Below, in pieces: positions 1-64,000 of a DNA stretch of 64,000 bases (positions are counted from its first letter, which is position 1; each line of letters begins with the position of its first letter). The stretch spans positions 192,001-256,000 of the forward strand of contig CAWDVE010000016.1 of NCBI GenBank assembly GCA_963805625.1, in the 5' to 3' direction. Under the pieces are notes generated by a model that was given only the letters and a program-made list of their open reading frames with translations, made no database searches and had not been told where the DNA came from. A program made the position numbers and the translations under genes. The DNA comes from an uncultured Candidatus Rokubacteria bacterium (GTDB lineage: Bacteria > Methylomirabilota > Methylomirabilia > Rokubacteriales > DASRDR01).

Positions 1-788
1 GCGCCCCGGCCCCGGCGGTCGAGGCGGACGGTAGGGCGCTCGCGCGCGCCGTGAGGGCCGAGGGAGTGCGGCGACTCTACGCCGACCACGGCTGGGCGAG
101 CCGCGTCGCCCTTGCCGATCCCGCGATCCGCGTTCCACCCGCCAACCTCCAGCTGGACGACTACGGCTTCAAGGGATCGGCGGCGATGCTGCTCCCGCCC
201 TTTCACTGGGAGGCCGGGACCGGAGTCCTGCTGGAGTCCGCCGATACTGAGGCCTTCGCCGAGGTGGCCCGCGCGGGCGGGCTGGCGTTCACCCAGCGGA
301 TTCTCGACGGGCTTGCGCTCTTCGTTCACGCGCCGGCCGCGCCGCCCGGGCCGCTCCTCGCGGCAAGCGCGCTCGGCGTGACCGCCGCGCGGCAGCCGAA
401 GCGCGCGGGCCTCGCGGTCGACGGGGATCCCGCGACGCGCTGGGCCACGGCGGGCCCGCGCGAGGCCGGCGACTGGTTTCGCGTGGACCTCCCGGCGGCC
501 CGATCGCTTCGCGGCGTGCGGCTCTCCGCGGACAACCCCGCCGACCTGCCGCCCGAGCTGGCCGTGGAGAGCTCGCGCGACGGCATGCACTGGGAGCACC
601 TCGCCGCGACGCTGCGGTCGGAGCACCAGTATCGATGGGCCGGCTTCGGCGTCCTCGACGAGGGTGCCATCGCCCTCAGGCTCGAGTTCCCGCCGGTCAC
701 GGTGAGGGCACTCCGCCTGGTGCTGCCGGCGGGTGACCCGGTGTTCGACTGGTCGATCAACGAGCTCGCCGTCTACGGCGGGGAATGA
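1..788 (+). CDS. C-terminal part of a protein with an F5/8 type C (discoidin) domain, probably a GT-C membrane glycosyltransferase like 24470-27250; 5' end lies outside the window
   Basis: AVDGDPATRWAT...WFRVDL...SSRDGMHW...VRALRL...WSINELAVY is a discoidin signature; resembles the discoidin region of the 24470-27250 protein. Confidence 0.65.
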   Translation, partial: APAPAVEADGRALARAVRAEGVRRLYADHGWASRVALADPAIRVPPANLQLDDYGFKGSAAMLLPPFHWEAGTGVLLESADTEAFAEVARAGGLAFTQRILDGLALFVHAPAAPPGPLLAASALGVTAARQPKRAGLAVDGDPATRWATAGPREAGDWFRVDLPAARSLRGVRLSADNPADLPPELAVESSRDGMHWEHLAATLRSEHQYRWAGFGVLDEGAIALRLEFPPVTVRALRLVLPAGDPVFDWSINELAVYGGE

Positions 789-1068
789 AGCCGCGTACGC
801 TTGGGAGCGCGCGCAATTGGCAGGAAAGGGGCACTACCAGGAAGCGCGCTGGAGGGTCTGGGTCCGCAACATGTTGCCCTCGCCGTGGGCGAGACGCGGC
901 CTGGGGAGTTTCAGGGGAAGACTCCCGTAGGCTTCGAGTTGGCCGCGTTCGCCGTGCAGGCGGGACGCCGGTCGGGAGGAGACGGTGGGAATTGAACCCG
1001 CGAGGCGGCGCGCCCCGCGAGGGAGATGACGCGCGGGGCCGTCGTCGTGGCGCCTGCCGGCGGGCCCC

Positions 1069-1077
1069 TGCTATACT
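1069..1077 (+). promoter_or_regulatory. Extended -10 element (TGCTATACT) of a probably leaderless promoter
   Basis: Lies 6 nt upstream of the ATG at 1084, with no Shine-Dalgarno sequence. Confidence 0.55.
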
Positions 1078-1083
1078 CGGCGC

Positions 1084-2070
1084 ATGCGCACGCTCGTCAC
1101 CGGCGGCACCGGGTTCACCGGCAGCCATCTCGTCCGGCGCTTGCTGGCGCGGGGCGATCAGGTGCGCGTTCTCGACGCCGCCCCGGGGCTGTTCCACGAC
1201 GAGCTCCAGCGTCTCGGCACGGAGATCACGCTCGGTAGCGTGACGGACAAGGCGCTCGTCGACCGGCTGGTGGCCGGGACCGACGTCGTCTTCCACCTCG
1301 CGGCCGCTTTCCGGAAGATCAACCTCCCCAAGCGGGAGTACTGGGAGGTCAACTGCCAGGGCACGCGCTACGTGGCCGAGGCGTGCCTCCGGCACCAGGT
1401 GCGCCGGCTCGTGTACTGCTCGACCCAGGGCGTGCACGGACACGTCGCCCACCCGCCCGGCGACGAGACGTCGCCGATCGCCCCGGAGGACTACTACCAG
1501 CAGACGAAGTACGACGGGGAGCAGGCGCTCTGGGAGGTCGCCCGCGGCGGCCTCGAGGCGAGCGTGGTCCGCCCCATGGGCATCTACGGCCCCGGTGACC
1601 CGGGCCGCTTCCTCATGCTCTACCGCGCGGTCCGGCGGGGGCGTTTCCTCATGTTCGGTGACGGTGAGACCTTCTATCATCCCTGCTACATCGACAACCT
1701 CGTCGACGCGTTCGAGCTGGCCGCGGAGCACCCGAAGGCCGTGGGCGAGACGTACCTGATCGGCGACGACCGCTACGTGTCGCTCAACGAGTTGGTGCGG
1801 ACGGTGGCGGAGAGCCTCGGGCAGCAGGTGAGGATCGTCCATCTCCCGTTCGCGCCGCTGTGGGCCGCCTCCGCTCTCTGCGAGGCGGTGCTCATGCCGC
1901 TCGGGGTCGAGCCGCCCCTGTTCCGGCGGCGGGCCGACTGGTTCCGCCAGACGCGCGCGTTCACCATCGACAAGGCGGTGCGGGAGCTCGGCTTCGTCGC
2001 CCGCATCCCCCTCGCGGAGGGCCTCCGGCGCACGGCGGCCTGGTATCGCGAGCACGGCTACCTCCGCTAG
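1084..2070 (+). CDS. NAD-dependent epimerase/dehydratase (extended SDR)
   Basis: TGGTGFTG Rossmann motif, HLAA, YQQTK catalytic YxxxK, IYGPGD. Confidence 0.9.
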   Translation: MRTLVTGGTGFTGSHLVRRLLARGDQVRVLDAAPGLFHDELQRLGTEITLGSVTDKALVDRLVAGTDVVFHLAAAFRKINLPKREYWEVNCQGTRYVAEACLRHQVRRLVYCSTQGVHGHVAHPPGDETSPIAPEDYYQQTKYDGEQALWEVARGGLEASVVRPMGIYGPGDPGRFLMLYRAVRRGRFLMFGDGETFYHPCYIDNLVDAFELAAEHPKAVGETYLIGDDRYVSLNELVRTVAESLGQQVRIVHLPFAPLWAASALCEAVLMPLGVEPPLFRRRADWFRQTRAFTIDKAVRELGFVARIPLAEGLRRTAAWYREHGYLR

Positions 2071-2072
2071 CC

Positions 2073-3956
2073 ATGTGCGGCATTGCCGGCGTCTTCGAGT
2101 TCCGCCCGGGGCAGGTGCCCCAGCCCCACGTTCTCGAGGCGATGGGGAAGGTGATCGAGCACCGCGGCCCCGACCAGGGCGCCGTCTTCCAGGATGGCCC
2201 CATCGGGCTCGTCGCGCGGCGCCTCCGGATCATCGACCTGTCACCCGCCGGATCCCAGCCCATCCCGAACGAGGACGGCACGATCCAGCTCGTCTACAAC
2301 GGCGAGATGTTCAACCACGAGGGGCTGCGCCAGGAGCTCCAGGCGCTCGGGCATCGCTTCCGGGGGCGCTGCGATTCGGAGGTCGTCGTCCACGCCTACG
2401 AGGCGTGGGGCCCGCGCTGCGTGGAGCGCTTCCGCGGGTTCTTCGCGTTCGCGCTCTGGGACAGCGTCCGCGGGGAGCTCCTGCTGGCGCGCGACCGGAT
2501 CGGGATCAAACCGCTCTACTACGCGTGGTCCGAGGACCGCCTGGTCTTCGGCTCGGAGATCAAGGCGATCCTCGAGCACCCGGACGTCCCCCGGGCCATG
2601 GACCTCCAGTCCATGTACCACTACCTGGGCTACGAGTTCGTGCCCGGGCCGGCGACCATGTTCCAGGGGATCCGGAAGCTCCCGCCGGGCACCATCGCGC
2701 GAGTCCGCGGCGGCCGCCTCGAGATCGAGCCCTACTGGGAGCTGCGGTTCGAGGACGCGCCCGACGACGCGGCGACGCTCGCCCGGCGGGTCCGTGAGAC
2801 GTTCCGGGACTCCGTGCACGCGTGGATGATGTCGGACGTCCCGGAGGGTGTGTTCCTCTCGGGCGGGCTCGACTCGACGGCGGTTCTGGCCTTCACGCGT
2901 GAGGCTACGACCGGGCCGCTCCCCACCTTCACGCTCGGCTACGACGATCCCTCGTTCAGCGAGTGGGAGTACGCGCGCGAGGCCGCGCGCTACTACGGGA
3001 CCGAGCACCGCGAGATCCGCGTCCCCCCGATCACGCCCGACGTGATCGAGCAGACCGTCTGGCACCTCGACGAGCCGATGACGGACCTCTCGGCCGTGCC
3101 CCTGTTCCTCCTGTGCCGGGAGGCGCGGCGGGATGTCACCGTCTGCATGTCGGGCGAGGGCGGGGACGAGGTCTTCGTCGGCTACGACCGGTTCGTCGCC
3201 TCGAAGGCCGAGCGATTCTATCGGATGCTGCCGCGCGCGCTCCGGCGCGGGGTGATCGAGCCCCTGGTCATGCGGCTCCCGGATCAGGAGCAGAAGAAGG
3301 GGCCGGTCGTCGTCCTCCGGCGGTTCATCGAAGGGGCCCGCCTCCATCCGGACGCCCTCCACATGCGCTGGCAGTACTTCGGCTCGGATGCCCTCGACGC
3401 GCGTCTCTTCCGGGAGACCGTGCTTCGCTCGGTCGACCGGGACCGCTTCGCGCCGATCCGCCAGGCGGCCGAGCGCTGCAACTCGCGCCGGCAGCTCGAC
3501 CGCGAGATCTTCGTGGACACTCGGTTCACGATGCCGGATTCGGTGCTGATGAAGGTCGACAAGATGTCGATGGCGCACGCGCTCGAAATCCGAGTGCCGC
3601 TGCTGGACCACCACCTGATCGAGCTGGCCGCCTCGATTCCACCGCGTCTGAAATTCCCGGGGTTCCGGACCCGCGCGATCTACCGGCGAGCGCTCGAGGG
3701 CGTGCTGCCCCCGAGGATCCTTGGACGCGGCAAGCAGGGCTACAGCCTTCCGCTCAAGCAGTGGCTCCGGAACGAGCTCCGCGACTACATGGTGCAGCTG
3801 CTCCGGGGATCCGAGGTGGTACGCGCGCACTTGGACCCGTCGGGTGTCGAGGCGCTCATCGGCGAGCACCTCGCTCGCCGCGCGAACCACAACCATACCC
3901 TCTGGGCCCTCATCAACCTGACGCTGTGGCACCGTCGGTTCATTGAGGGAGCCTGA
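2073..3956 (+). CDS. asnB: Asparagine synthase (glutamine-hydrolysing)-like amidotransferase
   Basis: Starts MCGIAG at 2073 (Ntn Cys); HRGPD, ARDRIGIKPLYY, LSGGLDS, SGEGGDE, KVDKMSMAHALE, KQGY. Confidence 0.93.
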   Translation: MCGIAGVFEFRPGQVPQPHVLEAMGKVIEHRGPDQGAVFQDGPIGLVARRLRIIDLSPAGSQPIPNEDGTIQLVYNGEMFNHEGLRQELQALGHRFRGRCDSEVVVHAYEAWGPRCVERFRGFFAFALWDSVRGELLLARDRIGIKPLYYAWSEDRLVFGSEIKAILEHPDVPRAMDLQSMYHYLGYEFVPGPATMFQGIRKLPPGTIARVRGGRLEIEPYWELRFEDAPDDAATLARRVRETFRDSVHAWMMSDVPEGVFLSGGLDSTAVLAFTREATTGPLPTFTLGYDDPSFSEWEYAREAARYYGTEHREIRVPPITPDVIEQTVWHLDEPMTDLSAVPLFLLCREARRDVTVCMSGEGGDEVFVGYDRFVASKAERFYRMLPRALRRGVIEPLVMRLPDQEQKKGPVVVLRRFIEGARLHPDALHMRWQYFGSDALDARLFRETVLRSVDRDRFAPIRQAAERCNSRRQLDREIFVDTRFTMPDSVLMKVDKMSMAHALEIRVPLLDHHLIELAASIPPRLKFPGFRTRAIYRRALEGVLPPRILGRGKQGYSLPLKQWLRNELRDYMVQLLRGSEVVRAHLDPSGVEALIGEHLARRANHNHTLWALINLTLWHRRFIEGA

Positions 3957-4938
3957 GCGCCTGCGCCGGGAAGGCGGCCGCCGCGGGCTTCGCCTCCGGA
4001 TCGCGGTCAGTCTCGCCCTCTTCCTCCTGCTCGTCCTCTTCGTCGACTGGGGCCGCCTGGGCGCGCGCCTCGGCACCGCGGATCCCCTCCTCATACTGGC
4101 CGTCGTGGCGCTGGCGACGGCGGACCGGCTCCTCATGGCGTGGAAGTGGTGGCTCCTCGTGCGGAGCCGGGACGCGGCCCTCGGGCTCTGGGCAGCGGTG
4201 CGCGCCTATTACCTGGCATCGTTCGCGGGGTACTTCCTTCCCATGACGGTGGGTGCCGACGCGGTCCGGATCGGGGCCCTCAGCGGCACGAGCCGCCCGG
4301 CGGTGCTGGTGGCGTCGGTGGTGCTCGAGCGCCTGATCGGCGCGCTTGCCCAGGCCGTGCTCGCCGTGCTGTCGGTGGCGACGCTGGTGACGCTCGGTCT
4401 CGGGGCCCGGGTGGGCCCGGCCGAGCGCTGGGGTCTGGGCGCGGCCGTCGCGCTCGCGTTCGGCGCATTCCCGTTCTCGTTCCCGGCCGCGCGGTGGGTC
4501 GCGGCGCGCCTCGGCTCCGGCGGAGGGTGGCGGAGGGCGCTTCGCGCGCTGGCCGAGCAGTACGCGGGGTATGGGGCGTCGACGGGCCTGCTGTGCGCGT
4601 TCTTCGCGCTGACCCTCCTCGAGGGCGGGTTTCCGGTCTCGATTCACTACGTGGCGGGGCGGGCGCTGGGCCTCGATCCGGGCTGGAGCTTCTACATCGC
4701 CACCGTGCCGCTCGTCTACTTGGTGGCTCGGCTGCCGGTGAGCCTGGGGGGCCTCGGGTTCCTGGAGCTGTCGTTCGTGTCACTGGCAGGCCTGCTCGGC
4801 GTGGGGTGGACGGACGCCTTTGCCATCACAGGCCTCGCGACCGCGCTGTACCTGGTGGCGCTCGTCCCCGGAGCGGTGCTCTACCTCATCCCGGTGCCGG
4901 CCTCCATCCGGTCCACGCCCCGGGAACGGCTGCCATGA
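3943..4938 (+). CDS. Lysylphosphatidylglycerol synthase TM / flippase-like membrane protein
   Basis: Polytopic; FLPMTVGADAVR, SVVLERL, LPVSLGGLGFLE motifs. Confidence 0.8.
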   Translation: MREPERLRREGGRRGLRLRIAVSLALFLLLVLFVDWGRLGARLGTADPLLILAVVALATADRLLMAWKWWLLVRSRDAALGLWAAVRAYYLASFAGYFLPMTVGADAVRIGALSGTSRPAVLVASVVLERLIGALAQAVLAVLSVATLVTLGLGARVGPAERWGLGAAVALAFGAFPFSFPAARWVAARLGSGGGWRRALRALAEQYAGYGASTGLLCAFFALTLLEGGFPVSIHYVAGRALGLDPGWSFYIATVPLVYLVARLPVSLGGLGFLELSFVSLAGLLGVGWTDAFAITGLATALYLVALVPGAVLYLIPVPASIRSTPRERLP

Positions 4939-5744
4939 GTGTCGAGGCCGGAGGCCGTCCGATCAGCCCTGGTGCGCGGAGCGAGGGCGGCCCGCCGAGC
5001 GCGAGCGACCGGCTGGCGGACGTTCCGGGGGCCCTGTTCGACCCGCGGCGGTCGAAGGTCGAGCGGTACGCCGACCTCGTTGTCGGCGAGCAGGGGTGGT
5101 GGCCACTCCTCCGCTACGAGCTCGTCATGCTGCTCGCCTCCTGGGTTCCCGGTGCCCTCGGCCTAGTGCTACGCGGCTGGCTGTATCCGTGGCTGCTCGG
5201 CGCCTGCGGTCGGAACGTCAGCTTCGGGACGGGTGTCGTGCTGCGGCACCCCGGGAAGATCCGGATCGGCAATGACGTCGCCATCGACGACGGATGCGCG
5301 CTGGACGCCAAGGGCTCGGCAAACCGCGGCATCGAGATCGGCTCTCGGGTGTTCCTCGGCCGGCACACCCTCCTCGCGTGCAAGGAGGGCGACATCGTGC
5401 TTGAGGATGGCGTCAACGTCTCGTACAACTGCACGGTATTCTCCGCATCGTCGGTCCGGATCGGGGCGGAGACCTTGCTGGCCGCCTACTGCTACGTGGT
5501 GGGCGGCGGGCACGACTTCGACCGGGCGGACGTTCCCGTCGTGCAGCAGGCGCGACCCTCCCGGGGGATCGCCGTGGGTCCGGGCGGCTGGCTCGGGGCG
5601 GGCGCGATCGTGCTCGACGGCGTCACCGTCGGGCCGAGCGCCATCGTGGGGGCACACGCGGTCGTGACGCAGGACGTTCCCGGCTATGCGATCGTTGCGG
5701 GCGCCCCGGCCCGCGTGGTCCGGGACCGGCGCCAGCCCGCATGA
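4935..5744 (+). CDS. Hexapeptide-repeat (left-handed beta-helix) acyltransferase
   Basis: ATG at 4935 overlaps the upstream stop; IRIGNDVAID repeats, WLGAGAIVLDGVTVG, AGAPARVVR. Confidence 0.88.
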   Translation: MSVEAGGRPISPGARSEGGPPSASDRLADVPGALFDPRRSKVERYADLVVGEQGWWPLLRYELVMLLASWVPGALGLVLRGWLYPWLLGACGRNVSFGTGVVLRHPGKIRIGNDVAIDDGCALDAKGSANRGIEIGSRVFLGRHTLLACKEGDIVLEDGVNVSYNCTVFSASSVRIGAETLLAAYCYVVGGGHDFDRADVPVVQQARPSRGIAVGPGGWLGAGAIVLDGVTVGPSAIVGAHAVVTQDVPGYAIVAGAPARVVRDRRQPA

Positions 5745-6850
5745 GCGCTCCGGCGACGGGCTCTCCGCCCGCCGTCCGGCCAGTGCCCTCGGGAGGGCCG
5801 GTCGCCGCGCGGCGCATGCCCCGCGGGCTGTTCCGTCTGGGCGTCGGGCTCCTGGTCTCGGGCGCCATCCTCGTCTACCTGTTCACGGTGCAGGGAGCCG
5901 ACCCCCGGGCGCTGGTCCCGCTCGTTCGAGCGATCTCGCTCCCGGGACTCCTGGCATACGTCGCCATCTCGGCCGTCGGCCTAGTCCTGCGCGCGCTGCG
6001 CTACCGCCTCCTTCTCGGCCGCCCCGTGCCGCTCTGGCCGCTCGTGCTGGTGACCGCGGTCCGCAACATGGCCGTCGACCTGATCCCCGCCCGGGCCGGG
6101 GCCGCCGCGAGCTATCTCTACCTGGTCACGGCCCGGCTCGGGCTCCCCCTCGAGGCCGGCGTCGCATCGTTCACGCTCTCGTTCATCCTCGACACACTCG
6201 CCGTGGCGCCGCTCCTCGTGCTCGCGCTGCTCGCCGTGGGGAACGCCCCCTTGCCGCCGGCCGTCCTCGTGGGCGGGAGCCTCGTGATCCTGCTCGGCTC
6301 CGGGGCCGCGCTCTGGGTGCTCGCCCCGATCCTCCGCCTCGGTGCGGTGGCGGCGGCCCGACTGCCGGGCCCCGTCGCCCGGCTGGTGCCGCTCTTCGGC
6401 GCGGCGGCGGGGGAGGTCGAGCGGCGCGAGCGCGCGCGCACCCTCGTGCCGGCCCTCGGTCTCTCGCTCCTCCTGCGACTCACGAAGTACGGCGCCTACT
6501 ACTGCTTGCTCCAGGCGCTCCTGGCCTCCCAGGACCAGCCGGGGCTCCAGTTCGGCTTTCTCCGCGTCTTCCTCTCGGTTGCGGGCGCGGAGATGGCCGC
6601 GTCCCTGCCGCTGCCGACCCTCATGAGCGTCGGCCCATACGAAGCGGCCGGCGCCGCGGGCTTCGCCTTCTGGCTCGGCCTGCCACGAGACCTCGCCACG
6701 CTCGCCGTGACCGCGTTCCACGGTCTGTCGCAGGTCCACGACTACGGGCTCGGGCTGCTCGCGCTCGTGTGGATCATGGCGACCCGCCCGCGCCGCCCTG
6801 TCGACCCAGGGTCGGATCGCGCGGCCGAGCGGTCTCTGCGGGATGCGTGA
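5741..6850 (+). CDS. Second flippase-like (LPG synthase TM family) membrane protein
   Basis: Polytopic; LRALRY, DLIPARAG, GPYEA motifs; ATGA coupling to upstream gene. Confidence 0.75.
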   Translation: MSAPATGSPPAVRPVPSGGPVAARRMPRGLFRLGVGLLVSGAILVYLFTVQGADPRALVPLVRAISLPGLLAYVAISAVGLVLRALRYRLLLGRPVPLWPLVLVTAVRNMAVDLIPARAGAAASYLYLVTARLGLPLEAGVASFTLSFILDTLAVAPLLVLALLAVGNAPLPPAVLVGGSLVILLGSGAALWVLAPILRLGAVAAARLPGPVARLVPLFGAAAGEVERRERARTLVPALGLSLLLRLTKYGAYYCLLQALLASQDQPGLQFGFLRVFLSVAGAEMAASLPLPTLMSVGPYEAAGAAGFAFWLGLPRDLATLAVTAFHGLSQVHDYGLGLLALVWIMATRPRRPVDPGSDRAAERSLRDA

Positions 6851-6972
6851 GGAGTGAATCGGGCGAGGATTCTCCCGGTGGGGCCGGCGTCGTTCGACGG
6901 GTCGAATCCGGAGGCTGGTGCTAGACTTTGTGACGTGAAGGGTGGGAGTGCCCTCGTGCTTCGAGGCGCCGT

Positions 6973-7932
6973 GTGATGCGGGAGACCGAGGTGGTCGAGG
7001 GCGCAGCGACGGATCCTGCCGTCGGTGGTCGGCCGTCGGGGTCACGCACGGCGACCGCGTGGCTCGACTACCTCCGGCCCCTCCGCTTCGACCACTGGAT
7101 CAAGAACCTCGTCGTTCCGGTCGGAAGCCTCCTGGCCCTGGCCGCCCACCGGTCCTACCCTAGCGGGACCAAAGTTGGTGCGATCGTCCTGGCGTTCGTC
7201 GTGTCCGGCCTGGTGTCGTCGGTCAACTATGCCGTGAACGAGATCCTGGACGCGCCGTTCGACGCGCGGCATCCGACGAAGCGGGATCGGCCCATCCCGT
7301 CTGGACGCGTACGTGTCGCGCCCCTCCTCGTCCTGACGGCCGCCGTCGCGCTCCTGGCGTTCGGAGTCTCATGGTGGCTCCTGCCCCCCGCCGCGCTCGG
7401 GGGCGCGGGCGCCCTGTTCGTCGCCGGGCTCGTGTACAATCTTCCGCCGCTCCGGCTCAAGGACTGGCCGTACCTCGACGCGGCCACCGAGTCCCTCACG
7501 AACCCGATCCGGATCGCGATCGGATGGCACGCCGTCGCCGCCGAGGCGCCTCCGGTGCTCCTGCTGGTCACCGTATGGGCCTTCGGGGCGTTCCTCATGA
7601 CCGGCAAGCGCCTGGCGGAGCTGAGGCTCCTCGGCGACCTCGCGGCGCGCTACCGCCCGACGTTCCAGGCGTACTCGGTGACGAGCCTGTTCGTCGTCCA
7701 GCTGGTCTACGCCCTGGCCGGCTTCGGAGCGCTCGCGCGTCTCGTGGTGACGCAGCGCCCGGAGGTGCTGCCCGCCCTCCCGCTGGTGGCGGTGCTTCTC
7801 GGCTGGGCGTTCAAGATGACCTTCGAGCCGGAGAGCCCCCTCATGGATCCGGAGCACCTGTACCGGCGCCCCATCTTCCTGCTCGTCGCCATCGCGGTCT
7901 TCGCCCTCCTGGTCGAGCTAGCCCTCGGCTAG
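6973..7932 (+). CDS. UbiA prenyltransferase family, decaprenyl-phosphate phosphoribosyltransferase (DPPR synthase)-like
   Basis: HWIKNL, NYAVNEILD..FDARHPTKRDRPIPSG, KRLAEL motifs characteristic of the Rv3806c-like subfamily. Confidence 0.8.
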   Translation: MMRETEVVEGAATDPAVGGRPSGSRTATAWLDYLRPLRFDHWIKNLVVPVGSLLALAAHRSYPSGTKVGAIVLAFVVSGLVSSVNYAVNEILDAPFDARHPTKRDRPIPSGRVRVAPLLVLTAAVALLAFGVSWWLLPPAALGGAGALFVAGLVYNLPPLRLKDWPYLDAATESLTNPIRIAIGWHAVAAEAPPVLLLVTVWAFGAFLMTGKRLAELRLLGDLAARYRPTFQAYSVTSLFVVQLVYALAGFGALARLVVTQRPEVLPALPLVAVLLGWAFKMTFEPESPLMDPEHLYRRPIFLLVAIAVFALLVELALG

Positions 7933-7941
7933 GGAACGGCA

Positions 7942-10617
7942 GTGAAGCTCCGGGCGCATCTCGGCGCCTACCTCGCCTGTCTCGCTCTGATCGCGCTTTG
8001 GACGTGGCCCCTGGCCCACGATCCAGCGCACCTCGTTCCCGACAACACCGATCCCAGGCTGTTCAGCTGGGTGATGATCTCGGTGTTCCGGAATCTGCTC
8101 GCGCGCCCGTACCTCCTGCTCCACGGCAGCGGCTTCTATCCCTACGGCCTGAGCCTCACCTTCGCGGAGCCGCTGGTGACGCCGGCTCTGGTGGCGGGCC
8201 CCCTCTTCTGGTGGACGGGCAACCCGTACCTCGCCTACAATGTGACACTCCTGCTCTTCTGGGCCGCGTCCGGATGGGCGATGTATGCCGTCACGTACTG
8301 GATCACCCGTCGCCACGGGGCGGCGGCGGTCGCGATGCTGATCTTCACGCTCGCCCCGCCGCGGATCGAATACGCGGTCGAGTTCCAGATGGAGATCATG
8401 TTCGGGCTGCCGCTCGCGGTGTATGCCCTGGTGCGGTATCTCGAAGCGCAACGGCTCCGGTACTTGGTGGCCTTCCTCGTAGCCTTCTGGCTTCAGGCCA
8501 TCGCCGTCTGGTACTTCGCGGTCATCCTCGGTATGGGACTCGTCGTCCTCGCGCTCAGCTACGCCCTGCGCCGCTGGTCGGGCTGGCGCCCGGCGGCGCT
8601 GCTGACGGCCGGCGCCGGCGGGGTGGCGCTGAGCGTGGCGATGGCACCCGTCGCCTGGCCCTTTTTCGTGACACGCAGGGAGCTGGGCCTCGAGCGAAGC
8701 GCCGGGGACGCGTTGGACCGCTCGGCGAACGCACTCGCGTACCTGACGACCCAGGGAACCTGGCTGGCCAAGTTCGTACGCATCAACTTCGCGTCGGAGA
8801 CGACGCTGTTCCCGGGCCTTCTGGCGCTCGGGCTCGCCGCGCTGGCGACGGCCTGGATCTGCGCCGACAGGCGCACCGTGCCGCCGCGTGGATGGCCCGA
8901 GAGGCTGCTCTCCATCGCGATGGCGCTGAGCCTGGTCATCGGGGTGCTGACGGTCGGCGGTCACGGTCGGCTGAGGATTGGCTCCGCGTGGACCCGATTG
9001 CCCTCGGTCACGGCCTGCGGCGTCGGGCTGCTCGCGTGTCTGCTTCTGCGGGACGCGCTCGCGGGGTGGCGACGCTGGCGCGCGGGAATCAGCGACCGGC
9101 GCTTCACGCACGGGGAATGGGTGATCGCCCTGAGTTCCATGGGCTTCCTCGCGTTCCTCCTCTCGCTCGGCCCCATCGTGTGGGTCGGCGGCCGGCAGGC
9201 CGGGTTCGGCCTCTATCTATGGCTACACCCGTACGTGTTGCCCCTCCGGGCGATCCGCGGAACGACGCGCTTCGGCCTGCTGGTTCTCATGGTGGTGGCC
9301 CTTCTGGCAGGGCTCGGCACGGCGTGGCTCTTGAACCGGCTGTCGGGGACGCCCCGGTGGCTCGTGACAGCGGTCGTGGTCGGGGCCTTGACCCTCGACT
9401 ACGTCACGACGCCGCCCGACTACCAGCGAATCGAGACCTACGCGCGCCCCGTCGACGCGGTCCTCCGGGCGGATTCCGACGATGTCGCGGTGCTCGAGTG
9501 GCCCCTCAACAACCCGGGCGTCGACGTCGACGCCAAGCTCCGGTCGGTCGGGCACGGCCAGCGGGTCGTCAACGGCTTCGCCGGCTTCGTCCCCGACCTC
9601 CAGCGCGAACTGTCCGGGGTCCTGGCCGACGCCGCGCCACCGTTCGCGTCCTCGGCGGCCCGGACGGCCCTGGCCCGGATCTATCCGCTGCGCTATCTGG
9701 TCGTGCGCGACACCGCGGAGCGTCCCGGCCGCCCTCCCATGGGACAAGCACTTGCTGATCTGTCGGGGGGGTTCCTCCGCTTCCGTGGCACCCACGGGGA
9801 CGACGATCTCTACGAGATCGTGCCGCTGCCCGAGCGAGGCGTCGTGCTGGAGCGAGTCGCATCGTATGACCTCCTCGTGTCGCGACCCCACCTCCGGGCG
9901 GCGCTCCGACCTCTCCGGGCGCAGGCTGGCGTCCAGCAGCGGGTGAGTCTCACGCTCAACGGGGCGCCCGTAACCCGCACCGGCCTCGACAACACCACAA
10001 CCCTGTCGGCAACATTGAGTGGACCGCTCCGGCAGGCGGAGCCCAACGTGATCGCGTTCGAGTTCGAGTATCGGCGGAGCACCGCGGCGCTCGGCCCCGC
10101 GCACCGGCTGGGCGCGACGGGCGTGACGGTCCCTGTGGACGTCGTCGTGCGCAGCGGCGGTCAGCCGTACGGGGACACGGCCTCCATCCGCGTCGGGATG
10201 CGCGAAGTCGCGCCCAACCGGCGGGGCTACAACCTGGTCGCCCTCGAGCCGTCGGGAGCGATCCGGGACCGTGCCTCCTTCGACACTTTCGAGGATCCGA
10301 TGGCGAGCAGGGCGCTGGCGAGGTGGGTACGGGCCCTTGCCGCGGGCACGATCGTCCTGGGCGCCGTCAAGGACGAGGCGTCGGAGCAGCTCGACGCCGA
10401 TGCGGTCGGGGCTCTCGCCACCCTCGGGATCCAGGGGGACCTTCGTGGCCGCCGCCGGGAGTCCCACGCCTTCATCGGCGTGAAGGGCGCGCCGCCGCGC
10501 TCGGCCCTCCAGGCGCTGGGCCCGCGCCCCGTCGAGGTCCGGGTGGGAGAGCCCGGCGCGGCGTTCGGCCTCGAGCTCGTGGAGTTCCAGCTCGAGGCCG
10601 CGGTACCCGCGCGCTGA
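7942..10617 (+). CDS. Large polytopic GT-C/YfhO-like protein with C-terminal ILEI/PANDER domain
   Basis: N-terminal TM then DNTDP loop, many TMs, FLLSLGP, VVNGFAGF; C-terminal RGYNLVAL..SFDTF..VLGAVKDEAS..RESHAFIGVKG matches the ILEI consensus. Confidence 0.7.
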   Translation: MKLRAHLGAYLACLALIALWTWPLAHDPAHLVPDNTDPRLFSWVMISVFRNLLARPYLLLHGSGFYPYGLSLTFAEPLVTPALVAGPLFWWTGNPYLAYNVTLLLFWAASGWAMYAVTYWITRRHGAAAVAMLIFTLAPPRIEYAVEFQMEIMFGLPLAVYALVRYLEAQRLRYLVAFLVAFWLQAIAVWYFAVILGMGLVVLALSYALRRWSGWRPAALLTAGAGGVALSVAMAPVAWPFFVTRRELGLERSAGDALDRSANALAYLTTQGTWLAKFVRINFASETTLFPGLLALGLAALATAWICADRRTVPPRGWPERLLSIAMALSLVIGVLTVGGHGRLRIGSAWTRLPSVTACGVGLLACLLLRDALAGWRRWRAGISDRRFTHGEWVIALSSMGFLAFLLSLGPIVWVGGRQAGFGLYLWLHPYVLPLRAIRGTTRFGLLVLMVVALLAGLGTAWLLNRLSGTPRWLVTAVVVGALTLDYVTTPPDYQRIETYARPVDAVLRADSDDVAVLEWPLNNPGVDVDAKLRSVGHGQRVVNGFAGFVPDLQRELSGVLADAAPPFASSAARTALARIYPLRYLVVRDTAERPGRPPMGQALADLSGGFLRFRGTHGDDDLYEIVPLPERGVVLERVASYDLLVSRPHLRAALRPLRAQAGVQQRVSLTLNGAPVTRTGLDNTTTLSATLSGPLRQAEPNVIAFEFEYRRSTAALGPAHRLGATGVTVPVDVVVRSGGQPYGDTASIRVGMREVAPNRRGYNLVALEPSGAIRDRASFDTFEDPMASRALARWVRALAAGTIVLGAVKDEASEQLDADAVGALATLGIQGDLRGRRRESHAFIGVKGAPPRSALQALGPRPVEVRVGEPGAAFGLELVEFQLEAAVPAR

Positions 10618-10637
10618 CGCGGGCCGGCCGGGGCTGC

Positions 10638-13094
10638 CTACCGGGGAGTGACCGTGATGCGATCGAAGAACACGCCCACGTCACCGAGGAAGGCGACGGG
10701 AAACTCGAGGACCCTCGGCCGATCGAGCGTGAAGTCGAGCGTCACCTCTCGGTAGTCGCCGGGCGGCGCCTCGGTCGCTTCCACCACGCGCGAGGCCAGG
10801 GTCCGCCCCGCGGGCTCCGTGACCGAGAGACGCACGAGCGGGCCCCGGCCGATTCCCGCAGCGCGGAGCCGCAGGGCGAGCTGGTACCGGCCGGCGGGGA
10901 ACAGCCGCGCGGGCCCGCCCAGGAGATCCCCTCGAAGGCTTTCGACGGGGTCGGCGTAGGCCGCCCAGCCGCCCGAGGCGGCCGGGTCCGCTCGCTCTCC
11001 CAGGCGGTGAGGCAGTGCTTCCACCTCGTACGTGCGCTCGACCTCCGGACGATCCGCGGCCACGACGAGCACCCAGTCCACCGCGGCGTCACGCCGCCCG
11101 TCCCACGCGACCCGGAGCTCGAGCGGCCGGGCGTGCTCCACCCGGAACGGCAGGACCTCGTCGACCCAGTCTGGGCCAGGATCCACCGCGCGCTCGGCGA
11201 GGACCCGTTCGCCGAAGTTGCTCGTGACGTCGAGGCGAAGACCGGACCCGCGGACGCGAAAGCGCGCGACGTAGGCGCCGGCCGGAAGCGTGCGATAGGG
11301 CCCGAACGTGAGGAACCCCGCCGCGGCGCCGGGCCGCCCGGCGACGACGCGGCCGCCCGAGGCCTCCGGGGTGTCCACCACGGCCCCCGTCTCGTGATTC
11401 TGGCGCTCCGCCTCGTAGAACACGCCCACCGACGACGTTTGCCTGTTCGAGGCGGGCGCGCCAACGGTGACCCGGAACAGTGCAAGCGGTCCGGCGACTT
11501 GCTGGAGCGCCAGGACTCCGGAGGCGCGGAGGCGCTCGACCGTGAACGCGGACGGGTAGGGCGAGACCTGGGGCGGGAAACCGGCGCGGTCGACGACGAC
11601 GTGGGAGATGTCCAGCCGGCGGAGCGCCTCGGCCTCGCCGGCCGCGAGATCCCCGACGTTCATGGCCTCGAGCGGCTCGAAGACAGTATCGACGTACCGC
11701 CGCGGCACGAGCGGCGAGTAACCGTTGATCATGGGGATCCGCGTCCACGTGACCGCGTAAAGGTAGAGCCCCGATTGGGCGCTGTCGCCGGGCCAGACCG
11801 GGAGATACAGCACGCGGGAGGCCTCGCGGCGGAGCGTCTCGTACACCGGGCTGTCACCGAAGCGCGAGAAGGCGATGCCGTGCCAGGGCGGCGTCGCGAT
11901 GAGGACGAGGGCGAGGAGCCCGCCGAGCACGCCGACCCGCCCGGGGCCGGGTTTCGCGCCGCGGCCGTCCAGGACGGCCCGGGCGCCGAGCCCCGCCAGC
12001 ACGACCGTGGCCACGCTCGTCACGAGCAGGAGCTTCTCGGGGTTCCGGATCATCCCGAAGAACGGGACGAAGCGGTGGAGCGCCTGGTACAGCGAGAACC
12101 GCGGAATCGTGGGCCCCAGGCTCAGGAGGAGACCGAGGGCGAGCGCCGTTCCGTAGAGGAGTCGGAGCCCCGCGTCTCCGGGGCGCCCCCGGGCTCCGAG
12201 GCCGACGACCGCCAGCGCGGCGAGCACGAGCCCGCCGTAGCGCGCCGGGTCGGCGAGGGCACGAAGACCCGGAGAGAACAGTCGAATCTCGTCGAGCCCC
12301 CGTCCGGCGTCGGCGATCGAACCGGCCACGAACGTCTGGCGCAGCATGAGGACCCAGCCCGCGGCGACGAGGGCCAGGACGGCGAAGGTCAGGAGGGGCG
12401 CGAGTGGGAGCCGCCGGCCCGGCCCGATCGCGACTCGCATGCCCGAGTGCGCCAGGGCCAGGCCTCCGGCGAGATACGTGTACTGCGGCTCCAGCATGGC
12501 CAGCGCGATCAGCGCCGCGCCGCCGCCCACGCCGCCGCCGACCCGCCCGTCCCGGAGCGCCACGTCGAGCCCCCATAGCACCGCAGGCACGAGAGCCATG
12601 GCGAAGCCTGCCGGATGCCCCCCGAAGAGCGGCCCGGTCCTCGCCGGGAGAAGGGCGAAGCCGATTCCCGCGACGACCGCCGCGGCCGGATCGCCCGTCA
12701 AACGCCGTGCGAGCCCGTAGGCGGCCAGACCGGCCGCGGGGAACGAGAGGAGGACGAGCAGGTTGTAGGCCGTGTGGGGGCCGAGCACCGACAAGACGGT
12801 GAAGGGGAGCGCCAGGGGCAGGAAAGCTTGCGGCAGGTTCCAGCGCGGGCCGTTCACGCGGAACTGGTACGGATCGGTGAACAGCGGAGTCGGGCCCAGG
12901 AGCCCGTCACGGACGAGCCAGAACTGGTAGTAGAGCTGGAGCGTGTCGGCGGGCACCCGCGTGAGAACCGACAGCTCGACGAGCTGGCGCGCCCCGACCG
13001 GCAACCCGCGCGTGATCTCGGCGGGGAGAGGCCGGGAGACGACGAGCGCGGCGCCGAGGGAGACCGCCGCCACCGTCAGGGCGGCCCACCTCAC
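10638..13094 (-). CDS. Polytopic GT-C/YfhO-like protein with two tandem CBM-like periplasmic domains
   Basis: DTLQLYY..W, many TMs, LLLSLGP, MINGYSPL; two C-terminal repeats beginning FYEAE and YEVEAL with ASGG and (L/F)PAGxY. Confidence 0.65.
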   Translation of the reverse strand: MRWAALTVAAVSLGAALVVSRPLPAEITRGLPVGARQLVELSVLTRVPADTLQLYYQFWLVRDGLLGPTPLFTDPYQFRVNGPRWNLPQAFLPLALPFTVLSVLGPHTAYNLLVLLSFPAAGLAAYGLARRLTGDPAAAVVAGIGFALLPARTGPLFGGHPAGFAMALVPAVLWGLDVALRDGRVGGGVGGGAALIALAMLEPQYTYLAGGLALAHSGMRVAIGPGRRLPLAPLLTFAVLALVAAGWVLMLRQTFVAGSIADAGRGLDEIRLFSPGLRALADPARYGGLVLAALAVVGLGARGRPGDAGLRLLYGTALALGLLLSLGPTIPRFSLYQALHRFVPFFGMIRNPEKLLLVTSVATVVLAGLGARAVLDGRGAKPGPGRVGVLGGLLALVLIATPPWHGIAFSRFGDSPVYETLRREASRVLYLPVWPGDSAQSGLYLYAVTWTRIPMINGYSPLVPRRYVDTVFEPLEAMNVGDLAAGEAEALRRLDISHVVVDRAGFPPQVSPYPSAFTVERLRASGVLALQQVAGPLALFRVTVGAPASNRQTSSVGVFYEAERQNHETGAVVDTPEASGGRVVAGRPGAAAGFLTFGPYRTLPAGAYVARFRVRGSGLRLDVTSNFGERVLAERAVDPGPDWVDEVLPFRVEHARPLELRVAWDGRRDAAVDWVLVVAADRPEVERTYEVEALPHRLGERADPAASGGWAAYADPVESLRGDLLGGPARLFPAGRYQLALRLRAAGIGRGPLVRLSVTEPAGRTLASRVVEATEAPPGDYREVTLDFTLDRPRVLEFPVAFLGDVGVFFDRITVTPR

Positions 13095-16040
13095 GCCGGA
13101 CCCTCGAGGCGCTCAATCCGGAGCCGATCGAACCAGACGCCCACGCCGCCGCGGTACGCGCACGGAAACTCGAGCACGGCGGGCCGCGGCACGGTGAAGG
13201 GCACGGCCAGCTCCACGTACCGTCCAGGTTCCGGGACCTCGGCGCCCACGAGCTCACGCCCGGCCAGCTCCCCGCCGCGCGAGGCGAGCTCGGCCCCGCA
13301 CCGCGCGAACGCACCCGCGACAGGCTGGTCGAGCTTCAACCGCACCCAGAGGCGGTAGCGGCCGGGCGGATAGCGGCGGAGGGGACCGGTCCACACGGCG
13401 TCGCGGACGGTGCGCCCCGGCGTCGCGTAGCCGGCGGCGCCGCCAGAGGCGTTGGGGTCCGGTCGCTCCTGGAGCTCGTGGCCCAGCACCTCCACTTCGA
13501 AGAGCGAGGCCGGGTCCGCCTCGGCCGCGAACGCCACGGTGACCGAGTCCACCGCGACCCAGCCCTGCCCGTCCCATCGGGCGCGATACTCGATCGGGGT
13601 GGGGGCCGTCAGCGTGAACGACGTCGGCACCTCCACGAACGCTCCATCGGCCAGGTAGAATCCCGGCACGACCGAGCGTCGCGCGCCCGCCCTGCGTGGT
13701 GACCTGGAGGTCCACCCGGCTGCCCGACGCCCTTCAGCCGGAACCGGGCCCGGTACTCGCCGGGCGGCAGCAGCCGGTACGGGCCGAACATGACGAACCC
13801 TGGCCGGTCCACGCCGCTCTCGGGCGAGGCTCACTCGGCCGTTCGACGCGTCGGGGTCGTCGACGACGCGGCCGGTGTCGCGCCCGAGCGACTCGGCCTC
13901 CCAGAAGATGCCGAGCGGGCTCGTGGGTGGCGGCGCCGGGGGCACCGCGCGGGGCGTGTCCCGGACGCGGAACACGCGGAGCGTCCAGTCGCCGGCCGGC
14001 GTCTCGACGGGATCGAGATAGGGCGAGGCCCGGAGGTAGGCGAGGGCCAGCGCCGGGCCGAAGGCGCTCACCTTCAGCGGGAAGGCGTCCCGGTCGAGGA
14101 TCACCTGACGCACGCCGTATCGGCGCAGCATCCTGGGCCTCGGCCTCGCCGACCACGCCGAGGTTCACGGTCTCGAGCGGGCGGTAGACGTCGGTGAGGA
14201 ACGAGCGGTCGAGCCAGGCGGAGTAGCCGTTCAGCATCGGGACGCGCGTGAGCGTCGTCGCGTAGAGATAGAGCCCGGAGTAGGCGCTGTCGCCGGGCCA
14301 GAACGGGATCCAGAGCGCGCGCGGCCCCTCGGCCCGGATCGTCGCGAACTCGGGCCCGCCTCCGGGGAGACCGCTGACGCCGGTGGGCCGCCACGGGTGG
14401 TAGTCCACCGCGACCAGGAGGCCGAGCCCGAGCGCGACAGCGCCCCGGAGGACGCGGCCGCGCCGGCGCGTCAGGGCGTCCGCCCCCACCGCCCCCAGCA
14501 CGGCGAGGGCGAGGGCCACGAGGACCTGGGCCTTGGCCGGCTGGCGGATGAAGTTCCACGAGGGAACGAGGCGGAACGCGACTTCGAACAGGGGGAGTGC
14601 CTCCAGCCGGGGGCCGAGCGACACGATGATGCCCGCCACCAGCAGCGGCGCGAAGACCCAGAGCATCCGGCGCATGCCCGCCGGCCGTTGCCGCGCCAGC
14701 GCGACCACGGCGAGAACGGCCAGCGTGAGCGCCACGACGCCGGGATACACGGTCCGCCCGGAGGCCACGTTGACCCGGGTGAAGAGGTCCTCGGGGGTTG
14801 GCGAGAAGAGCAGCACCTCGTGGAGCGTCCGGCCGGCGCCCGACACGGACCGGTTCAGCAGGAGCCGCTGCAAGAGCAGGAGGAAGCCGCCGGCCGCCAG
14901 GCCGCCGCCGACGGCGAGCGCCACCGGGATCACCGGGAGTCTGGGAGACCACCACCGCCGCCACCCGGCGAGGAGCCACGCCCCGTGGACGAGGAGTGGC
15001 AGGGCGAGTGCGGCCGCGACGAGCCGCCCGCGGCCGGTCACGGCCGCGGCGGCGAGGAGCCACGGCAGGCACGCCATGAGGCTCCGGCGCGCGGCCGGGC
15101 GCGGATCCGTCACGACGCCGGCCGCGAGGAGCCAGGCCGCCAGCGCCTGCCAGATCGCGAGCGCGAGGAGCGTGACCACCGCACCGATCGCGAGGTCCAC
15201 GGACAGCGGGTCCTGCCAGCCCTGGCGCGCGAGGGCGCCGAGCGCTCCGTAGGCGAGGGCGACGGCGATAGCACCCGCGGCCAGCCAGGCCCCGGGGCCG
15301 ATGACCAGGAGCTCCCGTCGCCACGCGGGAAGCCCGACGCGCGCCAGCACGTAGAGCGGCAGGCCGAGGGCGGCGAAGTACGCGAAGTGGGGTTCCATCA
15401 GGGCGAGTCCGAGGAGCGCGCCGCCCGCCGCGAGGCCGCTCCCGAGCGATCCCGCCAGCGCGCCCTCGACCCCCCACAGGACGAGCGGGACCAGCGGATA
15501 CGCGAGGCCCGCGGGATGCCCGCCGAGCAAGGCGCCTACCCGGTAGGGCGCGCAGGCGAAGACCACCCCGGCGACGAACGCACCGGCCTGCGAGACGCCG
15601 TAGCGCCGGGCGAGAAGCGCCGCGGCCATGCCGGCGAACGGGAAGGACAGGAGGACGAGGGCGTTGTAGGCGAACCGGTGGCCGAGCGCGGAGAGCGGGA
15701 CGAAGAGAAGGGCGGCCGGCAAGAAGATGTTCGGGAGGTTCGCCCGAGGCCCGTCGATCGCGAACTGGTAGGGGTCCTTCAGGAAGGAGGCCCCCGACAG
15801 CAGGCGCTCCTCGACGAGCCACAGGTAGTAGTAGAACTGCAGGTAGTCGCCCTGGACGCCATAGACGAGCTCGCGGCCGGGGGTCGGCACGGCGGCGTAC
15901 GGCAACGCGTGGCGGAGGTGCCGGACCAAGGGCGCCGTGAAGATGACGCCGAGGAGCTGGAACAGGAGGAAGAGGGTGACCGCGGCGCCGCGCCCGAAGC
16001 GCGGGAGGCTAGCGCTCCTCGAGGCAGGTCCGGTAGACAT
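13091..16040 (-). CDS. Paralog of 10638-13094, interrupted by several frameshifts (probably sequencing errors); start uncertain
   Basis: Shares DPYQF..GPR.NLP, GGHPAG, EPxxxY, WPGDSAxSGLYLYA, MLNGYS; continues across ORFs 13734-16094, 13091-14131 and 13609-13812 with frame changes near 14130 and 13680-13830. Confidence 0.65.
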
Positions 16041-17179
16041 CGACGAGCCGCCTGCCCAGCGCCGGCCACCCGAAGTGGGCGACGGCGCGCTCACGGAGCG
16101 CCTGACCTCGGAGCTTCTGCTCGTGGGGATCGCGAAGGAGCCCGGCCAGGGCGGCCGTGAGCGCCGGGACGTCCCGCATCGGCGCGAAGACGCCAGCCTC
16201 CCCGAGGAGCTCGCGGGAGACCGGGCCGTCGTAGGCGACCGAGGGAAGTCCCATCGCCATGTAGTTGAGCAGCTTGCCGTTGGCCTCCGTGCTGACGTGC
16301 TTCGGGCTCACCGCGACGTCCCCGAGGGCGAGGTAGCGGGGAGTCTCCCCGTAGTCGATCCGGCCCGTCAGCGTGACCGAGCCCGGCGGCGTCAGCTCGG
16401 CGGCGCGGGCGCGATACCGCTCGACGTTCGGGTGTCCCATGAGGAGGAGGTGGGCGTCGGGGACGGCGCCCATGACCGTGGGCCACGCGGCAAGCAGATC
16501 CTCGATGCCCTGGTACTCGGTGAGGACGCCCAGGAAGACCACGACCCGCTTGCCGACGAGCCCGAGCCGCTCGCGGAGGTCGTCGGGGGCCGGCCCGGGC
16601 CGGAGAAACTCGGGGTCGATGCCGTCCGCGAGCAGCACCACCCGCTTCCGCGGGATCCGCCAGACCTCGACCAGCTCCCGGGCGAAGTTCGCGGACGAAG
16701 GCAGGAGCCGGGCCGGCCAGCGGAGCACCCACCGCTCCAGGCGGCGCAGCGACGCCGGAAGCGGCCCCCGCGCGGCCAGGTGCCCGTGCGCGATCATCTC
16801 GTCGGCGACGCTGCCCTGGAGGTCGGCCACCGCGGGCCGCCCGATGAGCCGGCCGACGACCGACGCGATCGCGGCGCCCTCGTGGAGGTGGCCGTGGAGC
16901 ACGTCCGGCCGGAAGCGCCGTGCGGCCCGGAGCGTCGTCCCGAGGAGTAGCCCGTCCAAGTACGGTCGGTGGGGCGAGAACCCGATGGGCAGCGTCCGCA
17001 CCCACGGTACGCGTGGCGCGCGGACCGTCGGGACTTCCGGATGGTCACGCCCGACGGCGTACGTGGCCAGCGAGGGTCTCGACGCCGAGGCCGCGGAGGA
17101 CCCGGACCTCCTCGAGGATCCGGATGTGGCATCCGCGGTCCCCGAAGAACGGTGTCGGGGCGACCATCAGCACGCGCAT
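16009..17179 (-). CDS. Glycosyltransferase family 4, N-terminal part frameshifted
   Basis: True N-terminus MRVLMVA-PTPFFGDRGCHIRILEE read from 17179, with shifts near 17158 and 17070; EANGKLLNYMAMGLP GT4 motif. Confidence 0.82.
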
Positions 17180-17230
17180 CAGCGCCTCATTGTAGCAGAG
17201 CGTTGCCGCGCGCCCGGCGGCTCGCGCGGG

Positions 17231-18121
17231 TCAGTCGGCGAGGTGCCCCTTGGCGTGGAGGTAGGCGTCCAGCGCCTCGGGCCACGGGCGGAGCGGCGGG
17301 AGCCCGAGCGCGGCCGCGCGAGTGTTGGCGAGGACCGAGTAAGGCGGCCGCGGCGCCGGCGCCTTGGCCCTGTACGCCGCGCTCGTCGTCGGCCTGAGGT
17401 TCGGTGAGAGCCGGCAGAGCTTGAAGATGCGGCTGGCGAATTCGAACCAGGAGCAGGCGCCCGCGTTGGTGAGGTGGTAGATCCCCCCCGGGGGATTCAC
17501 GGCGACGAGCGCGCTGATGGCCTCCGCCAGATCGGCCGTGTAGGTCGGGCCCAGGATCTGATCCTCGACGACCTGGATGTCGCCGCCCTGGTGGGCGAGC
17601 CGTCGCATCGTCTCGACGAAATTGCCCCCCTTGCCCGCGGACCCGGCAACCCCGTAGAGGCCGGAGGATCGGACGACGACGTGGTCCGGGCTCGCGTCGC
17701 GGACCCGGCGTTCGCCGGCCAATTTCGATGCGCCATAGACGCTCAGCGGCGCGGGCGGAGCCTCCTCCGTGTACGGCCGTGGAGGGTTGCCAGGGAGGTC
17801 CCCGCCGAAGACGTAATCCGTGCTGAGATGGAGAAGCCGCGCGCCGCGGTGCGTGCAGGCCTGGGCCAGGTGACCGACGGCAACCTCGTTGACGGCTAAC
17901 GCCAGCGACGCGTCCTTCGTCTCGATGTCGTCGACCCGGTGGTACGCGGCCGTGTTGATCACCCACGCGGGGGCATGGGTCGCGAGGGCCCGCTCCACGG
18001 CCCCCTGGTCGGTGACGTCGAGATCGGCCCGGGTGAGCGGGATCAGCGCCGCCGCGGGCAGCGTGCGGCGGAGGTCGGTGCCGAGCTGGCCGTTCGCTCC
18101 GATGAGGAGGATGCGCTCCAC
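17231..18121 (-). CDS. rfbD: dTDP-4-dehydrorhamnose reductase
   Basis: GANGQLG, HLSTDYVF, YGASKLAGE, DQILGPT, RPPYSVL. Confidence 0.9.
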   Translation of the reverse strand: MERILLIGANGQLGTDLRRTLPAAALIPLTRADLDVTDQGAVERALATHAPAWVINTAAYHRVDDIETKDASLALAVNEVAVGHLAQACTHRGARLLHLSTDYVFGGDLPGNPPRPYTEEAPPAPLSVYGASKLAGERRVRDASPDHVVVRSSGLYGVAGSAGKGGNFVETMRRLAHQGGDIQVVEDQILGPTYTADLAEAISALVAVNPPGGIYHLTNAGACSWFEFASRIFKLCRLSPNLRPTTSAAYRAKAPAPRPPYSVLANTRAAALGLPPLRPWPEALDAYLHAKGHLAD

Positions 18122-18130
18122 GACCCCATG

Positions 18131-19195
18131 CTACTGCGGAAGCGGGGTCGAGGGGGCGTCGAGCACCGAGCCGGGGGTACCCGCGGCCTTGCGATCCTCC
18201 TCGAGGAGCTGGATCCAGCGGATGTTGTAGTAGCGCGGGTTCTCGAGATCCGTCCGGCCGTCGGCCTGGATGCGCTGCACCATGTCGGTGACCGAGTCCT
18301 CGATCGAGACCTTCGGGCGGAAATTCAGGACGCGCCCGATCTTGTCGCCCGAGACCCGGTAGTTGCGCACGCTGCCGTGGTGGTAGTCGGGCCGGATGTC
18401 GACGTCGATCCCGAGGCGTCGCAGCGCCTCCTGCACGCGGAGGGCGAGCTCGGAGATGCGCAGGTTCCGGTAGCAGAGGTTGAAGACTTCGCCCCGCACC
18501 GCCGCGTCCTCCGCCTCGACCAGGGCGATATAGGCCTGGGCGGTGTCCCTGACGTCCACGAGAGGCCGCCACATCTCCCCACCGTGGTGGAGCGTGAGCC
18601 GGCGGTGGATGAGGGCGTCCCGGACGAAGGTGTTGACCACGAGGTCATAGCGCATCCGGGGCGAGTAGCCGTAGATCGTGCCCTTCCGGAGGGCGACGGG
18701 GCAGAAGTCCTCGCCGGCCATGGGGAGGACTTCGCGCTCCGCGTCGTACTTTGACAGAGAGTAGGGGGCGCGCGGCGCAACCGGGGCGGCCTCGTCCTGC
18801 AGCACGTCCGCGCCCTCGTCCAGCACCCCGCAGTCGTAGATCGAGCAGGACGAGGCGAGGACGTAGCGCCGCACGCCCTCCGCCTTGCAGAGCCGCGCGA
18901 GCGCGGCCGTCGCCACGGTGTTCATCTCGTGGTTGGCCCGCGGGTTGTACTCCGCGGTCGGATCATTCGACAGGCCACCGACGTTCACGACGGCGTCGAC
19001 GCCCTCCAGCACCCGAGGGGAGACCGCGCGCATATCCGCCTCGACCAGCTCGATCCGATCGCGCACGCCCCGGAGGCCGCTGTCCCCGAAGTAGAGGCGG
19101 TCGAGCACGCGCACGGTGTAGCCGCGCTGCAGGAGCTCCTCGGTGAGGACCGAGCCCACGTACCCCGCGCCGCCGACGACGAGGATCCGTCGCAC
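18131..19195 (-). CDS. NAD-dependent sugar epimerase/dehydratase (SDR)
   Basis: GGAGYVGS, LSNDP, ASSCSIY, YSLSK, SPRMRYDLVVN. Confidence 0.88.
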   Translation of the reverse strand: MRRILVVGGAGYVGSVLTEELLQRGYTVRVLDRLYFGDSGLRGVRDRIELVEADMRAVSPRVLEGVDAVVNVGGLSNDPTAEYNPRANHEMNTVATAALARLCKAEGVRRYVLASSCSIYDCGVLDEGADVLQDEAAPVAPRAPYSLSKYDAEREVLPMAGEDFCPVALRKGTIYGYSPRMRYDLVVNTFVRDALIHRRLTLHHGGEMWRPLVDVRDTAQAYIALVEAEDAAVRGEVFNLCYRNLRISELALRVQEALRRLGIDVDIRPDYHHGSVRNYRVSGDKIGRVLNFRPKVSIEDSVTDMVQRIQADGRTDLENPRYYNIRWIQLLEEDRKAAGTPGSVLDAPSTPLPQ

Positions 19196-19196
19196 C

Positions 19197-19661
19197 CTAC
19201 CGGCCCTTCACGGTCCAGACGTCGCCGAACGCGTCCGGGGGGATCCGCACCTCGTCGGGCTTCGCGTGGTTGTAGACGTGGCTGGCGGTGCTCACCATCT
19301 GCGTGTCGTCCTCGAGGGACATCCAGCCGTGGTACACGCCGGGAGGCACGACGATGAGCCGGGGCTTCCGGGCGCTCGCGATGACCGTCATCAGGTTCCC
19401 GTGCGTCCGGCTCCCGGCCCGATCGTCCTTGAGCACGAACTTGGCGCTGCCGTGGCTGATGAAGAACCAGTCCCAGAGCTCCTCGTGCTTGTGGAAGGCG
19501 CGGATGGTGCCGCGAGCGGGGTTTCCGACCAGGTAGACCTGACCGAAGCGGTGGACCACGGCATGGGGCTCGGGATTCTCCGCGTGGCGCGCGACCTCCG
19601 TCAGATAGCCCCGGTCATCCTCGTGGGTCACCAGCTCCACTACCTTGACGCCGTCGATCAT
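19197..19661 (-). CDS. rfbC: dTDP-4-dehydrorhamnose 3,5-epimerase family (RmlC-like cupin)
   Basis: MIDGVKV...HEDDRGYL, IRAFHKH, VPPGVYHGW. Confidence 0.8.
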   Translation of the reverse strand: MIDGVKVVELVTHEDDRGYLTEVARHAENPEPHAVVHRFGQVYLVGNPARGTIRAFHKHEELWDWFFISHGSAKFVLKDDRAGSRTHGNLMTVIASARKPRLIVVPPGVYHGWMSLEDDTQMVSTASHVYNHAKPDEVRIPPDAFGDVWTVKGR

Positions 19662-19692
19662 CGCTCGTTCACTCCGCTGCTGATGTGGCCGC

Positions 19693-21080
19693 CTACTCCC
19701 GAAGCCCATGCGTCGCCGTCCGGAAGCCTCGCGGGAAGAACCAGTTCAGGACTCTGCCAAGCGCTGGACGAGGCGTAGGGAGCACGCCTGCGCAGCGTGT
19801 TCCACATGGCGACATTCCCGTCCGCTCTGGTAGGATCTGGCGTAGTGCAGGCTGGTCAGCACCACGTAGTCGGGACGGCGGTGGGCGATGACGGCCGGCA
19901 TCGCCCGTACTCGAGAGGTTCATCACCCGTCGGCCCTTCGGCGTCGGCAGGTACCACTCGGCGCCACCGTGAGGACATCGTGTCCTCGCGACGCGCGACT
20001 GGAGCCACCGCTGGGCTTTGAGTCGTGTATGTTGGTGAATCGGGCGGTGGTGGAGACCGTGAAGGCGCACGGTGTAGGCGAGCACCAGGCGAGCCCGACG
20101 CCCGTTCAGCGCCGGACGCGGACAGCGGGCGCCGTCAGGCATGCGCAGCGCCAGCGCGAGCGCCATCAGGAGCACTGGCTCGAACGGCAGGTAGTACCGG
20201 ATCGGGACGAACTTCCAGCTGCCATGACGCCAGGTAGAACGCCGCGTACCCGAACGGCACGATCAAGATGCGCCGCTACTGGACCGCGCAGTAGATCAGG
20301 CTGCTAAGCAGCGCCGCGTAGAGCGTAACGCCGAAGCTGAAGGGGAACGCGGCGCCGAACTGGTACACGTAGGGCTTGTACTGCCAGCCAGTGGGCCACA
20401 GGTTGAAGTCGTAGTCGAGGTCGTGGACGCGCGTACATCTCGTGCTGGAAGGCCTTCCAGGTCGCCTGCGCTTGAGGAACATTGTGGCGACGCGATAATA
20501 CCGCCAGCAACGCGCGCATGCCAAGGCGCACGCGCAGACTTGCCGGCGCAGACACGCGCTCCAGAGGGCGTAGCGCAGCTACATGATCGCGACGGTGGAA
20601 ATGCTTCATTAATTCGTGCGGTGGCAACTCCGCAACGCGACGCGAGGATGATCTGAGCAATGGGCGCTGGTACGTGCCACGGCGGCGTACGCTTGCAGTC
20701 ATCAGAACGTCAGCATGACGTGTGATGACTGTAGACGTAATACCAAAGGCGCGCCGCAAGGCGCCGGCCCCACGGCGGGCACGGTTCGAGCACCGCACGG
20801 TCAAGATCACGAAGTATACGGGCGCTTTCGCTCGACGCCGGGTCGGGCTCTTCCCCGACCCGGCGCGGGGAGGCTGGGACCAGCACGCAGATCTCGTAGA
20901 AGAGCCCGCCGTAGAAGTACGCGCCGGATCTAGATGCTGCCAGCTCATCTGGGACACGATCGTCAGCACCGTGTTCTCGTCCGGGTTTAAGTCGATCCGT
21001 TCGGGCAAGCCCCACCGAAGCCCGTAGATCCGCAGGGCCAGCGCCCCGAGCAGGATGGCGGGAGCAGATCCGGTTCCCAC
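19693..21080 (-). pseudogene. Heavily indel-disrupted ArnT/PMT-like (GT-C) membrane glycosyltransferase; probably intact in vivo
   Basis: Fragments in shifting frames: ALALRIYGLRWGLP..LNPDE, YFYGGL, YVYQFGAAFPFSFG, FVRYYLP, PDYVVLTSLHY. Confidence 0.55.
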
Positions 21081-21251
21081 CTGGAACGAGGGTGGCGCTG
21101 CGAGGTCGTGGTCAGCGCGGTGCGCCGGCGGCTCGTGGCGCCGGCCTTGCCGTTGTGGTTGGGCGTGGCGTCAGGTTGGCTCGACGGGGGAATGCTAGCG
21201 CCTGCGGCGCGACGCCCGCGCGGTAGATGGATTGCGATCCGCTGGATCGGC

Positions 21252-21840
21252 TCAGCCTTGCCGAGGTGTGACGTGAGAGACGTTGACCATCCGCGCGGCG
21301 CGCAGGCTGTCGAGCTGCTCGGAATGGGGTGCGATTCTCGAATGGCGTCGAGGAGCTCTGCAGGTGGCGTTGCCACGACGTGTTTAGCTTGGCCAGGGCT
21401 GGATCTCGATCGTGGTGGCGATGGGCTCACCGTGGCGCGCGAACACATGGACGACACCTGGCCTGATATGGTGTTGTTGATGAGCAGGTACGTGCGTGCC
21501 GAGGATCTCGAGATACAGGTAACCCTGCCACTGGGTCCAGGAGGTGTGGAGGTTGGCACGCGTATCGGAGTTCTGCAACAGCCCGAAGGCGTTGTCCCGC
21601 ACTCACTGCGCGCTGATCCGCACTGTGCCGTCCGGCGCTCCTCGCAAGATGAGGTGTGCGCGAGCATCCTGGCCTTGATGAACTTGCACCCATGAACCAG
21701 CGGCAGATCGAGCAGGTGCACGCTGTTGTCGATGAGCGTCTCCCGCCCGACTGCGCATATCAGGTTCATATGTTCTTGCGAAGCGATCGGATCGCGTGAA
21801 GGTATGAACGGCTGTGCTGATCCGGCTCGGACGAGCATCG
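21252..21840 (-). pseudogene. Garbled C-terminal half of a Gfo/Idh/MocA oxidoreductase
   Basis: Fragments TLIDNSVHLLDL, DNAFGLLQ, LHTSWTQWQGYLYLEILGT, ELLDAIRE match the Gfo/Idh/MocA C-terminal domain. Confidence 0.5.
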
Positions 21841-21876
21841 GGCGGGATAATCTCGTGAGAATTGTCGCGCCAACGC

Positions 21877-22351
21877 ATGTTGTATTTAATTGTATATTGT
21901 TGTGAATTATTTTGTGATTATGAAAGTTTTTTATTATTATATTAAATTTGGCGGCGGTTCAGAGCACCGCCGGCAAGATCCGGAGTATATTATGGCGCAT
22001 AGATCCGGATGTCGTGTGGTTTATCGATCCGGCGCGGGAGGCTATAAAAATGAAAATATATAGATAAAATGTTATTAAGAATTAAAAATAATAAGTTTTA
22101 GTAAATAATAATTTAATGAAATAAATAAATAAGTATTTTTTATAATAAAAAATAAAATTTATTTTAAATATTATTAAATGTATGTAATTAAAAATTGTAA
22201 AGATAGATTTTAAAATAGTTGGTATATATATAAAGTGTAAGATGAATATTATGAATAAAAGAGTGTATAGATATGTTATGAATATAAGTTAATGTATATA
22301 AGAAATTTAATTTAAAAAATAAATTAAAAAATGTATAGGTTTAAAAATTTT
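21877..22351. other. Extremely AT-rich low-complexity segment lacking cytosine on the + strand; probable base-calling artefact
   Basis: 21877-21951 and 22043-22351 contain no C; both flanks are error-ridden. Confidence 0.7.
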
Positions 22352-23385
22352 CGGCTGACGCGCGAGCAGGACGGGTTAAGGCTTTGGCGGTCGGATCAAC
22401 GCGCGGATGTTCTGGTTTTCAACGGAGCGGAATCACGAACTATACCTCTTGATCTGCATGAGTTAGCGTCGGCGCTAACGAATAATCCGAAGTGATTTTT
22501 TCTCGCGCTTCTCTCGGATGGACGGCAGATTGTGTTTCTCCGGAGCCAGCGGGAGTGGGTAGCTTTGCGATTGAGCGCATGGGATGTCTTTGTATCAACG
22601 TGACGGCTCAGGAGAGCAGCGGATCGCGACGGAGGCTATCATGACTTGGACAATGGACGGCGGTTGTATTCTCCGTGGTACGCGGTGTTTCGCTTCGATG
22701 TTTGATGCAAGAGTCTGTTGTTGATGTTGAGAATGAATTAGCGGAATCAAGGAGTTCGGCGACTCGAGTTTCACGACGGCAGCTGGCATTTCTTGCGTAC
22801 TTCAAAGCGCTTAATTCGCGACAGTTCTAGGGGGCGCTGTGTTTGATCTCGACACGCACAGCTATCCTTCTGACGATGTGCAGGCCTGCAAACGATGTGG
22901 GCACCGACGCAGCGATTGTATGGGTGGAGACTGGAGGTCGCGGCGGACGCGAATGATGACCGGAGCTGAGGATGATCGCAGGTTTTCATGGATCTCCAGG
23001 CGTATACAGTCACGAGTACTTTCGAAGCTCTCGAACGATGGAGTTGGCTATCTGGGGTGCGGCGCGAAGGTCACGAGCACGACGGCGGACTACGAGATTT
23101 TGTGTGGGAGGTCGGACGCGTGAGCGTCGTGCCTACGCCAAGGAACGATCAGTGGCCGACTCACATGAAGCGCTGACTACGCAACTCGGTGGTAAGAGTT
23201 CGTGGAGCCAGTCGGCGCGGGACCATCTCAAGGGCGCAGATGTGCGCGAAGCCGCGAACCGGGGCGTGCTTAAAGCCATCGCGTGTAGGCGCCAGACGGC
23301 TCTCTAGGAGCGGACGATTTAATGCGATAGGACGCGGCAATCGCGCTAGAGCGACACGCGCTGACAGCAATTCCACTACTCCGTT

Positions 23386-24426
23386 TCAGACGCGCGCCAG
23401 CCGGCGGAGCCATCCATAGGACATGAGGTGGTCGGACAGGAAGGTCTTGAGGTAGTCGGTCGGCACCTTCATGACCTGATGGCGCCAGATGCGGTCGCAC
23501 GTGTAGCAGGGCAGCTCCTTCGGAATGTCCCCCTTCGCCATCTTGGCGCGCAGGTCCACCAGCCGGGCGTCGTTCCAGATCTCGCGGAGCGGCTTCTGCT
23601 TGAGATCGCCCATGCCCAGCTTCCCGAAGAAGTCCTGGGGACATGCGACGACCGTACCGTCCCAGTAAACGGACGTGGAATACCAGAGGAACGTGCACGG
23701 CGTGAACCGCCGTCCGTCGGCGAGGAGCGCCTCGCGCGAGAGATCGGGCACGAAGACGTCGCCCGCCCAGTTGTGCGGGGTGCGCAGGATCACGCGATCG
23801 AGCGGCAAACCCTTGAAATTGTCGAGGAACGCGCGCCGGAGGCGCTTGAGCTCGGGCTTCGGCGGCGCGCCGATCTCCATGACCTGCAGCACGGTCAAGG
23901 GATTCTTGGCGCCGAGATCGCGCTTCAGGCGCAGGAACCCCTTGAGATGATCGAGCGCCCATTCGAACTTGGCCCCGACCCGGTTCTTCTCGTACATGTC
24001 CTTCTCGTACCCGTCGAACGAGCACGAGAGAAAGTCGAGGCCGGACTCGATCAGCGCCCGTCCCTTCTTCTCGTTGAGCAGCGTGATGTTGGTGTGGACG
24101 CGAGTGTAGAGGCCCTTGTCCCGGGCGTAAGCGACCATGTCGGCGAGCCGCGGGTGCATGAGCGGTTCCCCGCGATGGAAGAGGTTCACGTCGTAGGCGT
24201 GGTCCTTGACCTGGTCGATGATCGAGGTGAAGAGCCCGAAGTCCATGAACCCGTGGTCTTCCTTGACCACGTCCTTGTTCGGGCAGTAGCCGCACTTGAG
24301 GTTGCAGCGGCTTGTCGATTCGATCCAGAGCCGAACCGGAAGCTGGGGGACCGTGGCCGCGCCCGTCCGGTAGGCCCAGAAGATGCGAGCCAGGCGGCCC
24401 ATGTGACGAAACTTCCGCCCGTCCAT
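23386..24426 (-). CDS. Radical SAM protein with C-terminal SPASM/Twitch domain
   Basis: CNLKCGYC, GEPLMHP, C..LW....VYWDGTVVAC..D...GDL....LREIWN...PCYTC. Confidence 0.9.
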   Translation of the reverse strand: MDGRKFRHMGRLARIFWAYRTGAATVPQLPVRLWIESTSRCNLKCGYCPNKDVVKEDHGFMDFGLFTSIIDQVKDHAYDVNLFHRGEPLMHPRLADMVAYARDKGLYTRVHTNITLLNEKKGRALIESGLDFLSCSFDGYEKDMYEKNRVGAKFEWALDHLKGFLRLKRDLGAKNPLTVLQVMEIGAPPKPELKRLRRAFLDNFKGLPLDRVILRTPHNWAGDVFVPDLSREALLADGRRFTPCTFLWYSTSVYWDGTVVACPQDFFGKLGMGDLKQKPLREIWNDARLVDLRAKMAKGDIPKELPCYTCDRIWRHQVMKVPTDYLKTFLSDHLMSYGWLRRLARV

Positions 24427-24433
24427 CCGGCTG

Positions 24434-24442
24434 AGTATAGCA
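24434..24442 (-). promoter_or_regulatory. Extended -10 element (TGCTATACT) of a probably leaderless promoter
   Basis: Identical to the motif at 1069; 7 nt upstream of the ATG at 24426. Confidence 0.55.
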
Positions 24443-24469
24443 GACGGGCTTGGAGCGCCCGCCGTGTGA

Positions 24470-27250
24470 TCAGGGCGCGGGGCGGATGACCTCGACGCGG
24501 CCGAGCTCGAGGGTCGTGTCGAGGGTCGGCAGAATCCCGCGCCACCACCGGTGGAGGCGCCAGCCGGATCCAGGGCTCCAGAGTCCAGCGACCAGCCGGT
24601 ACCGCCCGGCGGTCGCGTTCGGGGGCACCGGGATCCGTCGCTGGATGCTCATGTGCTGCGGCGCGACGCCGAGCTCGGGCAGGAAGCCGGCCAACGGATA
24701 GTCGTCTCCGAAGCGGGTCCCTTGGTGGTCAGGCCGGCTGTCGGCACGAAGGTGCACCCAGACCATCAGACGTGCCCAGGGCGCCCGGTAGAGGCGCCAG
24801 TGGGTCGTGAGCTCCACGGTCTCGCCGGCCCGGAGCGGGTCTGGCCGGACGTCGTAGCCCACGAGCTCGGCCTGGCCGCCCATCAGGGCGCCGACCGGCC
24901 GTGCCGGCGCGAGTGCCGCGTCCGCCTCGGCGGAGAGCCGGGCCGCTTCCCGGGCGTCACCGTCCGCTGCGGCGAGACGGGCGCGGAGCCGCCAGAGCTC
25001 GACGTGGACCCGTTCCGGCCCGAGGGCTCGCGTCGCGTCGGCGTAGGCACCCCGCGCGTCGGTGGGGAGCCCGAGGGTCGCGAGCCGCGCGGCGTACTCG
25101 AGCGGGGACCGGACGCTCACCCGGAGCAGGGTGGTTAGCCGCGCGGCTGCCTCGTAGCCAGCCGGATCGTCCGGGCCGCGACGCATCGCCTCGTGGTAAC
25201 GCAGGAGCGCCGGCCCCGTCTGTCCCGCATCCTCGAGTCGGCGGCCCTCGTGCACGAGCGCGGCGGCGGCGTCGGGCGGGGACCCCGGAGGCGCGGGGCT
25301 CAGCAGGAACAGCTCCGCCACGCTCCAGCGTCCGGGCGGCCCCTTCTCGACGAGTCGGACGCGCCGGGTGACCACCGGCACGAAGCGCACGGTCAGCGTC
25401 CGGCTCGCCGTGATCCGGATCGCGCCGTTCTCCCAGTGGGCCGCGACACCCTGGGGGGCGAGCGCGGCCACCGCGCTGAGCCCGGCGCCGGCACTCTCGG
25501 CCATCACCACCAGGTCGTCCGGGACGCGCTCGGCGCGGTCGTTCACGAGCGTTACCCCGCTCACCAGACGCTCGGCACCGAGGTCCACCTCGACCCAGGC
25601 AGAGCCCTCCGGGCCCCGGGCGCTCGACCACCCGGTGTCGAGCTTCGCGTCGAGCAGGCTAGCGGCCTCGCCGCGGCCCGCGCTTGTGCGGACGGTGAAG
25701 GCCGAGCGAGCCAGCGATCGGACCTCGGGCGGCGGCGTGAAGTCGTGAAAGATGTGGTACTCGCCGGCCACGTCCTCTCGGGCCGTGATCCGCGTCGCCT
25801 CCAGCCAGGCGCGGAAGGTCTCGACACCCGCCTGGACCACGTACGCGGGCCGAGGCGACCGGTCGACCGCCAGCGTGTGGGGGGGATGGCGGTCGTTGAA
25901 CGGCTGGGCCACGATGATCTCCCCCTGGGCCTCGAAGGTGAGCCGAGGAGCCAGCCAGTAGTCGAAGGCGTAAGCCTTTCGTAGATCCATCGCGCGGAGC
26001 CACTCGAAGAGCCGCGCATCGGCCTCGCGCTCCTGCCGATACCGAAGCCGGGCCTCGGGCCTGAGCGCCGTGACGTCGGGAGCCAGATCCATCCCGACGG
26101 CGAGAAGGTACGCCGCCACCCACACGATCGTGCCGGCCCGCGTCCAGCGCCACGTCAGCTGGGCCGCGCGCGCGAGCACGAGCGCGAGCAGGGGGACCAG
26201 GGGCAGGAGGTAGCGCGGGACGCGGATGTACCCGCCGTACCAGACCACGCCGAGGGTAACGGCGATCCCGATGAGGAGGAGTGCCTCGCCGGCTAGCGGG
26301 GCGTCGCGACGGAGGCGTCCGATTCCCGCGACGACCCGGGCCAGGAGGAGCAGGACGGCGCCGCCCACTATCAACGGGATCGTCCAGGCGAGCAGGCCGG
26401 GCAGATGGGAGGGCTGGTCCGTGCCGGATCGGACCCCGAGGACGACCGGAAGCAGATCGACGGCCAGGATCCGCGCGGACTCGTGCCCCGAGAGGTGCCC
26501 CTGGAAGCGCGCGCCGGTCGCCACCGTCGCCCAGTCGTGGGTGAGGTTGTAGACCCAGAAGGGCAGGCTCCCGAGGAGGAACGCGCCGACGCCGAGCCAC
26601 GCCGCTCGCCGGAACGGCAAGCCCGGTTCCACCAGGAGCAGGGCCACCAGGGCGGGGATGAGCGCGTCCACGATCTGGAAGTTGAAGTAGAGACCCAGTC
26701 CCCCGGCGAGGCCCATGGCGATCGCGACCCGGCACCGCACTGGCTCGGAGAGCGGCCGGGCGAGCCAGAGCCCGGCGCCGAGGAGCACGACCTGGCCGAC
26801 GAGCAGATGCTCGACATAGTACGACCGGGCCAGGGTGTAGTTCGCCGCGACGTACGCCGACACCACGGTGGTGAAGAGAACGCCCAGGAGGCCGGCCCCG
26901 CGGCCGAAGAGGACGAGCCCGGTGCGGTAGACGGCCAGAGCGAGCGCGACCGTGCCGAGCGCCGGAACCAGATCGAGGACCTGGCGCGAGATCCCGAAGA
27001 GGAAGAAGAGGGGGGCGGCGGTGTACGACTCCGGGACCCCGGCGTGGTCCTGCATCCAGAAGAAGATGGGGAACTCACCCCGGAGCACGTAGACGCCCAT
27101 GAGACCGGTGATCGCCTGGTCGGCGTCGAGCCGGGGGAAGGCCAGGTAGAGCGCCAAGAGGAGCCCGAGCAACCCGAAGAGCGCCCAGAAACACCAGTCG
27201 CGCGCGGGGCGGGGCTGGGCTCCGCCCGGCGCCAGGCCGCCCGCGCTCAC
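24470..27250 (-). CDS. ArnT/PMT-like GT-C membrane glycosyltransferase with discoidin domain, TPR-like helices and C-terminal beta domain
   Basis: LDADQAITGLM loop after TM1, many TMs, PRYLLP; LLDAKLDTGWSS..WVEVDLG..WSVAEL discoidin; AELVGYD..ELTTHW..GRYRL.AGLW. Confidence 0.75.
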   Translation of the reverse strand: MSAGGLAPGGAQPRPARDWCFWALFGLLGLLLALYLAFPRLDADQAITGLMGVYVLRGEFPIFFWMQDHAGVPESYTAAPLFFLFGISRQVLDLVPALGTVALALAVYRTGLVLFGRGAGLLGVLFTTVVSAYVAANYTLARSYYVEHLLVGQVVLLGAGLWLARPLSEPVRCRVAIAMGLAGGLGLYFNFQIVDALIPALVALLLVEPGLPFRRAAWLGVGAFLLGSLPFWVYNLTHDWATVATGARFQGHLSGHESARILAVDLLPVVLGVRSGTDQPSHLPGLLAWTIPLIVGGAVLLLLARVVAGIGRLRRDAPLAGEALLLIGIAVTLGVVWYGGYIRVPRYLLPLVPLLALVLARAAQLTWRWTRAGTIVWVAAYLLAVGMDLAPDVTALRPEARLRYRQEREADARLFEWLRAMDLRKAYAFDYWLAPRLTFEAQGEIIVAQPFNDRHPPHTLAVDRSPRPAYVVQAGVETFRAWLEATRITAREDVAGEYHIFHDFTPPPEVRSLARSAFTVRTSAGRGEAASLLDAKLDTGWSSARGPEGSAWVEVDLGAERLVSGVTLVNDRAERVPDDLVVMAESAGAGLSAVAALAPQGVAAHWENGAIRITASRTLTVRFVPVVTRRVRLVEKGPPGRWSVAELFLLSPAPPGSPPDAAAALVHEGRRLEDAGQTGPALLRYHEAMRRGPDDPAGYEAAARLTTLLRVSVRSPLEYAARLATLGLPTDARGAYADATRALGPERVHVELWRLRARLAAADGDAREAARLSAEADAALAPARPVGALMGGQAELVGYDVRPDPLRAGETVELTTHWRLYRAPWARLMVWVHLRADSRPDHQGTRFGDDYPLAGFLPELGVAPQHMSIQRRIPVPPNATAGRYRLVAGLWSPGSGWRLHRWWRGILPTLDTTLELGRVEVIRPAP

Positions 27251-27948
27251 CGCCGGGCCAGCCGGAGCCGGAACACCGAGGCGAGGTACGTCCAGAGGTA
27301 CGCGGAGAAGCGGGTCTTGGACTCGCCCCCCTTTCGGAACCGGTAGACCGTCGGGATCTCCAGCACGCGGCCGCCCTCGCGGACCACGTGGTGCAGGAGC
27401 CGGATGGCGTAGTCGCCATAGCCGTAGAACACGGCCTCGGGGGTGAGCCCGCGAAGCAGCGTCGGTCGGAAGGCGAGGTAGCCGGAAAGGTTGTCGTGGA
27501 TGCGCAGTCCGAGCACCATGCGGATCAGAATGTTGAAGGCGTAGGAGCCCCAGTAGCGGAACCGCGACGTGAGCATGCCACCCCCGAGGACGTAGCGGGA
27601 GCCAATCACCACGTCGAACTCCTCAACGCAGCGGACCATCAGTGGCAGGAGGGCGGGATCGTGGTTGCCATCGGAGTCCATGACCACCACGACGTCGCCG
27701 CGCGCCTCCCGGATGCCCCGGTAGATCGCGCTCGCGAGGCCCCGCTCGTCTCGCCGAACGACAACGCGCACGGCCGGGTCGCCCTTGAAGGTGGATTCGA
27801 CGTGCGCCGCCGTGCCGTCCGGTGACGCGTCGTCCACGACCAGGACCTCCAGGTCCAGACCGGCCCGGCGGGCGACCGCCAGGATCTCGGCGACCAGCTC
27901 GCCGATTCCCTCGCGCTCGTTGTAGGTGGGCAGGACGACGGAGACCAT
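27247..27948 (-). CDS. GT2 polyprenol-phosphate glycosyltransferase (DPM1-like)
   Basis: VVLPTYNE, VVDDASPDGT, MDSDGNHDP, GSRY, R..GESK. Confidence 0.88.
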   Translation of the reverse strand: MVSVVLPTYNEREGIGELVAEILAVARRAGLDLEVLVVDDASPDGTAAHVESTFKGDPAVRVVVRRDERGLASAIYRGIREARGDVVVVMDSDGNHDPALLPLMVRCVEEFDVVIGSRYVLGGGMLTSRFRYWGSYAFNILIRMVLGLRIHDNLSGYLAFRPTLLRGLTPEAVFYGYGDYAIRLLHHVVREGGRVLEIPTVYRFRKGGESKTRFSAYLWTYLASVFRLRLARR

Positions 27949-28007
27949 GGGGACTCGGCTCAGCTCTGGTGCGCGGCCATCGGCGGGTGATGGGTTCTCG
28001 GCGGTTC

Positions 28008-29102
28008 TCAGTCCGAGGAGAGCACCCGCAGCGCATCGCACACCGTGGTGATCTCCTCGAGTGACAGGCCCGTGCCGGAGGGCAGGTTGATCCCGCGCGC
28101 CCCGAGCGACGTGGCCACCGGGAACGGGGTGTCCATGTGGTACGGGGGCAGCTCGTGGAGCGGCACGAAGAAGGGGCGGGAGTCGACGCCGCGAGCCCGG
28201 AGGCCCGCGATGACGGCCTCCCGGCTCGATCCGAACGCCGGCTCGATCAGGACGGAGTACATCCAGTACACGCTCTCCGCCCAGGGCTCCGCCGGTGGCG
28301 GCGTGAGCCCGGAGATCCCGGCGAGGCCGGTCTCGTAGGCCCCCGCGATCGCCTTCCGCCGCGCGAGGATGGCATCCGCCTGCTCGAGCTGGGCGCAGCC
28401 GATCGCCGCCTGGATGTTGGTCATGCGGTAGTTGAAGCCGATCTCCGGATGGTAGTACCGGCGGCGGGGATCCATGGCGTGGTCTCGCAGGAATGCTGCG
28501 CGCTCGGCGAGTGCCGGGTCGTTGGTCACGACCATGCCACCCTCGCCGGTCGTGATGATCTTGTTCCCGTAGAAGGAGAAGGCGCCGATCCGCCCGAGCG
28601 CCCCGACCCGCTGCCCCTTGTAGCGCGCCCCGTGGGCCTCGGCGGCGTCCTCGACGATGTCCAGTCGATGCTCGGCCGCCATGGCGAGGAACGGATCCAT
28701 GTCCACGGGGTGCCCGTAGAGGTGGACCGGGATGACGGCCCGGGTCCGCGCCGTGAGCTTCCGCCGCGCGTCAGCCGCGTCCATCCCCCACGTCCGCGGG
28801 TCGGAATCCACCAGCACGGGCGTCGCTCCGGTGTAGCGGACGACGTTGGCCGTCGAGACGAAGGTCAGGTCCGGGACCAGCACCTCGTCACCCGGGCCGA
28901 TGCCGAGCGTCGCCAGGCAGAGGTGAAGCGCCGTGGTGCCGTTCGACGTCGCCACGGCGTGGAGGGCCTCGCAGAAGGTGGCGAAGTCGCGCTCGAAGCG
29001 CCCGACGTACTGCCCGAGCGAGGAGATCCAGCCCGAGTCGACGCAGTCGAGGACGTAGCGCCGCACGTTCTCGGAGAGCCAGGGGGCGAAGACGGGAATC
29101 AT
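28008..29102 (-). CDS. DegT/DnrJ PLP aminotransferase, perosamine-synthase-like
   Basis: SGWISSLG, NGTTALHL, EDAAEAHGA, SFYGNKIITTGEGGM, GFNYRMTNIQAA, NLPS. Confidence 0.9.
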   Translation of the reverse strand: MIPVFAPWLSENVRRYVLDCVDSGWISSLGQYVGRFERDFATFCEALHAVATSNGTTALHLCLATLGIGPGDEVLVPDLTFVSTANVVRYTGATPVLVDSDPRTWGMDAADARRKLTARTRAVIPVHLYGHPVDMDPFLAMAAEHRLDIVEDAAEAHGARYKGQRVGALGRIGAFSFYGNKIITTGEGGMVVTNDPALAERAAFLRDHAMDPRRRYYHPEIGFNYRMTNIQAAIGCAQLEQADAILARRKAIAGAYETGLAGISGLTPPPAEPWAESVYWMYSVLIEPAFGSSREAVIAGLRARGVDSRPFFVPLHELPPYHMDTPFPVATSLGARGINLPSGTGLSLEEITTVCDALRVLSSD

Positions 29103-30337
29103 CCGCGCTCCTCTCGCACCTCGGCCACGGCCTGGCACACGTAGGCCACCTCGGCCTCCGTGAGGGTCGCGCCCGAGGGCAGGTAGAACCCACGCTGGCA
29201 GAGCTCCTCAGCCACCGGGAAGCGTTGCCCGCGGAACAGTTCATAGTAGATCGGCTGCAAGTGGATGGGAATGAAGAACGTGCGGGTCTCGATCCCCCGG
29301 CGGGCGAGGCGTTGCCGTAGCTCGTCCCGGGAGATCCCGAACGCGTCCTCGACGACGACCCCGTACATCCAGTAGACGTTCTTGGCCCAGGGTCGTTCCA
29401 CCGGCAGCGTGAGCCCGGGGATCCGCTTGAGCCGCGCCGAGTAGCGCGCGGCGTTCGCGCGGCGGATCTGCACGAACTCCTCCAGGCGTTCGGTCTGGGC
29501 GAGCCCCACGGCGGCCTGCATGTTGCTCATCCGGTAGTTGAACCCGAGGTACTTGTGCCAGAAGTGCCGATCGTCTGAGAAGGCGTGGTCGCGGAGCCGG
29601 CGCCCGAGGCGCGCGATCTCGGGGTCGTTGGTCGTGACCATCCCCCCCTCGCCCGTGGTGATGATCTTGTTCGCGTAGAAGGAAAAGGAAGCCGCCTGGC
29701 CGATGCTCCCGGCGGGCCGGCCCCGGTAGGTCGCGCCGTGGGCCTCCGCGGCATCCTCGAGGACCCACAGGCCCCGGCGCTCGGCCAGCTCCATGACCGG
29801 GTCCATGTCGACGGGGTGGCCGTAGGTGTGGACGACGATGATGCCCTTCGTCCGGGGCGTGATGGCGCTTTCGAACCGCGCCGTGTCGGGGTTCCACGTG
29901 TCGCGCTCCGAGTCGACCAGCACCGGCGTGGCGCCCGTGTAGCGGACGGCGTTCGCCGTGGCGATCATGGTGAAGGCGGGCAGGACGACCTCGTCACCAG
30001 GCCCGAGGCCGAAGGTCACCAGGGCGAGATGGAGCGACGTGGTCCCGTTCGAGCAGGCGACCCCATACCGGCACCCGACCATCTGAGCGAAGGTGTCCTC
30101 AAACTCCCGGACGAAGCGGCCGGCCGAGGAGATCCAGTTCGACTGGATGCACTGGGTGAGATAGCGCAGCTCGTTGCCGTCCAGGCGCGGGTCCGAGACG
30201 GGGATGATCCGGCGGGTCAGGGCCTCCTCCACGACCGGGATGCGGGGGAGGCGGACCTCCAGCGCCGGCTCGGGCCCCGGCACGATCTTCGAGAGCTCGG
30301 CCATGATGTTCTCGGGCAGGCGGGTCTCTTCGATCAC
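29099..30337 (-). CDS. Second perosamine-synthase-like DegT aminotransferase
   Basis: GTG start after GGAGG; SNWISSAG, EDAAEAHGA, SFYANKIITTGEGGM, GFNYRMSN. Confidence 0.9.
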   Translation of the reverse strand: MIEETRLPENIMAELSKIVPGPEPALEVRLPRIPVVEEALTRRIIPVSDPRLDGNELRYLTQCIQSNWISSAGRFVREFEDTFAQMVGCRYGVACSNGTTSLHLALVTFGLGPGDEVVLPAFTMIATANAVRYTGATPVLVDSERDTWNPDTARFESAITPRTKGIIVVHTYGHPVDMDPVMELAERRGLWVLEDAAEAHGATYRGRPAGSIGQAASFSFYANKIITTGEGGMVTTNDPEIARLGRRLRDHAFSDDRHFWHKYLGFNYRMSNMQAAVGLAQTERLEEFVQIRRANAARYSARLKRIPGLTLPVERPWAKNVYWMYGVVVEDAFGISRDELRQRLARRGIETRTFFIPIHLQPIYYELFRGQRFPVAEELCQRGFYLPSGATLTEAEVAYVCQAVAEVREERG

Positions 30338-31059
30338 GGCCGGTCCTCCTCGGTGCGGCTCTCGCGTCGCAGCCGCCGGATGGTTTGGGCGTAGCGGAAT
30401 CCCAGGGCCGCGAACCGGCGAAGGCTCGGGCTGGTCTTGGTCGTGCCCGCGCGGCGCTCCACGCATGCGTAGGGCACCTCGACCACCCGGAGGCCCTGGC
30501 GGCACGCCCGGTGCAAAAAGTCGATGCAGTAGTCACCGTAGACGTGGTCCGCGCGGATGGGCACGCGCTCGAGCGCCGACCGCCGGGCCGCCACGAAGCC
30601 GGAGGTCCAGTCGCGGACCGGGCCCCCGAGCGCGAGCGTGCCGAAGGCGTTGATCGCCCGGGACGCGAGGATGCGCGCGGCGGAGTCCCGGGCGTCCCGG
30701 CCGCCGGCGGCGTAGCGCGAGGCGACGGCGACGTCGGCGTTCGCCGTCGCCGCCACGAGCGTCGGGATAACGCCAGCCGGCATCGAGCCGTCGGCGTCGA
30801 GCCACACCACCACGTCGCCCCGCGTGTCCGCGATGCCCTCGGCGATGGCCGAGGGGAGCCCGCGGCGGCCCACCCGGCGAAGGGCGCGCGCGCGCCGGTC
30901 TCCGGCAAAGGCGGTCTCGACCGCCTCCCAGGTGCGGTCCGGGGAGTCGTCGTCCACGACCAGCACCTCGACGTCGCCAACCAGGTCGAGGATCTCGCCG
31001 ACCACGCCGACGATGACGTCGCGCTCGTTGTACGTGGGCAGGACCACCGAGGCCGTCAC
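30334..31059 (-). CDS. GT2 polyprenol-phosphate glycosyltransferase (DPM1-like)
   Basis: VVLPTYNE, VVDDDSPDRT, LDADGS, ASRY, DWTSGF. Confidence 0.85.
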   Translation of the reverse strand: MTASVVLPTYNERDVIVGVVGEILDLVGDVEVLVVDDDSPDRTWEAVETAFAGDRRARALRRVGRRGLPSAIAEGIADTRGDVVVWLDADGSMPAGVIPTLVAATANADVAVASRYAAGGRDARDSAARILASRAINAFGTLALGGPVRDWTSGFVAARRSALERVPIRADHVYGDYCIDFLHRACRQGLRVVEVPYACVERRAGTTKTSPSLRRFAALGFRYAQTIRRLRRESRTEEDRP

Positions 31060-31784
31060 GCCGCCGCCTTCCGTGCCACCAGCACGACCGAGCTGCCGAA
31101 GGGCAGCGGGCCCACGCGGAGGAGGGCCCGCTCGACCGCCTGCACTCCGAGGAGCGCAGTATTGAGCGGGCGAGGCAGCGGGAACACGTCCGAGCCGGCC
31201 GCGGCGCCGCGCCGGGCGAGGCGCACGGCCGCTACGACCGGGAAGACGAGGCAATAGGCGTACGAGGCGAGGACCGGCGTGAAGCCCGCGGCCCGGACTC
31301 GCTCGACGAGCTCGCGCCGCGTGTAGCGGCGGGCGCCGTGCACCGCCTCGTCGTGTGCCGAGCGGAGCCACTTGAAGGCCGAGTCGGTCACGAGCAGCAG
31401 GCCGCCGGGGCGCAGGACCCGGTGACATTCCCGGAGCACGTCGCTCTCCGAGACCACGTTCCGGTGGTAGAGCAGGTCGAGGCAGAGGCAGGCCGCGAAC
31501 GTGCCCTGGCGGAAGGGCAGCGCCTCGGCCCCGCTTCCGGCGAGGCGCGCGAGCCCGCGCCGCCGGGAGAGCTCGAGCGCGGCCGGGTCGGCGTCGACGC
31601 CGACCCAGGTACCCTGCCGGGCGAGGACGGCCAGCGTGCCGCCCGCCCCGCACCCCACGTCGAGACCCGGGCCGCCGAGGACGCCGTAGCGCCGCAGGAG
31701 CGAGAGGATCAGGGTGCGCTTCGAGCGGAACCACCAGTGCGTGTCCTCGAGATCGAAGTGCTCGGTGAAGACCTGCGCGTCCAT
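31056..31784 (-). CDS. Class I SAM-dependent methyltransferase
   Basis: EDTHWWF, LDVGCGAG, VLRPGG, HDEAVHGARRY; a type common in glycan loci. Confidence 0.88.
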   Translation of the reverse strand: MDAQVFTEHFDLEDTHWWFRSKRTLILSLLRRYGVLGGPGLDVGCGAGGTLAVLARQGTWVGVDADPAALELSRRRGLARLAGSGAEALPFRQGTFAACLCLDLLYHRNVVSESDVLRECHRVLRPGGLLLVTDSAFKWLRSAHDEAVHGARRYTRRELVERVRAAGFTPVLASYAYCLVFPVVAAVRLARRGAAAGSDVFPLPRPLNTALLGVQAVERALLRVGPLPFGSSVVLVARKAAA

Positions 31785-31825
31785 CGGTCATGCCACCCGG
31801 CGGCCGCGCGCCGCGCCAGCCGGGC

Positions 31826-33031
31826 TCATGCCGCGCCTCCGCCGAAGACCTGCCCCACGAAGTCGAGGTACTGGCGTGTGATGCCCGGCCAGCGGTAGCG
31901 CGCCTCGACGTAGGCCCGGCCGCGCTCGCCGAGCGTCTTGCGGAGAGGCTCGTCGCCGAGCAGCGAGGCGGCGACCTCGCCAAAGTCGCCCGGCGCCCGG
32001 TCGTAGAGGAGGCCCGCGCCCGAGCGCTCGACGTGGCCCCGGAGCACGGGGGAGCGCGTGGTCGCCAGGACCGGGGTGCCCTGCGACCACGCCTCGAGGA
32101 TCACGAAGGAGAAGCTCTCGTGCGACGAGGGCATCACGAGCGCCGTCGCCCCGGCAATCGCATCGTGCTTCTCGGCCTCGGGGCGGAAACCGAGGGCGCG
32201 CACGGCTGGATGGCGTGGGACCTTCAGCGCGACCGTTCCCATGAGGACCAGCGTCGCCGGCTCGGCGGCTCGCTCGCGCCAGGCGAGGAACGCGTCGACG
32301 AGCGCCCGGCAGCCCTTCTCGACGTCCACTCGGCCGACGTAGAGGAAGTAGGGGCCTTCGAGCCCGTGCTGGCGCCGGAACCGCGCCGCGTCGGCGTCCG
32401 TGACCGGGTCGATCCCTGCGCCGATGACCGCGGACGGGAGATGCTCCGTGTGGAAGCGCCCTTCGACGAAGGCCCGCTCCTCCTCCACCTGGAAGATCAG
32501 GCCGCGCGGGATCCGGAAGAGACTCCGGAAGAGGTCGAGGTAGATCGGCCGCTCGTCGTGGGCGGTCGGCACGAGGACGGCTTTGTGGGCGACCAGCGGC
32601 AGACCGAGCGTCGTCGGGAGGTAGAGGTACGTGTAGAAGAGGAAGCCGTCGTGATCGTCGGCGTGGGCGCGGATCCACTCGACCAGGAGCGGCGTCAGCG
32701 GGCCTTGTCGCCGGACCCACTCCGCCTCGTCGAAGAACGTGTGCGGCGTGGCATAGAGCCAGTCCGCGTAGCGGCCGAACGCGCGCACGCGGCGCGGACG
32801 GTCCACGGGGAAGCGGCGGATGCGGACGCCGTTGACCGTCTCCATGCCCGGTGGGTAGACGTTCCGCCAGGTGAGGTAGTCCCGCGCGCAGGTGGTCAGC
32901 ACCTCGACGTCGTGGTGGGGCGCGAGCACCTCCGCGACGCGCCGGCACTCGTACTCGGCCCCCCCGTCGATCTCCGGGCCGTAGCGCTGCACCACGAAGG
33001 CGAGCCGGAGCCGGGTCCGCGGATCTATCAC
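31826..33031 (-). CDS. Glycosyltransferase family 4
   Basis: FVVQRYG..GGAE, YVGR...KG, ESFSFVILEAW. Confidence 0.9.
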   Translation of the reverse strand: MIDPRTRLRLAFVVQRYGPEIDGGAEYECRRVAEVLAPHHDVEVLTTCARDYLTWRNVYPPGMETVNGVRIRRFPVDRPRRVRAFGRYADWLYATPHTFFDEAEWVRRQGPLTPLLVEWIRAHADDHDGFLFYTYLYLPTTLGLPLVAHKAVLVPTAHDERPIYLDLFRSLFRIPRGLIFQVEEERAFVEGRFHTEHLPSAVIGAGIDPVTDADAARFRRQHGLEGPYFLYVGRVDVEKGCRALVDAFLAWRERAAEPATLVLMGTVALKVPRHPAVRALGFRPEAEKHDAIAGATALVMPSSHESFSFVILEAWSQGTPVLATTRSPVLRGHVERSGAGLLYDRAPGDFGEVAASLLGDEPLRKTLGERGRAYVEARYRWPGITRQYLDFVGQVFGGGAA

Positions 33032-34122
33032 CGGAGCGCCTCCGCGCTGGCCAGGGTCTCGAGGTGCTCGCGCAAGGTGGCCCCGATCGTGTCGGCGTCG
33101 AACGCCCGGAGCCGGGCGCGCTGCCCGGCGACGACGGCGGCGCGAACCGCCGGGTCGTGGACGACCCGGTGGACCAGCTCGGCAATTGCCGGGAAGTCCT
33201 TCTCCTGGACCAGGAGCCCGGCGTCGCCCATCGTGCCCGGGACGCCGGCGGCGGCGTACGCGACCACGGGCACGTCGAAGTGCATGGCCTCGAGGAGTGG
33301 CACGCAGAAGCCCTCGTGCTCGGAGAGGCAGAGGTAGGCCGACGCGAGGCGGTAGTGGGTGCAGAGCTCCGCCTGCGACACGGTACCGGCGAACACCACG
33401 TGGTCGAGAAGGCCCAGCTCCGCGCAGAGCTTCTGGCAGCCGGCGAGGTAGGTCTCGGTGTCCACCGCCGAGCCGACGACGATCAGCCGGCTCTCCGAGT
33501 CGAGCCGCCGGTAGAAGTAGTACGCCTTGATGAGGTCCTCCACGCGCTTGTTCGGGGCGAGACGACCCACGAACAAGAGGTTCGTCCCGCGCCCGTACGC
33601 TTCCTCGAGCGCCCGCACCGGGGGAAGGGCGTACTGCTCCCAGTCGACCAGGATCGGCAAGACCCCGGTTCGCCGGAAGCCCGCGCTCTCGAGCTCCTGT
33701 CGGTTGAACTCCGAGACGCCGAGGGCGAGCTCGGTCACGCTCCGGAGCCGCGCGAGCTCCCAGCGCCCGCGTCGGCAGCGGTCCGCGACGCGCGCGTTGA
33801 CCCCGACGAAGTACTCGGGCGGGGTGATGTTGTGGTAGACGATGGCGCGCCGGTCTGGCAGGCCCGCGAAGAAGCTGGTGACCTCCGAGCCGATCGAGAA
33901 GTGGAAGAGCACCACCGTGTCGGGCGAGGACACCGCCCGGTACGTCGTGTAGAAGTGGGCGTCCTTCAGGAGGCTCATGTGACGGTACTGCGCGTACACG
34001 TCGGAGGCATAGCCCCAGCTTCGGAGGAGCCGGCGGAGAGCCCGGACGTGGTTCCCGATGGCATCCCCCACGTCGAAGTTCGACACCAACTGGTGGACGG
34101 CCCGGAAGGGCGGGCGCGTCAC
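33028..34122 (-). CDS. Glycosyltransferase family 4
   Basis: GDAIGNH, YHNITPP, FVGRLAPNK, SEHEGFCVPLLEAM. Confidence 0.9.
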   Translation of the reverse strand: MTRPPFRAVHQLVSNFDVGDAIGNHVRALRRLLRSWGYASDVYAQYRHMSLLKDAHFYTTYRAVSSPDTVVLFHFSIGSEVTSFFAGLPDRRAIVYHNITPPEYFVGVNARVADRCRRGRWELARLRSVTELALGVSEFNRQELESAGFRRTGVLPILVDWEQYALPPVRALEEAYGRGTNLLFVGRLAPNKRVEDLIKAYYFYRRLDSESRLIVVGSAVDTETYLAGCQKLCAELGLLDHVVFAGTVSQAELCTHYRLASAYLCLSEHEGFCVPLLEAMHFDVPVVAYAAAGVPGTMGDAGLLVQEKDFPAIAELVHRVVHDPAVRAAVVAGQRARLRAFDADTIGATLREHLETLASAEALR

Positions 34123-35312
34123 GGGAGCCGCGCTCCCACCCGGCGGAGGACGGCCACGTAGTTGTCCGTGACCCGGTCCCATGTGTAGTTGGCGAGGACG
34201 TACACGCGCCCGGCCTCGCCCATCCGCTGGCGGAGGGCCTCGTCCCGGGCCAGGAGCTCCAGCGCCTCGACGAACTCGAAGTAGTCCTCGAAGAAGAGGC
34301 CCCCGTTCGACGCGAGGCAGTGGTCGCGCGTCACGGCGCACCGCCCGTGGACGAGCGAGGGGGCGCCGGCCAGCCACGCCTCCATCATGACGAGCGAGAA
34401 GCTCTCGAGGAGCGACGGCTGGCAGAGCGCTAAGGCGGCCGCGTAGGCGTCCGCCTTGTCCTGCAGGGGAATGAACCCGAGGTCGAGGATGTCGGCGGAC
34501 AGGCGCCCCGGGATGCGCACGCCCCCCGAGCCGATCAGCACGAGCTTCAATCGGCTCCCGGGATGCGTGAGCTTGTAGCGGGCGAAGTACTCGACCAGGA
34601 GCGGCGTGTTCTTCTCCGCCGCCTTCCGGCCGGCGTAGAGGATGAAGGGGTCGAGCACCCGGTGCGTTCGCCGGAACCGGGCACCGTCGCCCGGCGGCGG
34701 GGCGTCGACGCCCTCGCCGACCAGGTGGAAGCGCTCCGCGCCGGCGCCGGCCAGGCTCTCCGCCAGCGCGCGTTCCGCGGGCACGTGGAAGCAGACGGCG
34801 CGGACCGCGCGCAGGATGCGGCGCGTCCACTTCAGCTGGGCGAACGGCTCGTCGTGGAGGCACGGGATCAGGAGCGAGCGCTCCGGCGCCACCAGCGCGC
34901 CCTCCCAGGTGGTGCCGAAGCAGTACGGGATGAACGCATACCAGTACCGGTCGCGCTCGCCGCCCAGGTACGCGTAGAGGTCGTTCGAGTTGACCGATTC
35001 CCGGACGAAGTCCTCTTCCTCGAACGAGGTGAGCGTCCCGCCGTGGTTCAAGCGCCACTGGAGCCTGCCGTACCGCTCGGGGTCGCGCGGCCGGACCTTG
35101 AAGCGGCGCACGACGAAGCCGTCCTCCTCGGTCACGCCGTCCGGGTGGTGATCGGCCCAGGGCGACGCGTGGTCGCGCGCGCAGGTCGTGAGGATCTCGA
35201 CGGGGACGCCCCGATCCCGGAGCGCCCGCGCCGTGGCGCGGCACTCGGCCTCGGCGCCGCCCGGGATGTCCCGCCCGTACCAGGGAGTGACGAAGGCGAG
35301 GGTGTCAGGCAA
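34119..35312 (-). CDS. Glycosyltransferase family 4
   Basis: FVTPWYG..GGAE, PCLHDE, ESFSLVMMEAW. Confidence 0.9.
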   Translation of the reverse strand: MPDTLAFVTPWYGRDIPGGAEAECRATARALRDRGVPVEILTTCARDHASPWADHHPDGVTEEDGFVVRRFKVRPRDPERYGRLQWRLNHGGTLTSFEEEDFVRESVNSNDLYAYLGGERDRYWYAFIPYCFGTTWEGALVAPERSLLIPCLHDEPFAQLKWTRRILRAVRAVCFHVPAERALAESLAGAGAERFHLVGEGVDAPPPGDGARFRRTHRVLDPFILYAGRKAAEKNTPLLVEYFARYKLTHPGSRLKLVLIGSGGVRIPGRLSADILDLGFIPLQDKADAYAAALALCQPSLLESFSLVMMEAWLAGAPSLVHGRCAVTRDHCLASNGGLFFEDYFEFVEALELLARDEALRQRMGEAGRVYVLANYTWDRVTDNYVAVLRRVGARLP

Positions 35313-36552
35313 CGAGGCGCTCCAGGGTCTCGTGAAGGCGTGCGGTCACCGCAGGCCAGCTGTACGTGGCCTCGACGTAGGCCCGGCCCTGGTCGGCGAG
35401 ACGACGTCGCCGCTCGGGGTCCTCGAGGAGGAGGTCGAGCGCCTCGGCGAACTCGTAGAAGTCCTCGAAGGCGAGGCCGCCTCCGGAGCTCAGGACGTGG
35501 TGTGTCGTGACCGCGCAGCGCGCGTTGACGAGGACCGGCGTTCTCGCGAGCCAGGCTTCCATCAGGACGATCGAGAAGGACTCGTTGACGGATGGCTGGC
35601 ACACCAGCGTGGCGGCCGCGTAGGCCGCCGCCTTGGCGGCGGCGTCGAGGTAGCCCAGGTCCCGCACCCCCGGGGTGCCCGGCGGCACGGTGACCGGGCC
35701 GTCGCCGGCGAGCACGAGCGTCAGGTCGGAGCCCCGGACGGCGCGGTAGCGGAGGGCGTACTCGATGAGAAGCGGGACGTTCTTGCCCGTCTCCTTCCGG
35801 CCGAGGTAGAAGAGCAGCGGCCCCTCGAGACCGTGGCGCCGGCGCAGCGGCGCCGGGTCGGCGGGCGACGGCGGATCGAACCCGAGGCCTACGACGCCGG
35901 CCGGGCGGTCGCCGATCCCATAGAGCTTCTCGGCCAGCGCGGCCTCGGGCGGCGAGTTGAAGATGAAGCCCCGGCAGGCCTGGAACGCCTCCCGGACGAC
36001 GCCGAGGTGGGCGAACGGCTCGTCGTGAAGGCACGGGATCAGGACAGCCCGTCCGGGGACGAGCGGCACGCCGCGGAGCGTCGTTCCGAAGAGGTACGGG
36101 GCGAAGCACACGAGGTCGTAGTCACCCTGTCGACGGGTGAGGTGGTCGAAGAGCTCCGTGCTCCCCACGGACTCCTCCACCCAGCGGGCCTCCTCCTTCG
36201 GGCGGAGCCGCGAGCCCCGCAGGATGCGCTGCTGGAGCCAGGCGTGCCGGCGCGTGTCGCGGAGCCGCACCGGGAAGCGGCGGACCATCACGCCCGCCTC
36301 GCGGCTCGCGCCGGCGGGGAGCACGTTCTTCCACGAGAGGTGATCCCGCGCGCAGGTCGTCAGCACCTCGACGGCGCTGCCGGAGGCGGCGAGGTGCTCG
36401 GCGAGTCCGCGGACGAGCGTCTCGGCGCCCCCGACCATGTCGGCGCCGTAGCGAGGCACGACGAACGCGAGCCGGGGCCCGCGGCCTGGCGTCGCGCGCC
36501 CGGCGTCGCGCACGGCGGGCGTCGGGCGCGCCCACCCGAGGAGCCGTCTCAC
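35305..36552 (-). CDS. Glycosyltransferase family 4
   Basis: FVVPRYG..GGAE, PCLHDE, ESFSIVLMEAW. Confidence 0.9.
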   Translation of the reverse strand: MRRLLGWARPTPAVRDAGRATPGRGPRLAFVVPRYGADMVGGAETLVRGLAEHLAASGSAVEVLTTCARDHLSWKNVLPAGASREAGVMVRRFPVRLRDTRRHAWLQQRILRGSRLRPKEEARWVEESVGSTELFDHLTRRQGDYDLVCFAPYLFGTTLRGVPLVPGRAVLIPCLHDEPFAHLGVVREAFQACRGFIFNSPPEAALAEKLYGIGDRPAGVVGLGFDPPSPADPAPLRRRHGLEGPLLFYLGRKETGKNVPLLIEYALRYRAVRGSDLTLVLAGDGPVTVPPGTPGVRDLGYLDAAAKAAAYAAATLVCQPSVNESFSIVLMEAWLARTPVLVNARCAVTTHHVLSSGGGLAFEDFYEFAEALDLLLEDPERRRRLADQGRAYVEATYSWPAVTARLHETLERLVA

Positions 36553-37889
36553 GGGCGCCGCCCGATCACGGCGTAGTCCTGCGCGCCCCACAGGAGCTGG
36601 TTCAGGCGCTCGAAGTTGTCGTTGATCTGGCTCAGGAAGACTTCTTCGTAGCGGCGCATGTACCAGAAAGGCTCGAGCCGCTGGAGCTTCCCGTCGGGCG
36701 GCACCGGGTTCACGTACCGGATCTCGACGTCCCGGAACCCCGCGGCCTCCAGCACGAAGCGCGCCGCCTCGGGATGGATGGGCTTCAGATGCGAGAGGTC
36801 GACGTAGAACGCGCCGGAGAAGATGGTGAGGCACGCCGGGTTCGGCGTCTCGCAGAGCAGCACCCCGCCCGGCCGGAGCTTCCGGTGGGCCAGCCGCACG
36901 AGGGCGATCAGCGCCTCGGGCGGGATGTGCTCGATCACCTGGGCCGAGAAGATGCCGCCGAGCCCGCCGTCCGGTTCCGCGTCCAGGTAGGCGATCGCGT
37001 CCGCCTGCTCGGCGGCCAGGCCGGCCTCCCGGCACCGCGCCACCATCGCCGCGTCGACGTCGATGCCGCGGGCCTCGATGCCCGCCTCGCGGCACAGCTC
37101 GAGGAACTCACCCCGCCCGCACCCCACGTCGAGCACGTGGCCCGCACCGGTGAAGAGATCGAGGTAGGCGCGCTGGCGGTGACGGATCTCCTCGCGAGTC
37201 CCGCGGTGCCGATCCTCGAACTGAACGTAGGTGGTCGCGGGGAGCGCGCCAAGGCCCGACGGCACCGCCGGTGGGGGCGCGAGCTCCACCCCCGGGGCGC
37301 GCAGGCGCAGGCGCTCCATCTTGCTCCGGAGATCCTCCATGCGGGCCGTGAGGTCGCCGAGACGCTCGGCGACCTCACGCTCCTTCCGCTGACGCTCCCC
37401 GTGCTCGACCGTCAGTCGCTCCTGGAGGTCGAGGGACAGGTCCTCGTGCCGGCGGGTGAGGGTGGCCAGACCGTCACGAACCGGCAGGACGAAGGCGTTG
37501 AGGAGGTGGAGGAGGGCGCTGTTGAACTCGACCTGGCGGGCGAGGATCAGTGTGATGTATGGCCGGGTGACGCGCCGGAGGAGCTTCTTCGCTGCGACGA
37601 TGACCGCGCCGACCCCCGCGCGGTGGGACGCGATGACGGGCTCGGCGGCAGTGTCCCACCCGTCGTTGAGCTGCTCCAGGTGCTCCTCCAGTTCGTCCTG
37701 GAATGTCGGCGCGCTCTCCGCGAGCTCGATCTCCATCTGGGTGATGCGCCGGACCTCGTCCTCGGAGTAGAAGCCGGAGGCTCGCCGCTCCTGCACTCGC
37801 GTCTTGATCTCCTCCATGAGCCGGCCCGCGTCCACCGTTCCCTCGCTCGCGCGGCTGTCTTGCTGATGGCCCTCGGCCTGTGCGCTCAC
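36549..37889 (-). CDS. SAM methyltransferase with N-terminal coiled coil; putative glycan chain-terminating methyltransferase
   Basis: Heptad-rich N-terminal half; YVQFEDRHRG, LDVGCGRGEFL, QVIEH, ETPNP, FYVDLSH, QDYAVIGR; adjacent to wzt. Confidence 0.8.
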   Translation of the reverse strand: MSAQAEGHQQDSRASEGTVDAGRLMEEIKTRVQERRASGFYSEDEVRRITQMEIELAESAPTFQDELEEHLEQLNDGWDTAAEPVIASHRAGVGAVIVAAKKLLRRVTRPYITLILARQVEFNSALLHLLNAFVLPVRDGLATLTRRHEDLSLDLQERLTVEHGERQRKEREVAERLGDLTARMEDLRSKMERLRLRAPGVELAPPPAVPSGLGALPATTYVQFEDRHRGTREEIRHRQRAYLDLFTGAGHVLDVGCGRGEFLELCREAGIEARGIDVDAAMVARCREAGLAAEQADAIAYLDAEPDGGLGGIFSAQVIEHIPPEALIALVRLAHRKLRPGGVLLCETPNPACLTIFSGAFYVDLSHLKPIHPEAARFVLEAAGFRDVEIRYVNPVPPDGKLQRLEPFWYMRRYEEVFLSQINDNFERLNQLLWGAQDYAVIGRRP

Positions 37890-37986
37890 GAGGCCACTCC
37901 TGGCGAGCGAGTGTTCGGCGGACGGCCTCCAGCCTGTGGCGGACGGACCTGATCGGACGACCTTCGGCCTGTGGCGGCCTGTGGGC

Positions 37987-39315
37987 TCACGCTTCGTCTC
38001 CTCCGCCGTGGTGGAGCCGCCACCGGTGGGCGAGCCGCGCCACGCCCGTGTCGCGCACCCGGGAGCGCACGGCAAAGGCGTAGAAACGGCTGTGGTAGTC
38101 GTAGGGGTGGCCGTCGCGTGCGTGGACGGCCACGTCGAGGAGGTACTCTCCCTCGACCAGATCGAGTCGTTCGATCTGCATGGTGACCACGCCCTCGCCG
38201 TCGACCTTCCCGAACGCGAGTCCCTCCACCGCGGTGTTGGTCCCGTAGCAGCAGACCCCGTCCTTGCGGAAGACGCCGACGCCGAACACGGGATCCTCGA
38301 CCGGCCGATGCGCGCGGAAGGTGAGCTGGACGGCGCAGGGCTCCCCGGTCTCGAAGAGGTACCGCTCGTGACCGTCCCCGCCGGTGAGCTGGACGCGGAT
38401 CAGCTCGACCTCCCGGCTTCCCCAGCGCGCGGCGGTGCCCGTCCGGGCGAGCGCCTCGGCCTGCGAGTGCTCCACGCCGAGCGCCCGAGCTTCCTCGCGC
38501 GCTACGTGGTCCAGGTAGCGGCCCACGACCTCCCGGGTCTCGCCGTGCGCCTGGAGTTGCCCCCGGTCGAGCCACACCGTCTCGTCGCAGAGACGCTCGA
38601 TGCTGCCGAGGTCGTGGGAGACGAGCACGATCGTCTTCCCGCGCGCCTTGAACTCCTGAATCTTGCCCACGCACCGGTGCTGGAAGGCTTCGTCGCCGAC
38701 GGCCAGCACCTCGTCGATCAGAAGGATGTCCGGGTCCACCGTGACCGCGATCGCGAAGCCGAGCCGCATGTACATCCCCGACGAATAGGTCTTGACGGGG
38801 CTGTCGACAAAGGTCTCGAGCCCGGCGAAGCCGACGATCTCGTCGAACCGCGCGCGGATCTCCGCGCGGGAGAGGCCGAGCAGGACGCCGTTGATGTAGA
38901 TGTTCTCGCGCCCGGTGAACTCCGGATGGAAGCCGGCGCCGAGCTCGATCAGGGCGGACACCCGCCCGCACACGGAGACCTGACCGGCGGTCGGCTTGAG
39001 GATGCCCCCGAGCACCTTGAGCAGCGTGGACTTGCCGGAACCGTTCGAGCCGATGATTCCGACCATGCGCCCGCGGCCGAGGTCGAGGCTCACGTCCCGA
39101 AGCGCCCAGAGCTCCTCGCCCGAGAAGAGCCCGGGCCCGCCGTGCCCGACGAAGAGGCGGACGAAGAGGTCCTTCACGGTGGAGACCTGGCGCCCCCGAT
39201 AGAGCCGGAAGCGCTTCGAGACGTCCCGGAGGGAGATCGCGACGTCCTTCGGCGCTGGCGGCGCTGGCGGCGCTGGCGGCGCTGGCGGTGCCGGGCGCGC
39301 GGGGGTCCCGGTCAC
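37987..39315 (-). CDS. wzt: Polysaccharide ABC exporter ATPase with C-terminal carbohydrate-binding domain (Wzt)
   Basis: GSNGSGKST, ELGAGFHPE, YSSGM..RLGFA, DEVLAVGD, C-terminal Wzt_C beta domain. Confidence 0.92.
   Translation of the reverse strand: MTGTPARPAPPAPPAPPAPPAPKDVAISLRDVSKRFRLYRGRQVSTVKDLFVRLFVGHGGPGLFSGEELWALRDVSLDLGRGRMVGIIGSNGSGKSTLLKVLGGILKPTAGQVSVCGRVSALIELGAGFHPEFTGRENIYINGVLLGLSRAEIRARFDEIVGFAGLETFVDSPVKTYSSGMYMRLGFAIAVTVDPDILLIDEVLAVGDEAFQHRCVGKIQEFKARGKTIVLVSHDLGSIERLCDETVWLDRGQLQAHGETREVVGRYLDHVAREEARALGVEHSQAEALARTGTAARWGSREVELIRVQLTGGDGHERYLFETGEPCAVQLTFRAHRPVEDPVFGVGVFRKDGVCCYGTNTAVEGLAFGKVDGEGVVTMQIERLDLVEGEYLLDVAVHARDGHPYDYHSRFYAFAVRSRVRDTGVARLAHRWRLHHGGGDEA
39251..39286. 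repeat. 9-bp tandem repeat (GGCGCTGGC)x4 encoding Pro-Ala-Pro repeats at the Wzt N-terminus
   Basis: Four perfect copies visible in the sequence. Confidence 0.85.
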
Positions 39316-39319
39316 GGCG

Positions 39320-40126
39320 TCAGATCTCCTCGGCCAGGCTGTCGCGGAGGCGGTCGAACACCCACCAGCCACCGACCAGCGCGAGAGCCGCGCAGACGCT
39401 CACGGTTCCGAGGTGGATCCAGTGCGGCTCGCGGCCGAAGAAGAAGATGTTCTGGTAGCTCTGAACGAGCCCCGCGATCGGGTTCAAGAAGTAGAGCGGC
39501 CGGAGCGGCACGACCAGAGTCTCGCTCAGGTGGAGCGTCGTCGGCACGGTGGACACCGGATAGAGGATCGGCGTCAGGAAGAACAGCAGCGTCAGGCCGT
39601 TCGTCAGGATCTGCTCCACGTCCCGGAGATGGACGTTGAGCGCCGCCAGCGCCAGCGCGAGACCGGTGGTGAGGAGGAGCTGGAGGATGAGGAGCAGCGG
39701 CAGGAACAGCAGCACCGCGTGCGGGCGGATGCCAAAGACCAGGAGGAACCCGAAGAGGAGGGGAAGCGACAGCAGCATGTTGATCAGGTTCGCGAGGACG
39801 GAGACCAGCGGAAGCACCTCCGCCGGGAACAGGATCCGCTTGACCAACGTCCCCGAGGCTACGATGACGCCGGCGGCGTGACCGAGCGAGGACGAGAACC
39901 ACAGCCAGGGGAGGAGCCCGGAGAACAGGAACACCGCGTACCCCTCCATCGGCACCCGGAGGTAGATCGAGAACACGAGGGCGTACACCAGCATCAGGAG
40001 CAGCGGGTTCAGGAACGACCAGAGGAAGCCGAGGAAAGAGCCGCGGTAACGCGCCCGGAGCTCCCGCAGGACGAGCGTCCCGATCAGGGCGCGATGTCGG
40101 TACAGATCGGCGAGGTGTCCTACCAT
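39320..40126 (-). CDS. wzm: Polysaccharide ABC exporter permease (Wzm)
   Basis: RELRARYRGSFLGFLWSFLNPL, RDVEQI, FFLTPILYP, LNP. Confidence 0.92.
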   Translation of the reverse strand: MVGHLADLYRHRALIGTLVLRELRARYRGSFLGFLWSFLNPLLLMLVYALVFSIYLRVPMEGYAVFLFSGLLPWLWFSSSLGHAAGVIVASGTLVKRILFPAEVLPLVSVLANLINMLLSLPLLFGFLLVFGIRPHAVLLFLPLLLILQLLLTTGLALALAALNVHLRDVEQILTNGLTLLFFLTPILYPVSTVPTTLHLSETLVVPLRPLYFLNPIAGLVQSYQNIFFFGREPHWIHLGTVSVCAALALVGGWWVFDRLRDSLAEEI

Positions 40127-40162
40127 ACCTTCAATCTCACAATCTCACCGCCGGGCGTCCGG

Positions 40163-41107
40163 TCAGACCCGCCGGCGCCAATCGTCCAGCACGTCCTCGA
40201 GGCTCTGTCGGAACGAGATGGTGGGAGCCCAGCCCGTGAGCGCCCGGAGCCGGCTCGCATCCCCCATGAGGAGCGGGAGGTCGATGGGGCGAACGCGCGC
40301 GGCGACCTGGCGCACCTCGATTGGGCGCGCGGCGTACCCGAGGAACCCGTCGATCACCTCTTGGATCGACAGGGCCTTGCCCGAAGCGGCGTTGTAAGTC
40401 CTCCCGGGATCGCCTCGGGCCAGCAAGAGCCAGTACGCCCGCACCATGTCGCGGACGTCCGTGAAATCGCGCTGCGTCGTGGTGGTACCGACCTCGAGGA
40501 TCGCCGGCCCACGCCCCCGCTCGATCTCGGCGATCTGCCGGGCGACGTCGCTCCAGACGAAGCCGAGCCCCTGCCGGGGGCCGACGTGGTTGAAGGCGCG
40601 GACGATCACCAGCGGCAGCCCCTCTGAGCGGGCGTAGTACCCCGCGTAGAGCTCCTGAGAGGCCTTCGACAGCGCGTAGGGCGACCCCGGGGCCCAGCGG
40701 CGAGTTTCGGGGATCGGCTGCTCGGACTCGGGGACCACCCCGTAGACCTCGCCCGAGGAGACCATGAGGCAGGGAATCGGATGACGGCGCAGCCCCTCGC
40801 AGATCTGGTACGTGGCCTCGAGGTTCGTCCGGAGGACGTCTGCGCGAAGCGCCCACGAGGTGCCGACCACCGAGGCGCCCGCCAGGTGGAATACGCGGTC
40901 CGGGCGCATCGCTCGCAACACGTTGCCCGCGGCCCCGGGCTCCGTCAGGTCGCAGGCGACGGTGGTCACGTCCTTCTGCACCGCCGCCAGGTTGTCGGTC
41001 GGCGCGCCGGGCAGAACCGTGCCTACCACCTCCGCGCCCTCCCGCAGAGCCAGCTCCGCGAGGTGGCTCCCGGCGAAGCCCGCGATGCCGGTGATCAGGA
41101 CCTTCAC
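40163..41107 (-). CDS. GDP-sugar SDR, Rmd-like GDP-4-keto-6-deoxymannose reductase
   Basis: GIAGFAG, SSGEVYG, YALSK, FNHVGPRQ, RDFTDVRD. Confidence 0.75.
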   Translation of the reverse strand: MKVLITGIAGFAGSHLAELALREGAEVVGTVLPGAPTDNLAAVQKDVTTVACDLTEPGAAGNVLRAMRPDRVFHLAGASVVGTSWALRADVLRTNLEATYQICEGLRRHPIPCLMVSSGEVYGVVPESEQPIPETRRWAPGSPYALSKASQELYAGYYARSEGLPLVIVRAFNHVGPRQGLGFVWSDVARQIAEIERGRGPAILEVGTTTTQRDFTDVRDMVRAYWLLLARGDPGRTYNAASGKALSIQEVIDGFLGYAARPIEVRQVAARVRPIDLPLLMGDASRLRALTGWAPTISFRQSLEDVLDDWRRRV

Positions 41108-41119
41108 GGCAGGCGCAGC

Positions 41120-42073
41120 CTAGACGCGCCTTCGCCAGTGCTCGAGGAGGTCCTTGAGCGTGACCTCGAACGGGATCGTGGGCTCCCAGCCCGTGACGCT
41201 CCGGAACTTCGAGTAGTCACCGACGAGAAGGGGGACGTCGGACGGCCGCATCCGGGCGGGGTCCTCCCGCACTGTGACCGTCACGTGGGTGAGGCCGAGG
41301 AGGATGTCCAGCACCTGGCGCGCCGAATAGCCCCGCCCCGAGCAGATGTTGTAGACCTCCCCGGGGGCGCCGTGCTCGAGCGCCAGCCAGTAGGCCCGGA
41401 CCATGTCGCGCACGTCCGTGAAGTCCCGGACCGAGTCGAGGTTGCCCACCCGGACGTCGGGCTCGCGGACGCCCTTCTCGATCTCGGCGACCTGCCGGGA
41501 GAAGTTCGAGGTGACGAATACCTCGCCCCGCCGCGGGCCCGTGTGGTTGAACCCGCGCGTCCGGACCACGTGGAGCTGGTAGCTCTTCCAGTACTGGTAG
41601 GCCAGAAGATCCTGGGTCACCTTGGACACGGCGTAGGGGGAGAGCGGCCTGAGCGGGCTGTCCTCCCGGATCGGGACCTCGTGGGGCAGGACCAGTCCGT
41701 ACTCCTCGCTCGATCCGGCAATGTGGACGCGTGCGGGCAGCTCGAGATCGCGCATCGCCTCGAAGAGATTCACCTGGCCCATCACGTTGCCGTTCAAGGT
41801 CTCGCCGGGCGCCAGCCACGACGTGGGCACGTAGCTTTGGGCGGCCAGGTGGAAGATCCGGTCCGGGCGCACGTCGCGGAGCACGTGTCGGACGGCGCCT
41901 GCATCGCGCAGGTCGCACTCGACTCGCCGCACCCGGTCCCCGAGGTGCTCGACGTTCTCCAGGCGGCTCCGCCAACGGTGCATTCCGAAAACCTCGACGT
42001 CGCCGCGGGCGACAAGGTAGTCGGCCAGGTGGCTGCCTACGAAACCGGTGAATCCCGTGATGAGGACGCGCAT
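41120..42073 (-). CDS. GDP-mannose 4,6-dehydratase-like SDR (Gmd/Rmd family)
   Basis: GFTGFVG, HLAAQSYVPTSW, GSSEEYG, PYAVSK, FNHTGPRRG..FVT, GNLDSVRD. Confidence 0.8.
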   Translation of the reverse strand: MRVLITGFTGFVGSHLADYLVARGDVEVFGMHRWRSRLENVEHLGDRVRRVECDLRDAGAVRHVLRDVRPDRIFHLAAQSYVPTSWLAPGETLNGNVMGQVNLFEAMRDLELPARVHIAGSSEEYGLVLPHEVPIREDSPLRPLSPYAVSKVTQDLLAYQYWKSYQLHVVRTRGFNHTGPRRGEVFVTSNFSRQVAEIEKGVREPDVRVGNLDSVRDFTDVRDMVRAYWLALEHGAPGEVYNICSGRGYSARQVLDILLGLTHVTVTVREDPARMRPSDVPLLVGDYSKFRSVTGWEPTIPFEVTLKDLLEHWRRRV

Positions 42074-43182
42074 CACGAATCTCCCTCGAAGAAGCCGCGG
42101 ACGGCGGCGATCACGGCGTCGATCTCGTCGGGCCGAAGCTCGGGGAAGCAGGGGAGCGAGAGCACCTCCCGGGCGGCAGCCCACGCCGCGGGGAAGGGGG
42201 TCGCGTCGTAGCCCAGGTCACGGAACAGCGGCTGCGCCGGGATGGGAAGCGGGTAGTGACAGGCGGTACCGATTCCGGCGGCCGTCAGATGCGCGGCGAG
42301 GGCGTCCCGTTGAGGTGTGCGGATGGTGTACTGGTGGAACACGTGCGTAGCGCCGGGCCGCTCCACGGGCAGGACGATGGGAAGTCCGGCGAGCCCTTCG
42401 CTGTAGCTCGCGGCGACGGCCTGTCGGGCCAGGGTCCACGCCGGCAAGTGGCGTAGCTTCACCCGGAGGATGGCCGCCTGCAGCTCGTCCAGTCGCGCGG
42501 TCCACCCGAGCTCGGCGTGACGGTACTTCTGCGTCTGCCCGTGGTTCCGGGCCAGCCGCAGGTGCGCGGCGAGCGCCGCGTCGGTCGTCGTCACCAAGCC
42601 CGCGTCGCCGTAGGCCGCGAGGTTCTTCGTGGGGTAGAAGCTGAAGGCCGCCGCCCGGCCATGCCCGCCCACGGGACGACCGCCGAGCGTCGCCCCGAAT
42701 GCCTGGGCGGCGTCTTCCACGACGTGGACCCCGTGAGCGTCCGCGAGGACCCGGAGTGGCCCCATGGCGGCCGGGAGCCCGTAGAGGTGGACTGCGAGGA
42801 TCACCCGCGTCTTGGGCGTGATGGCGGCCGCGACGCGGTCCGGATCGAGCGTGAGTGTGGCCGGCTCGACGTCGACGAAGACGGGCCGGGCCCCGAGCTC
42901 GAGCGCCGCCGTGGCGGAGGCGACGAAGGAGAAGGCGGGGGTCACCACCTCGGTGTCCGGGCCGACGCCGAGCGCCCGCAGGGTCAGCTTGATCGCGTCC
43001 GAGCCCGAGCCCAGGCCGATCGCGTGGCTCACCCCCAGGTAGGCCGCGCATTCCGTCTCGAACGCCTCGCCCTCGGGGCCCAGGATGAACTGGCCGCCGC
43101 GCAGGACGTGCCGGAGCGCCGAGTGGATCTCCGGTTCGAGCTGCTCGTACTGGCGGGTGAGGTCGAACTGGGGGATCTTCAT
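42073..43182 (-). CDS. DegT/DnrJ/EryC1/StrS aminotransferase (WbpE/FdtB-like subgroup)
   Basis: MKIPQFDL, FILGP, EDAAQAFGA, SFYPTKNL..YGDAG, RLDELQAA, LSLP. Confidence 0.9.
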   Translation of the reverse strand: MKIPQFDLTRQYEQLEPEIHSALRHVLRGGQFILGPEGEAFETECAAYLGVSHAIGLGSGSDAIKLTLRALGVGPDTEVVTPAFSFVASATAALELGARPVFVDVEPATLTLDPDRVAAAITPKTRVILAVHLYGLPAAMGPLRVLADAHGVHVVEDAAQAFGATLGGRPVGGHGRAAAFSFYPTKNLAAYGDAGLVTTTDAALAAHLRLARNHGQTQKYRHAELGWTARLDELQAAILRVKLRHLPAWTLARQAVAASYSEGLAGLPIVLPVERPGATHVFHQYTIRTPQRDALAAHLTAAGIGTACHYPLPIPAQPLFRDLGYDATPFPAAWAAAREVLSLPCFPELRPDEIDAVIAAVRGFFEGDS

Positions 43183-45362
43183 TGAAAGCCGGTGAACCCC
43201 CGCCCGAAGCCGTATTGCCCCAGCTCGAGCAGGTTGATGCTGATCCGGAACTCGTCCTCGTCGACCCGGTCGATGAAGGCCGCGGTGATGGCCCAGCACT
43301 GCTCGCGGAACTCGACCTCGAGCCGGTTCTCGATGACGGTGCCGGTGTCGATGTTGTAGTCGCTCGAGAACCGGGCGGTCCAGCGCGAGCCAATCTTGGC
43401 CTCGATCGAACCCTGGATGAAGACGAGCTTTCCGTCCTCGCCGTGGCGCGTGCCGAACACCGCGCGCCAGCGCGCCGCCTCGTAGGAGAAGTCGGTCGTG
43501 GCGGTCGTAACGTTGTACTCGTAGGGGTCGAAGGACGCCGTTCCGCGGAAGCGGACGCCGTACACGGGCTCGAGGATCAGGTCTGCGAGGAGATCCGAGA
43601 GCCGCTTCGCCGTGACGGTCGTGGTCGTCGTGGGTGTCGCGGTCGACGTCGTGGGCGTCCCGAAGACCGTCGTCGAGATCGGGTTGGGCTCGATCGTGTA
43701 GGTCTGGCTGAGGGTGAAGCGGATGACCTCCCACACGCGCCCCGGGCTGTCGTCCTGGCCGACGGCGCGCGCCTTGAGCCGGTTCGTCAGGGAGTAGTTG
43801 ACCGTGTTGCCCGGCGTGATGGTATCGATCCCGTCCCACTGGGGCAGGTCCTTCGAGTCGTTCCCGTCCAGGAAGTTGTAGGTCACGCGTGGCTCGATCA
43901 GGTGCTGGAGCTTCTGGATGCCGAAGGCCCCGTCGAGGTCGAACACGCGTTGCGCGCGTGCGTCGAAGTCGGCGCCCGCCTCGAAGAGCGAACGCACGGT
44001 GAATTTCTTCTCCGTGTCCTCGACGACGAACCCCTGGACCTCCTTGGTGCCGATGACCCGCGTGTCGTACATGGTCTCGCGAAAGCCGACTCGCGGCGTG
44101 ATCGTGAAGAGGCCCCCGGGCGACAGGGGATAGGACACGCGGGGCGTCACGTCGAGGCGCTGGCCCGCGGAGCCGATATCGCGCACGAAGTTGTTGTAGG
44201 AGCTGTCCATCTCGAAGAGGAGCCCGGGCAGCCAGGGCACGGGTTGCTGGAAGGCGTTGAGCCGCAGCTCGGGGAGGCGCTGCAGCTCGATCGACTCGTC
44301 GGTCGTGAGGTCCTGGTAGAAGAAGAGCCGGCCGAAGAAGTTCCACTTTTCCCAGCGCTGGGTGAGCGAGACGTTCGACTCGAGGCGCTGCGCGCCCCGC
44401 TGGTCGAGGCTGTCCCCGAACTCGCTGAGGAACTGGTCGTCGCTGACCCGGGCGACGTCCGCCTTGAGGACCAGCCGCGGGGTGATCACCTCCTCGTGCC
44501 GGAGGCTCGCCACCCACCGGTCGGGGCCATGGTCCGGCGACTCCTCGTCGTCGTGGAGGTAGAAGCCGTCGATCTCGCCCCTGGAGCCCTCCTTTCGGAC
44601 GTAGCGGTATGTCGCGCCGAGCCCGAACCCGCGCTTCTCGAAGTAGGTCGGCGACAGCGTGAGATCCTGGCTGTCGGACAGCACGAAGTAGATCGGCTGG
44701 CGGACGGAGAAGCCCTTGTCGGTGCTGGTCCCGAAGGTCGGCGTGAGGAGTCCGCTGTGGCGGTCCTTGCGCAGGCTCGTCGCGAAGAAGGGGATGAAGG
44801 GGACGAGCGGGATCTTCCAGACCCAGAACGAGGCGTTGGTTCCCCACATGTAGTCGTCGAGATAGGCGGTAGCCGAGCCGAGACGGACGGACCACGCCGG
44901 GGTCTCTTCCTCGCACGTCGTGAAGACCCCCCCCGCGATGCGATAGGCCTTGTCCCCGAACCGCTCCATGCGGTTCCCGCCGAAGAAGAAGTGCGGCTCG
45001 GCGGCGGCCGCTGCCTTGTACACGACGCCGGTGCCCGACCGGAGGTTGTACTCGATGCGCTCGCCGGTGAGCCGGTCGCGCCCGTCGAACAGGACCACGC
45101 GGCCGGTCGCGACGGCCTCGCTGGTCTCCGTGTTGATCTCCACGCGGTCGGCCTCGAGGCGCACGTCCCCCTGCTCGATCTGGACGTTCCCCTCGGCGAG
45201 GAGGAGCTTCTCGCGGTCCAGATTCTCGACACGGTCCGCGTACACGGTGACCGGGGTGCCGGCCTCGAGGGAGAGCCGCTGCCGCTCCTGACCCCGGGCG
45301 AGACTCGGAAGGAGGGCGAGCCACGCGACCACCATGAACCAGACGAAACGCGGTACGGGCAC
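43179..45362 (-). CDS. lptD: LPS-assembly outer membrane protein LptD
   Basis: Signal peptide, OstA-like N-terminal domain, FTTC...PAW, R.SGLL.P, LQRLPEL, HLIEP, CWAI; GTG start after GGAGG. Confidence 0.88.
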   Translation of the reverse strand: MPVPRFVWFMVVAWLALLPSLARGQERQRLSLEAGTPVTVYADRVENLDREKLLLAEGNVQIEQGDVRLEADRVEINTETSEAVATGRVVLFDGRDRLTGERIEYNLRSGTGVVYKAAAAAEPHFFFGGNRMERFGDKAYRIAGGVFTTCEEETPAWSVRLGSATAYLDDYMWGTNASFWVWKIPLVPFIPFFATSLRKDRHSGLLTPTFGTSTDKGFSVRQPIYFVLSDSQDLTLSPTYFEKRGFGLGATYRYVRKEGSRGEIDGFYLHDDEESPDHGPDRWVASLRHEEVITPRLVLKADVARVSDDQFLSEFGDSLDQRGAQRLESNVSLTQRWEKWNFFGRLFFYQDLTTDESIELQRLPELRLNAFQQPVPWLPGLLFEMDSSYNNFVRDIGSAGQRLDVTPRVSYPLSPGGLFTITPRVGFRETMYDTRVIGTKEVQGFVVEDTEKKFTVRSLFEAGADFDARAQRVFDLDGAFGIQKLQHLIEPRVTYNFLDGNDSKDLPQWDGIDTITPGNTVNYSLTNRLKARAVGQDDSPGRVWEVIRFTLSQTYTIEPNPISTTVFGTPTTSTATPTTTTTVTAKRLSDLLADLILEPVYGVRFRGTASFDPYEYNVTTATTDFSYEAARWRAVFGTRHGEDGKLVFIQGSIEAKIGSRWTARFSSDYNIDTGTVIENRLEVEFREQCWAITAAFIDRVDEDEFRISINLLELGQYGFGRGFTGFQ

Positions 45363-45610
45363 GGACCTCCCCCTCGACGAAGTGGCCCGCTCTCTGGGGC
45401 CGTCAGACGCGTCCACCGTCGAAGTGACGCGGAGTTAGGGAACGCGGGCATCCTATCAGAGGCCCTGCGAGGACGCAATCTTTGGAACGCTGTTCGGCGT
45501 CCGGAAGAGGCCCGCAGGAAGCCGACAATCCGCTCACTTGCGCGGGCTCGTAGAGGGGAGGTGAGTGGAGCACGGGCCGGTGCCGGATGCGACGAGAAAA
45601 GGGGAGTCTG

Positions 45611-45958
45611 ATGAGACCTCGATGGTTGATCCGAGCGGGCGTGACCCTCGTGCTGGCGCGTGGGCTCGCGGCGCCCGCGCTCCCGCAGGGCGGAGTCGTG
45701 GCGAGCGCCGTGATCCGCGTGTTCCAGTTCCAGCCTGGGGCCCTCGCGGTGCGCCTCGGCACCCGCGTCACCTGGACGAATGAGGACGACATCATCCACA
45801 CGGTGACCTCGGGCCTGCCCGGAAGCCCGGACGGGCGGTTCGACGTCCGCCTTGGGGGCAAGGGGACGAGCGGCAGCGCGAGCTTCTCCGAGCCCGGGGT
45901 CTACCCGTACTTCTGTGCGCGGCACCAGTCCATGCGGGGTGAGGTCCTCGTGCGCTAG
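45611..45958 (+). CDS. Exported cupredoxin (plastocyanin/amicyanin-like type 1 copper protein)
   Basis: Signal peptide; VTWTN.D...HTVT and YFCARHQSM give His-Cys-His-Met ligands. Confidence 0.88.
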   Translation: MRPRWLIRAGVTLVLARGLAAPALPQGGVVASAVIRVFQFQPGALAVRLGTRVTWTNEDDIIHTVTSGLPGSPDGRFDVRLGGKGTSGSASFSEPGVYPYFCARHQSMRGEVLVR

Positions 45959-46551
45959 CGCCGGTCAGGCGGAGTCGCGAGGGCGGCGCGAAGCGCGCGG
46001 ATCTGCGCCCGGTGGTCGAGGAAGTGGAGCCGCTGGACCAGCGCGTACTCCTGCCACGTGAGCTCGGCCGCGAAGATGTCGGGTGCGCCTCCCGCCTCCG
46101 GCGCGCTCACGACGAGGACGGCGGGAGCGGTGACGGTGCTCGGCTCACCGGGGCCAGGATGCTCTGCCGCGGCCAGCGCCGCGTCCAGCGCGGTGCTGGC
46201 CTCCCGTAGGCCCTCGACCAGCTCCGTCCACGGCACGCGATGGGCGGCCCCGGAGAGCAGCGCCTCGTAGACGGGCGGTCCCGGGGGCCGGCGGCCCGCG
46301 CGGAGGTGACGGAGCTCCTCCGCCGCGCGCACGGTGGACTGGGCGACGTGGTCGACGACCTGGGCCACCGTCCATTCGCCCGGATGCACCGCGGTTCTCG
46401 CGTCCCGCTCCTCGAGACCCGCCAGCGCCGTCGCGAGCTCGGCTGCGGCCGAGCTGACGCGCGCCCGGAGCCGCGGCACGTCGAGCGCGGCGGCGCGGGT
46501 CCGGATGTAGTCGAGCAAGCGGGCTCGCTCGGCCCACGCGGCCTCAGCCAT
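45955..46551 (-). CDS. DinB-family protein
   Basis: GEWTVAQVVDHV and H..DHRAQI motifs. Confidence 0.75.
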   Translation of the reverse strand: MAEAAWAERARLLDYIRTRAAALDVPRLRARVSSAAAELATALAGLEERDARTAVHPGEWTVAQVVDHVAQSTVRAAEELRHLRAGRRPPGPPVYEALLSGAAHRVPWTELVEGLREASTALDAALAAAEHPGPGEPSTVTAPAVLVVSAPEAGGAPDIFAAELTWQEYALVQRLHFLDHRAQIRALRAALATPPDRR

Positions 46552-47176
46552 GGCGATTCTCCCGGTCGTCCGACCGTCCCGCCGCCCCGAGATAGGCGCC
46601 GAGCGCCTCCTCGGCGAGGCGCACGGCACGGCCGAGCGGCATCAGGTCGGGATCGAAGGTGAGCTGGAGCGAGAGCCCGTCGACGAGCGCGAGGATCACC
46701 GCCGCGGCCTCGTCGGGCACGACCTTGCGGAAGGCGCCGGCCGCCGTCCCCTCCGCGACGCTCGCCGCGAGGAACCGTCGGGCGCGCGTGTACGCGTGCC
46801 GGTTCAGGCGCGCCAGATCCGGGTCGTGGAGCGCCTCGCCCCAGAGCTCGATGTACACCGTCCAGAAATCCCGGCTCTCCGTCGCCACCTTGAGACACGT
46901 GCGGAGCAGAGCGCGCAGGCGTCCGCGGGCGTCGTGGACGCCGCGGGCCTCCGTCGCCACGCGGCGGTCGAGGTCGGCGATGATGGTGGCGGCCGCGCGG
47001 CCGAGGATGGCGTGCTTGTCCCGGAAGTAGTAGTGGAGGATTCCCGGGCTCACGCCGGCCTCCGCCGCGATCCGCTTCATCGTGAGGTCGGCGTAACCGT
47101 CGCGCGCCAGGCAGCGGATCGTCGCGCGGACGATTGCCGCACGGCGCTCGGGGGCGACCTTGGGACGCGGGCTCAT
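46544..47176 (-). CDS. TetR family regulator (BetI-like C-terminus)
   Basis: IAAEAGVSPGILHYYFRDK HTH; ALVDGL. Confidence 0.9.
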   Translation of the reverse strand: MSPRPKVAPERRAAIVRATIRCLARDGYADLTMKRIAAEAGVSPGILHYYFRDKHAILGRAAATIIADLDRRVATEARGVHDARGRLRALLRTCLKVATESRDFWTVYIELWGEALHDPDLARLNRHAYTRARRFLAASVAEGTAAGAFRKVVPDEAAAVILALVDGLSLQLTFDPDLMPLGRAVRLAEEALGAYLGAAGRSDDRENRHG

Positions 47177-47197
47177 ATTGGGGGCCGGAGGCTCATA

Positions 47198-47217
47198 TAG
47201 GTTGGTCGACCAATCTA
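47198..47217. promoter_or_regulatory. Palindromic operator, probably bound by the adjacent TetR
   Basis: TAGGTTGGTCGACCAATCTA is a 20-bp near-perfect inverted repeat just downstream of a minus-strand TTGACG-17-CAGAAT promoter (47232-47260). Confidence 0.7.
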
Positions 47218-47322
47218 CTAGTTGAGCTGTCATTCTGACGGGGCGGGCCTGCACCGTCAATCCCTCCGCGGCGTCCGGGACCTCGGCCCGCGCGGGCGGC
47301 GGGCGAGGCTATACTGGTCGTC

Positions 47323-48525
47323 GTGACGCCGCTCGCGGGACTGGCCGTGCTCGACCTCACGCAGAACGTGGCCGGGCCGTACTGCACCCAGATCCTCGGC
47401 GACCTGGGGGCCGACGTGGTCAAGGTCGAGCGGCCGGGCCGCGGCGACGAGACGCGCGCGTGGGCGCCGCCCATTTGGGGGTCCGAGGGCGCGCTCTTCC
47501 TCGCGTTCAATCGGAACAAGCGGAGCCTCGCCCTCGACGTGAAGGCGCCCGCGGCGCGGCCGGTGATCGAGCGGCTCGTCCGCCGGTCGGACGTGCTCGT
47601 GCAGAGCTTCCGGCCCGGGAATGCCGACGCACTCGGCTTCGGCGTGGCCGAGGCGCGCACCCTCAACCCCCGGCTCGTCTACTGCTCGGTGACCGCGTTC
47701 GGCACCCGCGGCCCCCTGCGCGAGCACCCGGGCTACGATCCGATGATGCAGGGCTACAGCGGCTTCATGCGGCTCACGGGGCACCCGGGCCAGGCGCCCG
47801 TGCGCGCCGGCACCTCGATGGTCGACATGGGGACGGGGATGTGGGCGGCGCTCGCCGTCGTGGCGGCGCTCCGGGAGCGGGACCGTACGGGCGAGGGCGC
47901 GGAGGTCACCACCGCGCTCTTCGACACCGCGCTCGGGTGGATCCCGTACCAGCTCATGGGCTATCTGGCGACCGGCGAGGTGCCTCAGCCCCAGGGCTCG
48001 GGGGCGGCGATGATCGTTCCCTACCAGGCGTTCCCGACGGCCGACGGCTGGCTGATGATCACCACGCCGACGGACGCGCTCTTCGGGCGGCTCGCTGAGG
48101 CGCTGGGTCAGCCCGAGCTCGCGGCCGACCCGCGCTACCGCACGAACCCCGACCGCGTGCGGCACCGCGTGACGCTCGTGCCGGCGCTAGAGGCGTTGAC
48201 CCGCCCGTGGCCAACGGCGGCGCTCCTCGAGAGGCTCCGCGCCGCCGGGGTCACCGCGGCGCCGGTGCAGACCGTCGATCAGGTGGTGGCGGATCCCCAG
48301 ACGAAGGCGAGCGAGATGCTCGTGCCCACGCCCCGCCCCGACATCCCCGACCTCAGGACGGTCGCGCTCCCCGTGCGGTTCGGGGAGGAGCGCCCGGCGC
48401 CCCGCCGGCCCCCGCCGCGCGTGGGCGAGCACACCATCGACCTTCTCGGCGAGCTCGGGTTCGGCGCCCTCGAGATGGGGGAGCTTCGCGCCCAGGGCGT
48501 CGTGGACTGGCCGCTTCCAGAGTGA
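47323..48525 (+). CDS. Class III CoA transferase (CaiB/BaiF family)
   Basis: PLAGLAVLDL, AGPY..LGDLGADVVKVE, NRNKRS, GYD, GEHT. Confidence 0.93.
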   Translation: MTPLAGLAVLDLTQNVAGPYCTQILGDLGADVVKVERPGRGDETRAWAPPIWGSEGALFLAFNRNKRSLALDVKAPAARPVIERLVRRSDVLVQSFRPGNADALGFGVAEARTLNPRLVYCSVTAFGTRGPLREHPGYDPMMQGYSGFMRLTGHPGQAPVRAGTSMVDMGTGMWAALAVVAALRERDRTGEGAEVTTALFDTALGWIPYQLMGYLATGEVPQPQGSGAAMIVPYQAFPTADGWLMITTPTDALFGRLAEALGQPELAADPRYRTNPDRVRHRVTLVPALEALTRPWPTAALLERLRAAGVTAAPVQTVDQVVADPQTKASEMLVPTPRPDIPDLRTVALPVRFGEERPAPRRPPPRVGEHTIDLLGELGFGALEMGELRAQGVVDWPLPE

Positions 48526-49337
48526 ATGGCCGCGCGCCCGTGACCGAACCAGTCTTCCGCACGCTCCGGCTCGAGCGGTCGGCGGACGGGCACGTCCTCA
48601 CGGTCCTGCTCCACCGTCCCGAGTTCCTGAACGCGATGAACACCGCGATGGGCGAGGACCTCCTCGCCTGCTTCCGGGGCCCGGCCGCGGCCCGCGACGT
48701 GCGCGCGGTGGTCTTCGCCGGGTCGGGGGACCGCGCCTTCTGCGTCGGCGGCGACCTGAAGGAGCGCGAGGGCATGTCGGACGAGGTCTGGCGGGCCCAG
48801 CACGTGATCTTCGAGCAGGCGGCGATGGCGATCCTCCGCTGCCCGCCGCCCGTCATCGCCGCCGTGGAGGGCTTCGCGTTCGGCGGCGGGTGGGAGCTCG
48901 CCCTCCTCGCGGACTTCATCGTCGCGAGCGAGAGCGCGGCGTTCGCGTTGCCGGAGGTCACCCGCGGGATCTTTCCGGGTGTCGGCGGGACACAGCTCCT
49001 CCCCCGGATCGTGGGCGCGCCGCTGGCGAAGGAGCTGATCTTCACGGGCCGGCGCGTGGAGGCCGCCGAGGCGCGGGCGGTCGGGCTCGTGAATCATCTC
49101 GTCCCGCGCGGCCAGGCGCGGGCGAAGGCGGCCGAGCTCGCGGCCGCGATCGCCGAGAACGGGCCGGTGGCGGTGCGCCAGGCGAAGAAGGCGATCGCCT
49201 GGGGGAGCGAGACCGACCTCGAGACCGGGATGGTGCTGGCCATCGAGGCGTACAACGCCACCGTCGTCACCGAGGACCGCGTCGAGGGGGTGCGCGCGTT
49301 CAACGAGCGCCGGAAGCCCCGCTTCCAGGGGCGCTGA
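48522..49337 (+). CDS. Enoyl-CoA hydratase/isomerase
   Basis: AFCVGGDLKE, AFGGGWELAL, PEV..GIFPG.GGTQ.LPR, EG..AF.ERRKP.F. Confidence 0.92.
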   Translation: MNGRAPVTEPVFRTLRLERSADGHVLTVLLHRPEFLNAMNTAMGEDLLACFRGPAAARDVRAVVFAGSGDRAFCVGGDLKEREGMSDEVWRAQHVIFEQAAMAILRCPPPVIAAVEGFAFGGGWELALLADFIVASESAAFALPEVTRGIFPGVGGTQLLPRIVGAPLAKELIFTGRRVEAAEARAVGLVNHLVPRGQARAKAAELAAAIAENGPVAVRQAKKAIAWGSETDLETGMVLAIEAYNATVVTEDRVEGVRAFNERRKPRFQGR

Positions 49338-49347
49338 GGGCCGAGCC

Positions 49348-50514
49348 ATGGCGTCCATGCCCGTGACCCTGACCGACGAGCAGCGCGCGCTGAAGGCCGG
49401 CGTGGCCGAGATCTGCAAGCGCTATCCGGGCGAGTACTGGCGGCAGCTCGACCAGGAGCGTGCCTACCCCGAGGCGTTCGTCACGGAGCTCACCCGCGCG
49501 GGCTACCTGGGGGCGCTGGTCCCCCAGGAGTACGGGGGCGCCGGCCTCGGCATCCTCGAGGGTGGGCTGATCCTCGAGACCATCAACGCCTGCGGCGGCA
49601 ACGCCGCCGCGTGCCACGCCCAGATGTACATCATGGGGACCGTGCTCCGGCACGGCTCGGAGGCCCAGAAGCGACGCTATCTACCGAAGATCGCGTCCGG
49701 CGAGCTCCGGCTGCAGGCCTTCGGCGTGACGGAGCCGAACTCGGGCTCGGATACGACGAAGCTCCAGACGACGGCGGTCCGGCAGGGCGACCGCTACGTC
49801 GTGAACGGCCAGAAGATCTTCATCTCGCGGGTGCTCCAGTCGGACCTGATGCTGCTCCTCGCCCGGACGACGCCCGTCGATCAGGTGAAACGAAGGACGG
49901 ACGGGCTGTCAGTCTTCCTGTTCGATCTCCGCCAGGTGCAGGGGCTCGAGGTCCGGCCGCTCCGCATGATGATGAACCACTCCACGAACGCGCTCTTCTT
50001 CGACCACATGGAGATCCCCGCCGAGAGCCTTATCGGCGAGGAGGGGCGGGGCTTCGCCTACATCCTCGACGGCATGAACGCCGAACGCATTCTGGTCGCC
50101 TCCGACTCCATCGGCGACGGGCGCTGGTTCGTCGAGAAGGCGGTTGCCTACTCGAACCAGCGCGTGATCTTCGGGCGGCCCATCGGGGCGAACCAGGGCG
50201 TCCAGTTCCCGATCGCGAAGGCCCACATGGCCGTCGAGGCGGCGGAGCTGATGCGGAACAAGGCGGCCGCCCTCTTCGACGCCGGGGAACCGTGCGGCCC
50301 CGAGGCCAACATGGCGAAGTACCTCGCGGCCGAAGCCGCGTGGGACGCCGCCAACGCCTGCGTTGACTGCCACGGGGGCTACGGGTTCGCCGAGGAGTAC
50401 GACGTGGAGCGGAAGTTCCGTGAGGCGCGCCTCTACAAGACGGCGCCGGTGAACCAGAATCTCGTCATGGCCTACGTGGCCGAGCACGTCCTCGGCCTGC
50501 CGCGCTCGTACTGA
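49348..50514 (+). CDS. Acyl-CoA dehydrogenase
   Basis: FGVTEPNSGSDT, NGQKIFIS, R..FGRPIG.NQG, HGGYGFAEEYDVER. Confidence 0.93.
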   Translation: MASMPVTLTDEQRALKAGVAEICKRYPGEYWRQLDQERAYPEAFVTELTRAGYLGALVPQEYGGAGLGILEGGLILETINACGGNAAACHAQMYIMGTVLRHGSEAQKRRYLPKIASGELRLQAFGVTEPNSGSDTTKLQTTAVRQGDRYVVNGQKIFISRVLQSDLMLLLARTTPVDQVKRRTDGLSVFLFDLRQVQGLEVRPLRMMMNHSTNALFFDHMEIPAESLIGEEGRGFAYILDGMNAERILVASDSIGDGRWFVEKAVAYSNQRVIFGRPIGANQGVQFPIAKAHMAVEAAELMRNKAAALFDAGEPCGPEANMAKYLAAEAAWDAANACVDCHGGYGFAEEYDVERKFREARLYKTAPVNQNLVMAYVAEHVLGLPRSY

Positions 50515-50571
50515 GGCGGGCGTGCGCCAGCGTGTGATGACGGCCACGCGCCACTGGCTTCTCCCGGAGGA

Positions 50572-51519
50572 GTGGACCCCATGACCCTGGCGCCGATCGA
50601 CCGCGTGAGCGTCACCACCGTCGTCGACAACTCGGTGGACATCCTGCGCTCCGACGAGAAGGTGGCACGGCGCTGGAGTGTGCCGCGGGCGCGGAAGATC
50701 GCCGACCTGCGGGCGGAGCATGGCCTCGCCCATCACGTCGAGGTCGCGCGTGGGCGCGAGACGGCCCGGATCGCGTTCGACTTCGGGCTCACCGCCGCGT
50801 CCATGACCCACAACTTCCGGGAGCTCGGCCTCGACGCGGCCGCGATCGACGCGCTCGCGCTGAGCCACGGCCACTCCGACCACTTCGGAGGCCTCCTCGG
50901 CTTCCTGTCCGCGTACCGGCGCCGGATGCGGCCGGGGCTCCCCTTCTACGGGCACCCGAACCACTACGTCGGCCGCTGGAGCGAGCGAGACGGGGACCGC
51001 GTCTCACTCGGGCGCCTCGACCGCGGCGACGTCGCGCGCTGGGACGTCGACGTGGTCGACGTCGCGGAGCCGGTCGTCCTGACGGAGGGCGTGCTCCTCT
51101 CCGGGGAGATGCATGCGACCGAGCCGTACGAGGCGATCCCGCCGTCGCTCCGGATGGAGCAGGACGGCACGCTCGTCCAGGACACCTTCATTGGGGAGCA
51201 GACGCTGGTCGCCCACGTCCGGGACCGGGGCCTGGTCGTGGTGACCTCGTGCTCCCATCGCGGGATCGTCGGCATCTGCCGGAACGCGATGCGCGTGAGC
51301 CGTGTCCCGAAGATCCATGCCGTGCTCGGCGGCTTCCACCTATCCGGTCTCGACGCCGAGCGGATCGACCGGGTGGTCGAGACGTTGCGAGGTTTCGAGG
51401 TCGACTACCTCGTACCCCAGCACTGCACCGGGTTCGAGGCGTTCGTCCAGCTCGCCCAGCGGATGGGGAAGGAGCTGGTCGTGAGCTCCACCGGCTCGAC
51501 GTTCACGTTCGGGGCGTAG
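50572..51519 (+). CDS. MBL-fold metallo-hydrolase (7,8-dihydropterin-6-yl-methyl-4-(beta-D-ribofuranosyl)aminobenzene 5'-phosphate synthase-like clade)
   Basis: VVDN, AEHG, LSHGHSDHFGG, SCSHRGI, GGFHL, HCTG. Confidence 0.85.
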   Translation: MDPMTLAPIDRVSVTTVVDNSVDILRSDEKVARRWSVPRARKIADLRAEHGLAHHVEVARGRETARIAFDFGLTAASMTHNFRELGLDAAAIDALALSHGHSDHFGGLLGFLSAYRRRMRPGLPFYGHPNHYVGRWSERDGDRVSLGRLDRGDVARWDVDVVDVAEPVVLTEGVLLSGEMHATEPYEAIPPSLRMEQDGTLVQDTFIGEQTLVAHVRDRGLVVVTSCSHRGIVGICRNAMRVSRVPKIHAVLGGFHLSGLDAERIDRVVETLRGFEVDYLVPQHCTGFEAFVQLAQRMGKELVVSSTGSTFTFGA

Positions 51520-51532
51520 GGTCGCAGGCGCG

Positions 51533-51856
51533 ATGGCCGAGCTGCCCGTGGCCTGCTCCCTGAGCGAGCCCGAGCTCGTGGCCCGGCGGGCGGGCGTGCT
51601 GGCGGCGATTCGCCGCGATCAGGAAGAAGCCCGCTGGCTGCCGAACGGGGTCGCGCTCCGCTTCGCCGTCGAGCCCGACCGCCTGGCGACCCTGGCGACC
51701 TTCGTCGACCTGGAGCGCCGGTGCTGCGCGTTCCTCCGCTTCCGGCTCACGGTTGAACCGGGCGGGGGCCCGATCTGGCTCGAGCTCACCGGCCCGCCGG
51801 GGACCCGGGAGTTCCTCGCCGCCGAGCTGGTCGCGCCCGGCCCCGCCGTGCCCTGA
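51533..51856 (+). CDS. Small conserved hypothetical protein with ACSL and ExxCCxF motifs
   Basis: Intact 107-aa ORF with a recognisable Cys pattern. Confidence 0.7.
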   Translation: MAELPVACSLSEPELVARRAGVLAAIRRDQEEARWLPNGVALRFAVEPDRLATLATFVDLERRCCAFLRFRLTVEPGGGPIWLELTGPPGTREFLAAELVAPGPAVP

Positions 51857-51892
51857 GGGGGGGCCGGGGTGATCCCGAGATGGTGTGCTCGG

Positions 51893-52222
51893 TCAGTGCC
51901 GTTTCACCGGGCCGTAGAACACGACCCACGCCGCGAAATCGTCGGAGAAATCCTCGAAGCGGTGAACCTCGTGCGCGGCGACGTAGAGCAGCGCGCCCGG
52001 CCCGATCGGATCGACCCGGTCGCCGACCCGAAACTTCCCGTGCCCCGCCGCGACGATGTAGAGCTCGTCGCGGTCGTGCGGGGTCTGCGGGTCGTGTCCT
52101 TTCGGCGCGTAGAGGCGGATCTCGAGATCGCCGTCGACGAACACCTCGGCTGAGCGCCGCCCTTCCGGCAACGGCAGGGCGAGGGCGGCGGCGAGCGACA
52201 GCGGCGGGGGGCTCTTATCCAT
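51893..52222 (-). CDS. Cupin domain protein
   Basis: DPQTPHDRDELY, HRFEDFSDDF..WVVFYGP. Confidence 0.85.
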   Translation of the reverse strand: MDKSPPPLSLAAALALPLPEGRRSAEVFVDGDLEIRLYAPKGHDPQTPHDRDELYIVAAGHGKFRVGDRVDPIGPGALLYVAAHEVHRFEDFSDDFAAWVVFYGPVKRH

Positions 52223-52308
52223 CAGCGTGTCTCCGGCAGGCGAGCGCCAGCCATATGTGGTCGACGCGGCCGCCCCTCACGGTTCGGTCGTGGCGAGACC
52301 GTCGTGTC

Positions 52309-52767
52309 CTACCCGATCTGCTTCTCGTAGCAGAGGCTCACTGGGTCGGGCTTGTAGGCCCCGAACGGCGGGATGCGCCGGAAGCCCAGGCCTTCGTACA
52401 GGCCGATGGCCTCCTTCTGGTGAATCCCCGTCTCCAGCCGCAGGAGGCGAACGCCGTGCGCCCGGGCATGATCGGCCAGCTGGTTCAGGATCAGCTTGGC
52501 AAACCCGGAGCCCCGAAACTGCGGGCGCACGTACATCCGCTTGACCTCGCCGTACTCGGTGCCGAACAGCTTGATCCCGCCGCAGCTGGCGGGGACGCCA
52601 TCCGACCGGAGCACGAAGAATGCGACCGCTTCGGCGATCAGCCGCTCGACGCTGAGGCCGTGACGGCTTTCGGCCGGATAGAGCGGGTTGAGGACCGCCT
52701 CGAGCTCCGTGATCAGGGCAACCGCGTCGGGGCTGTCGGGGCGTTCCATGGTGATCACGACCGGCAT
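52309..52767 (-). CDS. GNAT family N-acetyltransferase
   Basis: EVKRMYV.P.FRGSG, LRLETG..Q.EA..LY...GF. Confidence 0.9.
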   Translation of the reverse strand: MPVVITMERPDSPDAVALITELEAVLNPLYPAESRHGLSVERLIAEAVAFFVLRSDGVPASCGGIKLFGTEYGEVKRMYVRPQFRGSGFAKLILNQLADHARAHGVRLLRLETGIHQKEAIGLYEGLGFRRIPPFGAYKPDPVSLCYEKQIG

Positions 52768-53049
52768 AGGGCGCTCTCAGTCCTTTCGGGGTGTCCGGCG
52801 AGTGCCAGCAGGGGCACTTCCAGCGGAGGGGGAGTGATGCTCGGCCGGCGCCAGCGACGCGGCTGACTGGGCCAGGGCTTCCGGCAAGATCGGTTCCTTC
52901 CCTGTGGCTGACCCCCAGTGTAGCAGGGCGGCACGACGGGGAGAGCCACGCCCCGGGGCCGCGGGCGGGGCGACCTTGGGAGCCGCCGGGGGCTCTGGTA
53001 CCCTGAATGGCCAGCGCGCGCCACGCGCGCCGGGCGGGGGGAGCGGGCC

Positions 53050-54570
53050 ATGATCCGAACACCTGCGGCATTCCTGACCGAGGGCGAGGTCCGCCGGGTC
53101 CACGAGGCCTCCCTCGAGATCCTGGAGCAGGTGGGGCTCCTCGTCCGGAACGCCCAGGCCCGCGAGATTTTCGCCCGCCACGGCTGCAAGGTGGAGGCGG
53201 GCGGCGAGAACGTCCGGTTCCCGCGCGCGGTGGTCGAGGAGCATCGGGCCGGCATGCCGCCCAGGTTCACGTTCCGGGCCCGCGACCCGGAGCTCGACCG
53301 GACGGTGCCCGACGACACGCCGGTCGTGATCTCGGGCAGCTCGGCGCCCGACATGGTCGATCCGGCGACGGGCATCGCACGGCGCGCGCTCGCCGCCGAC
53401 ATCGCGCGGATCGCCTGGCTCGTGGACCAGCTGCCGAACTACGACATCTTCTCGGTCTCGACGCTGGCCGACGACGCGCCGCCCGCCTTCTTCTCGACCA
53501 CGCGGCTCTACGCGGCGCTCAAGTACTGCCGGAAGCCGATCCGCATCAGCGGCCCGCCCGAGGAGCTCGACTCGATCCTCAAGCTCGCTCACATCATCGC
53601 CGGGGGCGAGGCCGCCTACATGGAGCGGCCATTCATCACCCACCACTACTGCCCGTGTGTCTCGCCGCTCACGATGGACTACGACTCCACGGCGACGCTC
53701 ATCTACTACGCGGAGCGCGGCCTGCCCGGCCACCCGACGCTCGTGCCGAACGCGGGGCTGACGTCGCCCCTGACACTCGCGGGCACGCTCGTCCAGGGGA
53801 ACGCCGAGTTCCTGGCGGCGGTCGTACTGGAGCAGATGGTTCGGCCGGGGAAGGCGACGATCTACTCGAGTCTGCCGACGGTGGCCGACATGCGGACGGG
53901 CGCCTATGCGCCCGGCGCGATCGAGACGGGGATGCTCTTCATGGGCGTCGCCCAGATGGCGCGCTTCTACGGCGTGCCGTGCGGCGGCTACATCGGGCTC
54001 TCGAACGCCAAGGTCAACGACGCCCAGTGCGGGTTCGAGACGGGCATGTCCGCGGTGGCGGCCCTCCTGTCGGGGAACCATCTCTTCAACATGGCTGGGC
54101 TCCTCGATGCCCTCATGTCGTTCGACTTCGCCAAGGCGGTCATCGACGACGAGATCGTGGCGATGCTCCGCCGCATCCAGCGCGGGCTCGAGATGAGCGA
54201 GGAGAACTTCGCCCTCGACGTCATCAAGGAGGTCGGGCCGGGCGGCATGTTCGCCGACCACCTCCACACGCTCGAGCGCATGCGGACCACGGGCTTCCTG
54301 CCCGAGATCGCCGACCGCGATCCGCGCCAGGGCTGGATCGAGAAGGGTGGCCTCGACGCCCAGGGGCGCGCCATGCTGCGGGTCCGCGACATCCTCACTC
54401 GCGACGCGCCGAGCCTCTTCTCCCCCGACGTCGACGCGCGTCTCCGGCAGGAGTTCGCCGGCATGATCGCGGCGGAGTTCTCGCCGCCCGAGGGCTGGAC
54501 GCGAGCCCCCGACGAGGCGCCCTCCGACCGGGCAGAGCGGCGACGCCGCCGGCTGGCGCAGCAGGCCTGA
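53050..54570 (+). CDS. Trimethylamine methyltransferase (MttB superfamily), non-pyrrolysine
   Basis: VHEASLEILE.VG, SPL, TSP.TLAG.L.Q.NAE.LA, DMRTG, K..DAQ.G.E, VGPGG.F; no in-frame amber codon. Confidence 0.9.
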   Translation: MIRTPAAFLTEGEVRRVHEASLEILEQVGLLVRNAQAREIFARHGCKVEAGGENVRFPRAVVEEHRAGMPPRFTFRARDPELDRTVPDDTPVVISGSSAPDMVDPATGIARRALAADIARIAWLVDQLPNYDIFSVSTLADDAPPAFFSTTRLYAALKYCRKPIRISGPPEELDSILKLAHIIAGGEAAYMERPFITHHYCPCVSPLTMDYDSTATLIYYAERGLPGHPTLVPNAGLTSPLTLAGTLVQGNAEFLAAVVLEQMVRPGKATIYSSLPTVADMRTGAYAPGAIETGMLFMGVAQMARFYGVPCGGYIGLSNAKVNDAQCGFETGMSAVAALLSGNHLFNMAGLLDALMSFDFAKAVIDDEIVAMLRRIQRGLEMSEENFALDVIKEVGPGGMFADHLHTLERMRTTGFLPEIADRDPRQGWIEKGGLDAQGRAMLRVRDILTRDAPSLFSPDVDARLRQEFAGMIAAEFSPPEGWTRAPDEAPSDRAERRRRRLAQQA

Positions 54571-54598
54571 GGTCCATGAACGGCCCATCGGGACCCGG

Positions 54599-55282
54599 AT
54601 GAGCGATCTGAGCCAGCTCCCGCTCGAGGAGCTCCTCGAGCAGATCCAGGACAACCTCTACGGGGGGAACGCCGAGCCCGTCGTGGCTGGCGTCCACGAG
54701 CTGCTCCGCCGCGGCCTGACACCCTACGACGCCCTCACCCAGGGGTTGATTGCCGGCATGGACGTGGTCGGCGAGGACTTCCGCATCGGCAAGCTCTTCG
54801 TCCCCCAGGTGCTGATGGCGGCGAAGGCGATGAAGGCCGGCATGGAGATCCTGCGGCCGCTGCTGGCCGAGACCGGGGCGCCCCGCATCGGCACGCTAGT
54901 CATCGGCACCGTGAAGGGCGACATTCACGACATCGGGAAGAACTTGGTCGGCATGATGATGGAAGGGGCCGGCTTCCAGGTGGTGAACCTTGGCATCAAC
55001 ACCGACGTCGAGAAGTTCCTCCACGCCGTCCGCGAGCACGCGGCCGACATCCTTGGGATGAGCGCCCTGCTCACGACGACCATGCCCTACATGCGGATCG
55101 TCATCCAGGCGCTGAAGGAGTCCGGTCTCCGCGACAAGCTGATCGTGCTCGTGGGCGGGGCGCCGCTCAACGCGGACTTCGCGAAGCAGATCGGCGCCGA
55201 CGCCTACTGCCGCGACGCGGCGAAGGCCGTCGAAACGGCGAAGCGCCTCATGGCCGAGAAGATGGGGGGCTCCCTTGCCTGA
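54599..55282 (+). CDS. Corrinoid (B12-binding) methyltransferase protein
   Basis: GTVKGDIHDIGKNLV (DxHxxG), SALLTTTM, GGAP. Confidence 0.93.
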   Translation: MSDLSQLPLEELLEQIQDNLYGGNAEPVVAGVHELLRRGLTPYDALTQGLIAGMDVVGEDFRIGKLFVPQVLMAAKAMKAGMEILRPLLAETGAPRIGTLVIGTVKGDIHDIGKNLVGMMMEGAGFQVVNLGINTDVEKFLHAVREHAADILGMSALLTTTMPYMRIVIQALKESGLRDKLIVLVGGAPLNADFAKQIGADAYCRDAAKAVETAKRLMAEKMGGSLA

Positions 55283-56174
55283 CGGCGCCCGCTGGCGCGC
55301 CCTTCTCGCGACGCCGGGCCCGATCCTGGCCGACGGCGCCATGGGGACCATGCTCTTCGAGGCGGGCCTCACCTCCGGGGATTCGCCCGAGCGCTGGAAC
55401 GTCGAGTGCCCGGACGCGATCCGCTGCGTCCATCAGGCCTACCGGGCGGCCGGCTCTCGCATCCTCCTGACCAACACGTTCGGCGGGAACCGGTTCCGTC
55501 TCGCCCTCCACGGCCTCGACACGCGCGTCGTCGAGCTCAACGAGGCCGCCGCCCGGCTGGCTGTCGAGGTCGCGCACGTGCCCGGCAGCGACGCGGTTGT
55601 TGCCGGCGACATCGGGCCGAGCGGCGGGATCCTGGCGCCTCTCGGCGACCTCGAGCGTGCCGACGCCGTGAAGGGCTTCGCCGAGCAGGCGGCCGCGCTC
55701 CACGCCGGCGGCGTCGACGTGTTCTGGATCGAGACCATGTCGGCCCTCGAGGAGGCCGAGGCGGCGCTGGAAGGCGTCCGTCAGGCCGCGCGGGGCGTGC
55801 CGGTGGTCATCACGCTGAGCTTCGATACCCACGGCCACACGATGATGGGCGTGAGCCCGGAGCAGGCCGCGAAGAAGCTGACGGCGCTGGGCGCGGTCGC
55901 GGTCGGCGGCAACTGCGGTCTCGGCCCGGCCGAGCTCCTGCCGGCGATGGTGGCGATGCACGCGGCCGCACCGGACGCGATCCTGGTCGCGAAGCCGAAC
56001 GCGGGCCTGCCGCTGCTGGAGGACGGCCGCGCAGTCTACCAGGGCAGCCCCGGCGAGATGGCCGACTACGCGCGGCGCCTCGTGGCCGCGGGCGTGCGCA
56101 TCGTCGGCGGCTGCTGCGGCAGCGCGCCCGCGCACCTCCGCGCGATGGCCGAAGCGCTGGCCCTGGCGCCGTGA
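55275..56174 (+). CDS. Homocysteine S-methyltransferase (stand-alone MetH Hcy domain / Bmt-like)
   Basis: DGAMGT, TNTFG, IETMS, GGNCG, PNAGLP, GGCCG Zn ligands. Confidence 0.92.
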   Translation: MPDGARWRALLATPGPILADGAMGTMLFEAGLTSGDSPERWNVECPDAIRCVHQAYRAAGSRILLTNTFGGNRFRLALHGLDTRVVELNEAAARLAVEVAHVPGSDAVVAGDIGPSGGILAPLGDLERADAVKGFAEQAAALHAGGVDVFWIETMSALEEAEAALEGVRQAARGVPVVITLSFDTHGHTMMGVSPEQAAKKLTALGAVAVGGNCGLGPAELLPAMVAMHAAAPDAILVAKPNAGLPLLEDGRAVYQGSPGEMADYARRLVAAGVRIVGGCCGSAPAHLRAMAEALALAP

Positions 56175-56210
56175 ACCCACAGGCCGAAGGCCGTCGGACA
56201 AACCCCGCCC

Positions 56211-56504
56211 GTGTACTTCGCCGTCCACCGCGTTCGAGGGCCAGCCTGGAATGCTTCCAGGCCCATGCGGGAGCAAGCCCTCTGGCGGGAGCACGCCGAT
56301 TTCATGAACGCCCTGGTGGCGGCGGGATTCGTCGTCCTCGGCGGCCCGCTCGGGCGCGGCGAGGAGGTCCTGCTGGTGATCGAATCGAGCAGCACGGAGG
56401 CCGTCCGAGAGCGCCTTGGCGAGGACCCGTGGAGCGAGGCAGGGTTGCTGGAGGTCGCCCGGGTGGAGCCGTGGACCATCCTGCTCGACGGTCGATCGGC
56501 ATGA
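56211..56504 (+). CDS. YciI-like protein
   Basis: W.EHA.FM..L...G.V.LGGP, DPW. Confidence 0.7.
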   Translation: MYFAVHRVRGPAWNASRPMREQALWREHADFMNALVAAGFVVLGGPLGRGEEVLLVIESSSTEAVRERLGEDPWSEAGLLEVARVEPWTILLDGRSA

Positions 56505-56556
56505 GTGGCCTGTCCGTTGGGTCGCACACGATGGCCGAGGGGCCGGGAGTCCAGCC

Positions 56557-57525
56557 ATGATGACGCTGCCGAAGCGCGTGACCATCTGCGAGGTCGGCCC
56601 CCGGGACGGCTTCCAGATCGAAGCCGAGTGGATCCCGACCGAGACGAAGGTCAAGGTGATCGATCGCCTCGCCGAGACGGGCCTGCCGCGGATCGAGGTG
56701 ACGTCGTTCGTTCATCCGAAGGTCGTGCCCCAGATGCGCGACGCGGAAGAGGTCATGGCGCGGATCCGCCGCCGGCCGGGGACCCAGTACATCGCCCTCG
56801 TGCCGAACGAGAAGGGCGCCGTGCGCGCCGTCGACGCTGGCGTCGACGGGATCCACACGGTCGTCTCGGCGAGCGAGAGCCACAACCTCGCCAACGTCAA
56901 CATGACGGTTGCCGAGTCGCTCGTGAAGCTCCGCGCCGTGCTGGAGGTCGCCGGGCGCGCGAAGGTTCACGTCAGCTGCGCGGTTTCCACGTCGTTCGGC
57001 TGCCCCTTCGAGGGCGACGTACCGGTCGATCGCCTCGAATGGGTAGTCGCGTCCCTCGTCGACATCGGCGCGCGGGCGGTGGCCCTCGCCGACACGACCG
57101 GCATGGCCAATCCTCGCCAGGTGACGGAGATCCTCGAGCGCTTCGGGCCGCGCTTCCCCGGCGTCGAGTGGACGCTCCACACGCACGACACGCGCGCACT
57201 GGCGATCCCGAACATCCTGGCCGCGATGGCGTGCGGGGTCACCCACTTCGACAGCTCGATCGGCGGGCTGGGCGGCTGCCCCTTCGCTCCCGGCGCCTCC
57301 GGCAACGTCTGCACCGAGGACCTGGTCCACGGTCTCCACGCCATGGGCGTCGAGACCGGCATCGACCTCGACCGGCTCCTCGCCGTCTCGCGCTACGTGC
57401 AGGAGGTGGTGGGCCGCGTCCTTCCCGGCCAGCTCGTCAAGGCCGGCCCGGCGACGCGGCGCTATCGCGTCCCCGACGGCGTCGCCGCCAGGCTGACGGG
57501 CTTGCGGGACACCAGCAGCAGGTAG
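56557..57525 (+). CDS. Hydroxymethylglutaryl-CoA lyase family
   Basis: EVGPRDGFQ, SFVHPK.VPQM, FGCPFEG, H.HDT, GGLGGCPFAPGASGN..TED. Confidence 0.92.
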   Translation: MMTLPKRVTICEVGPRDGFQIEAEWIPTETKVKVIDRLAETGLPRIEVTSFVHPKVVPQMRDAEEVMARIRRRPGTQYIALVPNEKGAVRAVDAGVDGIHTVVSASESHNLANVNMTVAESLVKLRAVLEVAGRAKVHVSCAVSTSFGCPFEGDVPVDRLEWVVASLVDIGARAVALADTTGMANPRQVTEILERFGPRFPGVEWTLHTHDTRALAIPNILAAMACGVTHFDSSIGGLGGCPFAPGASGNVCTEDLVHGLHAMGVETGIDLDRLLAVSRYVQEVVGRVLPGQLVKAGPATRRYRVPDGVAARLTGLRDTSSR

Positions 57526-57573
57526 CATTCGACGTTGCGCCGACTTGATGGGTAGGGAAGGTCTCTAGCCATC

Positions 57574-57756
57574 TTGTCCCGTCGGCAGTGCGCGTCAAGC
57601 GTCGCAGTGATTGTCGCCCTCCTCTCGTGGGCGGTGCGCATCGTCGACGCGCAGCCTCCGGCGCGGCAGCCGCACATCGGTCTGCTCTCGATCGGCACGG
57701 ACCCCTCGCGCCTCCGCCATCTGACCGCTCCGGGCCCGTGTCTCGCCGCGTGGTAG
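57574..57756 (+). pseudogene. N-terminal remnant of an ABC transporter substrate-binding protein
   Basis: Signal-like segment then AQPPARQPHIGLL, resembling the AQQ..K..RIG.L start of ABC_sub_bind proteins; ends after about 60 aa. Confidence 0.45.
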
Positions 57757-57766
57757 CATCGCGGCC

Positions 57767-58708
57767 ATGCGCATCAAGTACCGTGTCGGCGTGATGCCGG
57801 GGCCGTGGCCTCATGGCCCGGCCGGGCGCGACTTCTTCTGGCGGTTCGTCGAGCTCTGCGAGAAGAGCGAGATCGACTCAGTGTGGTTCTCCGAGCGGCT
57901 GTCGTCGCCGCTGCCCATGCCCGAGCCCATGACTGCGATGGCGGCCGTCGCCGCCCGGACGACGCGGCTCAAGTTCGGGCCGAGCGTGTTCGTCACGCCG
58001 TTCCGGACGCCGGTCATGGCCGCGCGCGAGATCGCGATGGTGGACTACCTCTCGAACGGGCGCATGCTGCCGGCCTTCGGCATCGGCGTCGACCAGCCGC
58101 GGGAGTTCGAGGCGGCGGGCGTGCCCTTCCGCGAGCGCAGCCGGCGCACCGACGAGGCGATCCAGATCATGCGGCGCTGCTGGAGCGAGGACGAGGTGAC
58201 GTTCGCCGGGGAGTTCTGGCGCCTCGACCGCGTCACCGTGCTCCCGCGGCCGGTGCAGCAGCCGATGCCGCTCTGGATCGGCGGCAACAGCGAGGCGGCC
58301 ATGCGCCGGGCAGGCCGCCTCGGCGACGGCTGGATCCCGTCCTTCATCACGCCGGACCAGTTCCGCGTCGGCGTCGAGAAGACGCGGACGTTCGCCGCCG
58401 AGGCCGGCCGCGATGTGCCGGCCGACCACTTCGGCGCGCTCTTCTACTACTGCCTCGACCCCGACCCGGCCGTCGCCCGCGCGCTGGCCGATCCCTTCAT
58501 CCCGCGCGGCCGCGTCGACGACGCCACCCTCGCGCGCTGCACGGCGTTCGGTCCGCCCGTGCGGGTGCGGGAGCATCTGGAGGCGTACGTCGCGGGCGGC
58601 GGCTCCAAGTTCATCCTGCGGCCGATGTGTCCGCCCGAGCGGATGCTCGACCAGCTCGGTCAGCTCGCCACCGACGTCGTCCCCGCGTTCCACCGCCGGG
58701 AGGGCTGA
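57767..58708 (+). CDS. LLM class flavin-dependent oxidoreductase
   Basis: DSVWFSE, AARTTRLKFG, DYLSNGR, PLWIGG, RAGRLGDGW. Confidence 0.9.
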   Translation: MRIKYRVGVMPGPWPHGPAGRDFFWRFVELCEKSEIDSVWFSERLSSPLPMPEPMTAMAAVAARTTRLKFGPSVFVTPFRTPVMAAREIAMVDYLSNGRMLPAFGIGVDQPREFEAAGVPFRERSRRTDEAIQIMRRCWSEDEVTFAGEFWRLDRVTVLPRPVQQPMPLWIGGNSEAAMRRAGRLGDGWIPSFITPDQFRVGVEKTRTFAAEAGRDVPADHFGALFYYCLDPDPAVARALADPFIPRGRVDDATLARCTAFGPPVRVREHLEAYVAGGGSKFILRPMCPPERMLDQLGQLATDVVPAFHRREG

Positions 58709-58729
58709 TCGGGCGCCGGCCGCCCGGCG

Positions 58730-60597
58730 TCAGAACTCGACTTGCGCCCCGAGCTCGACCACGCGGTCGGGTGGGATACGGAAGTATTCCGTCGCCGAGC
58801 GGGCATTACGCGCCAGGAAGCCGAAGAGCAGCTTCCGCCACTTCGCCATGGGCGCGGGCCCGGTCGGCAGGAGGCGCGTCCGCCCGACGTAGTAGCTGGT
58901 CTCCTCCAGGGCGCTCGCGATTCCTAGCCCGCAGCAGCGATCGACGACTGCCGGCACGTCGGGCGTCTCCATGAAGCCGTAGCACGCCCGGACCCGGTGG
59001 AAGCGCGCTGTGAGGGCGTCGGTGGAGATGCGGTCAGCGTCGGCCACCGCCGGCTCGTCCGTGGTGAGGACCGTGAGGATGACGACGTTCTCGTGGAGGG
59101 CCTTGTTGTGCTCCAGGTGATGGAGCAGGACGGGGGGCACGCCTTCCATCGTGGCGCTGAGGAAGACGGCGGTGCCGGAGACGCGCGGCGGCGGCACCCG
59201 CGCGAGCTGATCGAGGAACGGCTGGAACGGCACGGACGCCCGGGTCAGGAGCCCGCGCATCAGCTCGGTGCCGCGCTTCCAGGTCGACAGGAGGGCGTAG
59301 ACCGCCGCCGCGATGGCGAGGGGAACCCAGCCGCCCGCGCGGACCTTCACCAGGTTGGCGCCGAGGAACGCGAGATCGACCGCGAGAAAGAGTGCGGCCA
59401 GCCCGCCTGCCTGCCAGACCGGCCAGCGCCAGCGGTGACGTGCGACCAGGTAGAACAGCACGCTCGTGACGGCCATCGTCCCGGTCACCGCAATGCCGTA
59501 CGCCGCGCCCAGCGCGCTCGACGAGCGGAAGCCGAGGACGAGCAGCAGGCACCCGACCATCAGGGCGGCGTTGATCTCCGGGAGGTAGACCTGGCCCGCT
59601 TCCGTCCACGAGGTGTGGACGATCGTGACGCGCGGGAAGTACCCCAACCGGACCGCCTGGCTCGTGAGTGAGAAGGCCCCGGAGATCAGCGCCTGGGAGG
59701 CGATGATCGTGGCGAGCGTCGCGAGGCCGAGGAGGGGATAGAGGAGCGGCCGGGGCGCCAGGAGATAGAAGGGACTCTGGACGGCCTCGGGCTGACGGAG
59801 GACGAGGGCAGCCTGGCCGAGGTAGTTGAGGAGCAGGGCCGGAAACACGAGACCGAGCCATGCGCGCCGGATCGGCAGGCGCCCGAAGTGGCCCATGTCG
59901 GCGTAGAGCGCCTCCGCGCCGGTCACGGCGAGGACGACCGCCCCGAGCACGAGGAACGCCGCCGCCCGGTGCTCGGCGAGGAGCCGCATCCCGTACCACG
60001 GGTTCAGAGCGTTGAGGATGCCGGGACTCCGCCAGACCTCTCCCCCCCGAGCAAGGCAATGGTGACGAACCAGATGAGCATGACGGGGCCGAACATCCTG
60101 CCCACGCCGGCGGTGCCGCGCTTCTGGAGGGCGAAGAGAAGCAGGAGGAGGACGGCGGCGATCGGCACCACCCACGGAGCCAGCCCCGGCGCGGCGATCT
60201 CGAGCCCTTCGACGGCCGCCAGCACGGAGATTGCCGGCGTGATCACCCCATCGCCGTAGAGGAGGGCCGCGCCGAAGAGGCCGAGGGCCACGACGGTGGG
60301 GCCACGCGCGCGCGGGGGGATCAGCGCGAGGAGTGCCAGGATCCCGCCCTCTCCGCTGTTGTCGGCGCGCATCACGAAGACGACGTACTTCACGCTCACG
60401 ATCAGGACCAGCGACCAGACCAGGAGCGAGAGCACTCCCAGCACCGTGTCCGGCGTCACGGGAAGGCCGTGGCCGGGGCGCAAGCATTCGCGCAGCGCGT
60501 ACAGCGGGCTCGTCCCGATGTCGCCGAAGACCACGCCGAGGGCAGTGATGGCGAGGGCGGCCCCGTGCCGGCGTCCGGGTGGCCGAGCGAGCGCCAT
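58730..60597 (-). CDS. kup: KUP/HAK/KT potassium transporter with one frameshift at a G7 run (60042-60048)
   Basis: [32 protein letters not shown] in ORF 60004-60597; [23 protein letters not shown] in the downstream frame. Confidence 0.9.
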
Positions 60598-60711
60598 GGC
60601 CCCACTCTACAGAGGTGGCATCCCGGAGGTCATCCCCGCGGTGCTGCTGGCGGCCATCCACGAGAAAATGGCCGCCAGCGCGCGGCGGCCCGGCCCCGGC
60701 GCACGGGAGAC

Positions 60712-61185
60712 TCAGTGAGCTCGGGTACGCCGGCTGGAGCCAGCTCCTGCGCGTACCGGCCCGGGTGTCCTGTCGCTCACCCCGAGCGCGTATTGCCAGG
60801 ACAGGGGATCGGGCAAGGCGACCGAGTGAAAGCCCATGCCGTGGAACTGCTCCGCGAGCATGAGCGCCGATTCGCTCAGGGCGTAGCTCCCCAACCCGGG
60901 GATCACGAAGACGAGATGGGCCGGCCCCCGCTGGGAGAACAGGGCCAGGACGGGCTTGTTCTTTCCTTCGAACCGCGGCACGTTCCGGCGGTCGGTCCGG
61001 ACCTCGAGCAAGCTCACCAGGTAGTTGGTGCGATGGGGATGGTATCCCGCCGGGATCAGGCTGGACTTCAGCGGATTGGCGATCGGGAACCGATAGTCGT
61101 CCGCGGAGGCAACTGCCGCTCCGAGGAGCCAGGCTGCCGTGGCAGCCACGACCAGGGCCATCGCGATCAAGGCTGCTCGCTTCAT
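60712..61185 (-). pseudogene. Signal-peptide-bearing, probably truncated alpha/beta-hydrolase-like protein
   Basis: MKRAALIAM signal peptide; LVFVIPGLGS...GFHSVALP resembles a hydrolase N-terminus, but the ORF ends before any nucleophile elbow. Confidence 0.4.
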
Positions 61186-61424
61186 GACCTTGCCTGTTGG
61201 CACCGCTGGGACTGTTGGCACCGCAGGCGTCCGGCGCCGCCTCCGGTCGACGCTACTCCACCCCGGGGCGCGGCGCCAGGGGTCGCGCGAGGGCACATGG
61301 GCGGCCAGGGTCCCGGGGGCCTGGGACGTGCGGGAATGCCGACGCGCTGGATGGCGCGGAGGGGCCGCGGTGATGGGAGAGCCGCCCCGGGGGCGCGTGA
61401 GGTGTCGCGCCGACGCCCGGGGCG

Positions 61425-62699
61425 CTAGCGCATGTTGCCGGTGTGACCGAGCGAGTAGCGTCCGGGCTGAGGCCACACGGTGAGGCCGTGCGGCTCTTTC
61501 CCGACCGGGATCGTCGTCACCTGGCCGCTGCGGGTGTCGAAGACGTAGACGACGTCGTCGAAGCGGCCGCTCAGCCAGAGCTGGGTGCCGTCGGCGCTGA
61601 CGTTGCCCATGTCGGGGCTCCCGCCGCCGGGCACGGTCCAGGTCGCTTCGATGGTGCGGGTCGCGAAGTCGACGACCGCGACGCTGCCCGGTCCCTTCGG
61701 GCGGCCCCGGATCTGCCGCGACCCGCGATTGGCCACGTAGAGCTTCTTGCCGTCCCGGCTTGGATAGAGGCCGTGGGTGCCGATCCCGGTCTTGAGGAAC
61801 CCGGTGACGACGAAGCGGGCGCCGTCGATGAGATGGAGGCCCCCGGCCATCATGTCGGCGACGAAGTAGGTCTGGCCGTCCGGGGAGACCCGGATGTCCT
61901 GGGGCATCCCCCCTCGGGGCAGCGCGAGGTAGCCGAGCACGGTCCGGTCGACGAGATCGACCTTGACCAGGCCGCTCTGGAACTCGCAGGTCGCGATCAG
62001 GTACTGGCCGTCGATGGAGAAGTCCGCGTGGTTGACGCCCGCGCAGTTCGGCACCGCGATCGACGCCTGGAGCGCCATGGTGCGCGGATCGCGGAAGTCG
62101 AGCCGCTTGAGCGCCTCGGCAACGACCATCGCGGAGCGGCCATCCGGGGTGAAGTAGAGGTTGTAGGGATCGTCGACGGGGATCGGCCGCCCCGGCTTGC
62201 CGGTCGTCGGATCGACCGGCGTCAGGCTGCCCGTCGTCAGGCCCTCGGCGTTGTTGGCCACCCAGAGGGTCGTGAGGTCGTAGGACGGCACGACGTGCTG
62301 GGGGTTCACCCCGACCGGGAACGTGTCGACCACCGTCAGCGTCGTCGAGTCGATCACCGTGACGGTGTTCGCCTTGACGTTGGGCACGTAGACTCGGGGG
62401 AGCGCGCCGGCCACCGTCGGGCTGAGCCGGCCCGCCGCGGTCTCGCTGTAGAGATTCGTGGGATCGGGGACCGGGGGCATCCCGGGGATCGGTTGCACCG
62501 GCGCCGGCACGGGCGCTGGCGTCGGCGTCGGGGCGGCGCCGGACGTCTGCGCGCTGGCCCGGAGGGCCGACAGCCGCCAGAGCACGCCGATGCTCCACAG
62601 GGCGAGGAGGAGCCCGAGCAGTACGCCGACCCGCCACATTCGGGATCGGGCGCGCGTCATTCTCGAAGTGGCGCCCTTGCGGGCGCGCACGCGGGTCAT
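61425..62699 (-). CDS. Exported YncE/YVTN-type beta-propeller protein
   Basis: N-terminal TM/signal and Pro-rich linker; VYVPN....TVTVID, VG..PQH, PHGL repeats; ATGA-coupled to the upstream gene. Confidence 0.85.
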   Translation of the reverse strand: MTRVRARKGATSRMTRARSRMWRVGVLLGLLLALWSIGVLWRLSALRASAQTSGAAPTPTPAPVPAPVQPIPGMPPVPDPTNLYSETAAGRLSPTVAGALPRVYVPNVKANTVTVIDSTTLTVVDTFPVGVNPQHVVPSYDLTTLWVANNAEGLTTGSLTPVDPTTGKPGRPIPVDDPYNLYFTPDGRSAMVVAEALKRLDFRDPRTMALQASIAVPNCAGVNHADFSIDGQYLIATCEFQSGLVKVDLVDRTVLGYLALPRGGMPQDIRVSPDGQTYFVADMMAGGLHLIDGARFVVTGFLKTGIGTHGLYPSRDGKKLYVANRGSRQIRGRPKGPGSVAVVDFATRTIEATWTVPGGGSPDMGNVSADGTQLWLSGRFDDVVYVFDTRSGQVTTIPVGKEPHGLTVWPQPGRYSLGHTGNMR

Positions 62700-63532
62700 G
62701 GGCGCGACCCGACCGGCATCGCGTCGCGTCGCGCGAGCGATCGCCGGATGGCCTCCACCGTCTGGGCCACGATCGTCTGCTCGATGAGCCGGCCCAGCTC
62801 CGCGCTCGCCCGGCTGGGGTCGCCGTCCGCGCCCTCCCAGGCGCCCGCGCCCGGCCCCGGCCGAAGCCGCTCCTGTCGAACGACGCTCGGGTCGACGGCC
62901 AGCATCAGCGAGGTATCCAGCGCGCCCGCGTGGCTGCCGATCTCGCGATCCTGATAGCCGCGACTCTGCAGGAGCGCGCGCGCGCCCGTGGTGCTCGCCC
63001 GGTAGTACGCGTCGATCGCGTGAGCGCGGGTCGGAGTGGCCGCCCAGCCGCGGTTCAGGCGGCGTGCCACGGCCTCTTGCCCCGCCTGGTTGCCACCGCT
63101 GTCCCCGATGAGCACGACGTCGCGAAATCCGTGGATGGCGAAGCTCCTGGAAGCGGCCTCGAGAACCGCCTCGAAGACCGGCTCCGGCAGCGTGATCGTT
63201 CCCGCGTAGCGCATGTGCCCGGTCGGCGGGGCGAGCGCGCCCTCCGGCACGTAGGCCAGCACGGGCGCCACCAGGGTGCTGCCGAGGGAGCGGGCGATCG
63301 CCGCCGCGAGCGCCCGCGCCCGGACGTTGTGCTTGCCTAGCGCCATGTGCGGCCCATTCTGTTCGGTGCCTCCCGTCGGCAGGATGATGGTGGTGGTTCC
63401 GGATCGGACGAGATCCCGTACTTCCATCCAGGTCAGCTCCTCGAGGAAGACGGTGGCCGGGGGCTCCGCCCAGCTCCCCGGCGGCGACACGACCATCCAC
63501 GCCACCAGGGCCAGGACCGCGCTTGTTCTCAT
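62696..63532 (-). CDS. Creatininase-family amidohydrolase with signal peptide
   Basis: LEELTW.E, PTGGTEQNGPH, GTITL, SGGNQ, HAG..DTS.MLA, GDP..AS.ELG. Confidence 0.85.
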   Translation of the reverse strand: MRTSAVLALVAWMVVSPPGSWAEPPATVFLEELTWMEVRDLVRSGTTTIILPTGGTEQNGPHMALGKHNVRARALAAAIARSLGSTLVAPVLAYVPEGALAPPTGHMRYAGTITLPEPVFEAVLEAASRSFAIHGFRDVVLIGDSGGNQAGQEAVARRLNRGWAATPTRAHAIDAYYRASTTGARALLQSRGYQDREIGSHAGALDTSLMLAVDPSVVRQERLRPGPGAGAWEGADGDPSRASAELGRLIEQTIVAQTVEAIRRSLARRDAMPVGSRP

Positions 63533-63967
63533 GACACTCCCTCGCGGGCGCTTTCAGGGACGGGCCCGACTGTCGTCTCCGCCGGTGCCAGAGGAGCGGG
63601 CGCGTTCCGACGCCGAGTGTACCAGCGGATCCCCCGGTGACCGAGGGAACGCTACTGCCCTGGGGAGGCCTGTGGCCGGCCGGGAGGATCGAGCAGGGTC
63701 TCGATAGTGCCTGGGCTGGTCGCCGGCGCCCTGTGATTGCCCCATGGTTCGCGTGCCGACGCGCGGGGTCTGGGGTCTCTGGCGGGTGCTCGGGTGGCGG
63801 CCGGCCTGGACGGCCGCCTCCCGGCTCCCGTCTGTCCCCACCGAGATCGGCCGTCGGCTCGAAGCCGGACGTCGCGAGCCCACGGCCCCTCGCGACGCCG
63901 GCTCGACCGATCTAGAATCAGCTTGCCAGCGGACTGTCCGCACACGAGCCATGACCCGGGAGATCGG

Positions 63968-64000
63968 ATGACTCATCGCCTTGGCGTCGACGTGGGAGGT
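63968..64000 (+). CDS. Start of a hydantoinase/oxoprolinase-family protein (truncated by the window edge)
   Basis: MTHRLGVDVGG after a GGGAG RBS matches the xGxDVGGTFTD N-terminus; only 11 codons visible. Confidence 0.55.
   Translation, partial: MTHRLGVDVGG

Follow-up and report, generated by a model that had tools for sequence, protein, structure and literature searches.

The GT-C glycosyltransferases of a Candidatus Rokubacteria envelope locus likely add side sugars in the periplasm to a glycan that is exported by an ABC transporter, probably methyl-capped and probably LPS-bound. Several three-component systems would act on this putative acceptor, a reading in which our trust somewhat outweighs our doubt. 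The locus enlarges on a design known from Citrobacter. New here are the number of enzymes, the mixing of cores and tails, the candidate flippase type and a core shared across phyla.

Results

Organization of the locus

The window, i.e. the whole 64,000-nucleotide stretch analysed, originates from a soil Ca. Rokubacteria (Table 1). Six GT-C genes were found inside and a seventh just upstream. Three of those in the window are intact, one begins upstream, one is frameshifted and the gene at 19693 is a relic. The locus reaches about 9 kb upstream of the window, where the seventh GT-C (GTC-0, with a YfhO match), three further GT2 genes and a third LPG_synthase_TM gene are located. From lptD to the radical SAM gene, the minus-strand genes are closely packed into a single run in which no gap exceeds 97 bp. 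Two convergent operons make up the region. No ligase or initiating transferase gene was detected within the window.

Table 1. Features of the analysed window.
Feature	Position	Strand	Comment
GTC-1, 3' end (last 261 aa of a 918-aa GT-C_A protein)	1..788	+	start at G000:C16:190032
SDR epimerase/dehydratase (epim1)	1084..2070	+	member of cross-phylum core
AsnB-type amidotransferase	2073..3956	+	member of cross-phylum core
LPG_synthase_TM protein, candidate lipid-sugar flippase	3943..4938	+	role proposed
Hexapeptide acetyltransferase	4935..5744	+	family-restricted distribution
Second LPG_synthase_TM protein	5741..6850	+	PD40 propeller fusion in one or more distant homologues
UbiA-type polyprenyl-phosphate phosphoribosyltransferase-like (DPPR synthase-like), 319 aa	6973..7932	+	by homology
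GTC-2, 891 aa, C-terminal ILEI domain	7942..10617	+	core homologous to GTC-3 (hhalign P 99.3)
GTC-3, 818 aa, GT-C_A core 1-551 and two CBM-like beta-sandwiches	10638..13094	-	predicted structure
GTC-4, GTC-3 paralogue	13091..16040	-	frameshift in this assembly; relatives have an intact gene
GT4, RmlD-like reductase, SDR epimerase, RmlC-like cupin	16009..19709	-	
Strain-variable insert: remnants of PMT-type GT-C (GTC-5), Gfo/Idh/MocA oxidoreductase, PD40 protein, AT-rich stretch	19693..23385	.	
Radical SAM/SPASM protein	23386..24426	-	
GTC-6, 926 aa: ArnT-like GT-C_A core, CBM32-like domain, helical TPR-like part, C-terminal beta domain	24470..27250	-	
DPM1-like GT2, candidate polyprenyl-phosphate sugar synthase	27247..27948	-	5mlz, E 1.4e-31; overlaps GTC-6 start by 4 nt
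Two DegT-type aminotransferases, DPM1-like GT2, methyltransferase	28008..31784	-	
Second DPM1-like GT2	30334-31059	-	within 28008..31784 block
Four GT4 glycosyltransferases	31826..36591	-	likely build backbone in cytoplasm
Methyltransferase with coiled-coil-like segment, candidate chain terminator	36549..37889	-	crude heptad score only
wzt (with Wzt_C domain) and wzm	37987..40126	-	
Two Rmd-like SDRs and DegT-type aminotransferase, GDP-6-deoxy-sugar supply	40163..43182	-	
lptD	43179..45362	-	heads minus-strand run; 4-nt overlap with next gene

The first-pass annotation had counted five or six large polytopic GT-C-like genes. This held for GTC-2, GTC-3, GTC-6 and the 3' end of GTC-1, whereas its gene at 13091 was only the C-terminal half of GTC-4 and that at 19693 was not intact. 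The partner genes it had named were all recovered: two DPM1-like GT2s, the DPPR-synthase-like UbiA, two LPG_synthase_TM proteins, wzm, wzt with Wzt_C, and lptD. The distinct tail modules were likewise present, being two F5/8 domains in GTC-1, ILEI in GTC-2, two CBM-like sandwiches in GTC-3, and F5/8, a weak TPR and a C-terminal beta domain in GTC-6.

Fold and first-loop Asp of the GT-C enzymes

The AF2 models of two GT-Cs, GTC-6 and GTC-3, had pLDDT values of 90.7 and 95.2, respectively. The GTC-6 core aligned with ArnT at Z 28.7 (rmsd 4.2, 442 aligned, 12% identity), and AglB, ALG12 and STT3 were within 2-4 Z of this score. The GTC-3 model aligned with STT3 at Z 19.4 (rmsd 5.2, 481 aligned) and with AftD at Z 17.6 (rmsd 4.6, 471 aligned). 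Mycobacterial AftD and EmbA/B/C were the top Foldseek match for both models, at only 15-17% identity. The GT-C_A fold of GTC-1, -2, -4 and -0 was assigned from homology.

An Asp in the first loop was found in all 51 aligned sequences of GTC-6 (D43), all 69 of GTC-2 (D37) and 130 of 142 of GTC-3 (D50; 11 gaps). Asp motifs were likewise conserved among the orthologues of GTC-0, -1 and -4; the WYDE loop of GTC-1 was retained in 9/10 orthologues, the tenth gene call beginning downstream of the loop. The earlier expectation of a GT-C fold with an acidic first-loop residue was thus confirmed for the modelled folds and in three alignments. Conservation of the Asp suggests a catalytic role in sugar transfer.

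The GT-Cs of the locus fall into two core families with mixed, exchangeable tails. GTC-1 combines a PMT_2-like core (PMT_2 above the cut-off) with two F5/8 (CBM32-like) domains that are 32% identical to each other. The ILEI domain of GTC-2 was closest to POMGnT1 (5ggj, E 2e-12). GTC-0 matched YfhO (PF09586) with 43.7 bits against a cut-off of 28.5, the best stretch being C-terminal; a weak YfhO match was seen in 5/34 of the GTC-3/4 family and none in GTC-2 and GTC-3 themselves. GTC-3 had no Pfam match at all. The GT-C_A superfamily matches amounted to 23,533 representatives at 50% identity.

A WWDYG-type motif is the signature of oligosaccharyltransferases (STT3/AglB/PglB, GT66). The GTC-3/4 profile matched an STT3 chain with E 4.7e-5. 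Neither WWD nor WxDYG occurred in the alignment rows of the three enzymes (0/51, 0/69 and 0/142; 0/262 in all), and Pfam STT3 had no match in the genome (control 4/14). With neither motif nor Pfam family found, membership in GT66 was not supported.

GTC-4 is interrupted near 14132. The break is probably an assembly error, because the gene is whole (979-990 aa) in 5 relatives and the single bases at 13820 and 14134 are absent from close-strain contigs. In GTC-5, 66 gap openings in 1457 bp were counted against the intact PMT-type gene of a relative (G019), whereas four flanking genes of similar identity had 4-8 per 1-1.9 kb. The GT-C gene at 19693 is thus not intact but an error-ridden, strain-variable relic. 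The 3.7-kb insert was absent from 7 relatives and was skipped by bridging near-identical contigs in 3/4 runs.

Donor synthases and candidate flippases

The sole PDB match of the UbiA protein was the Rv3806c-type DPPR synthase (8j8j, E 5.8e-16). This 319-aa UbiA-only protein has no fused phosphatase domain, and no phosphatase for a phosphoribose donor was seen. The UbiA gene was followed directly by a GTC-2 homologue in 11/13 UbiA-bearing genomes, and both were missing from G003 (98% complete) and G004 (95%), so that the two are likely partners. GTC-0 and its GT2 were jointly present or absent in 10/11 relatives covering the slot. The predicted co-conservation of GT-C genes with donor synthases was borne out by these counts, which come from kin genomes and are hence non-independent. 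An ArnC-like GT2 (E 1e-64, below the cut-off) lies upstream of the window.

GtrA (PF04138) had no match in the genome (control 8/14), nor was a GtrA/SMR- or MATE-type gene found in the locus. Because no GtrA was found, the LPG_synthase_TM genes, nine in the genome, are considered flippase candidates.

Export genes and conservation

The hallmarks of ABC-transporter-dependent O-polysaccharide synthesis are present: Wzm, Wzt with a CBM, cytoplasmic GTs and a putative terminator (crude coiled-coil score). The Rmd-like SDRs matched 2pk3 with E 1.5e-90 and 4.9e-62. LpxC, of the lipid A pathway, was detected in 39/41 genomes. The genome carries at least three wzm/wzt systems, the second with two more GT-Cs of the same superfamily, and four Wzy_C/ligase-like genes. 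Screening gave 37 GT-C-like ORFs, many distant from any glycan locus; this is many for one polysaccharide and counts against the side-chain reading.

Gene order was retained throughout the genus, and the number of GT-Cs in a locus varied from 4 to at least 8; the locus of G004 was rearranged. GT-C genes come and go at fixed slots, much as serotype-converting cassettes do. The hexapeptide acetyltransferase was present in 17/20 genomes of the family and 0/17 of the sister family, and its family-level distribution matches that of both GT-C families.

The core set (GT-C, AsnB, SDR, acetyltransferase, LPG_synthase_TM and often wzm/wzt) is found again in Desulfobacterota and Kiritimatiellia. In Desulfobacterota, GTC-3/4 with wzm-wzt-MT-GT4 and AsnB-SDR-acetyltransferase-LPG_synthase_TM forms one same-strand operon. 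Among 26 distant loci of at least 10 kb, GTC-3/4 homologues lay behind wzm-wzt in 7, and a ligase-like gene headed the operon in 4; in one locus the homologue follows lpxB-lpxK-lpxC. No wzm/wzt was seen within 10 kb in 19/26, and the UbiA gene was in none of the 26. The combination of wzm/wzt and a ligase-like gene is known in S-layer glycosylation too.

Discussion

In the proposed route, Rmd-like SDRs, aminotransferases and the four GT4s, all identified as genes, would assemble a cytoplasmic chain of 6-deoxy/amino sugars, and Wzm/Wzt, judged by family, would export it. The DPM1-like GT2s and the DPPR-synthase-like UbiA may load single sugars onto polyprenyl phosphate. At the weakest step, the LPG_synthase_TM proteins would flip these lipid-sugars in place of the missing GtrA. 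Each GT-C would then transfer one sugar by its first-loop Asp, with the CBM-like tails likely keeping the chain near the enzyme and boosting efficiency. The first-pass annotation had proposed that the appended domains may select the acceptor. Likely pairs are UbiA with GTC-2 (pentofuranose), the upstream GT2 with the YfhO-type GTC-0, and the GT2 at 27247 with GTC-6. Addition of the side sugars most likely precedes ligation to lipid A. In favour of this route are the GT-C_A fold and conserved Asp, the tight run headed by lptD, LpxC and the ligase-like genes, the linkage of GT-Cs to donor synthases and of distant GTC-3/4 homologues to wzm-wzt, the second wzm/wzt locus with its GT-Cs, and the Citrobacter precedent. 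The distant loci that show no wzm/wzt or UbiA gene, the absence of a ligase from the locus, the phosphatase that was not seen and the S-layer parallel weigh against it.

Two structural observations run counter to a chain acceptor: GTC-3 is as close to the protein-acting STT3/AglB/DPY19 as to the glycan-acting AftD, and GTC-6 is nearest to the lipid-A-acting ArnT. Some or all of the GT-Cs might glycosylate proteins (pilins, S-layer or periplasmic), either sugar by sugar like TfpW or by passing the Wzm/Wzt glycan to protein, which is possible, if rather unlikely. STT3, AglB, PglB, Pmt4 and DPY19 are among the top-ranked folds, and the STT3 profile match, the TPR-like part of GTC-6 and the resemblance of ILEI to the protein-glycan enzyme POMGnT1 point the same way. 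Cross-phylum conservation would fit a general modification, and P. aeruginosa TfpW is reported to run a similar donor route for pilin (10.1101/2020.04.19.049825). However, the absence of the WWD/WxDYG motifs and of Pfam STT3 argues against it, as does a locus that is headed by lptD and has no substrate protein gene.

It is more doubtful that the ArnT-like pair GTC-1/GTC-6 decorates lipid A/core with amino sugars from the adjacent DegT enzymes, leaving only GTC-2/3/4 to act on the chain. ArnT is indeed the best GTC-6 match, genes for two aminotransferases and two DPM1-like GT2s are found immediately upstream, and the ArnC-like GT2 is consistent with such a role. The low identity to ArnT, the nearby AglB/ALG12/STT3 scores and the lack of ArnA/ArnD/ArnEF-like genes in the locus speak against it, and eight CBM32-tailed paralogues per genome would suit a larger glycan acceptor. 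That unrelated envelope genes have simply accumulated in this region, its GT-Cs serving separate glycans unlinked to this wzm/wzt, is very improbable. The convergent operons, the rearranged G004 locus, the many orphan paralogues and the several wzm/wzt systems would agree with it, but the recurring Desulfobacterota operon and the shared distribution of acetyltransferase and GT-C families would not.

To our knowledge, the known Gram-negative periplasmic side-chain systems have one GT-C per locus. The claim that the system is undescribed was not supported, since a one-enzyme precedent exists in Citrobacter GT136 (Kelly et al. 2024, PMC11127046). In that study a Gram-negative O-antigen locus with wzm/wzt, polyprenyl-phosphoribose synthase, flippase and CBM-bearing GT-C was characterised. 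Pentofuranosylation in C. youngae O1/O2 has three components, ORF12 (GT136), ORF14 (flippase) and ORF15 (PPPRS); the CBM binds the acceptor yet is dispensable, and the mycobacterial parallel was drawn by those authors themselves. Both loci are Gram-negative and share wzm/wzt with a CBM, a methyltransferase-type terminator (a candidate in Rokubacteria), GDP-6-deoxy-sugar genes, a polyprenyl-phosphoribose synthase (putative in Rokubacteria) and a GT-C_A that has an Asp in the first loop and a CBM at the C-terminus, likened to ORF12 by description only. C. youngae has one GT-C, a MATE flippase and a HAD phosphatase fused to PPPRS, whereas the Rokubacteria have 4 to at least 8 GT-Cs from two core families, LPG_synthase_TM as the candidate flippase, UbiA without fused phosphatase, and additional GT2-type donors.

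The GtrA/GtrB/Gtr* and Klebsiella galactosylation systems, as outlined there, likewise pair a GT2 polyprenyl-P-sugar synthase with a GT-C and show cassette-like gain and loss. CsbB/GtcA/YfhO of Firmicutes resembles the locus in its GT2 and GT-C and in the YfhO match of GTC-0. In contrast to both, no GtrA-family gene was found in Rokubacteria, and the GT-Cs are many and carry large tails. TfpW arabinosylation of pilin is also a polyprenyl-pentose-fed GT-C system in a Gram-negative, but it is reported to require DprE1/E2 and a GtrA-like flippase (10.1101/2020.04.19.049825), and neither DprE1-type nor GtrA families were found in the Rokubacterial genome. Mycobacterial AftD/EmbA/B/C share with the locus GT-Cs with CBMs, a DPPR-synthase-like donor enzyme and several GT-Cs per pathway; the Rokubacterial envelope is, however, LPS-type. 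The suggested arabinan-type route was unsupported, the ALO/DprE1-type domain (PF04030, a proxy family) having no match in the 99.9%-complete genome (control including Corynebacterium). GTC-6 has a core like that of ArnT (GT83) but differs by its CBM32, TPR-like and beta tails, and the locus has no arn operon.

A wider reading, which we regard as unlikely, takes GTC-3/4, AsnB, SDR, acetyltransferase, twin LPG_synthase_TM and wzm/wzt as an undescribed envelope pathway common to Rokubacteria, Desulfobacterota and Kiritimatiellia. LPG_synthase_TM proteins would then represent a novel type of polyprenyl-sugar flippase. The GT-C_A enzymes, a very large superfamily that is still uncharacterised, would assemble branched periplasmic glycans step by step, with LPS or proteins as carriers. 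Swappable lectin tails would set the order of steps, giving a diderm an assembly line comparable to the Golgi or to arabinan synthesis.

If the side-chain reading is true, abundant soil Rokubacteria would generate surface diversity chiefly beyond the cytoplasm. One or more donor-enzyme pairs open to testing (UbiA with GTC-2), founders for unnamed GT-C families and a candidate for a new class of flippase are on offer in the locus, and the conserved operon in Desulfobacterota genera is a place where the pathway could be studied.

Gene content of the locus

The gene inventory of the first-pass annotation, in which a battery of GT-C glycosyltransferases was placed beside ABC-type polysaccharide export, was confirmed by a hexamer gene caller together with Pfam/NCBIfam scans. 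The locus is real, well conserved and bigger than was stated: about 9 kb more of it lies upstream of the window, with GTC-0, three GT2 genes and another LPG_synthase_TM gene, a candidate flippase. The right arm contains, by homology, lptD, an aminotransferase, two Rmd-like SDRs, wzm, wzt with a CBM, a methyltransferase and four GT4 genes, and its sequences read as those of a putative ABC-dependent polysaccharide pathway. The source genome (G000) has a size of 7.27 Mb and about 70% GC. LpxC was detected in 39 of the 41 genomes searched, and a diderm envelope is predicted in Becraft 2017 (PMC5712423).

Coordinates of features in the window, elsewhere on contigs of G000 (C numbers) and in separately read loci (L numbers)
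Feature	Location	Strand	Remark
GTC-1	window 1-788		
tRNA-His (ARAGORN)	window 2817-2902		within AsnB frame; probably false call
UbiA, DPPR-synthase-like	window 6973-7932	+	
GTC-2	window 7942-10617	+	
GTC-3	window 10638-13094	-	
GTC-4	window 13091-16040	-	
GTC-5 remnant	window 19693		
AT-rich stretch	window 21850-22350		23% GC against 70% for the genome; likely a sequencing artefact
PD40 remnant	window 22880-23120		in degraded insert
Radical SAM/SPASM gene	window 23386-24426		81-99% identity in relatives; in 4 of 26 loci also close to a distant GTC-3/4 homologue; may modify sugars
GTC-6	window 24470-27250	-	
tRNA-Arg (ARAGORN)	window 45646-45743		within cupredoxin frame; probably false call
MttB-family methyltransferase, corrinoid protein, homocysteine S-methyltransferase	window 53050-56174		cluster kept in relatives
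Kup potassium transporter	window 58730-60597		two ORFs; the split is probably another frameshift
GT2-class I methyltransferase fusion	L001:11869-13311		upstream of GT-C slots; kept in relatives read
PMT-type GT-C fused to alpha/beta hydrolase	L050:12233-15295		G016; inside run of GTC-6-like genes
PD40 (TolB-like) propeller fused to LPG_synthase_TM	L065:6622-8706		Kiritimatiellae
PD40 gene adjoining LPG_synthase_TM	C24:168454-170833		separate gene; likewise in G019
Second wzm/wzt locus (L069/L070)	C12:13001-53000		
Probable third wzm/wzt pair	C13:655774-657864		
Orphan GTC-1/6 paralogues	C17:826818, C16:385237, C10:1515707, C19:233084		neighbours unrelated or strong GT2 distant

Folds and core families of the GT-Cs

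Since the PDB sequence searches with the membrane cores gave weak matches, structures were compared. Models were obtained for GTC-6 (51-row alignment, pLDDT 90.7) and GTC-3 (84 rows, pLDDT 95.2), and the other GT-Cs were assigned by homology. The GTC-6 model had Foldseek matches to AftD, ArnT, AglB and STT3; the comparison of residues 3-653 with ArnT resulted in a Z of 28.7 (rmsd 4.2, 442 aligned), and modelled residues 507-653 matched CBM32/galactose-oxidase N-domains with a Z of about 18. The GTC-3 model matched AftD with a Foldseek E of 1.7e-14. The corresponding values for its residues 1-551 were Z 19.4 and rmsd 5.2 with STT3, and Z 17.6 and rmsd 4.6 with AftD, while residues 555-681 and 685-818 each aligned to CBMs (Z 13-14). 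The GT-C fold proposed in the first-pass annotation is thus present in both models, and the first-loop Asp was conserved in 51/51, 69/69 and 130/142 alignment rows for GTC-6 (D43), GTC-2 (D37) and GTC-3 (D50), respectively. OST membership was rejected, as OST motifs were found in none of the 262 alignment rows and Pfam STT3 had no match in the G000 genome.

GTC-1 was determined to be a paralogue of GTC-6 (E 1e-33) and GTC-2 to be homologous to GTC-3 (hhalign P 99.3). The GTC-6 and GTC-2 profiles did not align significantly in hhalign (P 6.6), hence the battery does not form a single recent gene family; its members fall into two core families and show five or more tail layouts. GTC-6 also has a helical and a C-terminal beta domain, and GTC-2 a middle domain. 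GTC-3/4 had no Pfam or NCBIfam match. The GTC-3-type tail is also carried by a PMT-type core elsewhere in G000 (C20, E 4e-15). The ILEI domain of GTC-2 was closest to that of POMGnT1, a domain known to bind sugar.

Conservation among relatives

Gene order was largely the same in 8 of 9 relatives (76-80 kb read in each), G004 being rearranged. The genomes used for co-occurrence are kin and do not constitute independent tests. Seven relatives had GTC-0 together with its GT2 and three had neither, whereas in G004 the two did not agree. The UbiA gene was found in 13 of 21 genomes of the family and was directly followed by a GTC-2 homologue in 11 of these carriers; in G017 a 42% GTC-2 paralogue precedes it, and in G019 the copies are separated from it by some 9 kb or more. 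The eight genomes without UbiA (three of them 68-83% complete) had no GTC-2 homologue above 54%, a thin identity gap because adjacent copies outside the genus are only 55% identical. A ligase-like gene beside the locus was detected only in G019 among the relatives; G016 has a 634-aa gene next to its locus, but this was rejected as a ligase, having no similarity to ligases.

The GTC-1 query had matches in 20/20 family genomes and 0/17 of the sister family f2, the GTC-3/4 profile in 20/20 and 1/17, and the acetyltransferase in 17/20 and 0/17, respectively. Each family genome had 6-22 PMT_2 matches, against 1-13 for each f2 genome. The f2 genomes searched (relatives G021-G040) keep LpxC but almost lack both GT-C families and the acetyltransferase, suggesting that envelopes differ between families of the same order.

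Broken genes and the variable insert

GTC-4 is frameshifted in this assembly and intact in five relatives; 13091 is its C-terminal half, and the reading in which this half encodes a soluble CBM protein of its own was rejected. Single bases at 13820 and 14134 are missing from close-strain contigs. The gene at 19693, GTC-5, had been listed among the large polytopic genes; its reading as an intact gene was rejected, and it is a remnant. It sits inside a 3.7-kb insert, in a place where the gap between the rmlC-like and radical SAM genes is 98-420 bp in seven relatives. Its counterparts in G019 are an intact PMT-type gene, an oxidoreductase gene and a PD40 gene; the alignment to the first of these opens 66 gaps over 1457 bp. 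The blastn indel control was noisy at low identity (GTC-2 gave 73-83 gap openings against G019 paralogues at 65-67%) and was consequently limited to genes at 78-81% identity. Joining contigs of close strains bridged the insert in 3 of 4 sequencing runs compared; the missing contig cover over 22600-22983 carries no weight as evidence. Only 3 of 36,300 windows in G000 are below 30% GC, and 1 of these 3 falls within the insert. The most plausible interpretation of the insert is a strain-variable cassette whose consensus sequence is poor.

Homologous loci beyond the phylum

With an E cut-off of 0.001 the GTC-3/4 profile matched 23,533 representatives, and with one of 1e-30 it matched 793. With 11 distant homologues as seed, 53 loci were collected. 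The 25 of 10 kb or more, together with L065 of Kiritimatiellae, made up the 26 loci analysed; the 28 short loci were dropped. Desulfobacterota-like sequences were over-represented in the seed, the flanks end at 10 kb, and L121 is probably rokubacterial (80% identity). Names on the distant-locus proteins include Desulfocapsa, Desulfobulbaceae, Thermodesulfobacteriota and Desulfarculus. Of the 26 loci, 15 contained AsnB, 15 the acetyltransferase, 14 the SDR and 7 wzm/wzt. For AsnB, 13 matches had at least 44% identity versus 41% for the best in-genome paralogue; for SDR, 10 had at least 48% versus 33%. Collapsing the loci gave 16 groups, of which 12 combined two or more genes from the set AsnB, SDR, acetyltransferase and LPG_synthase_TM, and 6 had wzm/wzt or the methyltransferase; UbiA was found in none within flanks of up to 10 kb.

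A same-strand operon in the order ligase-like, SDR, SDR, wzm, wzt, methyltransferase, GT4, GTC-3/4, GT4, AsnB, SDR, acetyltransferase, LPG_synthase_TM was observed, whole or in part, in the Desulfobacterota-labelled metagenome loci L108, L110, L114, L126 and L128, with pieces in L065. The ligase-like gene heads the operon in four distant loci, recognised by Pfam in two of them and by similarity in the other two. In L117 the GT-C comes after lpxB-lpxK-lpxC.

Genome-wide counts

By the screens used, G000 contains 37 GT-C-like ORFs, fragments counted, many of them without a nearby GT2, as well as 9 LPG_synthase_TM, 32 strong GT2 and 4 Wzy_C matches. GtrA had no match in the genome. The same was true of the ALO/DprE1-type domain, and an arabinan-type route was therefore rejected. 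The second wzm/wzt locus holds two GT-Cs that belong to the GTC-2/3 superfamily, a pair of ligase-like genes, a PF00953 initiating-transferase-like gene and a DUF2142 protein. The orphan GTC-1/6 paralogues, which lie among unrelated genes or far from any strong GT2 match, suggest a shared donor pool.

Proposed mechanism and alternatives

From the gene identities, folds and linkage, we infer donors, flipping and acceptor as follows. The DPMS-like GT2s and the DPPR-synthase-like UbiA would supply lipid-linked monosaccharides, with the LPG_synthase_TM proteins acting as their flippases and the GT-Cs adding branches to the exported chain. That the GT-Cs tailor polysaccharide is the reading towards which we lean, with modest confidence. 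The GT-Cs may instead glycosylate proteins, for which TfpW (10.1101/2020.04.19.049825) is the precedent with a protein acceptor; we regard this as rather unlikely here. Direct modification of lipid A/core by GTC-1/6 seems improbable, and mere clustering of the genes highly improbable. Combinations of polysaccharide tailoring with these alternatives are possible.

The first-pass annotation had singled out the locus as a candidate for an undescribed system. The same logic was, however, shown for one GT-C of Citrobacter in Kelly 2024 (PMC11127046); there the CBM can be dispensed with although it binds the acceptor, and the likeness to mycobacterial arabinan synthesis is itself drawn. In contrast to that single GT-C, the rokubacterial loci carry from 4 to at least 8. 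Literature searches with thin coverage of subscription journals returned nothing on GT-Cs in Rokubacteria or GT-C expansion in uncultured phyla, nothing relevant on PF03706 as a flippase, and nothing on an AsnB/wzm/LPG synthase module with O-antigen. The locus probably represents a variant of three-component periplasmic glycosylation. It is of value for its acceptor, its candidate flippase class and the core that it shares with other phyla.
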